From the NCBI GenBank assembly GCA_963753595.1, contig CAVWCX010000007.1, positions 64,001 through 128,000 on the forward strand: a stretch of DNA of 64,000 nucleotides, given 5' to 3'. How positions within the stretch are numbered: position 1 is the stretch's first letter; every line of letters begins with the position of its first letter. Made by a program: the position numbers and the translations under genes. Below, one piece after another: positions 1 through 64,000 of this stretch. Under the pieces are notes generated by a model, which worked only from the letters and a program-made list of their open reading frames with translations, ran no database searches and had not been told where the DNA came from. The DNA comes from Candidatus Methanoperedenaceae archaeon. Lineage in GTDB: Archaea > Halobacteriota > Methanosarcinia > Methanosarcinales > Methanoperedenaceae.

Positions 1-305
1 TGGCCAGATAATTCCCCTAATTTTCGAGCAACTATCCCTTCCGGAACTGTCATTAGATATTCGCATCTTACCACTGATGTTTTGGCAAGACCTGAACGAA
101 TGAATTCATCAGTCCCCTCTTCTATTATAAACTCGGTCTGCTTAACATCATCAATTCTTTGGGAAGTTATTCCGGCAAGAATAACATCATCAAATCTTCT
201 TTCGATACTATGATCTGAAACGATAAGAGCTGGTCTTGCTTTTTGCTGGACTCCATCAATTGTAATAAATGGGAAAGGTAATATTACAACATCTCCTCGT
301 ATCAT
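1..305 (-). CDS. PemK/MazF-family toxin (partial, runs off window start)
   Basis: Not in the ORF track. Hand translation from ATG 305 gives MIRGDVVILPFPFITIDGVQQKARPALIVS...VILAGITSQ...SGLAKTSVVRC, matching PemK GD-V/RP-ALIVS motifs. Confidence 0.85.
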   Translation of the reverse strand, partial: MIRGDVVILPFPFITIDGVQQKARPALIVSDHSIERRFDDVILAGITSQRIDDVKQTEFIIEEGTDEFIRSGLAKTSVVRCEYLMTVPEGIVARKLGELSG

Positions 306-510
306 AAATATCTTCTTCTGGTGAGTCCCATATTTTGGATAAAGACCTTTGTTGCAAAAGAAGTGAACTTTCGTCAATTTGTGATTTAGATGTACCGGGA
401 TGTTGACTCTTAAGATATTTTGCGAAATCAATTACTTCAATAATTTTGTCTTCCGGCAGCTTATTAACAACTTTTATCAGTTCCTTTTCATATTGTCTTA
501 CCTTTAGCAT
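256..510 (-). CDS. DUF2281-like antitoxin
   Basis: LPEDKIIEVIDFAKYL and C-terminal WDSPEED motifs; overlaps the PemK toxin start. Confidence 0.7.
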   Translation of the reverse strand: MLKVRQYEKELIKVVNKLPEDKIIEVIDFAKYLKSQHPGTSKSQIDESSLLLQQRSLSKIWDSPEEDIYDTRRCCNITFPIYYN

Positions 511-658
511 CTTATCTTCCTTTTTCTAAGGTAATATTATTAAACTCAGTCATATAAAGGCTTTGTCTATGAGTTAATGAAAATAACGAAAAAATCTAAT
601 TATATAGACTCACAATACTTAGGATCATGAGTCTAATCGTTATTTAGCTTTTGATCTA

Positions 659-2071
659 TCATTTTTCTTTGTTTTTGAACACAATACGATCAATCGATAT
701 CTTCGCATTCTTGAAAGAGAGCTTCACCCCTCCGTTCCCTCCGCCGAATTGCATCGGCATCATGGGCATTCCGGCAGGCATGGACGGAGCAGGCATTGAC
801 CATCCGGGCGCTGCCTGTGTTTCAGATGATGGTTCTTCAGCTTCGGGAACAGTTTCTTCCTTTGTCCAGCGTTCCATTATCGGATGCTGGCTTTTCTCAA
901 GGAACTCTTTTAATGTCTTAAGATCAGTAGCATTTTCCTCAGTCGGTAATTTATCCACAAGTTCTGGAGGAATATCCGCTTTTATCTTTTCTTTCAGGTT
1001 CCTGGGCATCCACACAACGCGCTTCCATCCGCCATCAGGCTGAATGAATTTTGGTGACCGGAAATAATTTACGCCAACCCCAAGAAAACCTATGATCTGT
1101 TTGCCGCCGCCCGTCTGTCCGGCCATTGTTGAGAAAGCAAGGCCGTTGGGGGCAATACCTGTGAAATCCCTGTCAACCCAGCCGATACCGTCAACTTCAG
1201 GAATATAAAATCCTACTACTTCAAAGCAACCGCAGCTTGTGTGAGGGAATTCAAAGAATGAATGTATCTTGATGCGTGAATATTCACCGCCTGATAATGC
1301 TACTGCCTTCTCATTGACTCCTGAATATTCACCTCCGATCGCGTCGATAACTTCACCTTTTGGAATAGCGAACTGGGGTCCTTCAGGATCAACCTTTGCT
1401 GCAGCGCGGCCATCAAACCAGTTGATAGCGCCGCATAGGGATATCCTGTCTGGTGTAACAACACATGCATTTGTCGGGGCAAAGCTCTGGCACAATGTGC
1501 AGCCATAGAACACATCCACATCTTCATCATGAAGGCCGCGAGTCCTTGCATCCCTTGCCTCATAGATCTTTATTGCTTCTGCTCTTCGTTTTTCGACTTC
1601 ATCTGCATCAGTAACAAAAGTGGCATCTATCTTCTCAATAAAAGATAATTCGTTCTTAAAGAGCATCATTGTGGCTTTAGCGATCTGCTCAAATGACGTA
1701 AGACCTTTTTTAATAGCATCCTTATTTATCCGCACCCACATGTCATACCGCTGGTTAAGATGCATGTAACCCTGGATATAATTCTGGAAATCATGATTTC
1801 GACGCTCTACGATCGCCTCAAGATCGGGTTCTACCAGTTTTCCTGCGATCCGGTAGATCATCGCAAAAGGATGGCGTGAGCCTTCCTGCATCTGGGAGAG
1901 GTCCGGTCCGATAAGAGTAAATTTTCCGTCCTCTATTTCATCTATTCCTGCTGCCCTTACAAGCTCAAATCCTCGTGATTTGGGACCTGCGAGTTCAACA
2001 AACATATCATCTTTTCGTACGCGTTCACCCTCGAACATGGGTGAGATTTCAAAGGGAAATTCGTTTGCCAT
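659..2071 (-). CDS. cdhC: ACDS complex beta subunit (acetyl-CoA synthase)
   Basis: FEISPMFEGERVRK, CTLCQSFAP and PHTSCGCFE A-cluster motifs. Confidence 0.97.
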   Translation of the reverse strand: MANEFPFEISPMFEGERVRKDDMFVELAGPKSRGFELVRAAGIDEIEDGKFTLIGPDLSQMQEGSRHPFAMIYRIAGKLVEPDLEAIVERRNHDFQNYIQGYMHLNQRYDMWVRINKDAIKKGLTSFEQIAKATMMLFKNELSFIEKIDATFVTDADEVEKRRAEAIKIYEARDARTRGLHDEDVDVFYGCTLCQSFAPTNACVVTPDRISLCGAINWFDGRAAAKVDPEGPQFAIPKGEVIDAIGGEYSGVNEKAVALSGGEYSRIKIHSFFEFPHTSCGCFEVVGFYIPEVDGIGWVDRDFTGIAPNGLAFSTMAGQTGGGKQIIGFLGVGVNYFRSPKFIQPDGGWKRVVWMPRNLKEKIKADIPPELVDKLPTEENATDLKTLKEFLEKSQHPIMERWTKEETVPEAEEPSSETQAAPGWSMPAPSMPAGMPMMPMQFGGGNGGVKLSFKNAKISIDRIVFKNKEK

Positions 2072-2106
2072 GATTATCGTCCTGTTCTTTTATTTTATTA
2101 TTTTCA

Positions 2107-2670
2107 TTATTTTGGTAACTGGGCTATAACTTCATCAAGCGCTGCGATGAACACATCCTGCTTGAGATTGCCGAATGACATATCCGCATTCGGATGATAG
2201 TATTTATCTATCGAAATTACTTTAATAGTTGAGAAATTCTTAAGCGCGGATATGGCCTGGGAAGCATAATAATAGGTTATCCCGAAAAACACGACCAGGT
2301 CATATCCTCCTTTCCCATCAAGTCCTGGCCAATGCGGGTCGCAAAGATATGATGCAAGAGCATGCATATTTATATAATGTGCATCAAGTTCCTTATCTGC
2401 AAGGTATTTATAAGAATCTCCCACTGAGGCGATTTGTATTCCGGCCCTGCCAAACAAAACAACTCTTGCAAGAACATCCTCATCGCCTATTTTAGACCCT
2501 ACTATCAACAACGGCCTCTTTGCCTTTGCAAACATTTTTCCGGCAACAGCAGCCATCACTGCACGCGCCATTTTTGGCCCGGGAATATTTCCGGTTTGAT
2601 AAGGGACAGCCTGGCGTGTAGTGTCAATTACTTTTTCTTCATGTTTTTCAACAAGTTCCTTCGCTTTCAT
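2107..2670 (-). CDS. cdhB: ACDS complex epsilon subunit
   Basis: [21 protein letters not shown] and [12 protein letters not shown] motifs; lies between cdhA and cdhC. Confidence 0.95.
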
Positions 2671-5039
2671 TTCTTAACCTCCTTGCACAGGCGGGGAACA
2701 TTGGTCGGCTGGAATGAAACATCAACTTTCCTGAGGGGGCCTTCAAGTATTTTCTTTTTCTCCCAATCGATCTTCCATCCCTTCTTTTCCAGTAATTTCA
2801 TAAGTTGCTCTTTTTTAGCTACAGGAAGGTCTGCTTCATTTCTCACATAAATGTGCCAATCATCAGGCATCTTGTTCATGTATTTTTCGCTCAATTCAAT
2901 ATAATGCGTGAGCTTAATAGCCCGCCCGAGGCTGTTATCGCTTGGCCTGAAGCAGAGCTTGGCAAGAAGCGGCATTAACTCATTCTTTGTTTCTGCGGTT
3001 ATCATAAGGTGCTCTGGTGCAGGTTCAACATTGACCACAGATCCGTCCCTTCCATCCAGTACGTTCCAATCGTCTTTCTTATATGGTTTCCCGATAAAAG
3101 CCCGCCTGTATTTTGTACCGTGAGGTCCGACAACGACAGGGATCCCAAGCCTGTTGCAGCCTGTTCCGATAGAAAAAGCTTTCTGGGAGTAAGCTCCCCA
3201 TGCTATCCCCACTGCTCCAACCCTGTTAAGGACGTAATCTGCGATCTCTTCCCAGTTGCCTTTTGTCTTTCTTCCCGCAAATATAGAAGCAACTTTTATA
3301 GTCGTTGCAGCTATGTGGGCATTTGAAACGCAGGAACCGGTATTCAGGAGGTTGCCTTTGACGAATCTTCCGGGGTAGCGCTCATATAGGGTCTTTCCGT
3401 CTTTATCTTTAAACATCCCTATGTCCATTGCAGAGCAGCCTGAAGAAATTATAATATAGCTGCGCTGTATCATTTCTTCAACAATATCATAAACATCCTT
3501 TGTGCCATCCGGATAATTTCCGCAGCCAACAAAAGCAAGTACTCCCGGGGTTGTTCCAAGAACAAGATTTCGTCCTTCCTCACGTATCTCAGGGTCGCCT
3601 ATCTGTCCTCTTCCGATCCTCATTTTACCTTTTTCTTCTCTTATCACGCGCTGTGAAGCTTTCTCGATAACATTCAATATCGGGATGTCGGAAGGACAGC
3701 TAAAATCACATCGTCCGCATCCTATGCATTTATCATGCAGCGTTTCAAAAAGCGAAAAATTCCCATCCACAGCAGCCTCCATAGCATCAGATATCGGAAG
3801 GCTCTGGGGGCAGTCACGTGTGCACTGGAGACATTTAGTACATTTTGCAACAAGTTTCTTGAGTTCCTTTTCACTTGGAAGTGCTGTATACCCTTTTGAT
3901 TTCCGTATGGGCCCTATTTTCATTGCAAGTTTAGGGATAAGTTCCCCGACCTTTTCAAAATCAAGAAGGACTACGCCTGGCTGTTTTCCACTTACAAGGT
4001 CATTTAATATATCATCAACGTTATCATTTGACCTGTCCGGCAAACCATATGTGATTTTTTCATTCGTGGCAATTACAGGAATATGAAGTTTTTGTGCTTC
4101 CTTTAATATATCGGCCCTGACACATTGTTCATCAGTTATCAGGACATCGGGTATTCCTGACCTTATATATTTAAGTTCCTTGCTCATGGAACCGATGATC
4201 TTAGCAGTTTTATTATAACGTGTCATATCGTGGGCAGTACAGCACAATCCTGCGATCTCAATTTTATCAAATAAGCCATTCTTGTCCATGTAATCAAGAA
4301 TATATGCAGGGGCCGCAATATTATGCCCGACGCATATAACGACAGGTTTTTTCGGATCTAGTATTCCCATCCCCATCTCTGCCAATGGGGCTTTTTCATC
4401 AGACTTCGGGAATCCCAGGCAGGATATCTGGATGATATCAGCGACTTCCATACCGAGAAGATCAAGCATCCCTGCATGCAGGGCTTTTGATTCAAAATCA
4501 CGAGCAGCCCCTTCCTGGCCTGTATTTGTGGCAGCAATAAGCTGTGTTAACTGTTCTTCAACATATTCAAGAACAGGGATAAAATCTCCAATTGTTTTAG
4601 GGGTAATGCCCATTATTGTTTCGGTCAGGGGAGCTTTAAGATTGCTTGGACCAACATCAATTGGAAAGTCTGCGCCATATTTCTTGATAAGGTAATTAAG
4701 AAGATGTCTTCCATGGGCGGAATGGCATGCCGAGCCCATAATACTTATTAAGAGAGCCTGCCGTGCCGACTGCCCTTCCAGGTCTATTCCACATGCTCCT
4801 TCCTTATTCCCTGTGAGGTCACATTTACCATATGTACAGAAATCACAGGTATCTCCAGTCGGTGTATAAACCGGGTTATACCTGTCAATAATACGATAAT
4901 CCCAATTTCGAAGACCTATTATCTCAGGTCTGGGTGTAGGCCCTTCTGCTATTTGTTCTTCTTCTGCCCCCACCTTGCCTATGTTTATCTGGACGTTCTC
5001 CAATTCTTCTATTACGAAACTTCCTTTCTTTGGGTTCAT
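2667..5039 (-). CDS. cdhA: ACDS complex alpha subunit (CO dehydrogenase)
   Basis: [28 protein letters not shown] and two CxxCxxCxxxC ferredoxin motifs. Confidence 0.97.
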
Positions 5040-5263
5040 TTATTATCTCCACTGATTACAAATATTTGAATGAGCTTCTTTCAGATCCACACTGCCTCAC
5101 ATGTTAGTATTTATCCAATGCTATTTGAATTCTTTTATCCTTTCACAAATTGATGTATAATCTACATCAATATACTTATACGTTATCCCTTTTATCACTA
5201 TCATCCATTATATTTTTTAAAACATTAGTATTATCTTATAAAAAAAACAATCAACAAGGCCCA

Positions 5264-5848
5264 ATGAATATTAACTATAAAAATACAAAAATTAAATATA
5301 CCTCTTCAGTTTATGAACCCGCTGAAGATTCTTTTCTGCTGGCAGAGGCAGCTTTAGACCAGATAAAAGGTTCGCAAAGGGTTTTAGAAGTCGGGTGCGG
5401 AAGCGGCATAATTTCAGCGGTTATTAAGAACAATACCAGTGCAGTGATCATTGGGATAGATATAAACCCTTATGCTGCAGCATGCACAAGAGATAATGGT
5501 GTTGAAGCAATAAGGGGCAACTTGTTGGACTGTATCAGGGGGAAATTTGACATAATAATATTCAACCCGCCTTATCTTCCTACTGATGAATCTGAAAGAA
5601 CCAACGACTGGATAAATTGTGCATTGGATGGGGGATGTGATGGCAGGGAAGTAATCAACAGGTTCCTTGCGGATGCAGTCACTCACTTGCTTGAAAATGG
5701 AAGGATATTGATGCTTGTATCCTCATTCACGGGGATAGAAGAAGTAAAATCAAAGATGAAGGAACTGGGTTATGGTGTAAAAGAAGTGAGCAAAGAGAGA
5801 ATTAGTTTTGAGCAACTTATGGTCATAGAAGCAACAAAGATTACATAG
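5264..5848 (+). CDS. HemK2/PrmC-like SAM methyltransferase
   Basis: VYEPAEDSFLL, LEVGCGSG and FNPPYLP motifs; likely start is ATG 5264. Confidence 0.9.
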   Translation: MNINYKNTKIKYTSSVYEPAEDSFLLAEAALDQIKGSQRVLEVGCGSGIISAVIKNNTSAVIIGIDINPYAAACTRDNGVEAIRGNLLDCIRGKFDIIIFNPPYLPTDESERTNDWINCALDGGCDGREVINRFLADAVTHLLENGRILMLVSSFTGIEEVKSKMKELGYGVKEVSKERISFEQLMVIEATKIT

Positions 5849-6081
5849 TTAAGCTAACGATTTTTCAGGATATTCAGATTTAGCTGGATTTTTTGCATTT
5901 ATATTCTGGCCACATTATGGCCATATTATCACATTTGTGTTACTTCCCGGGTGTCGGTCAAAAACTATATATCCTACTACAGAACAATACCATTGTAATG
6001 AGTATGATAATAATAATCATAATAATAATGATAATTATTAATCACACTAAAAAGGAATGAATTGCGGGAGGTTCAATAAAA

Positions 6082-6183
6082 ATGAGACAAAAAACACAGC
6101 AAGAAATCGATAACGAAATCGAGAATCTGGAGTATGAGATCAGATGCTCGAACGAAATGAGAGAACAAAACGGAGGTGAATAA
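6082..6183 (+). CDS. 33-aa small protein
   Basis: MRQKTQQEIDNEIENLEYEIRCSNEMREQNGGE, preceded by GGGAGGT; below the ORF-track cutoff. Confidence 0.45.
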   Translation: MRQKTQQEIDNEIENLEYEIRCSNEMREQNGGE

Positions 6184-6186
6184 AGT

Positions 6187-6375
6187 ATGCATAACTTACA
6201 TAATGTAGAAACCTGGTTCAATGGTAACACAGCATGTCATAATGACCCTACAAAAAAAATGTGTGACCACTGCATGGCTTGCCGTCCTCTAAATTGCGAC
6301 GAACATGAATGTGACAGAGCAGGCAGATGTATGTGCAATAGAACACAGTGTATATGCCTGGGAAGACTTACATAA
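6187..6375 (+). CDS. Cys/His-rich 62-aa protein, possibly metal-binding
   Basis: 10 Cys in 62 aa; GGAGGTGA RBS upstream. Confidence 0.55.
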   Translation: MHNLHNVETWFNGNTACHNDPTKKMCDHCMACRPLNCDEHECDRAGRCMCNRTQCICLGRLT

Positions 6376-6457
6376 ATCTAATATATTATTCAATAATTCC
6401 TCATTTCCTGGCCATAGTATTAACTATGGTCAAGAAATGAGAACCCTTTCCCCGGAT

Positions 6458-6739
6458 TTAAACTTCTATTTCTGCAAACCTGTCAATGTCTGTCCTGTGG
6501 CCCCAGATATCCCCTGTTAACAGTTTTATATTTTTCATTTTTAAAAGTGTTTTTGTAGTATTTGATATTGTTTTCTGGTAAGATGACGGCAACTGGATTC
6601 TTTTTAATTTAGTCGCAGCATTTACCAGTTCGAATATGTTTTTTTCAGATGGCCTGAAACAGAAATGTACGTTCTCTTCTTTTCCTTCAACATCTTTGAG
6701 GTCTTCCTCTGCGCCAATAATTCTGAAAACTACCTTCAT
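6458..6739 (-). CDS. DUF1699-family protein
   Basis: VHFCFRPS...QLPSSY...GDIWGHRTDI, characteristic of this Methanosarcinales family. Confidence 0.85.
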   Translation of the reverse strand: MKVVFRIIGAEEDLKDVEGKEENVHFCFRPSEKNIFELVNAATKLKRIQLPSSYQKTISNTTKTLLKMKNIKLLTGDIWGHRTDIDRFAEIEV

Positions 6740-6928
6740 ATTATTATTAATAGTGATTCATACTATTTATATTTTTTACTTTAGAAACTGTAGTTTGTTA
6801 ACCAGTACCCACTTAAAACCTTTGGTAGATTTTTTCCTCATGTGAAATATATGCAACCAAAGACACATTTTCATTATTTGATTACCTGCATTAAACCCAA
6901 ACCTGATAAAAGCATATTATAAAGCATA

Positions 6929-8854
6929 TTATAACTCCGATCTCAGCTTTGCTATCCTGTCCCTTATCTTTGCAGCTTTCTCAAATTCCTGGCTCTTGGC
7001 AGCCCGATGCATCTCAGCCTCAAGCTCCACAATATAATTGAAAATCTCCTCTTTTGGCGGCGCCTCCTCGGTTATCGCACGCGGTTCCACTGCCTTTCGT
7101 ATCGTTTGCGGTGTGATGTTATGCTCTTTATTATATTCTACCTGCATCGTCCGCCTTCTATTTGTCTCATCTATTGCCCTTTGCATTGAACCTGTTATCC
7201 TGTCTGCATACATTACGACTTTCCCCTCAACATTCCTTGAAGTTCTCCCTATTGTCTGCAAAAGAGAGCGGTCAGAACGCAGGAAACCTTCCTTATCAGC
7301 GTCAAGGATGGCTACAAGCGCGACTTCCGGCAGGTCAAGCCCTTCACGAAGGAGGTTTATCCCTACGAGCACATCGAACTCGCCAAGGCGCAGTCCCCTG
7401 ATGATCTCGATCCTCTCCAGTGTTTCTATCTCAGAATGCATATATCTTGCTTTGATCCCTGCTCCCAGAAAATATTCTGTAAGGTCTTCTGCCATTCGTT
7501 TTGTAAGTGTTGTAACAAGGACCCTGAATTTTTTTGCGGTTTTTGCGCGGATCTCCCCGATCAAGTCATCGATCTGTCCAGTTATGGGTTTAATTATGAT
7601 CTCAGGGTCAACAAGCCCTGTGGGGCGGATGATCTGCTCCACGACCTGTGCGCTTAAAGCCACCTCATAATCCGCAGGTGTTGCCGAAACATACAGCACC
7701 TGGTTCACCCTTTCACTGAACTCATCGAATGTGAGGGGACGATTATCGTACGCAGACGGCATCCTGAAACCATAATTCACTAAAGATTCTTTCCGCGCGT
7801 GGTCTCCTGCCTGCATTCCCCTGATCTGCGGGATGGTAACATGCGATTCATCGATCACTATAAGAAAATCCTTCGGGAAATAATCTATAAGCGAGTACGC
7901 CGGCTCACCCTCTCTTCGGCCATCCATGTGGCGGCTGTAATTTTCTATTCCCTGGCAGTACCCGATCTCATGCATCATTTCTATATCGAATTTTGTCCGC
8001 TGTTCAAGGCGTGCTGCTTCCAGTATTTTTCCTGTCCGCTTTAGTTCCTGTAATCTTCCCTTGAGTTCCTCTTCTATTGATTCGATAGCAAGATCGATCT
8101 TTTCCTGGGGCATAACGAAATGCTTGGCAGGATATATGACCAGGGCATCTTTTTCAAGGATCGTTTTCCCTGTCAGGGGATCAAATTCACAGATGCGTTC
8201 TATCTCATCACCGAAAAGTTCGATCCTGACCCCGGTTGATGCATAAGAAGGGAATACTTCGATCGTATCGCCGCGTGCCCGGAATTTCCCTGTACTGAAA
8301 TCCATGTCATTTCGTTCATATTGCATATCCACAAATCTTGAAAGTATCACCTTTCGCGGCGCTTCATCTCCTTTTCGAAAAAGAATGGACATATCACGCC
8401 ATTCCTGGGGCGATCCGATCCCGTAAATGCAGGAAACGCTTGCCACTACGATTACATCCCGTCGTTCGAACAGGGATCGTGTGGCAGAAAGCCGCATCCT
8501 GTTGATCTCTTCGTTTATGGAAGCGTCTTTTTCAATATAAGTATCAGTCTGGGGGATATACGCTTCAGGCTGGTAGTAATCATAATAGCTTACAAAATAT
8601 TCAACTGCATTTTCAGGGAAAAAAGCCTTGAATTCTGAGTAAAGCTGTGCCGCAAGGGTCTTGTTGTGAGAAATAACAAGAGTTGGGCGCTGGACATTCT
8701 GGATAACATTGGCGACTGTGAATGTTTTCCCGGAACCGGTCACACCAAGGAGTGTCTGGTGCTTCATACCCTGGTTAAGACCCAGGGTCAGTTTCTCGAT
8801 AGCTTTTACCTGGTCGCCTTTTGGCTCAAATACTGATGTAAGATTAAATTGCAG
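6929..8854 (-). CDS. uvrB: Excinuclease ABC subunit B
   Basis: [23 protein letters not shown]-terminal UVR coil. The homologous N-terminus extends to a CTG at 8854. Confidence 0.97.
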
Positions 8855-8979
8855 AGTTATCCCTTCAGTTAAGATTTATCCAATTGATATTAAAGGGAAT
8901 CCTGTGATCATTTTCCATGGAGTCATAACATTAATATACCCATGTGAGCAATATATATGATACTAATGATGAGAGGTAT

Positions 8980-11142
8980 ATGAGGTACAATATGTGTTAT
9001 AAGACAGAAATACGACAAATATTTTACAGCATCTGTGCTCTGCTGCTGCTCTCCGTGGCGGCTTATGGGGCATCGGTTTCTGAAATTGAACCCAATGATG
9101 ATATGGACCATGCTACATCCATAAACGCCGGGGACGTTGCCAATGGCGTAGTGGGGTATGATAACAAAGATTTCTTCAAACTTACTCTGCCGCAGTCGGG
9201 CATAGTTACAGCCAAACTGTCAGGTTATTCTGACTGCCAGTTCGAGGTAACGGTAGTTGATTTTGGCTATGGCTGGGGTATTGGTTCCCTGGTTAGTGAG
9301 AACGGTAAACCTTCCACCATTTCCTTCTCGGCGCCGAAGAATAAACCCGGGTATTTAAGAGTTGGAATAAGGACAGTGTCTGGTGTTTCCGGCGGTGAAG
9401 GCGGCAAATACTGGAGGATAATCCAGTGCAACAAAGACGGACCATACTACACCACACCCGGACCTGCAGGCGAGGCATCCATGACCATCACCACATATGA
9501 AGGTAAACCGGTATATCCACCACTTACCTATCAACTCGATGTCAGCCTTGCAGCATTGCCCGACCAGTACGAACCGAACTATGAGGAGGGTACACCCAAA
9601 GAGGATATGCTTGCCAGAGGGATAATAAAAACCATACCAATAGGCCAGGAAATTACAGCTTACCTGTTTAATGAGCATCCAGCGGTTTTGAAAGGAACAC
9701 CTGGGTATGAAAGCAGTTGGTCATATGGCGGTGAGAATGATGTGGACGTATATCACGTTTCCTTATCACAACCAGGTACGGTTAACGTTCACCTCGGCAA
9801 TTTTCCAGCTAATGCAAACAGTAGAATTATTATAACCCGGCCTGATGGGAACTCGTATGAATCCGCAACTGGAGCAACAGATTTTTCGACGGAAGTGACC
9901 AAACCGGGTAATGTTTTCATCGAGATAAGCAAGGGGAGAGAAACCGGAAACCTTGTTTATTCTACTACCCCCTACAATTTGCTCGTGACTACAGGTGCAG
10001 CAGCAACACCAACCGCCGTACCAACAGTCACATCAACGGTCACACCAACTGTCACGGCGACAGTCACCGCAACAACTACTCCCGCCAAGCCATCCGGCGG
10101 TGAACTTGTTAAAAATGGAGACTTCTCCGGAGGTTTGAACGGCTGGACGATCCAGGAATGGTACAAACCATCTGACGGTAAGGGTGAAGTGACTGAGGTT
10201 TCCGACGGCATCCGCTTCAGAAGCACAAGCGGCAACACCCATATAGGAATAATGCAGACCATCAACTCCGATGTATCAGGATGCAGCGCCTTGAATCTCA
10301 GGGCTGTGATAAAAGCTGATGAGCAGTCGCTTGCAGGCACGGGCTGGAATGGCAGGGAATCCCCAATATCGGTTTTTGCGCGCTACACAGATGTAAACGG
10401 CGTATTGCACGGCAACCTCGGCGAAGATCCTAAAGAACAAAATCGCATGTCATGGGCTGGTTTATATTACATTGACCCGACAGGAAAGAACATTGCGGAT
10501 TTTGGAATAAAGACGCAAAAAGGTGAATGGTACACCTACGAGACTGATCTGATGAAACTTTCGCCCAAACCCAGGACCATTGACATCATCGGCGCAGAGG
10601 GTGCCGGATGGGCAACACGCGACGGCGTGGTTAAGTCCATCAGCCTGAAATGCGTTGCTGTAGCATCTACCGCAAGCCGGACTCCAACACCTTACACACC
10701 TGCAAAAGTAACATATACACCAGTAGTATCAGCAACGGAAACGACAGACTCAGGTGCAAGAGATTTCAGAGTAGCTATATCGCCTACAAGTATGACCGTT
10801 AATCCCGGAGATACTTTGAGGTTGACATTAACAGTTGTGCCAAGCGGAGGATTCAACGAGCCGGTTGAGATCAGTGTCAAAATAAAGGCGCTGGGCCAGG
10901 AACGGGATCTAGGGCAGGTAACGACTATCTATCCACCCTATCAGCCATACGTATTTGAGAACCAGGTTCCGGGTGAAATACCAAAAGGAACAACAATATA
11001 CGGTTATGTAACTGGCAGGGGCGCAGGACTTGAGCGTAATGCTGACACGGTAACTGTCAAAGTTCCCGGCTTTGGGGTATTGGCAATGTTTGTGGCATTA
11101 ATTGCCGTATTCCTGATAAGAAGGAAAAAAGAAAAAGAATAA
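8980..11142 (+). CDS. Secreted PGF-CTERM cell-surface protein
   Basis: Signal peptide, EIEPND and D.YEPN pre-peptidase-like modules, Thr/Pro linkers, LVKNGDFSGGL carbohydrate-binding-like module, and C-terminal VPGF + TM + RRKK. Confidence 0.8.
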   Translation: MRYNMCYKTEIRQIFYSICALLLLSVAAYGASVSEIEPNDDMDHATSINAGDVANGVVGYDNKDFFKLTLPQSGIVTAKLSGYSDCQFEVTVVDFGYGWGIGSLVSENGKPSTISFSAPKNKPGYLRVGIRTVSGVSGGEGGKYWRIIQCNKDGPYYTTPGPAGEASMTITTYEGKPVYPPLTYQLDVSLAALPDQYEPNYEEGTPKEDMLARGIIKTIPIGQEITAYLFNEHPAVLKGTPGYESSWSYGGENDVDVYHVSLSQPGTVNVHLGNFPANANSRIIITRPDGNSYESATGATDFSTEVTKPGNVFIEISKGRETGNLVYSTTPYNLLVTTGAAATPTAVPTVTSTVTPTVTATVTATTTPAKPSGGELVKNGDFSGGLNGWTIQEWYKPSDGKGEVTEVSDGIRFRSTSGNTHIGIMQTINSDVSGCSALNLRAVIKADEQSLAGTGWNGRESPISVFARYTDVNGVLHGNLGEDPKEQNRMSWAGLYYIDPTGKNIADFGIKTQKGEWYTYETDLMKLSPKPRTIDIIGAEGAGWATRDGVVKSISLKCVAVASTASRTPTPYTPAKVTYTPVVSATETTDSGARDFRVAISPTSMTVNPGDTLRLTLTVVPSGGFNEPVEISVKIKALGQERDLGQVTTIYPPYQPYVFENQVPGEIPKGTTIYGYVTGRGAGLERNADTVTVKVPGFGVLAMFVALIAVFLIRRKKEKE

Positions 11143-11154
11143 CAAAATACATGT

Positions 11155-11180
11155 GAACTGGAACTTTTTGGTTCCAGTTC
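11155..11180 (+). terminator. Hairpin, putative terminator
   Basis: GAACTGGAAC/GTTCCAGTTC perfect 10-bp stem followed by a T-rich tract. Confidence 0.55.
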
Positions 11181-11231
11181 TGTTCTTATTTTATATCCCT
11201 AAATTTATGCTATTCATTATATTGGTGTCGC

Positions 11232-11861
11232 ATGGAAAGTGAAACTTTAATTGCTGCGATCGGCCTGGTATTTGGTTTACTTGGCGCCCTTGCCGGAATT
11301 GGGGCAATGATCTATGCTCTCGGTTATTTTGAGTATCTTGGAGGTAAAAAAAAGTTTACCACTTTACCGGTGAGCAAAGAGAATCTTAAACAGAAACTCC
11401 TTTCCCTCAACTCACCGGAATTACCTTACCAGATAAAGCCCACCGAAGAAACAGACCTGTTTGTGGAATGGAACATTGTGGATGCGACGTGGTATGCGAT
11501 ATTTTCCAAAGAGCGGTTAAGCAAAACTTACCGCGCGTACCTAGTACTGGATGAGTCCCGCAAAGCTGCGCGCTACTGTGAGGAAACTGGAAGCGTGCGG
11601 TGGTATGCTGGTACAGACGGCTCCCTCAAACCGAGTGTGGCTTTTGAGAAAGCATATTTCAGGGGCAGGATCCTTTTCCAGAAATCATGGGAAGTACAGT
11701 ACGGGATAAAGGAAGATGGGACGCTCGGCAAGGTTTATGAGTATAAGTTCGATGTGAACCGCGTTCGAGACCCGATCGTAAAGGCTATTGAAGAGAGCGG
11801 CTGGGAGTTCGTTCCTGTGGTCAGGAAAGAACATGCGACTTATGAGAGCATGAAAAATTAA
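11232..11861 (+). CDS. Hypothetical protein with N-terminal TM helix
   Basis: 209-aa ORF with hydrophobic N-terminus. Confidence 0.7.
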   Translation: MESETLIAAIGLVFGLLGALAGIGAMIYALGYFEYLGGKKKFTTLPVSKENLKQKLLSLNSPELPYQIKPTEETDLFVEWNIVDATWYAIFSKERLSKTYRAYLVLDESRKAARYCEETGSVRWYAGTDGSLKPSVAFEKAYFRGRILFQKSWEVQYGIKEDGTLGKVYEYKFDVNRVRDPIVKAIEESGWEFVPVVRKEHATYESMKN

Positions 11862-11888
11862 GGTGATGTGCAGCTTATAAAAACCTAT

Positions 11889-12278
11889 TTACCATTTTTC
11901 ACATTTCAATTCTTCGATATCATCAAAATGGCCATCACGAGTAACGAGGATTAGATCATTTTGCATGGCAACAGCAGCTATCCAAATATCATTTTCAGGA
12001 ATAGGTTTTCCTTTATTCAGAAGTTTATTTTTTACAATTCCATACTTATAAGCAGTATCTTTGTCACAATTAAGAATGGTAATACTATCTGCAAAATTTA
12101 ATATTCGTTTTAGATTCGTCTTTGAACGTTTTGACTTGAATGCACCAAAAAATAATTCCCCAAGAACTGTGCTGGAAATAAATACTTCTTCGGCTTTGGA
12201 AAGATGATCTTTTATTGAAGTTTCTCCACTGAAAATAGCAATTACAATATTTGTATCAAGTATAAATCTACCACTCAT
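11889..12278 (-). CDS. vapC: VapC PIN-domain toxin
   Basis: ILDTNIVI, GEL, IPENDIWIAA and LVTRDGHF motifs. Confidence 0.9.
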   Translation of the reverse strand: MSGRFILDTNIVIAIFSGETSIKDHLSKAEEVFISSTVLGELFFGAFKSKRSKTNLKRILNFADSITILNCDKDTAYKYGIVKNKLLNKGKPIPENDIWIAAVAMQNDLILVTRDGHFDDIEELKCEKW

Positions 12279-12513
12279 TAATATCAACTTTTTCGCACCC
12301 ATTTTCAATTGCTTGAGTCATTTCATTGACTTCATCAGTATTTAATATCCCTGCAAAACGAAGGAGTTTCTTGCCCGAAACGCCTTTTTGCGGTGATGGA
12401 GCTGCTGCTTCAGCCAGATCAAGAATTTTTATTTGTATCTCGAAGGGTAAGCGATCAAGTCGTTTTATTATTTCTCGCCTTTTAAGTTTGGTCATCATGA
12501 GATAAATCACCAA
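12268..12513 (-). CDS. Putative antitoxin of the VapC
   Basis: Small ORF overlapping the vapC start; LLRFAG...MTQAIENGCEKVD. Confidence 0.7.
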   Translation of the reverse strand: MVIYLMMTKLKRREIIKRLDRLPFEIQIKILDLAEAAAPSPQKGVSGKKLLRFAGILNTDEVNEMTQAIENGCEKVDINEW

Positions 12514-12578
12514 TATATAAATATACTTATTGCATTTTTTGAATATAGCCCTTTCTTAAGAAGAAAAATAAAAGAGTA

Positions 12579-12869
12579 TCACTTATGCGTATAATACGCC
12601 ACTATCTCATCCTCTTCAACGCTATCGATCCTCACAAAGCCAAACCTCTCAAACTGCACCACCTTATCCAGCTCTTTCTCGATCCCTCGCTCGCCAATTC
12701 CCGAATATTCGCCGTCCGGTGAAAGAACCCGCACTTTTAGCCCTCCAAACGGAGCCCAGTGGATGATGCGCGCTTTTTCCTTCTTTACCAGATCCATATC
12801 AGTGCCGATGAATCTGACTGTTAGTGGCGATAATCCTGTGATCTGGATATTATACAGGTCTTTTAAGCG
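12579..12869 (-). pseudogene. Duplicated, diverged 3' end of gltX
   Basis: Colinear with 13810-14100 at a constant 1231-bp offset; encodes RLKDLYNIQ...YTHK. Confidence 0.9.
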
Positions 12870-12875
12870 AATCTA

Positions 12876-13364
12876 TTATTTCAATATCTTTTGAATATCT
12901 CTAATCCTTGTATTATCTTTCTGTTCGATCTTTAAAATAATTTCTTCCACTTCATTTTTGGTCAAAATACCTGATTCCCATAACGATCTTAAAATAGAAT
13001 GAAGACTTATGGTGATCACACCATTTGCTAATGCAAAAGATATCGCAACTTCATCCATAGATGAGAAAATCCATTTCCTGCTGATGCATATTGAAATTGC
13101 TTCAAGTTCGCCTTTCCCGATGCGTCGATTTGTTCTTAAAAATGTCCTGTATGTTTCTTGTTCTTCATTATCAGGATTTATCACCTTGAAATTCTTGAAG
13201 ATATCCAGGGGAAAAGTGTAGCCGTAATCAATGGGAACGTTGAGCTCACCATAAATTTCAGGAGTTATATAAATTTCATGTTTTGAAAAAAGAGTTTTTA
13301 ATAACGGCAAAGCTTCTATTTTTGCAAAAGCACTAAGTATGTCCGTATCAAAAATAATAATCAT
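12876..13364 (-). CDS. PIN-domain protein (DUF3368-like toxin)
   Basis: IIFDTDILSAF and IGKGELEAI motifs. Confidence 0.8.
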   Translation of the reverse strand: MIIIFDTDILSAFAKIEALPLLKTLFSKHEIYITPEIYGELNVPIDYGYTFPLDIFKNFKVINPDNEEQETYRTFLRTNRRIGKGELEAISICISRKWIFSSMDEVAISFALANGVITISLHSILRSLWESGILTKNEVEEIILKIEQKDNTRIRDIQKILK

Positions 13365-13366
13365 CT

Positions 13367-13681
13367 TTATCGCTGCAAAATCAAATCGACTTCTTTCTTC
13401 ATTTTTTCACTTGTAGGGGCTTTGATCTTTCGGACTATACCTCTGCTTGAGAGTATTTCTTTGAATCCTTCTCCTGATACTCCAGCAATTTCTGAAGCTC
13501 TGCTCATTGAAATAGTGCCTTTCTTATAAAGTTCCACCGCGATTTCTATTTTAAAAGAGGGTTTGACTTCCAGCAAAGTTCTGACTGCTTCGTCGAGCAA
13601 TTTCTCTTTACTTCCGAAGAATTTTGATTTCGTCAGGATATCAATACTTTCATGGACAAGAGTTTCAGACATATTAACCAA
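13367..13681 (-). CDS. UPF0175-family antitoxin-like protein
   Basis: AVELYKKGTISMSRASEIAGVS HTH motif; directly upstream of the PIN gene. Confidence 0.8.
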   Translation of the reverse strand: MVNMSETLVHESIDILTKSKFFGSKEKLLDEAVRTLLEVKPSFKIEIAVELYKKGTISMSRASEIAGVSGEGFKEILSSRGIVRKIKAPTSEKMKKEVDLILQR

Positions 13682-13809
13682 TGATCATTAATTATGTATG
13701 CTCTCTAATAACTGTTTGGTTTTCATTACGATGATTTCTTTCTAATTGGGCTTATTCGAGTATTTTAAGCATGTTCCTGAGCGCTGTAAACAAAAGGAAA
13801 AATAATTTA

Positions 13810-15510
13810 TCACTTATGCGTATAAAACGCCACTATCTCATCCCCGCTAACGCTATCGATCCTCACAAAACCAAACCTCTCAAACTGTACGACTTTATCC
13901 AGCTCTTTCTCGATCCCGCGCTCGCCAATTCCCGAATATTCGCCGTCCGGTGAAAGAACCCTCACCTTCAGGCCATCAAGCGGAGCCCAGTGGATGATGC
14001 GCGCTTTCTCCTTCTTAACAAGATCCATATCAGTGCCGATGAATCTGGCCGTGAGGGGCGATAATCCTGTGACCTGGATATTATACAGGTCTTTTAAGCG
14101 TAACTTTTCACCATCGGCCAGGTTATCCACGTCGCTCTGGCAGATAAAAATCTTTGTTCCTGCGGGGATCTCTCTCATCCCGCCCCTTGAAGGATGAAGA
14201 GGCGCTTTTGCGACTTTTGGTTCTGCACCCTCAACTTCCAGTTCAACAGGATTCCATACAAAAAAATACCTGTTAGCGACCGGGTCAACAATTTTCCGGT
14301 TCTCAGCATACAATGTATCAAGGCTGATGCTGATATCAGTTTCGCCAAGACCAAGTTCTGTCATGAATTTCCTGAGGGCATCGGGTCGTATGCCGCGCCG
14401 CCTCAATGCCCTTATTGTGGGCACACGCGGGTCATCCCATCCTGTGTATGTTCCGTCAGCTATTGCTTTCTTTAAGCCGCTTGTGCTTAATTTTCCGAAC
14501 TCATGTATCTGTATGCGTCCCCAGTGCATGGTTTCGGGATATTTCCATCCCATGTATTTATAAACATATCGCTGGCGGGTCTCACTGTCAGTGAGGTCTT
14601 TGCCGCGGATAATAAGCGTCGTGCCCAGAAGGTGGTCTTCCACGGCGCCCTCAAAATCAAGGAGCGGCCAGGCATTATATTTGTCAGCGACCTCAGGTCT
14701 CGGGTGCGGGGTCTTAACGATACGAAAGGCGACCCAGTCCCTTATAGCCGGGTCTTTATGTGCTATGTCGGTCTTGATCCGAAGTACTGCTTCCTGCTCT
14801 TTAAATTCACCGGAGAGCATCTTTTTCCATGAGGCAAGATTCTCTCCCGCATCCTGTTCCCTGTGCGGGCAGGCTTTCTTTACATCTTTTAGCGCCTTGA
14901 ACTCTTCCTGCTCGCAGAAACAAACGTATGCTCCGCCTTTTTTAATAAGTTCTTCAGCTACCTCATAATATTTCGGGATCCTGTCAGAGGCAATTATAAC
15001 CTCATCCGGTTTTGCACCGAGCCATTCACAGTCGTCAAGATACCAGTCATACGCTTCAAGCATGGGGCGCTTGGTCGCAGGGTCTGTATCATCAAAACGG
15101 ATGATGAACTTGCCATTATATTTTTTAGTATATTCCGAGTTCACGACTATCCCGCGCGAACTCCCGATGGTAGGCGGACCGTTGGGGTTGGGCGCAAACC
15201 TCATAACAAGCTGTCCTTTAATATCAAGCGGTGGAAGGCCCTTTTCCGGTTCTTTCTTTTCCTTGAGTTCTGCAATGAGTTCAGGAGCGATCCGGTTCAA
15301 TTCCTGCTCCCATGAATCGGAAGACTCCAGGTTTATCTCATCAAGCACTTCTGCTATGAGCGAATTTACTTCTTTTGCCCTTGTCCTGAGTTCTGGCGCG
15401 GCCATTACTTTGCCCATGACCGAACCGGCCTGCGGCAGCTTATTATATTTTACAGCATTCTGCAGCGCGTATTTCTTAATAAGTGTTTTAATATCATCAG
15501 TTGTTAACAT
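13810..15510 (-). CDS. gltX: Glutamyl-tRNA synthetase (archaeal)
   Basis: RFAPNPNGP, RFDDTDP, IIRGKD and QFERFGFVRID motifs. Confidence 0.97.
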   Translation of the reverse strand: MLTTDDIKTLIKKYALQNAVKYNKLPQAGSVMGKVMAAPELRTRAKEVNSLIAEVLDEINLESSDSWEQELNRIAPELIAELKEKKEPEKGLPPLDIKGQLVMRFAPNPNGPPTIGSSRGIVVNSEYTKKYNGKFIIRFDDTDPATKRPMLEAYDWYLDDCEWLGAKPDEVIIASDRIPKYYEVAEELIKKGGAYVCFCEQEEFKALKDVKKACPHREQDAGENLASWKKMLSGEFKEQEAVLRIKTDIAHKDPAIRDWVAFRIVKTPHPRPEVADKYNAWPLLDFEGAVEDHLLGTTLIIRGKDLTDSETRQRYVYKYMGWKYPETMHWGRIQIHEFGKLSTSGLKKAIADGTYTGWDDPRVPTIRALRRRGIRPDALRKFMTELGLGETDISISLDTLYAENRKIVDPVANRYFFVWNPVELEVEGAEPKVAKAPLHPSRGGMREIPAGTKIFICQSDVDNLADGEKLRLKDLYNIQVTGLSPLTARFIGTDMDLVKKEKARIIHWAPLDGLKVRVLSPDGEYSGIGERGIEKELDKVVQFERFGFVRIDSVSGDEIVAFYTHK

Positions 15511-15606
15511 TGCAGCCTAATTCATCATCCGGGAATATTAAACTTCTGCGAAAAAAGATAGATTTCTTTATTTATTCTGGAGAAATTGATCATCGCAAGG
15601 AAAATC

Positions 15607-15675
15607 AACCACAGAGTCCACAGAGAGCACAGAGCGTTGCCGCTTTTCTCTGTGTACTCTGTGTTCTTTGTGGTT
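15607..15675. repeat. REP-like palindrome made of CACAGAG/CTCTGTG units
   Basis: Three CACAGAG units followed by three CTCTGTG/CTTTGTG units, bounded by AACC...GGTT. Confidence 0.7.
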
Positions 15676-15761
15676 TTTCAAAACAGAAGGTAATAAAAAG
15701 TCTCAAAAAAGATTCAATAAAGTTTATATTGATATCATTCATATTCAGGTGAGGTGATACA

Positions 15762-16055
15762 ATGCAGGCTGAGGTTTCAACTCTATTTGGATTAAATATT
15801 TACACGGAAAAAGGAGTATATATTGGAAAAGTTAATGATGTCGTGCTTGAAGTAAACGAGAAAAAAGCTACGGGTCTTGCGGCCACTAAATTAAACCCCA
15901 ATATGTTCGATTCGGGAAGCAAAGGCGTCGTCGTCCCATTCAGGTGGGTTACAGCAGTGGCCGATGTTATTCTCATAAGGCATGTCAAGGACCAGTTCAA
16001 GAAACCAGAAGAAGTAACTGAAGAGTATGATATCGAAGATGAGGAACAATCATAA
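15762..16055 (+). CDS. PRC-barrel domain protein
   Basis: IYTEKGVYIGKVNDVVL...VPFRWVTAVADVILI; GAGGTGA RBS. Confidence 0.9.
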   Translation: MQAEVSTLFGLNIYTEKGVYIGKVNDVVLEVNEKKATGLAATKLNPNMFDSGSKGVVVPFRWVTAVADVILIRHVKDQFKKPEEVTEEYDIEDEEQS

Positions 16056-16085
16056 ATCTTGAATGATGATTTTTCAGAAAATGAA

Positions 16086-16812
16086 ATGAAAGAGAGGGAA
16101 ATATATTCCCACCTCAAGGTGTTCCCTCCTTTTGCCGTAAGGATCGATGGCAGGGGTTTCCGTCGCGCGCTGGGGTTGCTCGGGCTTTTAAAACCATATG
16201 ATGAAAGATTTGCCCGTGCAATGGCGGATTCTATTGAATTATTTTTTAAGGAAAGCGGCCTGAATCCACTTTTTGCATTCACGTTCTCAGATGAGATATC
16301 CTTCTTTTTCAATGAAATGCCTTATAACAACAGGATCGAGAAAATTGATTCCATTATCCCTGCGTTTGTTTCCTCAGCGCTTACTATCCAGTTGAAGCTT
16401 GAAAACCCTGTCTCTTTTGATTCAAGGATCATCCTCCTTGGAAAAGAAGACATTTATAAATATCTTTTATGGAGACAGGCTGAAACCTGGAGAAATCATA
16501 TGAGTTCCTATGGGTATTACACGCTGTTAAAATCCGGAATGACTGAAAATGAGGCTGCAATGAGCCTGAAAAATATGAAAGCCAGCCAGATCCACGAACT
16601 TGTGTTCAGTCATGGGATCAATCTTGCGGAAACACCATGTTGGCAGCGATGCGGCATAATGGTTTACAGGGAATCGCATGAGAAAACCGGCTTATGATCC
16701 TATAAAACAAAAGGAAGTTAAAACTCAAAGGAGAAGAATAATCCAGGATTGGAAACCACCGATTTTCAAGACCTTTGAAGGAAGAAAGCTTATCGAAAGG
16801 CTTGTTTCATAA
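16086..16812 (+). CDS. tRNA(His) guanylyltransferase (Thg1/TLP), frameshifted near C-terminus
   Basis: RIDGRGF, FSDEIS, FDSR and WRQAE motifs. The C-terminus YDPIKQKEVKTQRR...QDW continues in another frame after an extra T at about 16692. Confidence 0.85.
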
Positions 16813-16836
16813 TGTATGCCTTTCCTTTTGTCCTGT

Positions 16837-17502
16837 TCAATATTGAAATAGCGTTTTCTGGTTTCCATCAAATTTCTCTAAAATATTTTTTGAGGTCTCC
16901 CAAGAACTACGGGCAAAAGAAGGAAGGGAATTATGGTCTTTTACCCATTGTTCAAGGAATCTGATAGTTTTCTGGTCGGCAGGATAACCGCTTCCGATTT
17001 CAATCCCCAGTTCGGTTTCGATTTGTTTTATAAGCATGTCCCTGTGTACTTTTGCAAGAATGGAAGCAGCCGATACGACAGGGTATTTGACATCTGCTTT
17101 ATGTTCTGAAGTGATAGTAATTTCTCTTGAATATTTCATCCTGATATTTTCACCAAACCGGTTCGCAATTACATCCGCTGCATCCACAAAAGCGTGATCC
17201 GGTCTTAATTCCTCAAGGACTTTCGTAAATGAGGCGACCATTATTTCATTCATTGTCATTATCTTCCTGAGTTCATCTATCTGTGAAGGGTTCACTTCGA
17301 GGATAAAATATTTTTCAGCTATTTCAATAATTTCCCTGGCCAGTGCTTCACGTTTTTTTGGTGTCAATTGTTTTGAATCCTTAACACCGATCTGTAAAAG
17401 TTCATCCTGTTTTGTTCCATCAAGCAGAATCCCTGCAACGCACATAGGCCCGAGAACCGGGCCTTTTCCTGCTTCGTCGACCCCGGAAATCATCAAAACC
17501 AT
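16837..17502 (-). CDS. rnhB: Ribonuclease HII
   Basis: GVDEAGKGPVLGP, VKDSK, VSAASILAKV and GSGYP motifs. Confidence 0.97.
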   Translation of the reverse strand: MVLMISGVDEAGKGPVLGPMCVAGILLDGTKQDELLQIGVKDSKQLTPKKREALAREIIEIAEKYFILEVNPSQIDELRKIMTMNEIMVASFTKVLEELRPDHAFVDAADVIANRFGENIRMKYSREITITSEHKADVKYPVVSAASILAKVHRDMLIKQIETELGIEIGSGYPADQKTIRFLEQWVKDHNSLPSFARSSWETSKNILEKFDGNQKTLFQY

Positions 17503-18029
17503 TATAAAACCTTATCAGATGATGAAATTTGCGTACCGAAAATGTTTTTCATATATTTGAGAGCGTATTCATAAGACTCTTCATCGATTGAAGCAGTGCA
17601 GTCACGGGGCACGATCGTTTCATACCCTGAAAAATATGCCTGGGCAATGCTATTCTGAACACAGATGTCTGTGCTCACCCCCGTAAAGATCAGGATGTCT
17701 GCATTCATTTGTTTTAATATTTCAGGAAGTTCCACAGAAGCGATGTACTGTTTTTTTTCTATTACGATATCATTTTTTTCAGGCTTAAGCTCCGGAATTA
17801 TCTCGGAGCCCTTACTTCCTTTCATAGCATGTTCACCCCAGATATCCAGTTCCGTATCGGTAGAACTATGTGCATCCTGTAGAAATATTACCGGAACTCC
17901 CAGTTTATGCGCTTTCTTTACAAGAGCGACAACATTCGGGACGATATTCCGGGCTCGTTCACTTCCTAATTTCCCTGTGACGAAATCATTTAGCATATCC
18001 GCAACAATGAGAACTGTTTTCATAATCAC
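17502..18029 (-). CDS. Isochorismatase/nicotinamidase-family cysteine hydrolase
   Basis: DMLNDF, QDAH and TGVSTDICV motifs. Confidence 0.9.
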   Translation of the reverse strand: MIMKTVLIVADMLNDFVTGKLGSERARNIVPNVVALVKKAHKLGVPVIFLQDAHSSTDTELDIWGEHAMKGSKGSEIIPELKPEKNDIVIEKKQYIASVELPEILKQMNADILIFTGVSTDICVQNSIAQAYFSGYETIVPRDCTASIDEESYEYALKYMKNIFGTQISSSDKVL

Positions 18030-18104
18030 TCCAAAATTTCATAATCCACATATTATCTAACAGCTAAAGTATTATATAAATTATTATTCATAGTATTCGG
18101 CAAA

Positions 18105-20076
18105 TTAATTATCCTGGTATTTTGGCTTATAGAACAACACTACCCTGTATTCTGATGGCTCACGGTCCATCTTCCTGTATAATAAATAATCAATGGTTAT
18201 ATCTGACTCTTTGAACCAGTACCATGACATCTTTGCACTATCAAGCCTCTCATAATCCGTGCGAAGGTTTTGCTTTACGATATCAGCTTCACTTTGCGCC
18301 TCATCGCCCTGATGAGCGATTATCAACGGCGCGTCAAGAGTGGAATTGATATCGACTTTCCATTGAATATTATCGAAATGGCGCATGTACCAGAGGAACT
18401 GGGTTTCTAAATCCACATCGGTAAGCTGTATCTCTGTTGAATTACCCTCATACTGCGATGAAATTTCATTTATTTTATTCAAGAATAATGAAAATTTCTG
18501 GGGAGGCTGGGCAGCCTGGATAAGAGGTTCGGCTGTATCTGTATAACGCTTATAGTTCAATTCAATGCTTGAATATACAAAAAAAGACGATGTCAAAATA
18601 ATAATTACGACTGCAATGATACTTTTACGGGAATTCAAATCCAGTCCCCGAATAATTTCATTCAGATAGGTCGCTGCAATTAATGCAAGAGGAAGTAATG
18701 GATTGAGTACAAGCCATGGTACTTTTTCCTGGATATACGAATATACAAAGAAATTAGTTAATGCCCAATATGTCAGGAAAGCGACGAAAAGATTTTTTGA
18801 TCTCAATACATTCAAAATAGCAAATACCAGCAATGGTGATAAAACGATTATTGAAGCTGGCAGGTAAGATACTTGAAGGAACCTGCCCGATTCTGGATAT
18901 GTTTTTAATATGAGATAAAATATATCGACTATTATCCAGTAGCCTAGAAAAATCGTAAGTATCTTTCTTTTCTTATTATCGCAACAGCTATAATGTGCAA
19001 TTCCTAAAATCCCAAATATGAATATTGGAAGTTCATAGAGAGCTATGATCGGCAGGTAAAAAAAGAAAGGGCCGCCCTATACGTTCGATCTTGTGCATCT
19101 CATACCAGTGCAAAACCGCTTTCATGAAGGCATCTTTCATTCCCGGAAGGTCAAGGAAATTTCCTGTATAATACATTGAGAAAAAGACAATAAATATAAA
19201 AATAAAAAATAGCTTTTCTGTAAGCAAGATCAAAAATTTATTATCGGGATTTTTGATTTTCCCGATCAACCCGATGTACCATTTTTCCCTTATGGCGAAA
19301 AGAAACAGGAAAAAGAATATCAAAGCCATCATGATGTATGCGTTTTCTTTAAGCGCAGCCAGCGATGCAAGCGCCAGTGCCCCGATAACCATGTAAACAA
19401 TTCTCAATAACGGATATCTGCCAAAACTGAGAATAACAATAACTGATCCTATTAATGCAAATGTTACAAAATATAATCCTTTTAAGGTTAACAACGAAAC
19501 TACGCTGATGTATAAACCCGGTATGGTCCATATAAATGCCAGTATTAATATTATTAATATTGTTGAAATTAAATACGAATTCCTGATTGGTATGTTTTTA
19601 TCATTTGAATTATTCATTGAATAATTCTCAATAAATTTGATCGCACAAACAAATAATAATAGTGTAAAAAATGACATGAATATGTCTTCCCTGTAAAAAC
19701 GGGAATAATACAGGAACGATGGTGAGAATGCAAGGAAGAAAGCACAGGCCAGGATTCCGGTCTTCCCGGCATATTTCCTTAAGGGAAGTAAAAATAACAG
19801 CATGGCAGACCCCAGGATCGCAGGCAGGAAACGTGCCGAATAGTCATTATCCCCTATTTTTTTAAATATTTCAGTTGTCACATAATACATGAAAGGCCCA
19901 TGGAACGCGGGATCGTATGAATAGCTATGCTGGGTAAATAGCCTGTATGTAAAATAGCCTACAGCAGCCTCATCGTGATGAAATACTCTCTCATCAAGCC
20001 TGTAGAGTCTTAAGAAAAATGCAAGGGATAATATGATAAAAAAACCAATGTAATAAGCATAGTTTTTTTTATTCAT
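18105..20076 (-). CDS. TIGR03663-like membrane glycosyltransferase (PMT family), split by one frameshift
   Basis: FHHDEA, YDPAFHGP, YYSRFYRED and QEKVPWL motifs. Removing one G at 19075-19077 joins the two ORFs through GGPFFFYLP...YELP with no stop. Confidence 0.8.
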
Positions 20077-20139
20077 CCGTCTCATAATAGTTTAAACTTA
20101 TTCATAGCATTTATGGTTTTGAAAAAACATTCATGGTAC

Positions 20140-20412
20140 ATGCCAAAAATCAAGGTCAGGTTCTTTGCAAATTTCAGGGAATTCACAAAAACCAGTGAGC
20201 TTGGGGTTGAAGGAGATACTGTAGGAGAGGTACTTGAAAGGATTTGTAATAAGTTCCCGGGTTTGGATAAGATTTTATTCACGAATGGAAAATTACAGCC
20301 GTATGTCAATATATTTCTTAATGGGGAAAATGTTCCTGGATCAGACGGATTGGATAAATCCCTGCACCAGGGTGATGAGATCGCTATTTTCCCTCCTGTG
20401 TCGGGTGGATGA
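20140..20412 (+). CDS. SAMP/MoaD ubiquitin-like sulfur carrier
   Basis: VRFFANFRE...IAIFPPVSGG with C-terminal GG. Confidence 0.92.
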   Translation: MPKIKVRFFANFREFTKTSELGVEGDTVGEVLERICNKFPGLDKILFTNGKLQPYVNIFLNGENVPGSDGLDKSLHQGDEIAIFPPVSGG

Positions 20413-21590
20413 TGTTCAAGAAAAGAATAGACGCTGATAAAGCAAAGGAATTATTTCTCAATTCATTTGCGCCTATTTCACAAATAGAGAACTTGCCCAT
20501 CGAAGAGTGTGATGGAAGGATAATTGCAGAAAATATTATCGCAAGTATTGACGTGCCGCATTACCGGAGGGCAGCCATGGATGGATTTGCGGTCATGGCA
20601 TCTGAAACGCTTGGGGCAGGCACAGGTTCACCTGTTATACTCAGATTAACAAATATTATGGAGAAAGGCGCATGCGTGAGGGTACATACCGGTTCAGCGA
20701 TGCCGGAAAAGTCAAATGCTGTCGTTATGATGGAAGATACTGTATTGAGCGGCGATAAGGTAGAGATATTTGCACAGATCCATCCGTTCAAAAACGTTGG
20801 AGCAATAGGAGAGGATGTACAAAAAGGTGAAATTATTTTAGAAAGGGGACGCCTGCTTCGTCCCTGTGATATCGCTGTTCTTGCATCCCTTGGTATTGGG
20901 AATATCAAGGTTTTTAAAAAGCCTCTTGTTGTTGTTATTCCAACTGGTGAGGAACTTGTGCCCAGATATAAGAAAAACCCGGGAGATGGAGAGGTCTATG
21001 AAACGAATGGATTGATGTCTGCCATGTATATACGAAAATGGGGCGGCATCCCGCGCCTGCTTGATATTGTGACTGATTCTCCTGATAAAATAAAAGAAGC
21101 TATTACATCAAACATTGATGCAGATATGATTATAACAAGCGGCGGGACTTCAGTGGGAAAACGCGATTTTGTTCCGGCAGTTGTTGGATCACTTGGAAAA
21201 CTCCTCGTCCATGGTGTCGGGATCAGTCCCGGGAAACCTACAGCCCTTGGAATTATCAATGGCAAGCCTGTTTTATGCATGCCTGGATATCCTGTGGCAG
21301 GCATAGTGGCGCTTTTTTTTTATGGAAAGGCAGCTTTTCGAAAGCTCGGGCATATTCCTGATATGCCTGAAAGGATCGTTTTGGCAAAGCTTTCTGGAAA
21401 GATAGCGGGAAGAACCGGTTATAAAACATTTGCCCGTGTAAAGATCGATAATGGCAGCGCAATCCCACTTGCAACAACTGGAGCCGGGATTTTAAGTTCA
21501 GTTTCTAAAGCTGATGGTTTTGTGATAATTCCGGAAAATATCGAAGGACGAAATGCTGGCGAGCAAGTGGAAGTAGTGTTAATTGAATGA
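20409..21590 (+). CDS. moeA: Molybdopterin molybdotransferase
   Basis: AAMDGFAV, PTGEEL, TSGGTSVG, PGKP and MPGYP motifs. Confidence 0.95.
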   Translation: MMFKKRIDADKAKELFLNSFAPISQIENLPIEECDGRIIAENIIASIDVPHYRRAAMDGFAVMASETLGAGTGSPVILRLTNIMEKGACVRVHTGSAMPEKSNAVVMMEDTVLSGDKVEIFAQIHPFKNVGAIGEDVQKGEIILERGRLLRPCDIAVLASLGIGNIKVFKKPLVVVIPTGEELVPRYKKNPGDGEVYETNGLMSAMYIRKWGGIPRLLDIVTDSPDKIKEAITSNIDADMIITSGGTSVGKRDFVPAVVGSLGKLLVHGVGISPGKPTALGIINGKPVLCMPGYPVAGIVALFFYGKAAFRKLGHIPDMPERIVLAKLSGKIAGRTGYKTFARVKIDNGSAIPLATTGAGILSSVSKADGFVIIPENIEGRNAGEQVEVVLIE

Positions 21591-21884
21591 TTATTTTGTC
21601 ATTATAATAATCATTTTTTAATCAAATAGGTATATTAGTTATGATAGTTATTATACGTATGAGCAGGCAAAATTTATTAATAACTCATTAATATTTTATT
21701 ACCCATCCTATCCACCGCCTGCTCTATCCTATCTTTTTTTTCAATTGACATTATCCAGATATATTTGATCGATGATATTAGAATAATGGGCAGGTTGGGG
21801 GTGGTGGTATTTAAAAAAAATTCCTGCCCATTGTTTTCCTACAGACACACATAATATTTAAAATATTCGACGACTCACAATGAC

Positions 21885-22691
21885 TTATTCGTTATTCAAA
21901 CCTGAAAGAATCTTCTTTCCTGCCCGTACATCTTCAACAGAGAACACCTCAAGATTATACACACCTTTAAACCTGAGTTCTTTCAAAACAGAAAAATCAA
22001 TAACTCCTGTTCCGGGCGCACTATGATGATCGCCCCAGAATTTCTCTGTCAAAAAACCCTGGTTATCGTGGATATGAACATGCTCCACATGATTTTTTAA
22101 TTCCTTTGCAAATTCCCGCAGTTTCTCCTGGTTTCCTCCGCACGTCAGGTTGGCGTGACCGATATCAAACGTAGCCCTCAAATTAGGAGAACCTGTCTCT
22201 TCGATAGCTTTTATCAATTCATTCGCGCTGATACACAGGTTATCCGGGTCAGTCCCTTCCTTATTTTCAAGTCCAAGTATAACATTCGCATCTTCGGCAA
22301 ATTTCGAAAGGCGGGACAATCCTTCAATCATGTTCCCAAATGCCCTCTCTTTATTACCATTTATCCTTCCCGGATGAATGACCACAACTCCCGACCCAAG
22401 AGCAACTGCTATCATGATACTTTCTTTCATGAGTTTCTCTGTTTTATCAGTCAACACGGCGGTATCAACAACAAGTTCGTGCGGATAATTTGGCACGTCG
22501 CTAAAATAAGGAGCATGGATAGAAGTTGACAGATCATATGATGAAAGCGTGTCTTTTAATTTGTATATCCGGGATTTGATCAGTTTTGTCCCTTCGTAAA
22601 CTTCAAGTTTAGGTATATAGAGCTCTATCGAATCAACTTCAGACTCCAATTCAGGAAGTGTTCCTGCAAACGATGATGCTCCAATTATCAT
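21885..22691 (-). CDS. Xylose isomerase-like TIM-barrel (AP endonuclease 2 family)
   Basis: SIHAP, VIHPG, LEN, TFDIGHA and HVHIHDN motifs. Confidence 0.85.
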   Translation of the reverse strand: MIIGASSFAGTLPELESEVDSIELYIPKLEVYEGTKLIKSRIYKLKDTLSSYDLSTSIHAPYFSDVPNYPHELVVDTAVLTDKTEKLMKESIMIAVALGSGVVVIHPGRINGNKERAFGNMIEGLSRLSKFAEDANVILGLENKEGTDPDNLCISANELIKAIEETGSPNLRATFDIGHANLTCGGNQEKLREFAKELKNHVEHVHIHDNQGFLTEKFWGDHHSAPGTGVIDFSVLKELRFKGVYNLEVFSVEDVRAGKKILSGLNNE

Positions 22692-22697
22692 TTTACA

Positions 22698-23402
22698 TTA
22701 TTTCTTGTTGATTTGGGCTTTTAATTTTTCAACAAGCTCTTTCTTTATTGAAGAATTGCGGTCTCCGCCGCATACGCAACCCCTGACCCCTATAATATCA
22801 GGGGAAATTCTTTTTAATGCCGGGATATCTTCGAATTTGATCGTGCCTGCAAGGGCTGTCAGGAGCCCATGGTCTCTTGAATTTGAAACGAAACTTTTGA
22901 GTTCTTCGTCAGTCAGGAATTCAAAAGTGGAACGTCCATCCTTGATACCCGTATCCATCATCACTACATCAACACCTGCTTTTTCACCGATCGCTGGCAG
23001 TTCAAATGGTGAGATGGAGTTAATTCGCTTGTAATCGGAATAACCTGAAGCCACTACGAACTTATTTTTGTCATATTCCTTTACCGAACGGACGATATTT
23101 GTAAGCATGTCCAGGGCTTGCTCCCTGGTCTGGATATCGAATAATCCGACTTTGACATAATCAGCGCCCGCCACAGCCGCACCCAGCGCTGCGAGTGATG
23201 CTGTCCCAGGCTTATAATTAAAATCCCCTATCGTTGCGCTCACTGGTACAACACCCGCTTCGTTTTTCACAGCTTTTATCATCCATGGGAAATTAGCGCC
23301 AAGTGAGCCTTCTTTCGGGTTCTTTACATCTATGATATCAGCTCCGCCTGATTTGCAGATTTTCGCTTCTTCAACATTGATTGGGCTTACAAGTAACTTC
23401 AT
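22698..23402 (-). CDS. mfnB: 4-HFC-P synthase (methanofuran biosynthesis)
   Basis: MKLLVSPIN, DIIDVKNPKEGSLGANFPW and IIGVRG motifs. Confidence 0.93.
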   Translation of the reverse strand: MKLLVSPINVEEAKICKSGGADIIDVKNPKEGSLGANFPWMIKAVKNEAGVVPVSATIGDFNYKPGTASLAALGAAVAGADYVKVGLFDIQTREQALDMLTNIVRSVKEYDKNKFVVASGYSDYKRINSISPFELPAIGEKAGVDVVMMDTGIKDGRSTFEFLTDEELKSFVSNSRDHGLLTALAGTIKFEDIPALKRISPDIIGVRGCVCGGDRNSSIKKELVEKLKAQINKK

Positions 23403-23436
23403 AATCATTAAATCAAATTGATGCACTTATACATCT

Positions 23437-24132
23437 ATGTTTCGAATTATTTTTGTATTGGACATACTTAATGGTATTGTAGTGCACGCTGTGAGGGGTG
23501 AACGGGCAAAATACAGGCCTGTAGAAAATAGCCGGATCTCTGATTCATCAGATCCGCTTGATATGATTTGTAAAATTGGGCCTTCCCAGGTATATATTGC
23601 CGATCTTGACCATATCCAGGGCTTCGGGGATAATTTTGGGGTAATAGAAAAAATCTCCCGGGAAACAAACACTATGGTGGATATTGGCGTAAAAAATATG
23701 GATGATGTCCGTAAATGTGCAAGTATTGCAGATACGGTTATCATTGGGACTGAAACCGCTTCATTGGATATCATTGAAAAAGCATCTATCGAATTTCCAG
23801 GCCGTATCAATGTGAGTATAGATATGAAAAATGGGGTCGTGCTTACAAAAGACCGTAATATGGATGTGCCGCCAGAAGAACTTATCAGGAAACTGAATGA
23901 ATTTGACCTGAAGGATATTATCATACTGGATCTGGGTAAAGTAGGAACAAGTACCGGGATAAATACGGATTTATTAAAGGAAATGGCTGGAATATCAGAA
24001 CACAAAATCCTTGTTGGCGGCGGAATAAAAGATATTGATGATATCGTTGTCCTGAAAGAATTGGGCATCGATGGCGCACTTGTGGCCACTGCTGTGCATA
24101 ATGGAAAAATACCGATAGAACTTATTCATTAA
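23437..24132 (+). CDS. HisA/HisF-related TIM-barrel protein
   Basis: VLDILNGIVVHAVRGER, YIADLD, VGGGI and LVATAVHNG motifs. Confidence 0.88.
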   Translation: MFRIIFVLDILNGIVVHAVRGERAKYRPVENSRISDSSDPLDMICKIGPSQVYIADLDHIQGFGDNFGVIEKISRETNTMVDIGVKNMDDVRKCASIADTVIIGTETASLDIIEKASIEFPGRINVSIDMKNGVVLTKDRNMDVPPEELIRKLNEFDLKDIIILDLGKVGTSTGINTDLLKEMAGISEHKILVGGGIKDIDDIVVLKELGIDGALVATAVHNGKIPIELIH

Positions 24133-24137
24133 AGAAT

Positions 24138-24503
24138 TCATTCATTGAAACACACTTTTCTATACCCGCACCCGGTACAAAATTGAGCTTTCCATTCTTC
24201 CAGAATATCGGGCAATATTGCAGAGATCATTTTCCAGTCAACGATCTCACCGGGCACGAACCCCAGCAGTCTTAGCGCTTCTTTGTCCTGGAGCAGTATC
24301 ATTTTATCCGTATATTCGTGGCTCACGCATTTTTCATCTTTAAGATGCGGGCATTTCGCGCATACCTCATCCGGTCCTGATACTATTTCCGCTTTTTCTT
24401 TCTTGAGGATTTCAAAGATATTTTTGATAAAATCTTCCGAGTAGCCTTCACCCTTGAAGAAATTAAGGCATATGAGATGATGCCCGCGAAGTTTTGATTT
24501 CAT
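24138..24503 (-). CDS. DUF1284-family protein
   Basis: LRGHHLICL...GEGYS...DEVCAKCP...CTGC. Confidence 0.85.
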   Translation of the reverse strand: MKSKLRGHHLICLNFFKGEGYSEDFIKNIFEILKKEKAEIVSGPDEVCAKCPHLKDEKCVSHEYTDKMILLQDKEALRLLGFVPGEIVDWKMISAILPDILEEWKAQFCTGCGYRKVCFNE

Positions 24504-24940
24504 AGATTCTCTCCCATAACTTCAACAGGCGTCATCACTTCCTTGTTTATGTCATAATCAGATGGATTCCATGTAATAAGGGCATCCCCATACTGTTCTG
24601 TATGCGCCCCAATAACAAAATCTGGCAGTATGCGCTTTAACGAGCGTTTATTTTTCAACAGGGTTTTTACATAAAGCTCACCTGATCTTTTTGCGATCTT
24701 TGAGGTTGTATATTTGACTTCAATATTGTTTACTGCTAAGAATCGTTGCAACCTCTTCTCTTCTTTTGCTGAATCGTTAGATAGATAAACTCCGGTAAAA
24801 AGTTCGGCATATTCTATATCAGCTATATACATCTCATGCCCTGCGTCTTTCACCCATGCAAAAAAACTGTCTGTATCATTTGAAAATTTGTCCCCTTTGA
24901 AATGACTTATGATGATATTTGTATCAAGTGAATATTTCAT
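24500..24940 (-). CDS. PIN-domain (VapC) toxin
   Basis: LDTNIII, YAEL, LPDFVIGAH and LITWN motifs. Confidence 0.88.
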   Translation of the reverse strand: MKYSLDTNIIISHFKGDKFSNDTDSFFAWVKDAGHEMYIADIEYAELFTGVYLSNDSAKEEKRLQRFLAVNNIEVKYTTSKIAKRSGELYVKTLLKNKRSLKRILPDFVIGAHTEQYGDALITWNPSDYDINKEVMTPVEVMGENL

Positions 24941-25182
24941 TTCTTTCCACGCATCCAGTTCACTATTTCAACTGCATCGTCAATTTCTTCAAACACAGGA
25001 TATTTGCGCCATGCTCCCAAGGTCTCTTTCATGACTTTATTCCAGTTCTGATCAATTTTTTCTACCTGGATTTTTCCGCGCTTATAAGAGATATCCAGGA
25101 TATCGCCGACTGAAATCTTAGCCCTTTTACGGATTTCTTCAGGAATCGTAATTTGATGTCTTCTTCCAACTTTTGTTTTCAT
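24937..25182 (-). CDS. AbrB/MazE-family antitoxin
   Basis: QITIPEEIRKRAKISVGD motif. Confidence 0.88.
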   Translation of the reverse strand: MKTKVGRRHQITIPEEIRKRAKISVGDILDISYKRGKIQVEKIDQNWNKVMKETLGAWRKYPVFEEIDDAVEIVNWMRGKK

Positions 25183-25404
25183 CTTTTCACAATAATCTTA
25201 TTGAATGCATAGGAATATATAAGTTATTCAGCTTTAATTTTTCTCTTCCCCGTCAACATCTAAAGAAGAAACAACATTCATTCATTTGATGAATGAAAAA
25301 AGAGAAACCCAGAAGAATATAAAGAGGCGTCAAATTTTTCAATAAAAATATAGCAGATGCCATTTATGGCATCCGCAATTTATTCGATCATTCCATGTTT
25401 TTTT

Positions 25405-27585
25405 TCAATTCCATCCATACTGATCGTACAGGTTCTTTGAGAATGGCAGGTCGATGCTGTTTATTTCGCTGATATCTTTAAGATCGTTCATCATGATCTT
25501 TCTTGCCGATATCGTGTAAAGCACATCATCCATGAACAATGACCTGCGAACGGCGCCGGGTGAGCCCCAGTAATAATACTGCTCCTCGAAATCATCAAAG
25601 TGCGATATCCTGCCTTTGAGTTTGAACCCGTTAAGGGTAATGTCGAAGACATAAGCCCCCTGCCATACTCGTTGCGTATAATAGCCGTACCTGTTGTCAT
25701 ATTGCTCTTTTCCAGTGACTTCTCTTACAGGTATCACAAGCAGGTTCTTCTTTTTATCAAACAGGAATGCCTTATGGTCACGAAGCGCCTCGGAATCTGT
25801 TCCTGCTGTTCCGATTTCATAAGTATCGATCTGTTTTGGATTATTGACATCTGTTACATCGAACAGTGAGAGTTTCACTCCTTTTATCGATACTCCACCC
25901 CATTCATTCTCAGCAGTTTCCTTACCCACCCCGATTATATGATTTTCATCATATAGGTGCAGATAATCTGAGAATCCCGGGATCTTAAGCTGCCCAAGAA
26001 CTTGCGGTTTAGTGGGATCTGCAAGGTCTATCACGAACAGCGGGTCCATTCTCTTGAATGTTACCATGTAGAGCCTGTTCCCGATAAATCGCGTGGAGTA
26101 AATTCTTTCATCCTGGGCGATCTTTTCCAGCTTCCCTGTGATTTTAAGGTCTTTATCCAGGACATACACATTATTGTACTGGATATTGCTGTTCATGGTC
26201 CAGAACTGTGAAGTTGTAGCGACCCTGAAATAATCCCCTGATTCATCCATGGAGAACTGGTTCAGAAGGTTTCCCGGTACTTCGCCTTTTGTCTTATATT
26301 CGATAGCGCCATTATCGATGCTTATTTTCTGGATGACCGTCTTTTCCCTTTCCTGTGCAAGTTTTATTTCAAATTCATTAACTGCATTCTGGACATCATC
26401 CTGGTATTTTTGTTTTTCTTTTTCCGTCATCCGGTTAAAAGTATCTTCCAGAATGGATGATATCTGATCCCACTTTTCATGCTGGCCAAGGTTACTGTTC
26501 TTTATCCCGTTTATCTTATCCCGGGCTTCCTGTGGAAGCAAAGGCAAAACCACCTCATAGAACCGTTCCTCACGCTGCGCTTCATAATACAATACAGGCA
26601 TATTCTTCATGTAAGTGATGTAAATATTATTCTGGGAAACATACAAATTGTCAGAATAACCCATCATGAAGGTTTTCGCATTGATGCTATCTGGTTTTTT
26701 AATATTTATAGAGGCGATCGTATGGAAAACATAATTCTGTTCCGGATTATCAAAGTAATATACATCAGGAGCCATGATCCTGGCTGAACCTTTCCTGATG
26801 GCAGGCATATCCACAAAATCATTGTAATAATAAACCGTATCTTTTGCAATGAAATATACATTATCCCCGATCATCCTTGACTGGAAATAATTGCCGCTGA
26901 TGCTGTAATTCACCACTTCCTCCGGATTTTTCCTGTTTGAGATATCATATACCAGGGCTACTGTTTTCATAGTGTCCCTTGGCCTTGGCATATAATCATA
27001 TTCCGGAATACCATAAACAGTGTCGGTATCTTCCAGAAAGACCAGGAGCCTGTCATCATTCACGAATATATCCTTTGGTCTTCCCTCGATCAATGTAGAT
27101 GAAAGGATTTTTGCATCAGATGCAGGAAATGCATCAAGTATAACAAGCTTGTTCTGCGCGATTACGTATATGTATTTTCCGTCATTCTTTACAAAATCAG
27201 CTTCATCTACACCTTCAACCTGGATATTTGTAGTTGAGTAATCTGCTGCCATGTCACCTGATGGCGCCGGACTGCTGGAAGTTACAGCATTTGCAGTTTT
27301 TGGCATTGCTGCCACAGGCATGGCCACCGTTGCTGATTCAGATATGCCCATAAAACTTTTTCCACCAAAACCATCAAATGCACCTGTACTTTGCATGCTT
27401 CTCAGGTATTCCCGCAATTCGTATGCGGATGAGAATTTCTTTAATCCTTGAGTTGACTCAAGGGTTGTGGTGGCTGTAACGTTTCCCGTATCTTTGTCTA
27501 TTGTTTTTGCGTCCTGCTGGACGCACCCGCTAAAGATCGCAATGCTTATCATTGTTAATATCAAAATCGCTGTACTTTTGTTCAA
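25405..27585 (-). CDS. Secreted lipoprotein with beta-propeller domain
   Basis: Lipobox FSGC; YSTTNIQVEGVDEADFVK, LNQFSMDE and LKIPGFSDYLH motifs. Confidence 0.88.
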   Translation of the reverse strand: MNKSTAILILTMISIAIFSGCVQQDAKTIDKDTGNVTATTTLESTQGLKKFSSAYELREYLRSMQSTGAFDGFGGKSFMGISESATVAMPVAAMPKTANAVTSSSPAPSGDMAADYSTTNIQVEGVDEADFVKNDGKYIYVIAQNKLVILDAFPASDAKILSSTLIEGRPKDIFVNDDRLLVFLEDTDTVYGIPEYDYMPRPRDTMKTVALVYDISNRKNPEEVVNYSISGNYFQSRMIGDNVYFIAKDTVYYYNDFVDMPAIRKGSARIMAPDVYYFDNPEQNYVFHTIASINIKKPDSINAKTFMMGYSDNLYVSQNNIYITYMKNMPVLYYEAQREERFYEVVLPLLPQEARDKINGIKNSNLGQHEKWDQISSILEDTFNRMTEKEKQKYQDDVQNAVNEFEIKLAQEREKTVIQKISIDNGAIEYKTKGEVPGNLLNQFSMDESGDYFRVATTSQFWTMNSNIQYNNVYVLDKDLKITGKLEKIAQDERIYSTRFIGNRLYMVTFKRMDPLFVIDLADPTKPQVLGQLKIPGFSDYLHLYDENHIIGVGKETAENEWGGVSIKGVKLSLFDVTDVNNPKQIDTYEIGTAGTDSEALRDHKAFLFDKKKNLLVIPVREVTGKEQYDNRYGYYTQRVWQGAYVFDITLNGFKLKGRISHFDDFEEQYYYWGSPGAVRRSLFMDDVLYTISARKIMMNDLKDISEINSIDLPFSKNLYDQYGWN

Positions 27586-27825
27586 ATGCTATCACCTGTT
27601 TGATAATATCGGCCCGCATAATGATAAATATATCTTTAACTTCGAATTGAATTGGAGTTATTTTTCACTGAAATTTTCCAGTGGAAACAAAGGGGTTTAT
27701 GATGCTTATTATCATTATCATATTATGGGTTTTTCAGGCATCAATTAAAAAATGAACGGATCAAAGTGTATGCAGCAATTTATTGTACAGATATTTTTTT
27801 GTATATCTTATGAAATACAAGGAAT

Positions 27826-28482
27826 ATGCGTTTTGACCTGCATATCCATTCAAACTTTTCCTCTGACAGCGGATTGACTGTCGATGACATCCTGAAAAGG
27901 GCCGTGAAAAAGGACCTTGACGGGATCGCAATATGCGACCACAATTCAGTAATGGGGAATTTTCTTGCCCGCAAGCGTGCAAAGGATCTGGATCTTCCAT
28001 TGTTGGTTATTCCCGGGGTAGAAGTCTCAACTACGCAAGGCCATCTTATCGTACTGGGGGCAAGGGGAAACATCCCCCCGAATCTATCCCCGCAGGAGAC
28101 GATCAGTATTGCAAGACAACTTGGAGGCGTTATAATAGCAGCGCATCCTTTTAAGATAAGGAGCCTGGGTGATGTGAAAGGGCTTGATGTTGATGCCATC
28201 GAGACATTCAATTCAAGATGTATATTCGGGGAGAATAAAAAAGCCGAAAAAATGGCATTGGAATTGGGAAAACCGCAAGTGGGAGGAAGTGATTCCCACA
28301 TGCTTACAACGATCGGGATAGGATATACGGAAATAGACGCAGAGCCTTATGTGGAATCAGTATTGAAAGCCATCAGGGAAGGGAAAACCCGTCCGGGTGG
28401 GAGGATCGCTCCTTTATATGTAGTAATATTCCAGGTAATGCGGGGGGTTTTACGGCGCATAAAGACAAGAGTATCCCATTAG
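27826..28482 (+). CDS. PHP-domain phosphoesterase
   Basis: DLHIHS, ICDHN, AAHP and GGSDSH motifs. Confidence 0.9.
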   Translation: MRFDLHIHSNFSSDSGLTVDDILKRAVKKDLDGIAICDHNSVMGNFLARKRAKDLDLPLLVIPGVEVSTTQGHLIVLGARGNIPPNLSPQETISIARQLGGVIIAAHPFKIRSLGDVKGLDVDAIETFNSRCIFGENKKAEKMALELGKPQVGGSDSHMLTTIGIGYTEIDAEPYVESVLKAIREGKTRPGGRIAPLYVVIFQVMRGVLRRIKTRVSH

Positions 28483-28554
28483 AAGCTCAATAGAATCCTT
28501 TTGTATTATCCATGGAAAGAGTTTTTATAATGTTTAACCAATATAAGAGACGCA

Positions 28555-29964
28555 ATGGCAGATTATGATGTAATTATAGTTGGAGGAGGAATAAGCGGGT
28601 TATTATCAGCCCTGACTCTTTCAAAGCATGGGAAGAAAGTGCTTGTAATTGAAAAGGATGATGCCGTAGGGGGCAATTGCAACAGTTACATGGTTGATGG
28701 TTTCCAGGTAGATACCGGCCCTCATGCGATCACCCACCTGAGGGAAGGCCCACTGCGCCGGTTGATGGATGAATATTTCACATATTTGCCTTTTTTTGTG
28801 GATTACGGGCACTATTATGTGCGTACAGAAAAAGGTCTTACGAAAATCCCTTCAAATATAAAAGATTTCGTTACTTTTGATGTACTTCCGAGAAAAGACA
28901 GGCTCATGCTTTCACAGGCATTAACAAAAGCTCTGACACAGATGACCTTCGGGATGCTGGATGGTGATCAGCCTGTTTACGATTACCTTCCTAAAGGACT
29001 TTCCGGGGATACATATGATTTTGTCAATGCGATCGCATATTTCCTTTCCGGGAAATCCATGAAAGACACCTCCGTAAACCGTGTATTATATGGGAGCAGT
29101 TTTGTGAGGGACAGTGTTTCCCCTGATATTTTTGAGGACGTTGAGGAAGCATCAGGTACATCTTATGCTTCAATGATAAGCGACAAAATATCAAAATACC
29201 AGTTAAAAGGCCATCTTACTTCATTAAGCAGGCTTGCCACCAATAAAGTATCTTATGCGCAGGCTTATCCTCGCGGAGGATTGAGGTCAGTATTAAAAGC
29301 TGTATTATATTCGATGCCGGAAACAGTGCAAATAAAAACAGGTTCAAGAGTAAATAGTATATTGACCGACGGTGAAAAAGCGATAGGTGTTGCTAATGAT
29401 GCTGGTTCATATACTTCGGATATGGTCGTTTATACGGGTTTTGTAAAAAGCCTGCCTTCACTTGTCGAATTACCATCAGATTATATAAAGAAACTTTCAA
29501 CTATAGACCAGACGCTGAGCCTCACTATATGGCTGGGATTAAAGGAAAAAATGAAAGAATTTGATTATACAGGCTCCGAGGTCTGGTTCAAGGGCGGTGC
29601 ATACTGGGCGATGCCAATTAGTAATTACGATGCGAGCATTGCGCCAAAAGGTAAGCAGCTAGTGGGATTTACATTTGTAATTGATGATAAAAATAATATC
29701 GAAAGTGAGAAGAAAAAGGCGCTGGAATTGATCTTCAGGGCGGTACCCGGCATAGAAAATAACATCGAAATGACCCATTACCAGGTTACAATACCCGAAA
29801 AAGCCGCAGTGACCATTAACGGATTTTTTGCAGGGACACGGTCACCGGTCAGGAATCTCTATCTGGCGGGAACTGACACCGATAGCCGCAGCATGGGAGT
29901 AACAAGGGCCGCATATTCAGTTCTTGAGATGCTAAAAGCCATGAAAGAGGACAAGAACCTCTGA
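28555..29964 (+). CDS. FAD-dependent oxidoreductase, phytoene dehydrogenase-like
   Basis: GGGISG dinucleotide fold, VDTGPH and NLYLAG motifs. Confidence 0.85.
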   Translation: MADYDVIIVGGGISGLLSALTLSKHGKKVLVIEKDDAVGGNCNSYMVDGFQVDTGPHAITHLREGPLRRLMDEYFTYLPFFVDYGHYYVRTEKGLTKIPSNIKDFVTFDVLPRKDRLMLSQALTKALTQMTFGMLDGDQPVYDYLPKGLSGDTYDFVNAIAYFLSGKSMKDTSVNRVLYGSSFVRDSVSPDIFEDVEEASGTSYASMISDKISKYQLKGHLTSLSRLATNKVSYAQAYPRGGLRSVLKAVLYSMPETVQIKTGSRVNSILTDGEKAIGVANDAGSYTSDMVVYTGFVKSLPSLVELPSDYIKKLSTIDQTLSLTIWLGLKEKMKEFDYTGSEVWFKGGAYWAMPISNYDASIAPKGKQLVGFTFVIDDKNNIESEKKKALELIFRAVPGIENNIEMTHYQVTIPEKAAVTINGFFAGTRSPVRNLYLAGTDTDSRSMGVTRAAYSVLEMLKAMKEDKNL

Positions 29965-29976
29965 ACATTTTTTTAT

Positions 29977-30294
29977 TTATTTTTTCCTATTCTTCATATA
30001 ATCCGAAAAACCTGAATTCAGGACAAAAACAATTCCAATAGTAAAAATCAAAAAACCCAGCAATTTCGTATTAGATAAGTTCTCTTTCAAAATAAGTAAA
30101 ACTCCAGTATGCAGTACCAAAAGTCCCAGTATTATCGATGTGATCTCTTTGAATTTCGGAAATAATACAAAAAATATCACGCCTGAGAGCCAGGTACCAA
30201 TACCAAGGTATTGTAAAGGAATATTCCCGGAATAAAATCCTGGAAAGAAAAAAATAGAACCAAGTACTGTTAAAAGTGCAATTTTTTTATTCAT
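29977..30294 (-). CDS. Small membrane protein
   Basis: Four hydrophobic segments. Confidence 0.6.
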   Translation of the reverse strand: MNKKIALLTVLGSIFFFPGFYSGNIPLQYLGIGTWLSGVIFFVLFPKFKEITSIILGLLVLHTGVLLILKENLSNTKLLGFLIFTIGIVFVLNSGFSDYMKNRKK

Positions 30295-30318
30295 TTAATT
30301 GCTTTGATATCAGTTAAC

Positions 30319-32205
30319 CTATATATCAAGATATGTATACCTGTTCATGACATTCTTATAATTATTTATAATTTCTTCAGCTTCCGAGCTTGATAATCCG
30401 CACTCTTTTACAGCCTGGTTTACCTCGGATTCAAATGCTGATAGAAGATAATTATTATTATATTTTACGTATCCGAGGACATCGCAATTCCTGTCGCCAT
30501 TTACTATTTGTTTGATGTGCCATTGACCACTTTCATCAACAATGATATGTGCTTCATTTGCAGAGCCGAACAAATTGTGATAATCGCCAATCGTGTCCTG
30601 GTATGCGCCGATCAGGAGGACTGCAAGATAATACGAACCATTATTCAGCTCATGAAGTTCAAGAATTTCTTTTACATCCTTCAAATCCACGAATTTGTCG
30701 ATCTCACCATCGGAATCACATGTAATATCAACTATAGTACCATACTCTGTTGGTTTTTCATTGTTCCTGCCCACAGGAACGATCGGGAACAATTGTTTTA
30801 TTGCCCAGAAATCCGGAACTGACTGGAAAACTGAAAAATTACCAATATATTTCTTGGAGAGAAGCTTATTCAGGTCGTCGAAATCATCGGATTTGTTCTC
30901 CGTTTCTTTAGCAAAGCCGATCGCTTTTTCGCACAGCTGCCAGAAAAGGATCTCTCCCATTGATTTTTCCTCCAATTCGATCTCACCGAGATTGAACAGT
31001 GAAAGAAGTTCTTCACGGTGAAGCAGGGCATCATGATAAAATTCTACATAGTTTTTTATATTTATTTCTTTAAATGCATCATATAATTCCGTTATGATAT
31101 GAGGCTCATTTCCGTGAAGTTCAACAGGGTTAGTTAATCCTCCATTCTTATTTCCCTTGATATTGATAACAAGAACGGAATGATATGAGGAAATCGCACG
31201 GCCGCTTTCTGATATTATTATGGGATGAGTTACATTTTCTTCATCGCATACTTCTTTCAGTGAATAAACTACATTATTTGCATATTCCTGGATCGTGTAA
31301 TTAGCGCTTGCATCGGATGATGTCTTGCTGCCATCATAATCAATACCAAGACCTCCGCCGATATTGAAATATTTGATGTTTATATGCTTTAATTTTATTT
31401 TTGCATAAACTCTTGCCGCTTCCTTGACCGCTTTCTGGATCCTTCTTATTTCGGTTATCTGGGAGCCGATGTGGAAATGAAGCATCTGGAGCTGGTCGAG
31501 CATATTGTATTCACGGATGATCTTTATACATTCAAGTATCTCTGTGGTTGACAGGCCGAATTTTGCGGATTCTCCACCGGATTCAACCCATTTTCCGCTT
31601 CCCTTTGAGTAAAGTTTTGCACGGATTCCTATTATCGGTTTAATATTCATTTGTTTTGCGATCTCAAGAAGGCGTTTTGTTTCGCTGAACTCATCGATCA
31701 CTATGACAACTTTATTATTCAGTTTGATGGCATTCAAACCAAGACGCAGGTATTCATCATCCTTGAATCCATTACAGATCAGAAGCGCGTCGTTGCTCAG
31801 GTCAAATGACAGCGCAGCAAGAAGTTCCGCTTTCGTCCCTACCTCAAGGCCCATATTATATTTTTTACCTGATTTGACGATTTCTTCTATTACCTCTTTT
31901 CGCTGGTTCACTTTCATAGGGAATATTCCCTGGTAAGTGCTATTATATTTATATTCTGATATTGAATTTGAAAAAGCGCCGTTCAATGTTTTTATTTGTG
32001 ACTCAAGGATTTGCGGGAATCGTAATAAAATTGGAAATTTTATTTTTTTAGACACAAGATTATCAACCACATTTTTAAGATCTATAACCTGTGCATCAAT
32101 TTTAGTTGGTTTGACAATCAAATTCCCTAATCTATTAAATGAAAAATAACCGCTTCCCCATCGCTCTATTCCATAAAGTTCTATAGCATCCTCAATTGTC
32201 CACAT
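30319..32205 (-). CDS. speA: Biosynthetic PLP-dependent arginine decarboxylase (bacterial type)
   Basis: FPMKVNQ, HFHIGSQI, GGGLGIDYDG, ESGRA, TCDSDG and GAYQ motifs. Confidence 0.93.
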   Translation of the reverse strand: MWTIEDAIELYGIERWGSGYFSFNRLGNLIVKPTKIDAQVIDLKNVVDNLVSKKIKFPILLRFPQILESQIKTLNGAFSNSISEYKYNSTYQGIFPMKVNQRKEVIEEIVKSGKKYNMGLEVGTKAELLAALSFDLSNDALLICNGFKDDEYLRLGLNAIKLNNKVVIVIDEFSETKRLLEIAKQMNIKPIIGIRAKLYSKGSGKWVESGGESAKFGLSTTEILECIKIIREYNMLDQLQMLHFHIGSQITEIRRIQKAVKEAARVYAKIKLKHINIKYFNIGGGLGIDYDGSKTSSDASANYTIQEYANNVVYSLKEVCDEENVTHPIIISESGRAISSYHSVLVINIKGNKNGGLTNPVELHGNEPHIITELYDAFKEINIKNYVEFYHDALLHREELLSLFNLGEIELEEKSMGEILFWQLCEKAIGFAKETENKSDDFDDLNKLLSKKYIGNFSVFQSVPDFWAIKQLFPIVPVGRNNEKPTEYGTIVDITCDSDGEIDKFVDLKDVKEILELHELNNGSYYLAVLLIGAYQDTIGDYHNLFGSANEAHIIVDESGQWHIKQIVNGDRNCDVLGYVKYNNNYLLSAFESEVNQAVKECGLSSSEAEEIINNYKNVMNRYTYLDI

Positions 32206-32300
32206 TTATTTAGAATTCACGTCCTCATTATTGATAAATCCAGCGCAAGAATACTTTATCAGGTTTAAACTTTTCCATCTTAGATAATAAGATATAGTAA

Positions 32301-32570
32301 TTAATATAATAAATCATCGTTTAATTCCTTATGCAGGTAATAAACTGCAACAAAAATACCGAGTAATCCAAGCATCCATTCAATATATTTTATTGGCAAT
32401 ACAGGTTCGCCTGCGGAAAAATAAACATAACCTTCCATGTTTGCAAATATCCATGTAAAAAGGATCACGATCATGTAACTTATCAATGCCAAAAGACCAA
32501 GGATACGGAATATTTTATTTGGTGAATTTCCTTTTTGTCCTTCAAACGGATATTCATTATACTGATTCAC
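32301..32570 (-). CDS. Small membrane protein
   Basis: Two TM segments around GYVYFSAGEP. Confidence 0.6.
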   Translation of the reverse strand: MNQYNEYPFEGQKGNSPNKIFRILGLLALISYMIVILFTWIFANMEGYVYFSAGEPVLPIKYIEWMLGLLGIFVAVYYLHKELNDDLLY

Positions 32571-32768
32571 AACCGTACTTTCTTCCGTGGTATATTAAAG
32601 TTAACTACTTGTAATAATGATGAGCACCATAGATTATTATCGGTGTGCCTTTATTTCCAAAACAATCACCTTCATATCCAGCAACCATAATGAACGAAAA
32701 ATGATGCCAGTGACGAACCTGCAATATTAATTATAAATAGTTGCATCTTCAATTAGCATGTTCAACAC

Positions 32769-34046
32769 ATGAAACTGACAATCAATAGATCCGAAGTAAA
32801 AGGCACAGTTAATGCTCCACCATCAAAAAGCTACACTCACAGGGCTATTGCCATCGCAGCCCTCTCAAAAAAAGCAACGGTTCATAATCCACTGATCTCA
32901 GAGGATACAAAAGCTACTATAAGGGCCACTGAAGCTTTCGGAGCGACTGTTGAATCAAAAAACGATTCTCTGCTTATTACAGGATTTGACGGGAAATTAA
33001 AAATTCCGGATAATGTGCTGGATGTTGCAAATTCAGGCACTACACTTCGGATAATGACGGCAGTATCCTCTCTTGTTGATGGGGCTACCGTACTTACCGG
33101 GGACGCAAGCATAAGGACAAGACCTAATACGCCGCTTCTTAATGCTCTCAATGATCTTGGGGCAGTGGTATTTTCTACGCGCAATAATGGTCTTGCTCCA
33201 ATAGTTGTCAGGGGCAAAATGAAGGGGGGAAAAGTCCAAATTGATGGTTCAATGAGTTCGCAGTTCATTTCCGCACTTCTGATCGCATGCCCTTTTGCTG
33301 AAAATGAAACCACCGTTTTGATAAAAGGTGAATTGAAATCACGGCCGTATGTTAATATTACAATTGATATGCTAAAAGATGCAGGAGCAAGCATTACTGT
33401 CGATGAAAAAGCCAATTCATTCACTATACCCCCAAAACAGAAGTATGATATGAGGTCATATAATGTTCCAGGGGATTTTTCCTCAGCTTCCTATATGATT
33501 GCAGCAGGAGCGCTATGCGGGGATGTCACTATTAAAAACCTGTACCCTTCACAGCAGGGCGATTCTGCTTTGATAGGAATACTTGAAAAAATGGGAGCAC
33601 AAATCTCATGGGATCGGAAAAATGGAGTTGTCAAAGTAAGCAAAAGCGAGCTTTCCGGAATCAAAGTTGATGTGGGAAAGACTCCGGACCTGGTTCCTAC
33701 GCTTGCTGTTCTCGGGGCAGCTTCTGGCGGGCAAATGGTCATTGAGAATGCCGAACACGTAAGATACAAGGAAACTGACCGCCTTCATGCAATGACAGTT
33801 GAACTAAAAAAAATGGGTGTGGATATTACAGAGGAAAAAGACAGGCTGATAATCAAAGGCGGGAAATTAAAAGGGGCCAAAGTGCATGGCTGGGATGACC
33901 ACAGGATCGTAATGGCGCTTGCCGTGGCGGGAATGGTTGCAGGTGAAACTACCATCGATACAATAGAATCCGTGAGTATTTCATACCCGGGGTTCTTTGA
34001 GGATTTGAGAAAGAGCGGTGCGGTTATTGATTTACCCCAAAAATAA
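32769..34046 (+). CDS. aroA: EPSP synthase
   Basis: PPSKSYTHRA, NSGTTLR, SSQFISALL, KETDR and DDHRI motifs. Confidence 0.97.
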   Translation: MKLTINRSEVKGTVNAPPSKSYTHRAIAIAALSKKATVHNPLISEDTKATIRATEAFGATVESKNDSLLITGFDGKLKIPDNVLDVANSGTTLRIMTAVSSLVDGATVLTGDASIRTRPNTPLLNALNDLGAVVFSTRNNGLAPIVVRGKMKGGKVQIDGSMSSQFISALLIACPFAENETTVLIKGELKSRPYVNITIDMLKDAGASITVDEKANSFTIPPKQKYDMRSYNVPGDFSSASYMIAAGALCGDVTIKNLYPSQQGDSALIGILEKMGAQISWDRKNGVVKVSKSELSGIKVDVGKTPDLVPTLAVLGAASGGQMVIENAEHVRYKETDRLHAMTVELKKMGVDITEEKDRLIIKGGKLKGAKVHGWDDHRIVMALAVAGMVAGETTIDTIESVSISYPGFFEDLRKSGAVIDLPQK

Positions 34047-34131
34047 ATTAATAAATAAATTTATATTCTGGCAATTGATCAACCTGAAGACGATATATTT
34101 TAATACATCTTTGCATGTAGGGGAGGGATAT

Positions 34132-34241
34132 GCCCAGGTGGCCTAGTTGGTTAGGGCGCCAGACTCATAGGGTAAATTTGAAGAGGCGCTTGAGTCTCCT
34201 GAGAAATCTGGAGGTCACGGGTTCGGATCCCGTCCTGGGCA
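34132..34241 (+). tRNA. tRNA-CAT (probably elongator Met) with a 36-nt intron at 37/38 (34170-34205)
   Basis: GCCCAGG/CCTGGGC acceptor stem, CCAGA/TCTGG anticodon stem, CAT at 34166-34168, GGTTCGGATCC T-arm, and a bulge-helix-bulge (CTCA/TGAG helix, TAG and AAA bulges). Confidence 0.95.
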
Positions 34242-34595
34242 TAATATAAAATGTTTTATTCCTGTCTAATTACGGCTTCAACCATCGGTCAAAAAGCCCG
34301 GATAAAGCCTCGGCTGAGGTGAAAATCAGGGGCCAATAAATGACCCCAGTAATCCAACGGGTATCGAACCCTTCAATTTTATTCGTGGATAAGTTCCACG
34401 CTCAAAACTACTCACCATAGCTAAGAACGGCTTTTGGTCGTCAGCGAATGACGTCGCCGGTTGAACAATATTCAATTGTATTTAATGAAATATAAACTTA
34501 ACTAATTGGTTCTGGAACATATATTCGTTCATTTGAAATTATCGTTCAATCCTCGAATTGTTTTACTTAGTTGAGTGGTTTTTTCCATTCGATAA

Positions 34596-37500
34596 TCATT
34601 CTTCCATATTATCATTGATTAGCCATTGATAATTCGCTCCTATATCATTGATAGGCCCAAAGTGAATTCCCGTGGTATAACCAACAAGATGGTTCTGGCG
34701 TATGATCATCATCTTACCAATGTACCCATGCACTCGTATTCCATCAATATTTAACTCCCCGGTGAGGCCAGTCCGCACAACGCTGGCAAAATTGTTCTGT
34801 ATAATAAGACTATTGCAATTCCCAACGAAGATCCCGTGCCGTTCACGGGTTCCATAAGGTGGCAACAGAACATCTATATTATTGTTTATGATATGCACAA
34901 TCCCTGCACTATCGTGTGTATCGGGAGTTACCCCGCGATGGCTTATGCCAACATGGATACCCTGGATGACTCCTTTTATCCTGTTACTAATAATATTAAC
35001 ATCGCCTGCGCTGCTCCCACCGATAACTATTCCCTGCGATCCTGCTTCCACGTTTAATTTTTCAAGCTCATCATACCATATTTTGAATTGGTCATATTTT
35101 TCTCTATAATTCACATTGAGCAAAACCCGATCAGCGACATGGACCAAATGGAAGAGTAGGTCACGGTCATTTTGAACTCCTTTAGGTTCATTTTTCCTTA
35201 ACCATTCGTTCCATGCATTAACAAGTAATTCGCCTGGTCTGAACTCTACGAAACCATTGCCAGCTTCAATACGAACAACATTTGTATCCTCGAAGACCTT
35301 ATCAGGTTTTCCAAGGTGCGCTGCCGGAATCATCAGGCTTCGAATTGCAGATCTGTATCTTTCGTTCCGTAACAACACATCCAAAGGCAGACTTTCTGGC
35401 ATTTTGCTGACATTTAAAACATTGTCCTCAACATGAGCGCTCTGGACATTAATAAGAAGGATTCCCACCTGCATAAGTCCAATGTGAAGGTCGCAGTTAT
35501 GTATGTGTACGGATTCTACCAGTTTTATCTTTTCATATATGTATAGCTTCTCTGTTTTCTTATCTTCCATTGCAATGAATTTATCGGTTCTACCATCGCT
35601 GATTATTACGGATACCTCTGTTTTGGCTTGATTAAGTTCTAAAGAAATAGTAATTGTTTCAAAATATACTGTTATTTTATTTATACCAATTTTATTAATT
35701 TTTTCCATATCTTCATTAATACTATATTTTTTCTGTAGAAATTCCACGAATTCTTTACCATCGACTCCTGGAATAGCATACCAGCTAAACGAATCCCTTT
35801 TTTCATGGGGATCATAATCAACGGCATCTCGAACATTGATGCATGAAGCCGCTCTTTCAGTACCTGCAGCACAAGTAAGCTCAACATCCTTGATTGTAAC
35901 CTTAGGGCATGCACAAAAGGTAAGTGTTCCATTCAGGGAGTTCAATTTTATTTTCTTGTCAAAGCCGGCAACTCCGCTTTCACCACACATGTCTTTGATC
36001 ACGACGCTTTTACATTCTTCGAATTGGAATATTGTTTCGCCCTCGAGTATTTTGATAATTGTACCTGTGCCGCTTCCACTGATCCTGATATGCCCTTTAT
36101 TTTTTAATACAATTGGTTTATAGGTAACAAATTCACCGATCTGGAAGCATATATTTGCATCCTGCTCGTCTTCTATAGTTTTAAATACGTCTTCCCAATC
36201 TTTTCGAGGCTCGATCACATGGGTACATATGCCCTGGCGATCTTTGCATAATTTGTTCAATGCGTCCTGCACTGTTATTATACTAATGTCTTCTTTTAGT
36301 TTTTTGCAAAGATCGTCATTCTTTTCGATCGGAAGGTCATCAGCATTGAATCTACATAGCAGCGCATCGAGAATATCCTTAACCTTTGAATCTGAACTGG
36401 CAGGGATATTTAATAGAGACCTGACCGTTGGATCAGCTGTCCCGTCGCAAGACGGACGGTAAGGGATATCGCTGCTGTCCAGATTCGCAACCAGGTCATC
36501 CAGGGCATTCTGCACCGTATATGGCAGAGACATACCGGAATCGGGAATTTCATTAATATCCTTCCACCGGTCTTCTTGTATTAAGGGATCATATGGAATA
36601 TCACCGCTATCCAGGTTTGCAACGAGGTTATCCAGGGCATCCTGCACCGTATATGGCAGAGACGTACCAGGTTTGGGAATTTCATTAATATCCTTCCACC
36701 GGTCTTCTTGTATTACGGGATTATATGGAATCTCCCCGGCTTCCAGTTCGCACAGGAGGGTATCCAGCACATCCTTAACAGTTGTATTCTCTGCATCATC
36801 TTTTGGCCAACTTTTTATCTTATCTATAAGAAGCTTCTGAACTGTAGGAATATCATTGCTGGTAAGTATATTTGTACAACCAGGCGGTTTATAGGCTACC
36901 TCGCTGGCCACGCTGAGGTTTGCATTGAAACGGATAGGTATATTGACAGATTTATCGCAGGCATCACGCAGCGTTGCCTCCACCTGCTGACCCTGTGTCG
37001 TTTTGTCAAGCACCCACCTGCAGGTTGCGATTCCCTCCTCGTCTGTATAAACATCAATAAAATCTTTCGGCAATCCGACTTTACCCATGATGGTGCCTTT
37101 CCCAATTGTGATCTGGAAACGCACCTTTGCATTCGTTACATATTGTTTTCCATTGGCTACTCCGACCTGTAGATATCCGGGAAGCTCTTCACCTGGCATT
37201 GCCTCCTGCCCGTCGCCGCAGACATGGAAGAAACTGGTAAGCTCTGTCACTGCAGGGAAAAGCCTGCGGCAGTCGCTGAGAAGCTCCCATTTATTATCGC
37301 TATCTTGCTTCAGCACTGCCAGGCGGCAGTAATGGTGCCTTATGCCTTCAGGCGGCTCTGGTTTTGGTTTTTTGGTTTCATCCATTGGCCATTCAATCTT
37401 CTCTGTCGCGGTGCGGGCCGGGATCAGCCAGTAATCTCCAGCCCTGAAGCTTGTCCCTGAGAACTGCACAAATATACCATCTTCAAGCTCGATAGAATCA

Positions 37501-38528
37501 TGCCCTGTGGCAGGCTTTACTGATATGGCATCGCTTCCCATGTCCCAGCGGCGGACCTTTGGGTGTCGCTTCAAATCTCCTGAAACGGCCTGGTTCAGTG
37601 TGATTATGCGCCCTGCTACATCAGGGGACTCGGTAATGTACGTGAGAGTTCCTGCCGGATTATCTGATAATTCCGTGACATCATCCAGCACTTCAACCCA
37701 ATCGTCTGTTTTCAATGAAAGTGTTTTGTCCTTCCCGAGTTGTTTAACTTTCAGTTTGGTAAGCTTGTCATTTGTATCTTTTATAAACTCTTCGATAGCG
37801 AATACAACCGAACCGTTGTCACGCGACCATTTGAACGTTGCATCTTTAAGTTCACCACCCTTATGGATTTCTACGCGATAGAGCTGGTTTTCAAGCCCAC
37901 GGTAGCCCGCGCCCGGAGAAACACTGCATGGGTTTTTACTCGGAGTCACCTTCTTTGTGAAGGCAGTAAGCTGTGCACCACTTCCAGCGGTGATATTTTT
38001 CCATTCTTGTATGATCGGCTTGCAGTCCACCACAGTTGAAACCTTATAATCCTTTAATGGGTTAAGTTTCACCTGCCAGACCGTTTTGGTTCTTGTGGAT
38101 GTATCCGGTCCCCCAAGTGCGACTTCGCGGATCTGTGGGTCTTCTATCGCAGTCATGTGGCGTTGCCATACATCCAGGTATGCCAGGTAAACACCCTCAC
38201 CGGGCAAATTGGAGAAACCAGGCAGATCATCCTGATCTAAGATATTGATATCTATGGAATTCTCACACAGGATTCCATCTACGTAGATTCTTCCCTCAGA
38301 TATTGTCAGGTTTTCTTTATCAGACGTAGGGTCTATCTTGAATCCACCGCCATCTTGCGGCGCACCGCATGGTCCAATGATATCGAGTGCTTCTTTCTCG
38401 ATTCGGTATGAATTTATATCGTTCTGTTCATTCCAGTCGGCATCAAGCTGGACGCGCCCCTGCTGCATGCGGACACTGCTATAATTTTTTTCAGGTTTAA
38501 ATGTGGATCGTGTAAAATCGCCTTTCAT
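34596..38528 (-). CDS. DUF6519-domain eCIS protein, putative fibre
   Basis: MKGDFTR...MQQGRVQLDADWNE, YRGLENQLYRVEIH, FKWSRDNGSV, GDYWLIPAR; C-terminal beta-helix-like region; GGAGGT RBS before ATG 38528. Confidence 0.85.
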   Translation of the reverse strand: MKGDFTRSTFKPEKNYSSVRMQQGRVQLDADWNEQNDINSYRIEKEALDIIGPCGAPQDGGGFKIDPTSDKENLTISEGRIYVDGILCENSIDINILDQDDLPGFSNLPGEGVYLAYLDVWQRHMTAIEDPQIREVALGGPDTSTRTKTVWQVKLNPLKDYKVSTVVDCKPIIQEWKNITAGSGAQLTAFTKKVTPSKNPCSVSPGAGYRGLENQLYRVEIHKGGELKDATFKWSRDNGSVVFAIEEFIKDTNDKLTKLKVKQLGKDKTLSLKTDDWVEVLDDVTELSDNPAGTLTYITESPDVAGRIITLNQAVSGDLKRHPKVRRWDMGSDAISVKPATGHDSIELEDGIFVQFSGTSFRAGDYWLIPARTATEKIEWPMDETKKPKPEPPEGIRHHYCRLAVLKQDSDNKWELLSDCRRLFPAVTELTSFFHVCGDGQEAMPGEELPGYLQVGVANGKQYVTNAKVRFQITIGKGTIMGKVGLPKDFIDVYTDEEGIATCRWVLDKTTQGQQVEATLRDACDKSVNIPIRFNANLSVASEVAYKPPGCTNILTSNDIPTVQKLLIDKIKSWPKDDAENTTVKDVLDTLLCELEAGEIPYNPVIQEDRWKDINEIPKPGTSLPYTVQDALDNLVANLDSGDIPYDPLIQEDRWKDINEIPDSGMSLPYTVQNALDDLVANLDSSDIPYRPSCDGTADPTVRSLLNIPASSDSKVKDILDALLCRFNADDLPIEKNDDLCKKLKEDISIITVQDALNKLCKDRQGICTHVIEPRKDWEDVFKTIEDEQDANICFQIGEFVTYKPIVLKNKGHIRISGSGTGTIIKILEGETIFQFEECKSVVIKDMCGESGVAGFDKKIKLNSLNGTLTFCACPKVTIKDVELTCAAGTERAASCINVRDAVDYDPHEKRDSFSWYAIPGVDGKEFVEFLQKKYSINEDMEKINKIGINKITVYFETITISLELNQAKTEVSVIISDGRTDKFIAMEDKKTEKLYIYEKIKLVESVHIHNCDLHIGLMQVGILLINVQSAHVEDNVLNVSKMPESLPLDVLLRNERYRSAIRSLMIPAAHLGKPDKVFEDTNVVRIEAGNGFVEFRPGELLVNAWNEWLRKNEPKGVQNDRDLLFHLVHVADRVLLNVNYREKYDQFKIWYDELEKLNVEAGSQGIVIGGSSAGDVNIISNRIKGVIQGIHVGISHRGVTPDTHDSAGIVHIINNNIDVLLPPYGTRERHGIFVGNCNSLIIQNNFASVVRTGLTGELNIDGIRVHGYIGKMMIIRQNHLVGYTTGIHFGPINDIGANYQWLINDNMEE
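36460..36733 (-). repeat. 132-bp (44-aa) tandem repeat in the DUF6519 gene
   Basis: IPY(N/D)P.IQEDRWKDINEIP...SLPYTVQ.ALD.LVANLDS occurs twice. Confidence 0.85.
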
Positions 38529-38547
38529 ATAATTACCTCCTTTTTTA

Positions 38548-40686
38548 TCAAGTGACATAAAATATACCAGCCTCAAGTCCGACGCGCATGTATTCCTCAA
38601 GGCTTGCGCGCAGGTTTGCCTCCCGCTGTGGCTGTTGTAAATGGTGGAATACACCCATCTCTGCCTCATCTTGTGCCCCCTCCCGGATCTCTACAGGGCA
38701 TTGCAAATATAACTGGGCATAACCGGGGTGACCGTAACCCAGGTCTGTAAAGATTGGTTTCAGCCGTACCGCTATTTCATTTTCAATTTGATTCCTTATC
38801 TTCTCCTCAAGTTCTTTCTGTTCTTGAGGCGTCATTCCCGATTTCTTCTTCAGTGCAGCATCAAGCTCTTTTTTTACGGCGTTCTGTATTGCAGTATCAG
38901 AGTTCTTTATTACAGTATCAGGCTGGCAGCGGTACTGGCGTGGAACCTTTGATCCTTTCGGGAAATAACTGAAACGCATACATCCTTCCTGGTTTCTATC
39001 TGCAATCACTTCTCCTGTAAAAATGCTGTTGCTGCCGAGCTTGAAGGACTGTACCGAAACGTTGCCAAGGACGGTGCTCTCTTCTATGACAACCGAAGGA
39101 CCTTTAATTGCAGAACCGCCTAACCCGTCTATAATACTGTCCTTGATAGATAAACGGTATGTACCTTCAAGATTAAGGCTCCCTGTAATAGACCGGTTGA
39201 CTGTAACATCAAGATGTAAATTTCCCTTGAGCGATTCCTTTCCCACAGATTTGGGAGTGGAATCAATATAAAGGTCAATCCCGGGTACCAGGGTGGAATG
39301 CAGCACTTGCAGAGACCCCAGGTCGCCGTCAAGGATATTTATATTGCCACCTGTGATTAGTAATCCGTCGATTATCATCTGACCGCCAGGCTGGTCTTTT
39401 TTAGCTTTATCCCCTTTGATGGTGAGAGTGCCAGCCAGGCGAATGATCGGACGCTCTCCATTGTCTGCCCTGATTTCAAGCGTTATGCCTGCTGGTATGT
39501 TAAACTCAAGTTTTGTATCTTCTTTAAATATATTGCTGTCTTTTATGGAAAATACTGCATCCGGGCGTTGATCTGCCTCCCAGGAAGAGATTGCATCTTT
39601 AATAGTATTTATAAACCCCGGTGATTTAGCGATATTATACTGCTTAATACCTGCATTGGTCTGCCTTATGCCTGTACGGCGGTCGTAAAAACCACCGCCT
39701 ACCTCGCTGCTAAAGCCGTAATAATATGTGACCTGAACATCTGATGGTGGAACCGCGTATGAAAAAGCTATTCGTCCAAGGACCGGATCAACTGCGACCA
39801 TACCATCCGGCGGCAGGTGTTCCCAACCGCTCAAGTCGCAGGGGACTATCTCATCAGCCGGGATGTCCCTGCCGTCTGCCCTGATATGGATGCTTTTATC
39901 CTTACCATAGTATAATTCCTTAGAGGTATAAAAAGCCCGGCGGCGTATCGGGGAAGGTACGTTTACCTCCCCGGCAAGATGGGTGGGGTTTTGTTCTGTC
40001 ACCGGATGGTTGAAAAGCTGGATATCATTGCCAAGCTGGCTGAAACTGAACCGCCCTTTACTGTGCAAAAACGCCGGTGCCTCTCTCACCGGGTATGCCT
40101 GCAAGCGCCACAAATATATGCCGATATTCATGATGTTGTATTTTCCCCTCCTGTTCTCAATATGGCGGACTTCGGCTGTATGGGCGACAGTATCAAAAGG
40201 AGTATCAAGAAGCTCTAATTTTTCACCATCGCGTATATCAGGCGAACGGTGATTATCCAACCGTATGTGATTGATATATTGCGTGGTCCCGAGCAGTTTG
40301 AAGAACTCAACTACCCTTGCATCCCATCCTGTTGTATCATGCGCCAGTTGCTCAAGCATCGAGGCTGTGCCTTTACGCCTGCGGTAACCCAGTGTATTTG
40401 CGACCCGGGCGCGCTGGCTGAACGTAGCTTTTTCGCTGATGGGATGAAGGTTCCTCACGCCCAGCAGGTTACCAATGTAGGGTACGACCCACTCGTCGCA
40501 GGTTTCTATGAACCAGTTATCGTAGAGCCGGGCAATATCCTCATCCATCACATCAGCCTGCTGTGCGAGGACTTCCATGAATGCCTTCAGGACTTCTCCA
40601 TTCTCTGAAACTTCTCCGTTCTCTGAATCACGGATCCTGTAGATTGCGGGCAATAACTGGTAAAGTTTATCTGCGCTGTAGCTCAA
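38548..40686 (-). CDS. eCIS baseplate wedge / tail protein I-like
   Basis: LYQLLPAIYRIRD, FIETCDEWVVPYIG.LLG, RRRKGT and VDPVLGRI motifs. Confidence 0.8.
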   Translation of the reverse strand: MSYSADKLYQLLPAIYRIRDSENGEVSENGEVLKAFMEVLAQQADVMDEDIARLYDNWFIETCDEWVVPYIGNLLGVRNLHPISEKATFSQRARVANTLGYRRRKGTASMLEQLAHDTTGWDARVVEFFKLLGTTQYINHIRLDNHRSPDIRDGEKLELLDTPFDTVAHTAEVRHIENRRGKYNIMNIGIYLWRLQAYPVREAPAFLHSKGRFSFSQLGNDIQLFNHPVTEQNPTHLAGEVNVPSPIRRRAFYTSKELYYGKDKSIHIRADGRDIPADEIVPCDLSGWEHLPPDGMVAVDPVLGRIAFSYAVPPSDVQVTYYYGFSSEVGGGFYDRRTGIRQTNAGIKQYNIAKSPGFINTIKDAISSWEADQRPDAVFSIKDSNIFKEDTKLEFNIPAGITLEIRADNGERPIIRLAGTLTIKGDKAKKDQPGGQMIIDGLLITGGNINILDGDLGSLQVLHSTLVPGIDLYIDSTPKSVGKESLKGNLHLDVTVNRSITGSLNLEGTYRLSIKDSIIDGLGGSAIKGPSVVIEESTVLGNVSVQSFKLGSNSIFTGEVIADRNQEGCMRFSYFPKGSKVPRQYRCQPDTVIKNSDTAIQNAVKKELDAALKKKSGMTPQEQKELEEKIRNQIENEIAVRLKPIFTDLGYGHPGYAQLYLQCPVEIREGAQDEAEMGVFHHLQQPQREANLRASLEEYMRVGLEAGIFYVT

Positions 40687-43600
40687 AGTCTCATCTCCGT
40701 TAATTCGATTCCCCCGGGATTCACGGTAAGGAGTTCGGCAAGTATTTGCCTGCTATTATCCAGACTTGCAATACCGGCTCCCAGGTAAGCTTTCAGCGCC
40801 GGCATATCCCCTTTCAGGTAGAGGGCATTCAGATCAACAGCTATAACCCCTTCTACTCCCTGCATTACTGCAAGCACCTCGCTCTCAGTGACCGCCTGCC
40901 CGAAGCTGCGCTGCTCGAATGAGAATGCCTGCTTCAGAACATCAGTGATAGCAACCAGGACCTTCTCTTTAATGTACCTGCTATCCACCTGCACACTTGC
41001 AGACAGGTTGAAGAAGAGTGGATTAAAAGAATCTATGCGGAACTGCTGTACAGGGTCCTTGGCTCCCTTGATACCAAGCCAGAGGTTCTTATATAGTTCT
41101 GACATCTTATCGACCATCCCTGCATCGGCTGAAGCGACGGTGATATGTACGAAGTGCACCTCGCCATCCCGGAGCCATGCAGCCCGGGCTTTTCCGATAC
41201 CGGCGAAGGCACGGGTAAAATCTTCAAAATCCTGCAATGATACGATGCGGTCAAGCGTGAGTACTTTCTGGGGCGCATTCTGTTTCGCCTGGTCGCGGGT
41301 TTCGGGGTCAGCTGCCCCTGTAGGAGCAAGTGGGTTAATAACTCCTTTCACACCCAGGGGGCGTGTCATCAGGAGGCTTAACTGGTTCGCTTTGACCATA
41401 CCCTGCATTCCGATACCAGTCCTGTAAGTAGCTGTAATATTTTCCTGCCCTGAAGTAAGCCTTGCTCCATTTTTTCCATCACCAAAGGTAAGGGTAGTAT
41501 TACCGTTATCATCTATGCGTATGATATGACCCTGGATGCGCGCATCCAGCCCGTAAAGGGAAGGCACTTCCTGCCATTTTACATCGTTTACCCTTACCTC
41601 AATTGTGCTTTCAGTGCCGCTTGGGGTCTTTGCAGATACATAGGTAAGAGGTTTTTTAAGCATAAAATGCTGGTTCGCCCGGGCACCGCTGCCGCTTCCC
41701 AGCACTTCGCGCACTGTTTCGCCGTGAGTGGCACGCGCCACATTGGCATAGATAGTCACTGTGGCGGGGTCATAGCAGTTCTGCATCCTCTGCTTGAGGA
41801 CAAGAATGGTTCCCGTTTCTGAGATCCCTTCAAGCTCTGCCGCTTCGCTGACAGCCGTATCCTGCGGTGCTGCAGGCATCTGCAGGATACTATCATGAAG
41901 TGCGGTCACCGAACCTGTGAATCCGTCCCTGTCCATCAATGTCCAGCGCAAATCAGTACCAATTTCAACCTGTGGCTCCAATACCTGGAGCACATCTCCT
42001 GGCCGGATGGTTTTTACTCTCTCGCCATCGGAGGATACAAGTTCAAGCCCGGCCCGTGTAACAAGGGCACGCATCCGCTTGCCGCTGATAATAAGGATCT
42101 TGCCTTTGTCAAGCCCGGATACAAGGTTACCAAGTTCAATTTCATTACCTGACAACAAATCGGTGCGCGGCGTTTCGGCAATGTCAAGTTGCTCGCTCTG
42201 GGCGAAGACAATGGTTTGCCGAAGATTATCAAAGTTATCAGAAATTTCTTCGTGTAGGGTCACCCGCGTTGTTTTTCCTGTCAATGTGAAATTGGATTGC
42301 GAATCTTCCACCACATTTTTAATTATATAAGGTTCTTTGTAATATGGAGAAGATAAAATCAACCAACTGTCTGGTAATATCTGCTGATAGACAGCATCTA
42401 AAAAAATATTCTTCTTATCCTGTGAGATTTTGAATCCTGGCCATTCATCGTATTTCTGATAAAAATCAGGTCGATAAAGATTAGCTTCAGGAATAATCTC
42501 ATTCTTATTATCGGGAGTTTGCCAGGACAGTTTGATTATCCCCTCACCAATACCTATGTGATAGTATTCCAGCTTAATATCGTAAATTTGTCCTTTCACA
42601 AGCGATATCGTTGCGCTGTCTTTTGTAGATCCGTGATCCGTCCAGTTATTGATAATCAATTTGCCATCCACCCATAACCTGGTCCCATCATCAGATTGAG
42701 TGTAAAACGTGTAGATCCCGGTAAACTCAGGCTTAACAAAACCTGTCCAGCGAGCTGAGAAGTTATTAAAGTTGACGGCAAGATCAGGAGAACTTGTACC
42801 CTGCCAGTTCACCTGAGTTTCTCTCTTTATCACTTTTGGACTTACCACATTTGGATTGATATTATTAAAATATTCTGCATACAAGCCTGTATCGCTGTTT
42901 GAGGGATTTATATAGTTTTTTTTAACATTGGCCGGCATTGTACGCCAGTCAGGTGCATTATATCCGAAAATGGACGCACGCAAACGAAAAGCATATATCT
43001 TGAGTTCCTCTTCCGTCGTTGTCAGTTCTTTATTCCAGGTTGCCTGTGTGCATCCAGCGGCTATATCAGCAGTAACGGCCTTCACTATTCGAAAATTGGG
43101 ATCACTGCCAGGGTACTTACCCATAAAGAGAAGGCCGTCCCCGGGTTTCAATCTTGTTGCGGTGCTTTTGAGATAAACCTCTTTGCTGCCCATAACCGGT
43201 ATTTTCTTCTCGGTCAGTCTCGGTTTCAATTCATTCCATGCCGCCCTTGCCTCTATCTTTTCGATAGTTTCAAAGGTCTGTGGTTTCTCGTTCTGCCCGG
43301 GAATGCTCATTACCTTTACACCTGTATCAATGGTTGCATAGCCCGGCGTGCCCGGGGCATTATCCAGGGTAAACGCCAGGAATGTACTTGCTGCAACACC
43401 GGGCTTGAGTTCATACCCGATGGCGCGGGCAAGCTCGATCACCGAACTTCGCTCAACAGCCGTGAGAAGGTTGCCCTCATTTGCAATTCTTTCCTGGTAA
43501 AAAGTGAGCACATCAAGCACGCAAGCCCATGCATCGATCAAAGCAATGGACGGATCGTCATCTTCCCTGATGGTCAATCCGCCAAGAGCCTTCAGGCTGG

Positions 43601-43757
43601 ATAGTGCGGCTATCATCGTTGTTTTAAAGCTTCCGTGCGTCCCGACCCTGTAAGAGAGAGCAGGAAGACCTGGAAGGTTTTCAAGCGAAACAGGGGTCAG
43701 GGCAGTTATACCTTTGCAGCAGCCGCAGGTATCATTAGTCTTGTTCTTGGAATTCAT
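40683..43757 (-). CDS. eCIS baseplate J-like protein with PA14 insertion
   Basis: DVLTFYQERIANE, ANVARATHGETV, FGDGKNGARL and DRIVSLQDFEDF motifs; PA14 at about 42474-42887. Confidence 0.88.
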   Translation of the reverse strand: MNSKNKTNDTCGCCKGITALTPVSLENLPGLPALSYRVGTHGSFKTTMIAALSSLKALGGLTIREDDDPSIALIDAWACVLDVLTFYQERIANEGNLLTAVERSSVIELARAIGYELKPGVAASTFLAFTLDNAPGTPGYATIDTGVKVMSIPGQNEKPQTFETIEKIEARAAWNELKPRLTEKKIPVMGSKEVYLKSTATRLKPGDGLLFMGKYPGSDPNFRIVKAVTADIAAGCTQATWNKELTTTEEELKIYAFRLRASIFGYNAPDWRTMPANVKKNYINPSNSDTGLYAEYFNNINPNVVSPKVIKRETQVNWQGTSSPDLAVNFNNFSARWTGFVKPEFTGIYTFYTQSDDGTRLWVDGKLIINNWTDHGSTKDSATISLVKGQIYDIKLEYYHIGIGEGIIKLSWQTPDNKNEIIPEANLYRPDFYQKYDEWPGFKISQDKKNIFLDAVYQQILPDSWLILSSPYYKEPYIIKNVVEDSQSNFTLTGKTTRVTLHEEISDNFDNLRQTIVFAQSEQLDIAETPRTDLLSGNEIELGNLVSGLDKGKILIISGKRMRALVTRAGLELVSSDGERVKTIRPGDVLQVLEPQVEIGTDLRWTLMDRDGFTGSVTALHDSILQMPAAPQDTAVSEAAELEGISETGTILVLKQRMQNCYDPATVTIYANVARATHGETVREVLGSGSGARANQHFMLKKPLTYVSAKTPSGTESTIEVRVNDVKWQEVPSLYGLDARIQGHIIRIDDNGNTTLTFGDGKNGARLTSGQENITATYRTGIGMQGMVKANQLSLLMTRPLGVKGVINPLAPTGAADPETRDQAKQNAPQKVLTLDRIVSLQDFEDFTRAFAGIGKARAAWLRDGEVHFVHITVASADAGMVDKMSELYKNLWLGIKGAKDPVQQFRIDSFNPLFFNLSASVQVDSRYIKEKVLVAITDVLKQAFSFEQRSFGQAVTESEVLAVMQGVEGVIAVDLNALYLKGDMPALKAYLGAGIASLDNSRQILAELLTVNPGGIELTEMRL

Positions 43758-46696
43758 AAGCCACCATCCATGTTAAAATCAATTTTGCCGTTTTCAGGAA
43801 AGTTAGGGTCATTATCGAGCCTTATTACTTCAAGTGTCCCCGGTATCAGGACCCCGTTTTCTATCTCATGGACAGGCAGTTTGCCCCAGCGCTGGAAAAG
43901 CGTCACTTTAACCCATGCTACACCTGCAACTCCCATGGCCGCTTCATACATGCGGCTTAGATATACGGGCTGGCTGAAGGTGAAATTATCGGGGTGGAAG
44001 AAACCGCGCCTGCCGTTTACGAGTTCATGGTTACTGAAAGCGAGAAGTAAGGATTGTTTGACATTGCTTCGGAAGTATCCGGGTTTGACACAGACGTTCA
44101 TTGCGATCTCAAGGGGCACGTAAATCGGGCTGTTAATCTCAATATCATAACCAGCTATCCTGTATTGATCCAGGAAAGTCAGCATTTTTTTCTTGAAATC
44201 ATCATTTACATCGCCTCCGCCTTTTCTGTCGATCGTGACAAATGCCGTATGCCAGCTCCCGGTCCAACGGATGTTCGCTATGGCTTTTTGAACTCCGGGA
44301 TGCTTTTGTGCCATCTCTTCATAATCTGCCTCGGTAACAGCCCGTTCCTGGGTACGGAATGCCTGCGGGGCATAGAGGCGCACCTGTTCCATCGGTTCAG
44401 GGTCAGTGCCGCCAGATGCGGGCAGAGGATTACGCACGCGATTTATGCCGCCACCTTTTATGGCAATACGGGAAATAGCCCCTGTGCCAACATTACCTGC
44501 CCTGCCGTTCCCGATCCTGTAAGTTGCTTTGAATGTGGAACCTTCAATGGGCATTTCGCCCAATATATTATCGCCAAAGCGAAGGTAGGAAAAGCCATCC
44601 AGCTCATTCTCAACTACGAACTCAGCAGCAAATTTGTCACTGGCGAGCAAATCATATTGCACAGACCACTTCGTCGCTTCATTGTTTTTGTCTTTGCTTA
44701 CAAGGTTAATTGCAGGAATAGCTTTTCGTATGTCCCTGAGCATAGCAGAAACGGCAGGTTTCTTTAGATCGGTATCCAGGTTAAACTGTTCACGGTATGT
44801 CAGAGGTCCGGAAATGAGCCTTGGACAGTATGAACCTTTTTCGGGCACCAGATCAGGCACCATGGCTTCAGTAACGGTGCGCCCGTGGTCAACCAGAACC
44901 GCATTTCCCCGCGCAACGGCTATATCTGAGATGCGACTGTCTTTAATGGGGGCTGAAATACACAGGGGAAAGGGAAGGGCATCGTCTTCATGCCATTTAA
45001 TTTCCACAACTGGCGTATTATCCAGGGGGTCTTTCATTTTAGTTACTTTGGTCAGGCGGACCGCATGACGGTGGGAGGGATCTGCATCTTTCCCGGTCGT
45101 CGGGCTGCATACTTCTTCAAATACCAGGACATCCCCTGCATTAAGGAATAATTCATCGATATCAAATAAAGTCGCCTGCGTACTGCCGCGCGGCAGGCAG
45201 CATGCGGTATCGTTCCATGTATAAAACCTGATACGATTGTGGGCGCTGTACAATGTCACAGGATACATAGTCTCGAACACCGTGACGTCACCTGTCAAAA
45301 AAGACCTGAGTTTGTCAGGATCAACTACGGCAGCTTTATCAGAACCGCGTGTAAGAAGGATCGTGCCCTTTGGCAGAGGTCTGCCATATACATTAAGTAG
45401 TCCGCTCTCTTTTTTTATCTGGAGGCTGTAAGTTTGATTATCATCTATTTTTAATATCGCATTTTCTTCACTTTTATCAAGCGTAATCTCTACTGATTTT
45501 CCATAGCTAATGATACTGATAATTTTATTATCCTTTGATATACTGATCGTTGCATTTTTTGCCCATTCGATGCCAAGGACATCCATAAGGAAATTCAGTA
45601 CCCTGCTTTTATCCTTTCCGATTGCGCTGTCCCAGTTAAACCAGTATGCTTTGCCATCTATTGCCTTGTACTCATCAACCTCCAGGCATACCCAGGCACG
45701 CGCATTGCAGCCTTCGTGCATGAAATAATCAAGTAGCCTAGCATGGCGCCGCAAAGATATCCTTTTGCGGGCAGTGCCAAGATACGCATCAGTGGCGACA
45801 GCATCCTGGAAATAGCTCAGGTTATCGCCTACATATGCAAGCATTTCCACCAGCGCAACCTGGAGGTCGGCAGGGTTTCGCTCTCTCCAGTCAGGCATGA
45901 TGACGCTTAACCTGTCCAGCATGAGGCGACGGAAGCTGGCATAATCCTTGGCAAGATAATCTATCTCAGGTTCTGGCAGTTTTTCCGGAGGACATTCACT
46001 TTGCGGCTTGCAGTCAAATTCAGCAGGGCATTTGACCTTGAACGAGAAGTCCACATGCGATAACTGTGGATCAAAGCCGTCGGGCGGCGATAGGTCGGTT
46101 TTTGATTTAACTATACGGAGCGTATATTTTGAAAAATCCCCAAGACTGTTTACTGTAACATTAACAATTTTACCTTCCTGATTAACGGGTTCCATGGGGC
46201 CCACTTCTACGTTCTTGATCCTTACGCCTCCTTCGATAACCACATTGGCTTCCGTTAGCTCCTTGCCTCTTAGGGGAACTGAAAGAGGGAAAATGAAATG
46301 AACCTCTAACGTGCTCTTTCCAGTTTCTCCGTCAACTTTTACCTCAAGGTAATCAATCCCGTTAATCGTCGGAGTGTATATGTTCAGAGTGCCATTTTCC
46401 ATCTTCGCATTGAGTTCAGAGGTTCCATCGCCACCGATTTTGAGGATCACTTTAGTGCTATCATCATTAAGTTCCAGAGAAACAGAATTTGTACCAGTAG
46501 ATACATTTATGGTCTTACCATCGATTTTTTTAATGTTTGCTTTTGTTACCCAATCAAGATCAAAAATTTGTTTTAGACAGTCTATAAGTTTAACATTATC
46601 GTTTCTTAGAATATCATCCCAGCTAAACAAATACGTCAGGTGACTGGCAACTGCCTGGCGTCTGCCCTCTTTATTGCAGCGGTATTGTGTACCCAT
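43754..46696 (-). CDS. eCIS baseplate J-like protein with two ~86-aa inserts
   Basis: NGIDYLEV, IDYLAKDYASFRRLMLDR, YRIGNG and QERAVTEADY motifs. Confidence 0.88.
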   Translation of the reverse strand: MGTQYRCNKEGRRQAVASHLTYLFSWDDILRNDNVKLIDCLKQIFDLDWVTKANIKKIDGKTINVSTGTNSVSLELNDDSTKVILKIGGDGTSELNAKMENGTLNIYTPTINGIDYLEVKVDGETGKSTLEVHFIFPLSVPLRGKELTEANVVIEGGVRIKNVEVGPMEPVNQEGKIVNVTVNSLGDFSKYTLRIVKSKTDLSPPDGFDPQLSHVDFSFKVKCPAEFDCKPQSECPPEKLPEPEIDYLAKDYASFRRLMLDRLSVIMPDWRERNPADLQVALVEMLAYVGDNLSYFQDAVATDAYLGTARKRISLRRHARLLDYFMHEGCNARAWVCLEVDEYKAIDGKAYWFNWDSAIGKDKSRVLNFLMDVLGIEWAKNATISISKDNKIISIISYGKSVEITLDKSEENAILKIDDNQTYSLQIKKESGLLNVYGRPLPKGTILLTRGSDKAAVVDPDKLRSFLTGDVTVFETMYPVTLYSAHNRIRFYTWNDTACCLPRGSTQATLFDIDELFLNAGDVLVFEEVCSPTTGKDADPSHRHAVRLTKVTKMKDPLDNTPVVEIKWHEDDALPFPLCISAPIKDSRISDIAVARGNAVLVDHGRTVTEAMVPDLVPEKGSYCPRLISGPLTYREQFNLDTDLKKPAVSAMLRDIRKAIPAINLVSKDKNNEATKWSVQYDLLASDKFAAEFVVENELDGFSYLRFGDNILGEMPIEGSTFKATYRIGNGRAGNVGTGAISRIAIKGGGINRVRNPLPASGGTDPEPMEQVRLYAPQAFRTQERAVTEADYEEMAQKHPGVQKAIANIRWTGSWHTAFVTIDRKGGGDVNDDFKKKMLTFLDQYRIAGYDIEINSPIYVPLEIAMNVCVKPGYFRSNVKQSLLLAFSNHELVNGRRGFFHPDNFTFSQPVYLSRMYEAAMGVAGVAWVKVTLFQRWGKLPVHEIENGVLIPGTLEVIRLDNDPNFPENGKIDFNMDGGL

Positions 46697-47056
46697 TTAC
46701 ATCACTCTCTTAAATTCATCGACATTGCTTTGCTGGTTACTTCTGACCTTATACCGCACTTTAACGCTCACCGTACTGTCCTCGCCTGTAACCTGTACAT
46801 CTTCGACCAGGATCAAATCCCCAAGCCACTGCTGTAAAGCACCCTGTACAGTCAGTTGCACGGCTGCTGTCAGCATGTCGCTATTGGGAGCAAAGACAAG
46901 CTGCAATAAGCCGCTCCCGAAAGTTGGGCGGTTGACCCGTTCGCCGGGTGAAGTGAACAGCACCTGCTCAATAAGATCGCGGATGTGCTTGGTGTCATCA
47001 GCACTGGCAGTACGCCCGCGGCCATCGAAATGGAATGGATAGTCTATGTTCATCAA
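46697..47056 (-). CDS. GPW/gp25 baseplate protein (Afp9-like)
   Basis: IEQVLFTSPGERVNRPTFGSGL motif. Confidence 0.92.
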   Translation of the reverse strand: MMNIDYPFHFDGRGRTASADDTKHIRDLIEQVLFTSPGERVNRPTFGSGLLQLVFAPNSDMLTAAVQLTVQGALQQWLGDLILVEDVQVTGEDSTVSVKVRYKVRSNQQSNVDEFKRVM

Positions 47057-47376
47057 ATCCCCTTGACTCGCATCTGGTTAACTATAATATTCAACCCTGT
47101 ACCTGTTGGAACACAGACTGCCTGGCTGTCCTGCAGAAGTACAGGCATTCCACCTGCCTTCACGCGTATCGCTGCGGTTACCCACTGGGCTGTCACGCAT
47201 GGTCCGGTGCCCGCCGGTGGCACGAATGGACACCCGACAATCGTATAAGTGCTCATTTGGGTCACAACCGGCTGGCTGTTTACTTTTACGCGCGGGTTAG
47301 AAACGACCGGCTGCGCCTGCCCGGAATGCATACACATCACCGTAGCGCTGGAATGGAGAAGATAACCCGGCATCAT
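47053..47376 (-). CDS. PAAR-like (DUF4280) spike tip
   Basis: CMHSG...VGCPF...PCVTAQW...GGMPVLL motifs. Confidence 0.8.
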   Translation of the reverse strand: MMPGYLLHSSATVMCMHSGQAQPVVSNPRVKVNSQPVVTQMSTYTIVGCPFVPPAGTGPCVTAQWVTAAIRVKAGGMPVLLQDSQAVCVPTGTGLNIIVNQMRVKGI

Positions 47377-48023
47377 GTCACCTCCAGTGCGCCATTGTTT
47401 ATTGTTACCTGCGATCCTGACATCTTGATACTTGCTCCCTGCCCGTTGGTTATCTCAATGCCACTTGAGCTTATCACCATCTTCTGTCCACCCGATGTCT
47501 CAAGCTTGATTTCCTGCCCATTGGTTATCTGGATGCCATTTGAGTCTATGACTATCTTCTGTCCCCCTGATGCCTCAATCTTGATTACCTGCCCTTTGGT
47601 TATCTCGATGCCATTTGAATCCATGACTATCTTCTGTCCTCCTGATGTTTCAAGGGTGATCCCTCCGGAGCCGGATGTATCGTCCAGCAGGATACTGTGG
47701 CCGCTCTCGGTCTTGAGCATCACTTTTTTATAAGGTTCTGAAAGTAGCACCGGCGGCATTTCGGCAGAAGAGCCCCACCAGCATCCTGACCATATCGGAT
47801 AGTCCGGGTCGCCGTGCTCAAATTCTATCCAGACACCCGCATCTGTAACAGGAAGCGCAAAAAAGCCCATGGCTTTGCCGCCAAAAGGCGCGCACGGCAT
47901 CGCCCAGCCGCTCTCCTGGTCGCCCAGTACATCGGGCACCTTTGCACATATCCTCCCTATCATTAGCGGGTCTTTATTATCAGTCACAATACCTCGATAT
48001 TTTCCATAGAAAGTATTACTCAT
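47373..48023 (-). CDS. Baseplate assembly protein V / gp5-like spike
   Basis: YGKYRGIV.DN.DP, WAMPC and VWIEFEHGDPDYPIW motifs; three 25-aa beta-helix repeats. Confidence 0.9.
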   Translation of the reverse strand: MSNTFYGKYRGIVTDNKDPLMIGRICAKVPDVLGDQESGWAMPCAPFGGKAMGFFALPVTDAGVWIEFEHGDPDYPIWSGCWWGSSAEMPPVLLSEPYKKVMLKTESGHSILLDDTSGSGGITLETSGGQKIVMDSNGIEITKGQVIKIEASGGQKIVIDSNGIQITNGQEIKLETSGGQKMVISSSGIEITNGQGASIKMSGSQVTINNGALEVT

Positions 48024-49156
48024 GGTCGTACAACCGGCAGTAAAGCGCCGGTTCCCTCCTTGCTGATCTTGAAGTCTTGTTTATAAGTTGCACTTTTTTG
48101 GGGGCTGCCAAGCTCGATTATGTGTTTGATGCTTCGCACGTAATAGTTGCCGTTATAGGAAAAACCAACCCCACGGACACCCACCAGTTTGCGGGCGCGC
48201 AGCACGTAGCCGTAGCGCAACGTATCGAGTTCTCCATCACCAGTAACCGCTTCATGTGCGCCAGTCACAGCGGCGACTGCGCTTGTGGATGCCTGTGCAG
48301 GGTTCTGGTTAGCTGTGTCTCTCAATATCATAATACGTTTTGCCTCCATTGGATTTGCTGCAAGCGGCGGTATGCGCAGTGACGGAAGCGTCGGGATCGG
48401 GATACTTACCTTTGTTTTAGGTTCGACAAAAGCCCCTTTGGTGCCAACAGGTGAAAGTGCGTCCTGCGAAAAGCGAAGTGAATTAACATTTGTCCACGAG
48501 CCCATGTTCATCGTCAGGGCAGGCTGTGGAATGCCCAGGCGGTTATCCGGACCCCAGTATGCGGTGTTCGAGCCGAAGGTTAGCGGCTCGATATAGAATA
48601 TAAAGCCGTTGCGTTTCGCGAGGCGCTTGATGAACTTCAGGTCAGTCTCATGCTGGCGCGGGATGCGTTCTGTAACGATTGGCACATCCGTGGTTGGCGT
48701 TATAGCCGGTACCAGCCCGTATTGCGCGTAAGAACCGATCAGTTGCGTTACTATCAGGGAATCAGTCTGGTTTTCGTACTTCTCGTTTTTCTGCTCAAGG
48801 TCAAGCATCTGGCTGACATCTTTGCCTGTAACAACGAGTGTAGACGTCCCGGGCTCGTTTCCTGGCAGTATCTGGTGATGTGCGATCACACCATCTATTA
48901 GAACTTCAGGAGTTGCGCCCAGTATTACCCCGATCATTACCCTGGTATAAGGCTCAATAATTCCGCTTTGAAGAATTCCGTAATCCATGGTTTTATCTTT
49001 GCCAAGGCTGAAAGTCATCTGGAAGCCGTCGCCATTTTCATCATCATTGGTTACTTCGACTTTGAGGAGTGAGTCCAGCACTTCGGATGGAGCGGGCTGC
49101 GGTATGGTTTTTCCCATCCACAGTACAAGACGCACACCAAGAATGCTTGCTAACAT
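48020..49156 (-). CDS. Late control D / gp27-like hub
   Basis: VTGKDVS.MLD, ETDLKFIKRLAKRNGF and YNGNYYVRSIKH motifs. Confidence 0.82.
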   Translation of the reverse strand: MLASILGVRLVLWMGKTIPQPAPSEVLDSLLKVEVTNDDENGDGFQMTFSLGKDKTMDYGILQSGIIEPYTRVMIGVILGATPEVLIDGVIAHHQILPGNEPGTSTLVVTGKDVSQMLDLEQKNEKYENQTDSLIVTQLIGSYAQYGLVPAITPTTDVPIVTERIPRQHETDLKFIKRLAKRNGFIFYIEPLTFGSNTAYWGPDNRLGIPQPALTMNMGSWTNVNSLRFSQDALSPVGTKGAFVEPKTKVSIPIPTLPSLRIPPLAANPMEAKRIMILRDTANQNPAQASTSAVAAVTGAHEAVTGDGELDTLRYGYVLRARKLVGVRGVGFSYNGNYYVRSIKHIIELGSPQKSATYKQDFKISKEGTGALLPVVRP

Positions 49157-49165
49157 AGAATCCTT

Positions 49166-49468
49166 TTACATGAACGGCAGATTGATCTTTATCCGGCTGC
49201 CGCTCTGGGCCGTAAGCTCATCCGGATCCAGGATAAGATTGGCATCGCAGACCCTCCAGAACAGGGTGGGGTCGCCCAGGTAGAGCGCCGTGATATTATC
49301 GAGCCGCTCCCCCTGTATAACTGTGTGTTCAACAAGTGTGGTCGTTCCCTCTGATGACGGGATAAAGCGGCGGCGCTTGTAAACAATCATGCGCTCTTTG
49401 CCGTCGCTGTCTTTTACAGTGATGGTCGCATTGTTTATTTTGAAATAACGGCTGTTGGTATCGAACAT
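49166..49468 (-). CDS. LysM / tail X-like protein
   Basis: HTVIQGERLDNITALYLGDPTLFWRVCDAN motif. Confidence 0.85.
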   Translation of the reverse strand: MFDTNSRYFKINNATITVKDSDGKERMIVYKRRRFIPSSEGTTTLVEHTVIQGERLDNITALYLGDPTLFWRVCDANLILDPDELTAQSGSRIKINLPFM

Positions 49469-49473
49469 AATAT

Positions 49474-50121
49474 TTATAAACCTCCTAATAGTGAAGACGA
49501 TGCTGAAATATTGCCGACGCTGCCTATGGTTGCCATTACTTCTTTGGCTACCTGGTGCGCCATGAACAGCGAGCCGCCAAAGCTTTTCATTCCCAGGTCC
49601 TGGTAATTAAGTACGCGCAGGGTCAGTTTGACTTTGGCATGTATGGGATTCAATTTAGGGTCGAAACTTTCTTCGGTGATGACGAACTGGGTAATACGCA
49701 CAGGAAGAACCCGCTTTACTCCCCACGCGAATAAGGTCAGCGGCGCCTCAGGCGGCATTATTTCGATAACGCCAAGAGAGGACAATACTTCATTGGCAAT
49801 AACCAGCGCAGACTTTGGATACAGCAGCATTTCAAGCGACGCCAGCGCAGGATAGATGCCCATTGAAGTGGCAGTGCTTTCTGCCTTCTCAAGCTGGTCT
49901 GCGGCATCAATGACAAGGTCAAGAGTAATGTCTTCTTCAGGCGGGCCGTTCAGGCGCAGTGCTTCGCCCTTATTCGTACCTCCGGTAGCCTGCATCTTAA
50001 GTGTACGTGAAAGCGTTACAGGATTATACTGGAACACTACCACGCTTGCCAGCGGGTTTATCGGGTCAAGCCCGATCAAGGCACCTTTTTGCAGGCGCGG
50101 GGATCCGGGGAATGTGGTCAT
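49474..50121 (-). CDS. eCIS tube-initiator-like protein (Afp7 N-terminal part)
   Basis: FQYNP, WG.KRVLPVRIT and EESFDPKLNPI motifs; upstream of LysM. Confidence 0.75.
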   Translation of the reverse strand: MTTFPGSPRLQKGALIGLDPINPLASVVVFQYNPVTLSRTLKMQATGGTNKGEALRLNGPPEEDITLDLVIDAADQLEKAESTATSMGIYPALASLEMLLYPKSALVIANEVLSSLGVIEIMPPEAPLTLFAWGVKRVLPVRITQFVITEESFDPKLNPIHAKVKLTLRVLNYQDLGMKSFGGSLFMAHQVAKEVMATIGSVGNISASSSLLGGL

Positions 50122-50234
50122 GGTTGGGTACTCCTTTTTGTGATTTTATTAAAATGTTCGTAAAAATTTCATCAGTCGTTATCATATTTACCATTGTTTG
50201 GTGCATGGAATGCACCTACCTCGCTACAATGGCC

Positions 50235-52865
50235 TTAATCCCATTCAAACTTTAAGTGCTCCAACTTTTTTGATATTTTGGGGCCATGAGTGAGGACATC
50301 AGGATTCTTTCGGATGATTTGTCCTAGCTCTTGAAGAACCTTGGTAATACGTTGTTTGGCTTGCTCGCGTGTGAGGCCGGGAGGTGCACCATCCCATAAA
50401 AGCCTATTCACCCATGCTTTGTAATCCTCATGGTGGCCTTTCATATAATATTTGTAATTGCCTTTTTCCCAATCATACCATCCCCGCAACTGCCCGTGTT
50501 CTTCGAAGTCTAATATTTTGTTTAGTTCGATATCCATGTCCATACCAGCCTTCTTAAACATCTCTTTACTTTTGTTGTCGTAGAGTGAGGCAATATGGTG
50601 ATCTTCTGCCAAACTGACTCCAGCCCTCTTTCTATCTATAGGTTCAAAATCAGGCAGGTCCTCAAAACCTTCTGGTGGTGTCGGTTCGGATACTGCCGTA
50701 ACTTCCGATGGTGATTTTTTAGGCATCTTTTTATTTTCAGGAACTTCCGGGTATTTGATATTTCCACCACGCTGCTTGAATTGTTCAATCGTTTCCTTGC
50801 CTTTGCCACCCATTCCTGATGGACAGGAAACTTTAGCGTGTGGAGGCGACGAGTGTAATTCGCAACCAATACCTAAAGGCAAGTCCGGGTCTGGTACTTC
50901 AACAATCTCATGGCCATCACCGACAGATGCACGCTGATGCCCAGGTTCGCCCTTAATCACATTGGGATTTTCCTCGACGAATTTCACCGCATCAGCTTGT
51001 GGTTTTGCAATCGGGGGCTCTTTCGGCGGTGTCATCTCAACTTGTGGTTTTTTCGGTGCTACCACATCAATATTGGGCTCTTTGGGAACCATTGAATCCG
51101 CATGTGGCCTATTCCCTGGAGCTTCAATATGAGGTGCTTTAGTAGCAGGTGGTATATGAGGTGCCGGAATATGCGGAGCAGGTGTTCTTACGGGTAATGG
51201 AACATCAATTGGCAGTTTTGCAGCGGCATCCTCAGCACCACTGAACAGTTTCTTTAACATCGCGATCAAATCGTCAAAAATGCTACCCGCTTCACCGATA
51301 AAATCTTCGAAACCTTTCAGCAACGAACGCCCCACCTTAACAAGCCCAGCCTTAATTGTTTCTACCACGCCGCGAATTTCAGCAATGATCGTCCCTAGTT
51401 CACTTGCAATAAATCTGACGCCCTTCATCAGGGTTGGTGCCACTTTATCCAAAACTTGTCCAACCTTTGTCAGCGCATTGCCAATCCCCCCTGAGAAGAC
51501 AGCCATAATTACTTCGATAAGTACCGTTCCGACAACCGTTCCTACGCCTTCCCCTATTTTCCCCCAAGGTTTCTCCAAGAAATCGAAGATCGCTTGACCT
51601 GCCTTGTGCCCGCCTGTTTTCGCAAGCTCGAAAACGCCTCCTGAAATGGCGCCCATGAGTTGGCCAACAAATTCCATCGCGTTATTTCCAATTCCGCCTA
51701 AAAACGCTTTCAATTTGCCTCCCAGTTTTGAGAAGCGGTCGATGAGACTGCCCTGCATCGTGGCGATTTCATGGAAGTTTTGAATAACATTGGCAATAGT
51801 CTGTATCTGCCATTGCTGCAATTTCCAGGCGAGCTTCACGATGTCGATTAAACCTTGAATTGGGCTCCAGAGTCCCTGAAGAATGCCCCACAGATAGCCT
51901 TTTCCATATTCCATCATGTCTCCAGGGCTTCTTACGAGTTTCTTTACCTTGTCTATAAATTTCTCGCCCTTACCTTCCTTGACCTGATGCCGAATTTCGG
52001 TATAAAACCCTGTAAAACCTCCTTTTATGACGGGCCTAAGTGACGGCATTCCAACGGTTGCACCCAATGAAAGACCCTCAATGACGATTGACTCCCCTAA
52101 ACCAAGTGACTCATCGCGCTGTTTATTATCATCAGTCGATATTTCCTCCCTCTGAATGTATTTAACCGAAGTACGACCAATGTCATTTTCCCTGCCGGCA
52201 ACCAGAGTATTATGAGTTACAGGGGATAGACTATGTTTTTCATCGCTTTGATCGAGACGACCTCCATATGTACCCGACTGCTGTACCACGTGTGTCAGCT
52301 CATGTGCAATCAGGCGCTTCCCCTCAAGCGTCCCGGGTGCGAACCGACCTGCACCAAATACAATGTTGTGTCCCACCGTGTAAGCATGGGCGTTCACATC
52401 CCGCGCCGATTGCTCGGCATTTGCATCGGAATGCACCCTCACCTGGGTAAAGTCGTGGCCAAAGTGTTGCTCCATATCCTGCCGTAGCGCCGGCTCCAGT
52501 AGCCTGCCGGGACTGGCAAGGGCCTGGTTTACACTGGCGGGCATGGTCGTCGTCTGCACATCCGGTTGCCCCGCGAAGCGCTGGATGCGTGGTGGGGCGC
52601 CGCTAACGGCGTGATGCGCCGGCGCTGCCATCACCTGATCAGCCATGCGGTCCGCTTCCCGTTCGTAGATATCCCCTGGCGCGTTAACCACAAGTTTGGT
52701 TTGCAGACCAAATCGCTTATTTTTGCTGCATTCCGCACACACACCACCCGCCATCGTGTGATTTCCGCAGGCGCATTTGCGTTGCAGGGAGCCGATTCGA
52801 AAAGGTGTGAAGCCAGATGTTGATGCCGATGTGTTTTTCACCCGTGCCTGAAGTTGCAGGCTCAT
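50235..52865 (-). CDS. DUF4157 (eCIS core) protein with putative C-terminal nuclease toxin
   Basis: LQRKCACG, DFTQVRVH, AYTVG and LIAHELTHVVQQ motifs; hydrophobic helices; C-terminal EDHHIA...H...GHH.DY. Confidence 0.82.
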   Translation of the reverse strand: MSLQLQARVKNTSASTSGFTPFRIGSLQRKCACGNHTMAGGVCAECSKNKRFGLQTKLVVNAPGDIYEREADRMADQVMAAPAHHAVSGAPPRIQRFAGQPDVQTTTMPASVNQALASPGRLLEPALRQDMEQHFGHDFTQVRVHSDANAEQSARDVNAHAYTVGHNIVFGAGRFAPGTLEGKRLIAHELTHVVQQSGTYGGRLDQSDEKHSLSPVTHNTLVAGRENDIGRTSVKYIQREEISTDDNKQRDESLGLGESIVIEGLSLGATVGMPSLRPVIKGGFTGFYTEIRHQVKEGKGEKFIDKVKKLVRSPGDMMEYGKGYLWGILQGLWSPIQGLIDIVKLAWKLQQWQIQTIANVIQNFHEIATMQGSLIDRFSKLGGKLKAFLGGIGNNAMEFVGQLMGAISGGVFELAKTGGHKAGQAIFDFLEKPWGKIGEGVGTVVGTVLIEVIMAVFSGGIGNALTKVGQVLDKVAPTLMKGVRFIASELGTIIAEIRGVVETIKAGLVKVGRSLLKGFEDFIGEAGSIFDDLIAMLKKLFSGAEDAAAKLPIDVPLPVRTPAPHIPAPHIPPATKAPHIEAPGNRPHADSMVPKEPNIDVVAPKKPQVEMTPPKEPPIAKPQADAVKFVEENPNVIKGEPGHQRASVGDGHEIVEVPDPDLPLGIGCELHSSPPHAKVSCPSGMGGKGKETIEQFKQRGGNIKYPEVPENKKMPKKSPSEVTAVSEPTPPEGFEDLPDFEPIDRKRAGVSLAEDHHIASLYDNKSKEMFKKAGMDMDIELNKILDFEEHGQLRGWYDWEKGNYKYYMKGHHEDYKAWVNRLLWDGAPPGLTREQAKQRITKVLQELGQIIRKNPDVLTHGPKISKKLEHLKFEWD

Positions 52866-53128
52866 CGTTTCAATCCCCCATAAACTGCCCTTCCCGTCTT
52901 TGCTCCGATCACTTCTGCACTAGAATCTGATGTGATCTTGAACTCCATGCCGTTAAGTCCCTCAATCCTGCCTCCCCGTTCCAGCGATGGCGGCACTCCC
53001 TGCTCTGTAAACAACCGGGATAACTCGCGTTCAACAGCCTCCCCTATACTCCGGGAGTCACTTCCTGCAAAGCCGTCCAGTACAAGTTCTTCAATATTAA
53101 GTTCAATATTCTTTGGTCTCATACCCAT
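52862..53128 (-). CDS. Small conserved eCIS protein
   Basis: IELNIEELVLDGF...AVERELSRL; overlaps both neighbours. Confidence 0.75.
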   Translation of the reverse strand: MGMRPKNIELNIEELVLDGFAGSDSRSIGEAVERELSRLFTEQGVPPSLERGGRIEGLNGMEFKITSDSSAEVIGAKTGRAVYGGLKR

Positions 53129-55131
53129 CCTCCGATCTCAGCCTCTGATACCGACTTTTCAAGTTTTGCACATTCACTGCGTGCAGCATACAGGAGATGT
53201 TTCATTCCTACAGCCTCACCTTCATCAGCAGCCATGAAAGCAGAATTGAGCGCAATGTTGCGGATATTCCCGCCGGCCACATTCAGCTTAGCCAGCTTAT
53301 TTATGTCCAGCCTTTCGGTCGGGGTACTTTCCGGAAAGATGCGCTGCCATATCCGTCCCCGCTGTGAAGCATCCGGGAACGGGAATTGCACGATAAAACG
53401 TATGCGCCGCAGAAAAGCAGTGTCAAGGCCATTTTTCATATTGGTTGTAAGTATAGCAAGGCCGCGGTAGGCTTCCATGCGCTGCAGCAGGTAGCTCACT
53501 TCTATGTTCGCATAACGGTCATGGCTGTCCCTCACTTCGCTGCGTTTTCCAAAAAGGGCATCTGCCTCATCGAACAGGAGGATCGCTCCTCCTTCCTCTG
53601 CTGCATCAAAAATGCGCCGCAGGTTCTTTTCAGTTTCACCGATGTATTTACTCACCACCTGGCTGATGTCAATTCTGTAAAGGTCAAGGTGCAGCTCATT
53701 TGCGATCACTTCCGCAGCCATAGTTTTGCCCGTGCCGCTATCTCCTGTAAAAAGCGCGCTTATGCCCAGCCCGCGCGAACCCTTTGAGGCAAAGCCCCAT
53801 TCGTCATATACCTTAAAACGCTGCTTCACATGCATTGCGATCTCATGCAATGTCCGGGTCTGTGATTCGGGAAGCACAAGATCATCCCAGGTTGCAACGG
53901 GTTCGATTCGCTGCGCCAGGTTATCCAGGCGTGGTCGGCTCTGTTTCAGGCAGGCCTCCCAGAGTACGGTATCTAATTCCTTCGGGTTTGTCGGGATAGT
54001 GTCATTACCCCCCGGATTTCCCAGCGCTTCGGCACAGGCATTATGAATAGCCCGGGTGTTTAAATTGAATTGCGATACCAGTGATCCTACCTGCCCGTTC
54101 AGGCCAGATGCCGCAGTACCAAGCACATTCTTCCATATTGTATGCTGCTCTTCCTTAGTCAGCCTGGGGATATCAAAGGTTATCGCTTCACGCTGCGATA
54201 TGACCCGCCGTTCTTTACATGTAACGACCAGCGCACTTCTTATGCGTTCGATTAACCGGTTTATGAGCTTTTCACGCGTGGTATCCGTTGCATCAATCTC
54301 ATCGCAGTCCAGGAGAAGCGCATTCGAACTCAAAGCAGCTTCGCGCTCCCATAACCTGATAAAAGCATCGATTTCGCCTGAGGTGGATGGAAGAGAACCG
54401 GCAGAAACCATATTGATGTTGAGTCCTAAAGCAGAGCATGCTTCTGCTGCAATGGCATACTTTCCCGCAATGTCATCACCGCATAATTGCACGACTGGAA
54501 GCGCTGAAGTGCTTGCAGCCTGCGACCACACCATGGCGAAGCGCTCTGCCAGCGAATGGTACGATGGCAAAAGGTCAATTGAAACATGCAATGGTTCGAT
54601 GATACCGGCAAGCCTCTCATCAAGATACTGCACCCCTGTAAGATAGTGCAGCACACGTTCATCTATGCGAAGCGGACTCTGTGTCAGAGTGTCTCCATTT
54701 CCTGTTTCTATCAGGCGCCAGCGGCGAAGAGGTGACGATGGCGTAAGGGCGCTCCAGTGCGCCCCAGGCAGTGCAGCAAGCGCAAGGCTGAATGTAGGAT
54801 AATTTCGCCGCGGGTCACCCTGAGCCGCAGCACACAGAGAACCGAAGGTGGAGTCCAGTTCTATACCAGCGCACAGCAGCAGGATATCGCGCTCAAATGA
54901 AGACAGGGCGAATATCGCACACAGGGTATCAAGCGCCGGCGGGGAAGGCATTGCTGATGCTGCCTCCAGCAATGTCTTTTCCGACTCTTTAATTTTTACA
55001 TCCGTATCTTTTTCAGGATTACCCATGGAGTTCGCAGTGCGGGATTCCAGCGATTCGCGCTCAAGCACAAGTGCTGACATCAGGTAGCGTTTGTTTGCCT
55101 CATACCAGTTTACAGGTTCATGGGAACTCAT
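53119..55131 (-). CDS. AAA+ ATPase (Afp15/Pvc15-like)
   Basis: GDSGTGKT, SKYIGETEKNL, LFDEADALFGKR and DRYAN motifs. Confidence 0.93.
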   Translation of the reverse strand: MSSHEPVNWYEANKRYLMSALVLERESLESRTANSMGNPEKDTDVKIKESEKTLLEAASAMPSPPALDTLCAIFALSSFERDILLLCAGIELDSTFGSLCAAAQGDPRRNYPTFSLALAALPGAHWSALTPSSPLRRWRLIETGNGDTLTQSPLRIDERVLHYLTGVQYLDERLAGIIEPLHVSIDLLPSYHSLAERFAMVWSQAASTSALPVVQLCGDDIAGKYAIAAEACSALGLNINMVSAGSLPSTSGEIDAFIRLWEREAALSSNALLLDCDEIDATDTTREKLINRLIERIRSALVVTCKERRVISQREAITFDIPRLTKEEQHTIWKNVLGTAASGLNGQVGSLVSQFNLNTRAIHNACAEALGNPGGNDTIPTNPKELDTVLWEACLKQSRPRLDNLAQRIEPVATWDDLVLPESQTRTLHEIAMHVKQRFKVYDEWGFASKGSRGLGISALFTGDSGTGKTMAAEVIANELHLDLYRIDISQVVSKYIGETEKNLRRIFDAAEEGGAILLFDEADALFGKRSEVRDSHDRYANIEVSYLLQRMEAYRGLAILTTNMKNGLDTAFLRRIRFIVQFPFPDASQRGRIWQRIFPESTPTERLDINKLAKLNVAGGNIRNIALNSAFMAADEGEAVGMKHLLYAARSECAKLEKSVSEAEIGGWV

Positions 55132-56384
55132 GGTATTTTCACCTTTGGGTTGGTGTACTGGTTATAAGTCGGGCTGCTCTCATTGGTATCAGTAATAAGC
55201 TGACTCTGCGCACCGTCCACCTGTACACGCACAAGATAATCGGAAGCCTTCACACCGCTGACAGAGATTTCAATTGTGGATTTATCTTTATCGCGCGATT
55301 TATCAACGAAGGTGTATGACGCTGCATCACCGCCAGATATCTTATTCAATAGCAAGACCACACGCTGGTTCTTGCCGATTATCGGGTTGATTATTATTGT
55401 CAACAATGCCGAGCGCAGGGCGGTGCCCGTCCCTTTAAGATTGGATATCGTGACTTTAGTAATTGATGGATGCAGCACAAAGGCTACCAGATTTGACTCT
55501 ACACCTTTATGCGGAACAGGCGGCGTGCCCATAAGTATCTGGTGTATTACCTGTAAACCCTGCACGCCTGCTTGCAGGCCGACCGGAAGCGGTATCGTAA
55601 TTTGCCCCTCGTTTGTATCTGTAGGCGTTATTTCGATCCCGTTAACTCTTGCCAGCGTAATATCCCCCCGCAGCTTTTTGCCTTTGATAATCAGCGTGCT
55701 ACCTTCAACAATGGGCATATCGGCACCTTTCGATGAAATGACCTGTTCAACAACCGGCTGGTGAAAAGGTACAACGTAGAGGTTGCGTTCGCGTACTGGA
55801 AGAGTGCTCTGGGGAGATTCATCGCTTTCTATCAATACGACCGTGGCAGTGTAGGCTAAAGATAAGCGATATGGAGTCTGGAAAAAGACTGACCAGAGCT
55901 TGGATAGCTCCTCCAGGGATAAGTGAACAGGAGTAAATTTAATAGTTTCAAATGCGTCTGCGAGGTTGGAGCCTTTCAGGATATTGTTATAAAGAGTGTC
56001 AATTATTGTATCCTTAATCATCTGGCGCGTAAGAACGGGTCTGGCATGTAGAGTGCGAACGGCACTACCCAGCAGTCTCTGCGTTTCCAGATTTAAATCA
56101 TCGCCATAGAACGTCAGCAAATAGTGCAGATCAAGGGCCACCTGCGGGCGTTGGACAAGCCTTCCTTCGGAGCTGCGGTCAGGCATATTGATATTACGCA
56201 TCGAAGCATTCGGGGTAACCTGGTAAAGGTAAAGATTGGCACCTTTTGTCGTTATTCCGGTGCCCTCTGGCCTGACCGTTGATACTTTTGATCCGGGAAC
56301 GTCTATAATCAGGGCAGCTTCTAAAGTTCTTCGAAGAGAAGCCGTTACAGTAGCTATAGCCAGAAAATTACTCATAACAATCAT
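55128..56384 (-). CDS. DUF4255 (Afp16/Pvc16) cap/terminator protein
   Basis: MSNFLAIATVT, NLYLYQV, LHYLLTFY and EELSKLWSVF motifs. Confidence 0.88.
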   Translation of the reverse strand: MIVMSNFLAIATVTASLRRTLEAALIIDVPGSKVSTVRPEGTGITTKGANLYLYQVTPNASMRNINMPDRSSEGRLVQRPQVALDLHYLLTFYGDDLNLETQRLLGSAVRTLHARPVLTRQMIKDTIIDTLYNNILKGSNLADAFETIKFTPVHLSLEELSKLWSVFFQTPYRLSLAYTATVVLIESDESPQSTLPVRERNLYVVPFHQPVVEQVISSKGADMPIVEGSTLIIKGKKLRGDITLARVNGIEITPTDTNEGQITIPLPVGLQAGVQGLQVIHQILMGTPPVPHKGVESNLVAFVLHPSITKVTISNLKGTGTALRSALLTIIINPIIGKNQRVVLLLNKISGGDAASYTFVDKSRDKDKSTIEISVSGVKASDYLVRVQVDGAQSQLITDTNESSPTYNQYTNPKVKIP

Positions 56385-57643
56385 CCATTATACTGTTTCA
56401 GGTAATCATCAAGGGAGAGAATCGGGCGCTGCTTTGGAGGAGGAGACTGCAACTGCGGTGCCTGAGGTGGTGTTACTGCCTTAACTTCTATACGGCCGAT
56501 GGTTACTTTTACAATCGGTACTGTTGAAGGCGGTCTTGGTGCAACAGCATGCTGATCAATTAACATATTCCCCTTCTGCTCCAGGGTTGCATTGACATTC
56601 GGTTTATTCATTCGATCAGGATTTTGCCTGCTGGCAATTAGTGAAGGTGTATCAAGATGCGGATAATCAGCCCGATAGAAATCGGTCCCGGATGCAGGCT
56701 CACTATTCTGCAGGATATCCCCACCGTTCTTCATGCTTGAGAAACTTTCATGTAGCAGGCTGGAATCCGATATGTGCCCAATGAGCGTCTTAGCAACAGG
56801 GTTATCTTCAATATCTATCAAAGGCTCGTTTTGCCAAGTCTCGCCTGTGTTTTTGCTGCCTGGGTGTTTGCCGGCAGATAAATTCTCATAAGGTAATTCC
56901 GGATATCTTGTAATATTATTCTCATAAGGCAATTCCGGATATCTTGTAATATTAGTTCGGTTGTTATTTCGGTTCTTTTGTATACCCACCGGATGCGAGG
57001 GCTTAGACACCTCTAAAGAACCGGTTTCAGGGTTTTGAGGCGGTTCTTTATCAAAAATCGGATTCATCATCGAAATAGTTTTCCTGTTTTCACGGGCATC
57101 AGCAAAATCCTTATGCTCCGGTTCAACATGCACCTGAGAATCCGGTCCAGGGGAGTGAAACTGCTTTTCATATTTGACATATCCTGAAGTATCGGAATCA
57201 ACCTGGTGAAGAAGTCCTTTATCATGAGCCAGCTCAGGAATACCGTTTTGATTAAGCAGCTCAATATTATGCGGCAGCCTCGATATAGAAGTTAAGTCTT
57301 CCGGGCTTCCCCGGCCCTCTATCTGATAAGAGTGTTTCGCACCATCCTTGTCCCGGGAACCGGATTCAACATACTGAACTGGAACATGCTGGTTATCAGG
57401 AATTTTATTTAATGACTTTTTCTGTGTTGGCTGACCATTATGTTGAGACTTAATTCCGGTTTCCGGGGCACTTTCGATATATATACTTTCCTGATTGCTC
57501 ACTTGTTCACTATCACTGGCTAAATCCTGTATGTAATCACTCTCTCTCGCAGGCATCGGAGCAAATACAGAACCGATTACAGGCCGGGCTACAGGCATCA
57601 AACCATACGCCCGTTCTACTAATCTTGAGAGAAAATCAGGCAT
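56381..57643 (-). CDS. eCIS hypothetical protein with disordered centre
   Basis: Conserved-looking ends (FLSRL; VKVTIGRIEVKA...LSLDDYL) flanking polar low-complexity sequence. Confidence 0.7.
   Translation of the reverse strand: MPDFLSRLVERAYGLMPVARPVIGSVFAPMPARESDYIQDLASDSEQVSNQESIYIESAPETGIKSQHNGQPTQKKSLNKIPDNQHVPVQYVESGSRDKDGAKHSYQIEGRGSPEDLTSISRLPHNIELLNQNGIPELAHDKGLLHQVDSDTSGYVKYEKQFHSPGPDSQVHVEPEHKDFADARENRKTISMMNPIFDKEPPQNPETGSLEVSKPSHPVGIQKNRNNNRTNITRYPELPYENNITRYPELPYENLSAGKHPGSKNTGETWQNEPLIDIEDNPVAKTLIGHISDSSLLHESFSSMKNGGDILQNSEPASGTDFYRADYPHLDTPSLIASRQNPDRMNKPNVNATLEQKGNMLIDQHAVAPRPPSTVPIVKVTIGRIEVKAVTPPQAPQLQSPPPKQRPILSLDDYLKQYNG
56882..56953 (-). repeat. 36-bp tandem duplication (NITRYPELPYEN x2)
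   Basis: Two units differing at one base. Confidence 0.9.
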
Positions 57644-58368
57644 CAGGTCACCATCCCGAGGTAAAACTGGCGCCGGGTATCACTCATCGACAGGATATCC
57701 GATTCACGCCAGCCATATGCCTGGGCAAGCGCATGGACATCATATAGCAATCGTCTGGCATGTGCGCTGAGTTCCGACCAGAAATAGGACACGATATCAA
57801 AAACCATCTGCCACTGATGGCCGCATTCGGGGCAATGGAGATCCAGCATGATCTCTGCCTGGGGATCGTGTTCTGCCATATGTGCTGAAAGTTCAGCCTT
57901 GACATGTGCGGATATGTCGCAGCAACCCACAGGAACCCCATCGCGAATAACCTGAAGCACACAGCGCTGTACCAGCAGGTCACTTGCTGTATCCCTTAAT
58001 CCTGCAACAGCAGCAAGGTCCAGGCTGTTTGGCAAGCGATACCTTAACACGAGATTCCCATTTGTAAGCTCCAGTTCCTGTTTATTTCCAGGTAGGGGCG
58101 ATAGGCGAATATCTGTTGTCTTTATGGTGAACTCCAGACGCTCCTTACATCCCGGACATTCGGCAAAACAGTTAAGTTTTGGGCCAAAGGTCAGTTCCCT
58201 GAGCGCCAGGAGGTATGAGTCCCGCTGCCCAATACTCAACTCAGCCAGTTTATCCCTGGTCATGCCAGGGATCACGGCAAGAAGTAAGGTCAGAGCTTTG
58301 TCCATATGATGCTGGACTTGCCCCTGCTCCCATACCTTCAGAATATCGGGCGCGAACAATGGACGCAT
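57643..58368 (-). CDS. Zn-binding baseplate/tail assembly chaperone-like protein
   Basis: CPGC and CPEC motifs, RLPNSLDL, and C-terminal VHALAQAYGWRESDIL. Confidence 0.75.
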   Translation of the reverse strand: MRPLFAPDILKVWEQGQVQHHMDKALTLLLAVIPGMTRDKLAELSIGQRDSYLLALRELTFGPKLNCFAECPGCKERLEFTIKTTDIRLSPLPGNKQELELTNGNLVLRYRLPNSLDLAAVAGLRDTASDLLVQRCVLQVIRDGVPVGCCDISAHVKAELSAHMAEHDPQAEIMLDLHCPECGHQWQMVFDIVSYFWSELSAHARRLLYDVHALAQAYGWRESDILSMSDTRRQFYLGMVT

Positions 58369-58371
58369 TGT

Positions 58372-58896
58372 TTAGCTCGGTTCCAGATATGTCGGTTCTT
58401 GGGGTTCAGCCACTTCATAATCCCGTTCCCAGCCTTCGTTCTCAAGTTTAATTGTCTGTATAGCTACAGCATTTGTGCTGGCATCCAGCCCGGGCAGAGC
58501 CTGGAATTCGGAAACCCAGCAGCGATACACTTTATAAGCTATTGCGAGTTGTCCTGCCTCGTTGTAGACTTCGATTATAATGTCTTTTCGGAAGTCCTTG
58601 AGCGAGACCTCACTTCCCAATCCCGACCCATAGTTCCAGACTTTATTTGTCCACTGTTCGAATTCTTTGTCATGGGTGACACCGCGCTCCAGGGTTATGG
58701 CATCGTACTTGGTCTGCCCTGGTGATTTTCTCTCTGTGCTTGGGTCGCCTCCCTCCCGGTAGGTCACGGGAGTGTTAGTGCGCTTCAGGGCGCCAACCTT
58801 GTTTACCCCGGCTACGTAACGGCCATCCCACTTAACCCGGAACTTGAAACTCTTATACGGATCGAAACGCTGTGCATTTACACTAAACTGTGCCAT
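58372..58896 (-). CDS. Tail tube protein (T4 gp19/Afp1-like)
   Basis: DPYKSFKFRV, YREGG, ITLERG and FRKDI motifs. Confidence 0.93.
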   Translation of the reverse strand: MAQFSVNAQRFDPYKSFKFRVKWDGRYVAGVNKVGALKRTNTPVTYREGGDPSTERKSPGQTKYDAITLERGVTHDKEFEQWTNKVWNYGSGLGSEVSLKDFRKDIIIEVYNEAGQLAIAYKVYRCWVSEFQALPGLDASTNAVAIQTIKLENEGWERDYEVAEPQEPTYLEPS

Positions 58897-58908
58897 ATTT
58901 TTTCCTCC

Positions 58909-61173
58909 TTATGTCTGTATGTTACCGGCTATTTGCTGAATCTGGATGATTACAAACTCTGCCGGTTTAAGCGGGGCAAAACCCACCACGATGTTGACAA
59001 TACCTTTGTTGATATCATCCTGAGTTGTTGTCTCTTTATCGCATTTTACGAAGTACGCCTCTTTTGGCGTTTGTCCCTGGAAAGCGCCCTGGCGGAAGAG
59101 CGAGTGCATGAAAGCCCCCAGATTCAGGCGGATCTGTGACCAGAGGGGCTCATCGTTTGGCTCGAACACCACCCATTTTGTGCCCCTGAACAGGCTTTCC
59201 TCAATGAAAAGAGCCAGCCGTCGTATAGGGATATACTTGTACTCCGATGCCATCTGGTCCGCACCGCGCAATGTACGGGCGCCCCAGGCAACTGCGCCGA
59301 AGACCGGAAAGATGCGTATACAGTTGGAGCCGAGTGGGTTAAGCGTCCCGTTCTCCATATCGGTTAATTGATATTTAACGTCCTTTACTCCAACCAACGT
59401 GGCATCCGTGCCTGCAGGAGCTTTCCATACCCCGCGTGAGCTGTCCATACGTGCATACAACCCCGCGACCGTGCCGCTTGGCGGGCATAAACGTACTTTG
59501 CCACCCTTTAATGGGTCAGCTATCCCGATCCATGGGTAGTAGACTGCTGCATGATCCGATTTCGGAAGTGCCGTGCCTGAGATAACACTGACCATTTCTG
59601 TTGGATTCTTCGTAATAAGGGGTGCATCGATAATCATGAATGCACGCCGCTCCTGGCAATATGAGACGGCATCAGCCAAAATACCGCTGTCAGTGACCCC
59701 TGGAAGGCAGAGCAGGTTGAATATATCAACCTCTTCCAGGGCGTAGATACCATCGCGGTCTGCCCGGCTGGCAATGTATATATTATACGCCTCGGCATCG
59801 GTAAAGGATTCTTCATTACCGTCCGCCAGTGTTAAATTCGTCGCATTTGTTCCACCTAATAGAAGTTTTAATCCTTTAGCCAGACCGTCACCCGTGACCT
59901 CATTAACCATTACTGTTGAACCTGTCCCCGTGCTTCCTGAAGACAGTATCAATTTTGATGCAGAGGAAACGGTACAGGTGAAATTCATGTAACTGGGATT
60001 GGATGTTTTAAGTGCACATACACTAGTCTGGATACGCTTTGCTATATCCTGCAGGTTAGCTGCTGATGTTGTACTTATATCAACTGCATCAGGACCGTAG
60101 CCGTCTATGCTTATGTAGAAGCTTCGGTTGCCGAGACTGGGCAGCCCAGGAGGTCCGGTCAGATCAGTGGCACTCAATACGCCGCTGGTCAGAGTTCCAT
60201 GATCAGGGACTTCCACAGGTCTGATCACCGAAACTGCATCAGTCTCTTGTCCACCATTTACGGTTCCAAGCTTTAACCTGCCTGCAGCATCGTTTCGTAT
60301 GCCTGCTAGCACACGCACACTGGATGCCTCTTTCCCTTCGCCTGAAGTCATTATAATACGATTTTTATCTGTATTGGGGACACAAGTAAATAGGGACTGG
60401 GCGGGATTTCCATTAGCTATACCCGCATCCCTCACTTTCTTCTGGATCGCACTGCAGAGCTTGGTTAGCTTGGCAGCCGGATCCCCTGCTACATCAGTCG
60501 GCAGGGTGATTTGCACGCTTATAGGTTCTGAGCGATTGACCGATATAAGCAACTGGTTGTGAGTAGCATCCAGTAATGGTTTACTCAGTGTTGGATCCAG
60601 ATCACCGATTTCGCCGCTTATGCTTGTTCCATTGCCCAGGCCCGCCAGATCATGAACCCGTTCAACTTCTACCAACCGCGAAGCACCCTTCAAAATGTCA
60701 CCAACGTAACGCGCATCTTTACTGTTCATCGAGAGATCAAGATACGTCTCATCGCCAACAGCGAGGTTGAATGTACTGGCAGGATTAGCGGTTTTGTAAT
60801 CTACCCGAACTTCAATATCATTACCTGTTTTACCCTCGTCCAGGGCTGTTATCTTAAGCACATCTTTACCGGTACTGTTTTGCAGAGTTTTTGTGGCTGC
60901 AACTGCATTCTTAGCTACTCTCACAACCCAGGCATCGCTTCCGCCGTTGGAAAAAAACTGGCGCACTGCATAGCTCATCTCCGAATCCTCAAATAAACCT
61001 CCAAAACGGCGTTCAAAGTCGCTGTAGCTCAGGATATGGATCGCTTTATTTATCGGACCTCTCTTAGCTGATCCGGCAAAGGCTGTTACCGAGGTGCTGA
61101 CCCCCACAATAGTCCGCACACCACTGGGAATTTCCTGGACATATACTCCTGGATAGGTTGGATTAATTGGCAT
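58909..61173 (-). CDS. Contractile tail sheath protein
   Basis: YPGVYVQE, AVYYPW, GVWKAPAG, WGARTL, WVVFEPND and FAPLKPAEF motifs. Confidence 0.96.
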   Translation of the reverse strand: MPINPTYPGVYVQEIPSGVRTIVGVSTSVTAFAGSAKRGPINKAIHILSYSDFERRFGGLFEDSEMSYAVRQFFSNGGSDAWVVRVAKNAVAATKTLQNSTGKDVLKITALDEGKTGNDIEVRVDYKTANPASTFNLAVGDETYLDLSMNSKDARYVGDILKGASRLVEVERVHDLAGLGNGTSISGEIGDLDPTLSKPLLDATHNQLLISVNRSEPISVQITLPTDVAGDPAAKLTKLCSAIQKKVRDAGIANGNPAQSLFTCVPNTDKNRIIMTSGEGKEASSVRVLAGIRNDAAGRLKLGTVNGGQETDAVSVIRPVEVPDHGTLTSGVLSATDLTGPPGLPSLGNRSFYISIDGYGPDAVDISTTSAANLQDIAKRIQTSVCALKTSNPSYMNFTCTVSSASKLILSSGSTGTGSTVMVNEVTGDGLAKGLKLLLGGTNATNLTLADGNEESFTDAEAYNIYIASRADRDGIYALEEVDIFNLLCLPGVTDSGILADAVSYCQERRAFMIIDAPLITKNPTEMVSVISGTALPKSDHAAVYYPWIGIADPLKGGKVRLCPPSGTVAGLYARMDSSRGVWKAPAGTDATLVGVKDVKYQLTDMENGTLNPLGSNCIRIFPVFGAVAWGARTLRGADQMASEYKYIPIRRLALFIEESLFRGTKWVVFEPNDEPLWSQIRLNLGAFMHSLFRQGAFQGQTPKEAYFVKCDKETTTQDDINKGIVNIVVGFAPLKPAEFVIIQIQQIAGNIQT

Positions 61174-61186
61174 TTCAAATCCTCCT

Positions 61187-61300
61187 CTATATTATAGCAT
61201 CCGGTTCATTTTTGTCTTCAACTGTCATTGTTCGGATTGCCGGAATTCCCAGCATTCCAGGGACGTTGATATACAGCGCCCATTTCATCATTTTCTTCAT
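61187..61300 (-). CDS. 37-aa small ORF upstream of the sheath gene
   Basis: MKKMMKWALYINVPGMLGIPAIRTMTVEDKNEPDAII with GGAGGT RBS. Confidence 0.4.
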   Translation of the reverse strand: MKKMMKWALYINVPGMLGIPAIRTMTVEDKNEPDAII

Positions 61301-61343
61301 ATTTTTACCTCCGTTTGATAATCCATAGAATTTCTATTCTGTT

Positions 61344-61661
61344 TCAAAGTCTTTTAAACGCCTCAAGTAGTATCTCGCGATCTGACAAAATCCCCCTCGA
61401 CTTCAACCGGTCAACCTCCAGGAGAAGTTTCTCAGCATCCTGGCTATCAAGTTTATTCTTTTCAGCAAATCTCTTTGTCAATACTTTCAGTTCTATTCTG
61501 GAAGAATACTTCTTGGGAATCGTATCATCAATAAAATTGAATATATGCCCGCATTTATGATGCCCTATCGTTGAAGTTGACGGACCTGCGGAAGTTCTTA
61601 TGTAATCCCTGAAAGTATCACCTTTGATAATCTCTCCACACTCGCATATTAACGTTTTAAC
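61344..61661 (-). CDS. Zn-ribbon-like hypothetical protein, start uncertain
   Basis: Open frame (V)KTLICECGEII...GHHKCGHIF...LEAFKRL with no in-frame canonical start; missed by the ORF track. Confidence 0.65.
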   Translation of the reverse strand, partial: VKTLICECGEIIKGDTFRDYIRTSAGPSTSTIGHHKCGHIFNFIDDTIPKKYSSRIELKVLTKRFAEKNKLDSQDAEKLLLEVDRLKSRGILSDREILLEAFKRL

Positions 61662-62184
61662 ACCACCATTTTATTTTTAAAATTTTAAAAAAAACATTAC
61701 AGTATCAACTATCCACAAGGAGTTTCATCGCCCTGCTGCTCACTCCTTATTAATAATTATGATTATCTCATATAGATGCTCATATATATGTATTGTGATT
61801 GTTTATTGTTGGGCTATCTATCTCTCCGGCCGGCAAAATGATTTTTCTGGCTGTCCCTTTACAATCTGTTTTGGGTCTGATCTTAAACATCACTTTTTGC
61901 CGCTTTCTTCTACGCTTCCTTCTGAAACCATCCGGAATTCCCATCAATCACGACCAGCCCTGATTATCACCGAACCATATCCTGATTTTCAGGGTTTCAT
62001 GGGTTACAAAATTGGAAAAGAATAACTATGAATCGTATTTTATAGGCATCTGAAAAATTTCAAAATTTTGCGCTTAAATTTATATTCAATTCGGGCCAAT
62101 TTATCTTTTTTGTATTGAAAAACTTTATCACAGCCGAAAGATTTAAAATATAGAAAGAATAGGTTTAGTAGGAGGTGAAAAAAA

Positions 62185-62322
62185 ATGGTTGGACTCGAAA
62201 GCTCAATGGATAATGCAACGGCAGCGAAAAAGGTAAAAGCAAAAGAAGATCCTGCTGAGAAAAAGAGATTAGACGATTTTAATGCAAAACTGAGATCTCG
62301 CAAGGCACCTCAGCCGAAATAA
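62185..62322 (+). CDS. 45-aa basic small protein
   Basis: MVGLESSMDNATAAKKVKAKEDPAEKKRLDDFNAKLRSRKAPQPK; AGGAGGTGA RBS; downstream hairpin. Confidence 0.6.
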   Translation: MVGLESSMDNATAAKKVKAKEDPAEKKRLDDFNAKLRSRKAPQPK

Positions 62323-62571
62323 GAGTATTGTTGCATAAACAACAATTCTCATATTCCTGCAGACATCAGGACGGCGCTTTTTGGCCTTACTCTTTGCATG
62401 TTGCCGGCGCATAATGGTGTCTGAAGGTTCTTTTTTGTCATCAAAAATAACATCTATAGCTATTTTTTGGATTTATCTATTCTTTGAATTTATATTAATA
62501 GTTTGTTTGGTCAATGAGTTTGATCGAAATATAAGATAGATTCTTAAATCAATAGATTGTTAATCAGACCA

Positions 62572-62973
62572 ATGATTCTTGATTACAAAGATATTGCAGA
62601 CTATATCATTAATAATTACAAGAATAAAGTCGTGGAAGTGGGAGTCGGAAGCCTTCCCCAGGTCGCTCTTCTCCTGAAGGATAAATTGGACGTAGTTGTC
62701 ACGGATATCAATGAGCAGAAGTATGCGGGAGTAAGATTTTGCAGGGATGATATCTTCAAACCTGATATGGGAATATACAGGAATGCATCCCTTATTTATG
62801 CTATCAGGCCTCCCATTGACCTCCAGGATGCGATCGCGGCGATTGCCAGGGAAGTTGAGGCTGACCTTATCATTCGTCCATTCGGGAGCGAAAAAGCTGA
62901 TTTGATAAAATATTTTAAAGAATATTCTCTTGTGAATTATAAAAAGGCAAGATTTTATTTGTACAGGTCTTAG
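62572..62973 (+). CDS. UPF0146-family protein
   Basis: KVVEVGVG, DDIFKP and LIYAIRPP motifs. Confidence 0.88.
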   Translation: MILDYKDIADYIINNYKNKVVEVGVGSLPQVALLLKDKLDVVVTDINEQKYAGVRFCRDDIFKPDMGIYRNASLIYAIRPPIDLQDAIAAIAREVEADLIIRPFGSEKADLIKYFKEYSLVNYKKARFYLYRS

Positions 62974-63015
62974 GTTTTAATCGTTTTTTGAAGGTCTTAA
63001 AAAGAAGTTTGCTTG

Positions 63016-63813
63016 CTAATTCTTTCTTACTTTAAAAACATATATTATTACTATAAATACAATCCCGATCCCGATAATATTCCAGTTTCTTATTTTATTA
63101 GAAATACCAGATGCCGGTTTTGTAATATTTTCATTTAATCCAGGAGAAGAATTTTCGGTTATATTGCCCTCAGGAGCAGTTTCTTTGTATGATTCATTCT
63201 TTGTTATATTGATCGTTATTTCTCCCCTTTTATCAGATAAATTAGAGAAAAAACCTGTGACCTCAGCATGCGAATCGATATTTTTATTTTCAATATTCAT
63301 GCCTGAAATATCCACAATATCGATACCCTGTGGCAGAATTATTGTTACGGGGGATTTTGGTTCTCCGAGGAACCAGATGCTACTGCCGTTATAAATACTA
63401 TCGTTCAGCCTGTAATGTACGTTATACCTGTTCTCGATCGTATCCGGAGTATGGGTATTTCCAATGATGGCCTGCGATAATGAAGAATCAACATCCATCA
63501 TTTCTATACCCGAAGTCTCATTATTTATCCTGATATCAAGTTCATTTTCTATAGAGCTTTTGAACCTTTGGCGCGATTCCTGATCCGCTTTAAGGACTTC
63601 CCATGCATTAACAAAACTGTCATTATCCCCGATCCCCGTGTCAATGCTTATCTTATATCCTATGGAATCCATGCCTGTATAAATCTCGGTGTAACCCCAT
63701 GTGATATTATATTTGTCTACGGTTATATTATTTATCCATTGGGTTTGCGCGCCAGCCATATCTGTTAACGTAAAAAGAAGAAATATGGATAAAAATAACC
63801 GCAATATTTTCAT
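63016..63813 (-). CDS. Secreted, membrane-anchored hypothetical protein
   Basis: Signal peptide; C-terminal TM followed by basic tail. Confidence 0.75.
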   Translation of the reverse strand: MKILRLFLSIFLLFTLTDMAGAQTQWINNITVDKYNITWGYTEIYTGMDSIGYKISIDTGIGDNDSFVNAWEVLKADQESRQRFKSSIENELDIRINNETSGIEMMDVDSSLSQAIIGNTHTPDTIENRYNVHYRLNDSIYNGSSIWFLGEPKSPVTIILPQGIDIVDISGMNIENKNIDSHAEVTGFFSNLSDKRGEITINITKNESYKETAPEGNITENSSPGLNENITKPASGISNKIRNWNIIGIGIVFIVIIYVFKVRKN

Positions 63814-64000
63814 CTGGTGATTACCTCACATCCATCCGTTGTTACTATGATCGTATGTTCAGCCTGGGAAATAAGGCCGCCCTGGATCTCCTTAAGTATC
63901 GGGTATGGCCTGATAATATTTGCTTTGGCAAGAGCAAGCATTGCAAAATCCACACGCTCACCGAGCCATCGTTTCGCAAATGGGAGCGTCTTATATTTCT
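63810..64000 (-). CDS. map: Methionine aminopeptidase type II (3' end only)
   Basis: Hand translation: KTLPFAKRWL...YPILKE...ISQAEHTIIVT.DGCEVITR. Confidence 0.9.
   Translation of the reverse strand, partial: KYKTLPFAKRWLGERVDFAMLALAKANIIRPYPILKEIQGGLISQAEHTIIVTTDGCEVITR

What the first reader, a model, noticed from the sequence alone, without database searches (positions are those of the whole stretch)
34132..61661. Complete contractile injection system in a methane-cycling archaeon, abutting a tRNA
Seen: a ~27-kb single-strand operon with sheath, tube, chaperone, DUF4255, AAA ATPase, DUF4157 effector, initiator/LysM, hub, spike, PAAR-like tip, gp25, two baseplate-J proteins, wedge and DUF6519 fibre. 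It has no head, packaging or replication genes and no T6SS membrane complex. It ends ~350 bp from the tRNA 3' end, and core genes look more GC-rich by eye than the flanks. Known: DUF4255 plus an Afp15-type ATPase define eCIS; archaeal loci have been predicted computationally, but I know of no functional characterisation in this lineage. Inference: a horizontally acquired nanomachine, since adapted by the host, acting on consortium neighbours, grazers or the cell itself.
Basis: partly seen in the sequence, partly recalled or inferred. Interest (0 to 1): 0.85.

Follow-up and report, generated by a model that had tools for sequence, protein, structure and literature searches.

The report
Injection machine in a methane archaeon
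A complete phage-tail-like injection machine sits as a foreign-looking gene island in a methane-oxidising archaeon; such clusters are already reported for these archaea, but none has been tested and this one appears to carry a DNA-cutting toxin.

Summary
Eighteen tightly packed minus-strand genes (34596-61173) encode a full contractile injection system (CIS): sheath, tube, gp51-like protein, long DUF4255 cap, AAA+ ATPase, DUF4157 protein, tube initiator, LysM-like protein, split VgrG, PAAR-like tip, gp25, two baseplate-J proteins, P2-I-like wedge and DUF6519 fibre. It ends 354 nt from an intron-bearing tRNA. No capsid, terminase or canonical T6SS genes were found in the genome, and no integrase on this contig.

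The host carries mcrA and is most likely Ca. Methanoperedens. The cluster is the most GC-rich 26.6-kb stretch of the genome. In 7 of 7 close relatives, synteny breaks exactly at the tRNA 3' end and none has a CIS there.

The ATPase groups with other Methanosarcinales clusters inside a bacterial radiation. The sheath groups with Acidobacteriota and Smithellaceae instead, so the cluster is mosaic.

The DUF4157 protein ends in a variable domain related to AHH (HNH/EndoVII) nuclease toxins.

The kind is already published: PLTS/eCIS clusters in all ANME groups, including Methanoperedens. It is a new member of a known kind. Expression, target and mode of firing (released or cell-bound) remain untested.

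The parts
34132..34241 (+). tRNA gene with a 36-nt intron. The anticodon is CAU if the intron sits at the canonical 37/38 position. It marks the synteny breakpoint on the left side of the island.
   Evidence: Rfam RF00005, 58.5 bits, E 4.7e-10. Default ARAGORN found nothing. Homology to 7 of 7 relatives ends at window 34242-34243.
34596..38669 (-). DUF6519 (eBAP5-type) tail-fibre protein, 1357 aa, with an internal 2 x 132-nt repeat.
   Evidence: PF20129 1.4e-69. DUF6519 is described as the eCIS fibre baseplate-attachment domain eBAP5 in PMC12923769 (passages read).
38548..40686 (-). Afp12-like wedge / P2 gpI-like baseplate protein, 712 aa.
   Evidence: PF09684 1.2e-4 (22.4 bits, just over its 20.6-bit cut-off), PF10076 2.1e-5 (below its cut-off), TIGR02242 0.0032. 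The matches are weak; the position in the operon fits.
40683..43757 (-). Second baseplate-J (Afp11/Cis11) paralogue, 1024 aa, with an inserted PA14 carbohydrate-binding domain.
   Evidence: TIGR02243 7.2e-63 (over its cut-off) and PF07691 PA14 8.6e-30.
43754..46696 (-). First baseplate-J (Afp11/Cis11) paralogue, 980 aa.
   Evidence: TIGR02243 5e-92 and PF04865 2.6e-8. Best PDB hit is 9gtp_1K, 5.3e-14.
46697..47056 (-). gp25-like baseplate wedge protein (Afp9), 119 aa.
   Evidence: PF04965 1.2e-17.
47053..47376 (-). PAAR-like spike tip (DUF4280), 107 aa.
   Evidence: PF14107 3.4e-5, 24.8 bits against a cut-off of 26.3. Position directly after the spike gene.
47373..48023 (-). Spike half of a split VgrG (gp5-like OB fold plus beta-helix), 216 aa, with 3 x 75-nt tandem repeats.
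   Evidence: PF04717 9.2e-24; the NF033848 VgrG_rel match covers profile positions 377-543 of 547.
48020..49156 (-). Hub half of the split VgrG (gp27-like), 378 aa.
   Evidence: The NF033848 match covers profile positions 15-339 of 547 (1.3e-9); PF05954 6.8e-5, below its cut-off. 82% identical to the L025 homologue.
49166..49468 (-). LysM-like small protein, 100 aa. It looks like the LysM half of a split Afp7/Cis7.
   Evidence: No Pfam hit even at E up to 1. A profile of 10 homologues aligns to the C-terminal LysM part of the Haloferax larsenii CIS LysM protein (hhalign E 1.7e-4, probability 49%). The same profile hits 9gtp_P 'LysM domain-containing protein' at E 0.046.
49474..50121 (-). Tube-initiator-like protein (CIS_tube fold), 215 aa.
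   Evidence: PF19266 9.3e-5, 22.7 bits against a cut-off of 27. Conserved in 23 of 81 related loci; many of the others are cut off before this gene.
50235..52865 (-). Candidate cargo protein, 876 aa. It has an N-terminal Cys-rich stretch, a DUF4157/eCIS_core domain with HExxH at residue 188, a Gly-rich hydrophobic middle part (residues 437-466 look like a membrane helix), a Pro-rich linker, and a C-terminal AHH-like HNH/EndoVII nuclease domain (about residues 745-876).
   Evidence: PF13699 7.3e-31. Motif and hydrophobicity. C-terminal domain: Pfam AHH E 0.017, below cut-off. ESM Atlas features 0.93-0.91 to Tox-GHH2, AHH, Tox-SHH and Pyocin_S clusters. 53 homologues were found; of the 31 long ones, 22 carry eCIS_core and 11 hit AHH (best 2.7e-8).
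52862..53128 (-). Conserved 88-aa protein of unknown role.
   Evidence: No family. Homologues sit in the same position in archaeal and bacterial clusters (24 of 81 loci).
53119..55131 (-). Afp15/Cis15-type AAA+ ATPase with an N-terminal winged-helix domain, 670 aa.
   Evidence: PF00004 4.2e-28 and PF22977 6e-21. Tree.
55128..56384 (-). Long-form DUF4255/Pvc16 tail terminator (cap), 418 aa, with a C-terminal extension of about 220 aa that has no family.
   Evidence: PF14065 6.8e-47 over residues 12-199. The extension gives only chance-level Pfam hits. There is one copy in the genome.
56381..57643 (-). Variable, low-complexity 420-aa protein with a 2 x 36-nt repeat. Possibly the tape measure, by position only.
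   Evidence: No family. The ESM Atlas finds only unnamed bacterial clusters, 0.90. Only short end segments are conserved in relatives.
57643..58368 (-). PF12322 'T4 baseplate protein'-like protein, 241 aa, with two CxxC pairs.
   Evidence: PF12322 7e-15, over its cut-off. No PDB relative. Sequence.
58372..58896 (-). Inner tube protein (gp19 / Afp1-5 / Cis1), 174 aa.
   Evidence: PF06841 4.9e-44 and TIGR02241 8.4e-43.
58909..61173 (-). Sheath protein, 754 aa, with a large inserted outer domain (about residues 126-470).
   Evidence: PF04984 and PF17482. 18 distinct PDB sequences match at E up to 0.001; the best is 9ezm_A at 1.3e-80.
61187..61300 (-). 37-aa ORF just upstream of the sheath gene. 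Possibly a conserved leader peptide or small protein.
   Evidence: ORF. A peptide with a similar ...A-I-x-x-x-T-V-E-D motif lies in the same place in L015 (read by eye). Not tested further.
61347..61670 (-). Small Cys/His (zinc-ribbon-like) protein linked to the cluster. In this genome its ATG is out of frame by one base.
   Evidence: A 65%-identical homologue lies directly upstream of the sheath gene in the Methanoperedens locus L015. No family.

Best explanation
This is an intact gene cluster of 18 genes (plus 1-2 small linked ORFs) for a lineage-II contractile injection system. Other names for this kind are PLTS and 'eCIS-like'. It lies in a methane-oxidising archaeon, most likely Ca. Methanoperedens (ANME-2d), and is carried as an accessory, horizontally exchanged island.

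How it most likely works; these steps are inferred from the families present, not shown here:
1. The split VgrG hub and spike, capped by a PAAR-like protein, nucleate a baseplate. The baseplate is built from gp25, two baseplate-J paralogues and a P2-I-like wedge. It carries a DUF6519 fibre and a PA14 sugar-binding domain for surface binding.
2. A tube initiator and a LysM-like protein start the gp19 tube and the sheath, which polymerise up to the long DUF4255 cap.
3. The AAA+ ATPase helps assembly or cargo loading.
4. Sheath contraction drives the spike and tube through a neighbouring cell's envelope.
5. The delivered cargo is the DUF4157 protein, whose variable C-terminal domain is an AHH-like (HNH/EndoVII) nuclease.

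The likeliest role is antagonism or policing of neighbouring microbes. Whether the particle fires after release (extracellular) or while held at the cell membrane (T6SS-like) is undecided; I put it at about even odds.
For: Shown here:
- Eight of the nine core parts match their families above the curated cut-offs, and the ORFs are open and of the same lengths as their homologues. The ninth, the tube initiator/LysM pair (Afp7), matches only below cut-off.
- Tight operon structure on one strand.
- Only one cap gene in the genome.
- No HK97 capsid, no TerL, no VipB/TssC and no IcmF/TssM in the genome, which is 92% complete.
- No integrase on contig C7; 7 matches, all elsewhere.

Host:
- mcrA is present and a methanofuran biosynthesis gene lies in the flank.
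- The nearest clusters are in named Ca. Methanoperedens MAGs (sheath 81% and 75%). The flank of one of them matches this genome at 70-76% nucleotide identity.

Mobility:
- Highest GC of 1029 windows. GC3 is 0.482 against 0.401 for genome ORFs.
- Both flanks lie on one contig, 20.7 kb apart, in relative G004, with unrelated genes between them.
- Homology of 7 of 7 relatives stops at the tRNA 3' end.
- The long-cap type is in 6 of 49 genus genomes, at no more than 62% identity.
- In L009 and L036 the cluster sits next to genes that lie on contig C26 in this genome.
- In the ATPase tree, 5 archaeal rows lie inside a bacterial radiation (inner 4-row clade 99*, 5-row clade 93).
- The sheath tree groups the window with L015 and L009, then Acidobacteriota and Smithellaceae. 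An AU test rejects the 5 archaeal rows as one clade (p 4e-77).

Cargo. None of the 81 related loci has the same C-terminal domain, as expected for polymorphic cargo. The pattern of N-terminal DUF4157, long linker and C-terminal toxin is described in PMC8213781 (passages read).
Against: - There is no expression evidence. No RNA run holds the stretch.
- The cargo's own AHH score is below Pfam's cut-off (15.6 against 22.3 bits).
- The AlphaFold model (pLDDT 82.9) found no nuclease fold: Foldseek gave 0 matches at E up to 1e-3, and VIA-align's best Z was 3.9.
- No immunity gene is evident next to the toxin gene.
- No tape measure is identified.
- No lysis or release genes and no membrane-anchor gene are in the cluster, so neither mode of firing has positive support.
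- The small upstream zinc-ribbon-like gene appears frameshifted at its start.
- The GC excess is shared by the same cluster in 8 of 9 other hosts by at least 0.024, so part of it is intrinsic and not a sign of recent arrival.
- Public contigs did not bridge the left junction, so contig continuity rests on synteny with G004 only.
Confidence: 0.78

Rival explanations
1. The system acts on the producer itself. It would be a cytoplasmic CIS, like that of Streptomyces, that fires inside the cell under stress and causes regulated cell death or a developmental switch, rather than attacking neighbours.
For: The second- and third-best solved sheath relatives after 9ezm are 8bky and 8bl4 (1e-76 and 6e-74). 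8bky is the cytoplasmic CIS sheath of S. coelicolor, as named in PMC11566945 section 6. The best solved baseplate-J relative is 9gtp, which shares its sheath sequence with 8bky. No release or anchor genes are in the cluster. The cargo has a hydrophobic glycine-rich segment that could insert into the cell's own membrane.
Against: The large fibre (DUF6519) and the PA14 sugar-binding domain suggest recognition of an outside surface. The cargo domain is polymorphic between close relatives, as in inter-cell toxins. Sequence similarity to the Streptomyces system is confined to conserved cores.
Confidence: 0.12
2. The cluster is a silent relic. It would be a defective prophage tail module or a decaying island that no longer makes particles.
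For: The small upstream gene has an out-of-frame start. No expression data exist. Phage sheaths are detectable relatives (366 phage records match, the best 37.6% over 52% of the query).
Against: All 18 ORFs are open and full length against homologues. DUF4255 cap, AAA+ ATPase and DUF4157 together are the markers that separate CIS from phage tails (PMC6899500 and PMC8213781, passages read). No capsid or terminase is in the genome. The gene order is the same as in many bacterial and archaeal clusters.
Confidence: 0.06
3. The cluster does not belong to this archaeon. It would be a bacterial fragment joined into the contig by mis-assembly or mis-binning.
For: GC jumps at both edges. The sheath is 60-65% identical to bacterial ones. 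No listed public contig bridges 34242-34596, and loose ends occur at 34242 and 34256 in two runs.
Against: Both flanks are neighbours on one contig in relative G004, so two independent false joins would be needed. The nearest clusters by ATPase, tube, hub and cap are archaeal, and two sit in independently assembled Methanoperedens MAGs, one of them on a 164-kb scaffold. The long-cap type is found in 5 other genomes of the genus. The runs laid hold relatives only 90-95% alike, so their loose ends reflect strain differences.
Confidence: 0.04

Closest known systems
PLTS / eCIS-like clusters reported in ANME archaea and Ca. Methanoperedens (Chadwick 2022, PMC9012536; Echeveste Medrano 2025, PMC12246660; Shi 2026, PMC13444090; ANME-3: PMC12180501). 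Passages read for all four.
   Same: The same kind of cluster in the same group of organisms: sheath, baseplate, AAA+ ATPase, LysM-type protein, VgrG and PAAR. It was noted in all ANME groups, in two distinct versions within ANME-2d, with a phylogeny that departs from the core genome. This fits the long-cap and short-cap types that I find in the genus.
   Different: Those papers give no locus-level analysis that I could see. Their supplements were closed and may hold more. I cannot say whether this very locus is in their figures.
Haloarchaeal T6SS-like CIS of Halogeometricum borinquense (Zachs 2024, PMC11566945; PDB 9ezm). It was compared here through the Haloferax larsenii plasmid cluster (L105).
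   Same: It is archaeal and of lineage II. It has a split VgrG, two baseplate-J genes, PAAR, a DUF4255 cap, an AAA+ ATPase and DUF4157 proteins. It is the best solved relative of the sheath (1.3e-80).
   Different: Only 25-42% identical, and only in core genes. Its non-core genes have no homologue in this genome. Its membrane-bound mode and killing are shown experimentally; nothing is shown here.
Bacterial clusters of the same sub-lineage (Smithellaceae, Desulfogranum japonicum DSM 18378, Acidobacteriota, Chloroflexota, cyanobacteria and others; loci L010-L088).
   Same: The same gene order from sheath to hub. Identities are tube 80-83%, sheath 60-65%, ATPase 48-59% and initiator 50-63%. They share the long cap form.
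   Different: Bacterial hosts. The DUF4157 cargo tails and the variable 420-aa gene differ. None of these clusters is characterised, as far as the papers I read show.
Afp / PVC (lineage I eCIS of Serratia and Photorhabdus), with the solved structures 6rao and 6j0b.
   Same: The same superfamily and the same core parts.
   Different: Distant: sheath E 1e-44 to 2e-49, tube 1.4e-4. They have a single VgrG and a single Afp11, a recognisable tape measure and adenovirus-like fibres (PMC6899500).
Streptomyces cytoplasmic CIS (8bky, 9gtp) and the Anabaena thylakoid-anchored tCIS (7b5h).
   Same: Lineage II. Sheath 1e-76 to 8bky; tube 1.2e-12 to 7b5h; baseplate-J 5.3e-14 to 9gtp.
   Different: By the gene-content rules read in PMC6899500, subtype IId has a single Afp11 and an unsplit VgrG. 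That the Streptomyces system is IId is my recollection, not from a call. Both systems work inside the cell. The similarity is limited to the cores.

Membership tests
CIS / eCIS superfamily (core set of Chen 2019, PMC6899500) | Sheath (Afp2-4) and tube (Afp1/5) | tested here: met
   PF04984, PF17482, PF06841 and TIGR02241, all over their cut-offs.
CIS / eCIS superfamily (core set of Chen 2019, PMC6899500) | DUF4255/Pvc16 cap together with an Afp15-type AAA+ ATPase in the same operon | tested here: met
   PF14065 6.8e-47 and PF00004 4.2e-28, in adjacent genes.
CIS / eCIS superfamily (core set of Chen 2019, PMC6899500) | Spike (Afp8), gp25 (Afp9) and baseplate-J (Afp11) | tested here: met
   PF04717, PF04965, TIGR02243 twice, and NF033848 split over two ORFs.
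CIS / eCIS superfamily (core set of Chen 2019, PMC6899500) | Afp7-type tube initiator with LysM | tested here: inconclusive
   CIS_tube 9.3e-5, below its cut-off. LysM-like only by hhalign E 1.7e-4, probability 49%, and a PDB profile hit at E 0.046.
CIS / eCIS superfamily (core set of Chen 2019, PMC6899500) | Not a prophage: no capsid or terminase linked | tested here: met
   PF05065 and PF03354: 0 matches in the own genome, which is 92% complete. The window flanks hold housekeeping genes. Portal and other capsid families were not searched.
Extracellular CIS in the strict sense (particle released from the cell) | Release into the medium and action as a free particle | not testable with these tools
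   No lysis genes and no anchor genes were recognised. This needs microscopy or fractionation.
Chen 2019 subtype IIa (or IIc) | Two afp11 copies, afp8 split into gp27 and gp5 ORFs, PAAR present. For IIa also divergent afp12 and afp13. | tested here: met
   The rule was read in PMC6899500. By these rules the P2-I-like wedge and the DUF6519 fibre favour IIa.
Chen 2019 subtype IIa (or IIc) | Placement on the Afp11 reference tree with dbeCIS members | not tested
   No dbeCIS reference sequences were in hand. The one haloarchaeal (IIa) cluster compared is only 22-31% identical in Afp11.
Haloarchaeal T6SS-like CIS (Zachs 2024) | Conserved membrane protein (Hbor_38620 type) beside the cluster and docking to the membrane | not testable with these tools
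   The Hbor_38620 sequence was not in hand. No protein in the cluster has a clear membrane-helix profile except one segment inside the DUF4157 protein. The non-core ORFs of the H. larsenii cluster have no homologue in this genome.
Canonical T6SS | TssC/VipB sheath and the TssM (IcmF) membrane complex | tested here: not met
   PF05943 and PF06761: 0 matches in the own genome. The control genome E. coli was found in both searches.
AHH nuclease family (PF14412, HNH/EndoVII superfamily), for the cargo's C-terminal domain | Profile match over the curated cut-off | tested here: inconclusive
   This protein: E 0.017, 15.6 bits against a cut-off of 22.3, covering profile positions 18-109 of 111. Of 31 long homologues of the domain, 11 match AHH at E up to 1e-3 (best 2.7e-8). 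The ESM Atlas points to AHH, Tox-GHH2 and Tox-SHH.
AHH nuclease family (PF14412, HNH/EndoVII superfamily), for the cargo's C-terminal domain | Conserved histidine pairs and a beta-beta-alpha-metal fold | tested here: inconclusive
   The HH at domain positions 112-113 is invariant, and the 'DHHI' motif at 55-58 is conserved in most of 20 sequences. The structure searches gave no significant match. That these histidines are the catalytic ones is recalled, not tested.

The most novel reading that the evidence does not exclude
Methanoperedens uses this machine to inject a DUF4157-linked AHH-type nuclease into bacteria or archaea living beside it. The machine itself would be assembled from modules traded across the domain boundary with anaerobic bacteria of the same habitats: the sheath is of the Acidobacteriota/Smithellaceae type, while the ATPase, tube and hub are of a Methanosarcinales type. 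If so, this would be the first effector-level, testable model of how a methane-oxidising archaeon attacks or polices its neighbours, and an example of archaea and bacteria sharing interchangeable weapon parts.
Probability: 0.3. Interest if true: 0.65.

Novelty: new member of a known kind. Interest (0 to 1): 0.4.

Why it matters
Anaerobic methane oxidisers control methane release and live in dense mixed communities, yet how they fight or manage their neighbours is unknown. Authors of the only functional study of an archaeal CIS name methanogens and ANME as the unexplored case (PMC11566945, discussion passage read).

This locus is complete and has clear borders. It carries a concrete candidate toxin (an AHH-like nuclease) and candidate binding parts (a DUF6519 fibre and a PA14 domain). 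It would therefore be a good template for expression, imaging and toxin assays.

The existence of such clusters in these archaea is not new.

Tried and rejected
- Empty-site test. I looked for a relative with the tRNA directly next to UPF0146. EPSP synthase was found in 44 of 49 genus genomes and UPF0146 in 47 of 49. Apart from G000, both lie on one contig only in G004 (20.7 kb apart) and G010 (121 kb apart). No clean empty site exists among those searched. The genus is heavily rearranged.
- Integration signature. No direct repeat of 13 nt or longer of the tRNA occurs anywhere in 34301-64000, and no 12-mer either. The one 11-mer is inside a CIS gene. The repeat finder gave only short matches that look like chance. 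No integrase is on C7.
- Expression. No RNA holder is listed for window 52000-61700, so nothing can be said about expression.
- Read support for the left junction. Four DNA runs, kept as Logan contigs, were laid on 28001-48000. They hold relatives, mostly 90-95% alike. None of the pieces listed bridges 34242-34596, and 698 further pieces were not shown. Depth differences between flank and cluster are not used, as the tool advises.
- Fold of the cargo's C-terminal domain. Foldseek against the PDB gave 0 of 148 matches at E up to 1e-3. VIA-align against 48,161 chains gave 0 at Z 5 or more, best 3.9. This is uninformative; it does not show a new fold.
- Solved relatives. None was found for the cap or for the PF12322-like protein.
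- The 420-aa ORF. No family in Pfam or NCBIfam, and only unnamed clusters in the ESM Atlas. 'Tape measure' is a guess from its position.
- Plasmid and phage collections. The best plasmid places cover 79% of the sheath or less, at under 60% identity. The best phage is Bacillus phage BCD7, 37.6% over 52% of the query. No close mobile carrier was found.
- GC as proof of recent transfer. Rejected as decisive.
- Supplements of the cited papers were closed. Chadwick's S3 Data (transcription) and Fig 17, and Shi's Supplementary Fig. 23, may bear on expression and on whether this locus type is already drawn.
- Complex prediction, PHROGs and PADLOC were not used.

Full report
**What is there**

Between 34596 and 61173 the minus strand carries 18 back-to-back ORFs. 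By my count from those coordinates, 11 of 17 junctions overlap and the widest gap is 113 nt, so it reads as one operon.

Pfam and NCBIfam name these genes, in order of transcription:
- sheath (754 aa);
- gp19-type tube;
- a PF12322 'T4 baseplate'-like protein with two CxxC pairs;
- a 420-aa low-complexity protein without a family;
- a long (418 aa) DUF4255/Pvc16 cap;
- an AAA+ ATPase with a winged-helix domain;
- a conserved 88-aa protein;
- an 876-aa DUF4157/eCIS_core protein;
- a CIS_tube-like initiator (below cut-off);
- a 100-aa protein;
- a VgrG split into a gp27-like hub and a gp5-like spike;
- a DUF4280 PAAR-like tip (just below cut-off);
- gp25;
- two TIGR02243 baseplate-J paralogues, the second with a PA14 domain;
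- a P2-I/Mu-gp48-like wedge (weak match);
- a 1357-aa DUF6519 fibre.

One correction concerns LysM: no LysM domain is found by Pfam. The 100-aa protein is LysM-like only through a profile comparison with the LysM protein of a haloarchaeal CIS (hhalign E 1.7e-4, probability 49%) and a weak profile hit to the LysM protein of a solved CIS baseplate (E 0.046).

Two small linked ORFs lie upstream of the sheath gene. One is a 37-aa ORF. The other is a Cys/His-rich ORF of about 108 aa, whose 65%-identical homologue sits in the same place in a Methanoperedens MAG. In this genome its ATG is one base out of frame.

**tRNA and composition**

Rfam finds a tRNA at 34132-34241 on the + strand (58.5 bits). 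It is 110 nt long because of a 36-nt intron, which is why default ARAGORN found nothing. With the intron at the canonical position the anticodon reads CAU. ARAGORN with introns allowed proposes Ser(aga) instead, which does not fit the short variable loop. I leave the identity open.

The fibre gene's stop lies 354 nt from the tRNA 3' end.

The cluster has a GC content of 0.480 against 0.405 for the genome. It is the top of 1029 windows of the same length (mean 0.404, sd 0.019); the next-best window that does not overlap it is 0.438. The excess is present at all three codon positions: 0.557/0.403/0.482 against 0.487/0.366/0.401 for 1151 long genome ORFs.

**Host**

The genome is 2.89 Mb in 37 contigs and 92% complete. 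It holds mcrA, on two contigs that duplicate each other. The flank holds a methanofuran biosynthesis gene.

The nearest clusters are in MAGs named Candidatus Methanoperedens (sheath 81% and 75%). The flank of one of these matches this genome at 70-76% nucleotide identity over several kilobases. 'Methane-cycling archaeon' is thus supported. The genus name is an inference.

**Not a prophage, not a canonical T6SS**

- HK97-type capsid and TerL: 0 matches in the genome.
- VipB/TssC and IcmF/TssM: 0 matches.
- Integrases: 7 matches, none on this contig.
- The rest of the window holds housekeeping genes.

The genome is 92% complete, so these are 'not found', not proofs of absence.

**Is it an acquired island?**

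Several lines say it is accessory and mobile.

1. Distribution. The window's cap protein has full-length (long-form) relatives in only 5 of 48 other genomes of the genus, at 44-62% identity. A further 23 genomes have only a short-form cap of another CIS type, at 27-36% identity. EPSP synthase next door is 80-93% identical across 43 of them.

2. Location. In none of the other long-form genomes is the cap on the contig that carries EPSP synthase or UPF0146. In L009 and L036 the cluster abuts genes that lie on contig C26 in this genome.

3. Borders. I fetched the neighbourhoods of both flanking genes from the 7 closest relatives.
   - In 7 of 7, homology to this genome stops at C7:98242-98243, which is window 34242-34243, the base after the tRNA.
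   - On the other side it resumes at window 62442-62534. In G004 a further piece matches 62148-62445.
   - None of the 14 stretches has this CIS beside the flank.
   - In G004 both flanks lie 20.7 kb apart on one contig. Between them are unrelated genes: a GAF/PAS regulator, an old-yellow-enzyme type reductase, an SNF2 helicase with a SWIM protein, a Toprim protein, DUF1616, lipoate ligase and a 2-oxoacid dehydrogenase E1. Part of this segment lies on contig C35 in this genome.
   - So there is no clean empty site. The tRNA 3' end is a hot spot where every relative carries something different.

4. No integration signature. No att-like repeat of the tRNA and no integrase were found. An integrase-mediated insertion is therefore not shown.

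**Trees**

The ATPase tree has 55 rows: the window plus 54 of the 60 loci with an ATPase hit, those aligned over at least 560 residues. It is rooted on the haloarchaeal cluster.
- The window pairs with an uncultured Methanosarcinales cluster (L025, 79% identity; 99*).
- Two Methanoperedens MAGs and one unnamed archaeon join them (inner four-row clade 99*, five-row clade 93).
- This small clade is nested in a wide bacterial radiation (Planctomycetota, Acidobacteriota, Cyanobacteriota, Chloroflexota and others).
- A Methanothrix cluster falls elsewhere.

The sheath tells another story, even in its conserved N- and C-terminal domains.
- Identity to Smithellaceae and Acidobacteriota is 70-82% (N) and 79-80% (C). 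Identity to L025 and L036 is 52-55% (N) and 61-63% (C).
- In a tree of these 409 columns the window groups with L015 and L009, then with Acidobacteriota and Smithellaceae.
- An AU test rejects the five archaeal rows as one clade (lnL difference 306, p 4e-77).

The cluster is therefore mosaic, and the sheath gene has moved between bacterial and archaeal clusters. The direction and timing are not resolved, and the root is not inferred.

**A caution on GC**

In 8 of 9 other hosts of this cluster type, including Smithellaceae, Desulfogranum and Acidobacteriota, the CIS part is richer in GC than the upstream flank by 0.024-0.128. In the ninth the difference is 0.003. Part of the excess thus belongs to the genes themselves. 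It cannot be read simply as recent arrival or as lack of amelioration.

**Cargo**

The DUF4157 protein has five parts:
- a Cys-rich N-terminus;
- the eCIS_core domain, with HExxH at residue 188;
- a glycine-rich hydrophobic middle part (residues 437-466 score as a membrane helix);
- a proline-rich linker;
- a C-terminal domain of about 130 aa.

The evidence that this last domain is a nuclease toxin is as follows.
- It scores below Pfam's cut-off for AHH, an HNH/EndoVII nuclease toxin family (E 0.017).
- The ESM Atlas places it next to Tox-GHH2, AHH, Tox-SHH and Pyocin_S clusters (0.93-0.91).
- An exhaustive HMMER search found 53 relatives, 27 of them at E up to 1e-30.
- Of the 31 long relatives, 22 start with eCIS_core, 11 match AHH (best 2.7e-8) and 4 also carry Ntox1.
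- Histidine pairs are conserved.
- The AlphaFold model is confident (pLDDT 82.9), but two structure searches found nothing significant.
- None of the 81 related loci has this tail. Related clusters share only the first 100-200 residues of the protein.

This is the pattern of DUF4157, linker and variable toxin described by Geller et al. (PMC8213781, passages read). I rate 'nuclease toxin cargo' at about 0.6. No immunity gene is apparent beside it.

**Comparison with known systems**

By the gene-content rules of Chen et al. (PMC6899500, passages read), the cluster is lineage II and fits subtype IIa best. It has two afp11 copies, a split afp8 and a PAAR-like gene, plus an afp12-like wedge and a fibre. 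I did not place it on their reference tree.

Solved relatives are all distant.
- Sheath: best to 9ezm (1.3e-80), which is cited in the haloarchaeal T6SS paper, then to 8bky, the Streptomyces cytoplasmic CIS sheath (PMC11566945 section 6).
- Tube: best to the Anabaena tCIS and AlgoCIS (about 1e-12).
- Baseplate-J: best to 9gtp.
- A haloarchaeal cluster fetched for comparison (Haloferax larsenii plasmid) shares only core genes, at 25-42% identity, and has another layout. Its non-core genes have no homologue here.

The closest characterised systems thus span all three modes of action: released, membrane-bound and cytoplasmic. The sequence gives no lysis gene and no anchor gene to choose between them. 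The large fibre and the PA14 domain, with polymorphic toxin cargo, make an outward-directed weapon the best reading. Whether it fires after release or on contact is about even.

**Prior knowledge**

A full-text search returned 141 papers holding both 'contractile injection system' and 'archaea', and 7 holding 'Methanoperedens' and 'contractile injection'. From the passages I read:
- Chadwick et al. 2022 report PLTS clusters in all ANME groups, two versions within ANME-2d, and transcription in ANME-2c.
- The ANME-3 study calls these clusters horizontally acquired.
- The Lake Cadagno study lists eCIS in all of its Methanoperedens MAGs.
- Shi et al. 2026 note an eCIS-like system on a Methanoperedens jumbo element, with similar regions in the host genomes.
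- Zachs et al. 2024 state that CIS of methanogens and ANME were not explored.

The existence of the system in this lineage is therefore known, and its function is not. Among the passages I read I saw no locus-level border analysis, no sheath/ATPase discordance and no AHH-like cargo. Supplements were closed, so I do not claim these are unpublished.

**Verdict**

This is a well-preserved new member of a known kind. It has three modest additions worth following: a candidate nuclease cargo, a mosaic cluster with a bacterial-type sheath, and a variable hot spot at an intron-bearing tRNA.

Noticed in passing
window 61347-61670 (-): A small Cys/His-rich ORF is linked to the cluster. It has no ATG, GTG or TTG start in frame before residue 64, and the nearby ATG is one base out of frame. 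The L015 orthologue has an in-frame ATG. This is either a frameshift, an assembly error, or an unusual start.
   Followed up: partly
window 61187-61300 (-); L015 about 9860-9995: A 37-aa ORF lies directly upstream of the sheath gene. A peptide with a similar ...A-I-x-x-x-T-V-E-D motif sits at the same place in a Methanoperedens relative. It may be a conserved small protein or leader peptide.
   Followed up: no
window 61830-61978 and 62145-62395: Short dispersed repeats lie between the cluster and UPF0146. Copies at 75-84% identity are on contigs C27, C21, C6, C3 and C22 of the same genome. The second repeat overlaps a 45-aa lysine-rich ORF (62185-62322).
   Followed up: no
G000 contigs C8 (1951-6293) and C34 (1597-5939): The mcrA region is present twice with identical scores. 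One locus of a relative matches both contigs equally. This is probably a redundant contig in the assembly rather than two mcr operons.
   Followed up: no
G046:C67 (locus L099 17018-19999; cap at C67:69892-70338): In relative G046, a CIS of the other (short-cap) type and a 994-aa DUF4157 protein lie 16-43 kb from UPF0146, on the same side where G000 has its cluster. The neighbourhood may attract CIS islands repeatedly.
   Followed up: no
L091 4147-19683 and L092 1-4427 (G004:C7): In place of the CIS, G004 carries an SNF2 helicase with a SWIM zinc-finger protein, a Toprim protein, and a lipoate ligase with 2-oxoacid dehydrogenase genes. The dehydrogenase genes have only weak matches in G000 (31-35%), while the Toprim block lies on C35 in G000.
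   Followed up: partly
window 47438-47662, 36460-36723, 56882-56953: There are in-frame tandem repeats inside CIS genes: 3 x 75 nt in the spike (beta-helix turns), 2 x 132 nt in the fibre, and 2 x 36 nt in the 420-aa variable protein.
   Followed up: no
loci L009-L036: The same CIS cluster type is richer in GC than its upstream flank in 8 of 9 hosts examined, bacteria included. Elevated GC seems to be a property of these genes and not only a mark of transfer.
   Followed up: partly
window 8944-11142 (+): A 732-aa ORF with no Pfam family lies in a locally GC-rich stretch (0.47-0.485) with positive AT skew, unlike its surroundings.
   Followed up: no

Follow-up and report, generated by a model that had tools for sequence, protein, structure and literature searches.

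Three inserts in structural genes of a contractile injection system (CIS) from a Candidatus Methanoperedenaceae archaeon probably represent old copies of a non-autonomous transposon of 262 bp (a MITE). The inserts lie in a window of 64,000 nucleotides, the whole stretch of DNA that was analysed, and the best explanation, which we consider likely, is a MITE-like coding element that has an IS66-family insertion sequence (IS) as partner and is tolerated in its host genes. The element is bounded by terminal inverted repeats and flanked by a target-site duplication (TSD), nests in itself, is missing from orthologues of its hosts, shares its ends with an IS and encodes a module with a confidently predicted fold, and its fixed copies are under purifying selection.

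All three module copies are held by the minus strand, and the plus-strand translations are riddled with stop codons. The peptide strings given in a preliminary description, made from the sequence alone, were recovered in two minus-strand ORFs. The first (43754..46696, 980 aa) encodes a CIS baseplate protein (Baseplate_J / gp6-like; Baseplate_J match with E = 2.6e-08) and houses copies 1 and 2, and the second (34596..38669, 1357 aa as listed) encodes a DUF6519 fibre-like or baseplate-peripheral CIS protein (DUF6519 match with E = 1.4e-69) and houses copy 3. The true start of the second gene is probably downstream of the listed one, since the ORF as listed runs into the gene before it. Both host genes belong to a CIS gene cluster (34596..61173, minus strand), which is complete, with sheath, tube, Pvc16, AAA ATPase, eCIS_core, gpD hub, gpV, PAAR-like, gp25, PA14 and Tail_P2_I proteins.

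Copy 1 (46376..46634, minus strand; module 46376-46633) consists of a leading G and 86 codons, one codon below the 262-bp standard length, and is placed close to the N-terminal end of the Baseplate_J protein (aa 22-107 of 980). It was recognized with a profile E-value of 4.1e-41, and 10 of 14 positions of its inverted repeat are complementary. Its TSD is degenerate, the upstream CACCTGAC (46635..46642, minus strand) agreeing at 4/8 positions with the downstream ACTCCGAC (46368..46375, minus strand). Copy 2 (45386..45647, minus strand; module 45386-45646) is a 262-bp element with a leading A and 87 codons, which occupies a loop of the same protein (aa 351-437 of 980); its inverted repeat matches at 6 of 14 positions, and the upstream TSD GGCAAAGC (45648..45655, minus strand) agrees at 6/8 with the downstream GGCAGACC (45378..45385, minus strand). 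Copy 3 (35535..35796, minus strand; module 35535-35795), again of 262 bp with a leading G and 87 codons, is found in the C-terminal part of the DUF6519 protein (aa 960-1045 of 1357), with an inverted repeat of 9/14 and a TSD of 6/8 between the upstream GAAAAAAG (35797..35804, minus strand) and the downstream GAAAAGAT (35527..35534, minus strand). Evidently, all three window copies are degraded. Their GC contents are 0.337, 0.345 and 0.287, respectively, whereas the host genes have values of 0.464 and 0.440 and the window as a whole has 0.4375.

Homology among the modules was established by BLASTP for copy 1 with copy 2 (E = 4e-13, 27/87 identical residues) and for copy 1 with copy 3 (E = 5e-06); pairwise BLASTP of copy 2 with copy 3 was not significant (E = 2.8). 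A profile built from the three copies recovered all three and four further sites in the same genome, with E-values from 4e-41 to 2e-4, and an nhmmer search of this genome gave no extra copy. No Pfam-A or NCBIfam model scored above its curated cut-off on the copies (best E = 0.03) in a library searched without the newer PF27311 and PF26607, accessions which appear in precomputed lists. Two claims of the preliminary description thus held: the same domain, here homologous modules of ~87 residues, is inserted in frame three times into CIS structural proteins (twice in Baseplate_J and once in DUF6519), and the copies are AT-rich within GC-richer genes (0.287-0.345 against 0.440-0.464). Two results that would have spoken against it did not materialize, as no characterised Pfam domain of that library was matched above cut-off and copy 1 aligns significantly with both other copies, the pair of copies 2 and 3 alone failing to do so.

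AlphaFold2 with six sequences gave a confident model of the module (pLDDT 94.2, pTM 0.83), in which the 87 residues are predicted to form three short helices and, after these, a beta meander of six strands. The termini of the module are inferred to lie close together, although their distance was not measured. Searches with this model found no clear fold in the PDB: the best Foldseek hit, frataxin, was unconvincing (E = 0.14), a wide VIA-align search gave a best Z of 5.3, which is under the noise guide of the tool, the best BFVD match had E = 0.08, and ESM Atlas returned no usable match. These blanks do not prove a new fold. When the PDB was searched with the sequence of the Baseplate_J protein, matches were confined to the C-terminal half of this protein and so were uninformative on the insert sites.

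The boundaries of the element were obtained from its ends. The terminal inverted repeats are imperfect and 14 bp long (5′ GTATTTGTTTAGCT ... AGCTAAACATATAC 3′), the 5′ end (encoding Y-L-F-S) and the 3′ end (encoding (K)-L-N-I-Y) being reverse complements of each other. Comparison of 44 elements revealed that synonymous codons at the ends favour those that preserve the inverted repeat. Leu2 is TTG in 31/44 elements compared with 16/271 interior leucines, and Ser4 is AGC in 19 of 22 serines compared with 35/173 in the interior. For Lys83, AAG and AAA were counted 22 and 2 times (interior, 108 and 318), and Ile86 is ATA in 33 of 37 isoleucines (interior, 112/386). The predicted RNA fold of the 262 nt also pairs the ends (-51.3 kcal/mol, z = -2.88), and none of 200 shuffles was equally stable.

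The TSD is 8 bp long. It was examined in 79 elements, reached from 140 matches through 114 of full length and 92 distinct ones, after the removal of 13 orthologous sites. Flanking 8-mers agree at 4.01 of 8 positions on average against 2.68 of 8 in non-self pairs, a match attained by 0 of 10,000 permutations, and agreement at six or more positions was observed for 17/79 elements against 2.7% of controls. The base adjoining the first codon lies outside the duplication (match rate 0.15, controls 0.23); 69 of the 79 elements have G or A there, and the opposite terminal base is C or T in all 79. As this base takes no part in the TSD and stands opposite the terminal base, the length of the element is fixed at 262 bp, and 262 + 8 = 270 bp corresponds to 90 codons without remainder. 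A single open frame of 87 residues runs along one strand of the element, beginning at the second base and continuing to the last. The antisense frame of the same phase, open in the majority-rule sequence, was open in just 7 of 44 natural copies, from which nothing was concluded. The element is small, multi-copy and without a transposase gene, and it fulfils the MITE criteria for ends, TSD, size and partner.

Nesting and empty sites are consistent with movement of the element. In 31 of 221 proteins, 32 cases were found in which a full copy splits another copy; the nesting is also visible in DNA, with break points at profile positions 26-59. One nested protein (P0033) was modelled from a single sequence with a pLDDT of 44.7, too low to judge the closure of the outer copy around the inner one. 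The copy 2 site is insert-free in all three same-genus orthologues and the copy 1 site in two of the three: G057 and G013 lack both inserts, and G054 has an insert at the copy 1 site and lacks copy 2. These insert-free orthologues are only ~55% identical at the protein level. A metagenome contig of run X1 joins 46372 to 46647 and has 16 other letters in place of the 274 bases that it skips, and therefore copy 1 is absent in a relative; copy 2 is covered by other contigs of the run. No insert-free counterpart was obtained for the copy 3 site, since the DUF6519 orthologues align over residues 46-613 only. Random copies of the element have a median identity of 0.43, and non-orthologous copies reach at most 82.4% DNA identity among 45 copies. 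Because no non-orthologous pair exceeds this value, recent jumps are not shown in the reference genomes. Partial tandem copies were also seen at two loci (L097 and L098), and these arrays look recombinational.

The module profile matches 2100 protein clusters at E ≤ 0.001. At the DNA level, the element was detected in 48 of the 49 Methanoperedens genomes searched, with 1-29 copies each, and its range extends beyond Methanoperedens within Methanosarcinia. The hosts have no function in common (KAP NTPase, GAF, radical SAM, primase large subunit, AAA ATPase, Tail_P2_I and Baseplate_J proteins) and range from secreted and structural proteins through cytoplasmic enzymes and regulators. Among the 120 best hosts are four Tail_P2_I proteins, several 'baseplate assembly' proteins and one CIS-type AAA ATPase; a Tail_P2_I-like host is also present in another genus. 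One copy is fixed throughout Methanosarcina-type genomes, and a copy located at the beginning of a small membrane protein has been conserved in four genomes or more. No confirmed copy was obtained from viral contigs (11 pattern matches, 0 confirmed).

The copies are nearly confined to coding sequence. By hand sums over 19 genomes, 159 matches at the DNA level compare with 157 in-frame matches at the protein level. When the seven weakest DNA matches were fetched, five lay in the sense frame of long ORFs and the remaining two were one orthologous intergenic fragment of 60 nt. No stop codons were reported in two listings of 150 copies each. Nearly all detectable copies are thus in frame within ORFs, which is unusual for a MITE, differs from what one inserting at random should leave behind and counts against the preferred reading.

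A putative partner was recognized by its ends. The exact 14-mer terminates IS66-family elements on 10 contigs of eight genomes, and two complete IS copies (1615 and 1614 bp) have both ends exact; a perfect 8-bp duplication, AAAAAAAC, flanks one of these and the other shows none. With NF033517, whose cut-off is 180, the transposase reaches 242 bits, and with PF03050 it reaches 102 bits; the accessory protein matches DUF2080. Similarity between the ends of the IS and those of the element reaches past 14 bases (~14-30 shared) and is orientation-specific. IS66 elements were reported with 8-bp repeats and with inverted repeats starting GTAAGCG (PMC11946415); the ends of the element and its IS start GTAT, not GTAA, and so fit only partially. 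Apart from the terminal ~14-30 bases nothing is shared; the element has no transposase, and its module resembles neither the IS66 transposase nor the DUF2080 protein. A repeat search at another IS66 locus (L117) gave no matching ends. An IS6-like IS that adjoins one copy also makes 8-bp duplications; its ends differ (GGGGCTGTC...), and it was rejected as partner.

We therefore regard the IS66-family IS as the likely mobilising partner, supplying transposase in trans; this is inferred, and no transposition data are available. The IS DNA is present in 12 of 49 genus genomes, and close relatives of the transposase were found in only 5 of 32 sampled family genomes. In the genome of the window, neither a PF03050 search nor an IS DNA search detected the partner, and a scan of this genome for the 14-mer with ≤2 mismatches gave 32 matches against 38.3 in shuffles. 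As neither search of this assembly recovered the partner IS, the window copies are probably immobile now.

Selection on the module was assessed in 12 pairs of fixed orthologous copies, for which dN/dS is 0.15-0.45 compared with 0.15-0.49 in the rest of the host protein. Because of this resemblance, the module is probably translated and retained. Its presence in the mature proteins is inferred from selection only, with no RNA or proteome data.

The following course may be proposed for an insertion. The element, having no transposase, would be supplied with it in trans by the IS66 IS, which encodes the transposase and the DUF2080 protein. Where it lands in sense orientation and the duplicated 8-mer begins at a codon boundary, the gene would stay open, and the protein would gain the module and three extra residues. 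Copies would persist where insertion is tolerated, namely in surface loops, at termini and in large accessory proteins (those of the CIS baseplate and fibres, for instance), and would from then on evolve together with the rest of the host protein. That the module serves no purpose of its own within the CIS is likewise an inference. A bolder reading, in which we would place slightly less trust than doubt, is that the transposon is adapted to coding sequence and has genes as its main niche. Its cargo would then be a self-folding, insertion-tolerant domain, with length and TSD tuned to 90 codons.

These results support the proposal in the preliminary description of a lineage-specific mobile module, perhaps a selfish coding insertion element, and the mechanism is that of a MITE-like element, on the basis of the inverted repeats, the 8-bp TSD, self-nesting, absence from same-genus orthologues and the ends common to the IS66 IS. 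Its statement that such modules are common in Methanoperedens hypothetical proteins also held. Of the checks it had proposed, the HMM search yielded the three copies with four more sites in this genome and the element in 48 of 49 genus genomes, and insert-free orthologues were obtained for copies 1 and 2. Its suggestion of a localisation or self-recognition tag found no support, as the hosts span secreted and structural to cytoplasmic proteins.

Three rival explanations were considered. The one that survives best, though we think it unlikely, accepts movement by a transposon and holds that the module was kept as a useful binding or recognition domain on CIS and other proteins, the insertions being adaptive. 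In its favour are the repeated targeting of CIS proteins in different genomes, the purifying selection on fixed copies, the conservation of the small-membrane-protein copy in at least four genomes and the fixation of one copy in Methanosarcina-type genomes. Nevertheless, the presence of cytoplasmic enzymes and of regulators among the hosts, next to secreted proteins, argues against a single site of action, and no matched fold or family hints at a ligand. Moreover, the CIS orthologues of sister species work without inserts, and large accessory structural proteins are in any case the most tolerant targets.

According to the second rival, the module is an ordinary lineage-specific domain spread by gene duplication, recombination and shuffling, and the symmetry of its ends is a by-product of terminal peptide motifs. 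The family is indeed large and old (median identity 0.43; 2100 clusters), and some arrays, the partial tandems noted above, look recombinational. This account is very unlikely, however, given that the codon choice at the ends keeps the inverted repeat, that 8-mers are duplicated at the flanks, that precise full-length copies are nested within copies and that identical ends occur on an IS66 element. Very improbable as well is removal of the insert before the mature protein, either intein-like or as an archaeal bulge-helix-bulge intron, for which the pairing of the ends in the predicted RNA fold (z = -2.88) and the foreign composition of the inserts could be cited, but against which stand the lack of any Hint or intein family match and of the Cys/Ser start and His-Asn end of inteins (the copies start with Tyr, copy 3 with Asp, and finish with Tyr, so that the preliminary claim of no intein signatures held to this extent), purifying selection at the amino-acid level (dN/dS 0.15-0.45), which is unexpected for an excised RNA, the open frame kept in all copies and a terminal stem that is accounted for by transposon inverted repeats.

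With the MITE-like coding element as the preferred reading, the closest analogue, by analogy only, would be the Rickettsia palindromic elements (RPEs). Both are short mobile repeats, often in frame in unrelated genes, that contribute a conserved peptide, and RPEs were judged compatible with the fold of the host protein (Ogata et al. 2000, via the MITE review PMC10969869). RPEs are bacterial, ~150 bp long, encode a short peptide and lie in ORFs in about half of cases, whereas the present element is archaeal and 262 bp long and specifies an 87-residue module for which independent folding is predicted. Unlike RPEs, it shows clear inverted repeats, an 8-bp TSD and self-nesting, an IS66-type partner has been identified for it, and copies outside ORFs are very scarce. 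With prokaryotic MITEs (PMC10969869) it shares small size, lack of transposase, inverted repeats, TSD, multiple copies and ends common with an autonomous IS; typical MITEs, however, are mostly intergenic and only incidentally in ORFs (PMC10969869), while this one has one conserved frame and mostly in-frame gene insertions. PARCELs are likewise coding sequences with dyad symmetry, which have spread among genes and genomes and add variable protein segments, but they are 25-residue units in tandem arrays rather than a single discrete unit, and transposon-type ends or target duplications are not described in the abstract. Inteins are also selfish in-frame coding insertions that spare the host protein; they excise themselves by a Hint domain and home by an endonuclease, whereas the module has no Hint signature, appears to stay and spreads by transposition. 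No prior description of the element was found in the literature searched, subscription journals and supplementary files being outside the scope, and no 'miniature inverted-repeat' was paired there with Methanosarcina, Methanoperedens, ANME or Methanothrix.

The element is a rare natural case of a jumping element that adds a folded domain to proteins without breaking genes. Domain insertion is a general route that is important in protein evolution, and its DNA mechanism, rarely visible in prokaryotes, is visible here, with one same folded domain added to hundreds of unrelated proteins and to the element itself. The copies form a natural map of the places where many enzymes, as well as the baseplate and fibre proteins of CISs, tolerate an insertion. 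They also carry a warning for annotation, as oddly long or 'hypothetical' Methanoperedens proteins may be ordinary proteins with transposon-borne modules. The scarcity of non-coding copies poses the question of whether the element is targeted or filtered. If the bolder reading of a transposon adapted to coding sequence is true, it would be a natural domain-insertion engine in methane-cycling archaea, remodelling CIS baseplates, fibres and other large accessory proteins, and would offer a ready-made, evolution-tested insertable domain.

The peptide strings of all three window copies were found in minus-strand open reading frames, stops being abundant in the plus-strand translations at the same positions. 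Copies 1 and 2 occupy residues 22–107 and 351–437 of a 980-aa Baseplate_J protein (ORF 43754–46696, minus strand), and copy 3 occupies residues 960–1045 of a 1357-aa DUF6519 fibre-like protein (ORF 34596–38669, minus strand). Both genes lie within a complete contractile injection system (CIS) cluster. BLASTP connects copy 1 with copy 2 (E 4e-13) and with copy 3 (E 5e-06), copies 2 and 3 being connected only via copy 1 or via a profile, and the GC fraction is 0.29–0.35 in the copies against 0.44–0.46 in the host genes. The preliminary description, which had claimed three homologous, AT-rich, in-frame copies in CIS structural proteins, therefore held; it would have been refuted by copies that fail to align or that match a known Pfam domain, but the copies align and no Pfam or NCBIfam model reached its cut-off. 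The first ~120 bases of the 1357-aa ORF (38548–38669) coincide with the end of the 712-aa gene before it, and the true start is probably an internal Met codon ~40 residues in. Between the baseplate genes, a 1024-aa CIS protein (40683–43757) has a carbohydrate-binding type of domain, PA14 (E 8.6e-30), that might bear on target recognition.

Three orthologues of the Baseplate_J gene (~55% identity) occur in the genus. Two of them lack both inserts, while in that of G054, another Methanoperedens genome, the copy-1 site is occupied and the copy-2 site empty. The alignment to insert-free orthologues that had been proposed at the outset was run and is continuous once copy 2 is taken out. A contig of metagenome run X1 connects 46372 to 46647, with 274 bases missing and 16 others between, while copy 2 is covered by other X1 contigs; a contig of run X3 ends at 46372 with a loose end resembling that of X1. 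As public contigs were matched at 85% likeness, they derive from relatives and not from the strain itself. From orthologues and contigs together, all four insert combinations occur, and copy 1 gained twice or lost once are both compatible with them.

Counted from the base preceding the first codon, the opening 14 bases of the element read GTATTTGTTTAGCT, and the closing 14 bases are their reverse complement, usually with one mismatch. In 44 elements, end codons were compared with those for the same amino acid in the interior: Leu2 is TTG in 31/44 (interior 16/271 Leu), Ser4 AGC in 19 of 22 Ser (35/173), Lys83 AAG in 22 and AAA in 2 (108 and 318), and Ile86 ATA in 33 of 37 Ile (112/386). Since the synonymous codons at the ends are the repeat-keeping ones, the inverted repeat is not a by-product of peptide motifs. 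A first search for a target-site duplication (47 elements, 5000 permutations) gave a single outstanding register, a 9-base offset with identity 0.475 against 0.306 in controls (0/5000 permutations as high); eight positions were elevated and the element-adjacent base was not (0.15 vs 0.23). In the final test, with 79 non-orthologous elements, 13 orthologous sites excluded and 10,000 permutations, the flanks matched at 4.01/8 versus 2.68/8 (0/10,000 as high), and at least 6/8 was reached by 17/79 elements versus 2.7% of controls. The excluded flank-adjacent base is G or A in 69/79 and faces a terminal C or T in 79/79, so it belongs to the inverted repeat. Repeat ends and duplication register thus fix the limits: the unit is 262 bp which, with an 8-bp duplication, makes 270 bp or 90 codons. 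Copies 1, 2 and 3 are worn but fitting (duplication 4, 6 and 6 of 8; repeat 10, 6 and 9 of 14).

Three further observations concern this anatomy. The duplicated 8-mers of the 79 elements are A-rich, chiefly at positions 1, 2, 4, 5 and 7, giving Lys, Glu and Asn-type codons, which could stem either from a preferred target or from selection for hydrophilic loops. In the majority-rule sequence the reverse strand is open too, in the same insertion phase, as it is in only 7/44 natural copies; conceivably an active master copy was readable in both orientations. Finally, loci L110 (G038:C186:17400-19200) and L114 (G036:C50:3600-5300) hold, in frame within ~390-aa proteins, variants with the same two ends (YLFNW..., ...ENGKLNI) and a different, longer middle, possibly a second sub-family.

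Nesting was the first hint that the module was something unusual. In many of the best profile matches, the first part of the profile is followed by a complete copy and then by the rest of the profile, and the sequences of such proteins confirm a full copy inside another (32 cases in 31/221 proteins), which is visible in whole-genome DNA as well. Break points fall at profile positions 26–59, many in predicted loops. Most inner copies resemble their outer copy no more than random pairs resemble each other (median identity 0.45 vs 0.43); 8/36 pairs, however, lie at or above 0.64, the random-pair 95th percentile, with a maximum of 0.87.

Apart from copies of the element, an exact 14-mer search of all fetched loci hit one terminus of a 1402-bp contig that carries an IS66-family transposase. 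With this contig as DNA query, relatives were obtained in 12/49 genus genomes. Two complete copies of the insertion sequence (1615 and 1614 bp) carry the exact 14-mer inverted at both ends, one of them flanked by perfect AAAAAAAC repeats, its counterpart by no such duplication (1/8); on 10 contigs of 8 genomes the IS terminates in the exact 14-mer. The ends of IS and element resemble each other beyond these 14 bases, more so when their orientations match. The transposase is assigned to IS66 by NF033517 (242 bits, cut-off 180) and PF03050 (102 bits), and the second product is a DUF2080 transposase-associated protein. IS66 members are reported to have inverted repeats beginning GTAAGCG and to make 8-bp repeats (PMC11946415). 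The module shows no similarity to either protein of the IS, and neither PF03050 nor the IS DNA found the IS in the module's own genome. Close transposase relatives occur in 5/32 family and 2/11 sister-family genomes; family f7 has only 36–38% identical ones. Separately, the own genome (G000) contains three copies of an IS6-like element (DDE_Tnp_IS240; C28:51957-53296, C6:45378-46698 and C1:33001-34339, the last adjoining locus L006) with at least 99% identity and 8-bp duplications. Between the C28 and C6 copies the flanking 8-mers are exchanged, suggesting that these two copies underwent recombination or inversion with each other.

The profile search proposed in the preliminary description was run against 1.84 billion proteins and found the module widespread, in 2100 representative proteins at E≤0.001 (1553 at E≤1e-10). 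An AlphaFold2 model, for which the alignment input was six sequences from the own genome only, predicts three short helices and a six-stranded meander (pLDDT 94.2, pTM 0.83). The module is a genuine protein unit of wide distribution. Besides the window copies, the profile located it at four more places in the own genome: within a TPR/DUF4332 protein (L004), in a 195-aa secreted protein, at the extreme start of a 229-aa membrane protein and, weak and diverged, in a 357-aa protein of a virus- or plasmid-like region (L007, G000:C36:195835-199080). The gene of the last is flanked by MCM-like helicase and terminase-like genes, and a close relative of its product is present in another genome (compare L112). 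L004 also retains, ~100 bases beyond its full copy, an in-frame stretch of 45 nt left over from the 5′ end of a further copy (2103–2146; G000:C18:20603-20646).

That the segment would be excised is disfavoured by three observations. Fixed copies in two orthologous sets, each of six pairs, have an element dN/dS of 0.15–0.45 versus 0.15–0.49 for the remainder of the host protein; non-orthologous copies diverge from the majority sequence by 0.18 at each of the first two codon positions and by 0.29 at the third; and no listed match of three genome surveys contains a stop. Translation and retention are therefore the likely reading, inferred from sequence without RNA or proteome data. A predicted RNA stem at the element ends (z −2.88) is the expected product of inverted repeats. 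In one orthologous group (L006, L009, L011, L016), element dS (0.13–0.51) is lower than dS elsewhere in the gene (0.33–1.10), for which constraint on the DNA itself or gene conversion between copies may be considered.

At the DNA level the element is present in 48/49 genomes of the genus (419 matches, 1–29 per genome). Wider surveys gave 109/301 genomes of the class and 41/401 of a phylum sample. The class-level survey gave 31/32 for f1, 8/11 for f2, 10/12 for f3, 2/2 for f6, 18/134 for f4 and 39/105 for f7. The phylum sample added f17, a family of another class (29/49), with no element found there in several large families (0/70, 0/31, 0/27). Named contigs with the element belong to Methanoperedens, Methanoperedenaceae, ANME-2, Methanosarcinaceae, Methanosarcinales and one Methanobacteriaceae MAG, and the host proteins are functionally unrelated to one another. 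In genus g12 of f4 (L101–L104), a single 84-codon copy with still recognisable inverted-repeat ends is fixed in a conserved lipoprotein-like protein of ~476–481 aa, in several complete genomes.

A randomly inserting MITE should leave intergenic copies in number, and these are not seen. Hand sums over 19 genomes gave 159 DNA-level against 157 in-frame protein-level matches, and a DNA-level scan of the own genome gave no additional copy. Among the seven weakest DNA hits, five fall within long ORFs, in the sense frame. The other two represent a single orthologous intergenic fragment of ~60 nt from the element 5′ end, located in two genomes (L115 733–796, L116 773–825) immediately upstream of a conserved gene for a 90-aa membrane protein; it is the sole non-coding remnant observed. 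Survivorship, by which old copies last only where host-gene selection shields them, may underlie the bias, and would fit the finding that no two non-orthologous copies exceed 82.4% identity. Insertion that is targeted or linked to translation also stays possible.

The nearest known systems are Rickettsia palindromic elements, in-frame MITE insertions generally (reviewed in PMC10969869) and PARCELs. No earlier description of the element was found in the literature searched, mostly open-access and without supplements. Unlike those systems, it encodes a complete folding domain, is almost restricted to ORFs, inserts into its own copies, is archaeal and has an identifiable IS66-type partner. Within that literature, it thus appears to be a previously undescribed variant on known in-frame mobile elements.
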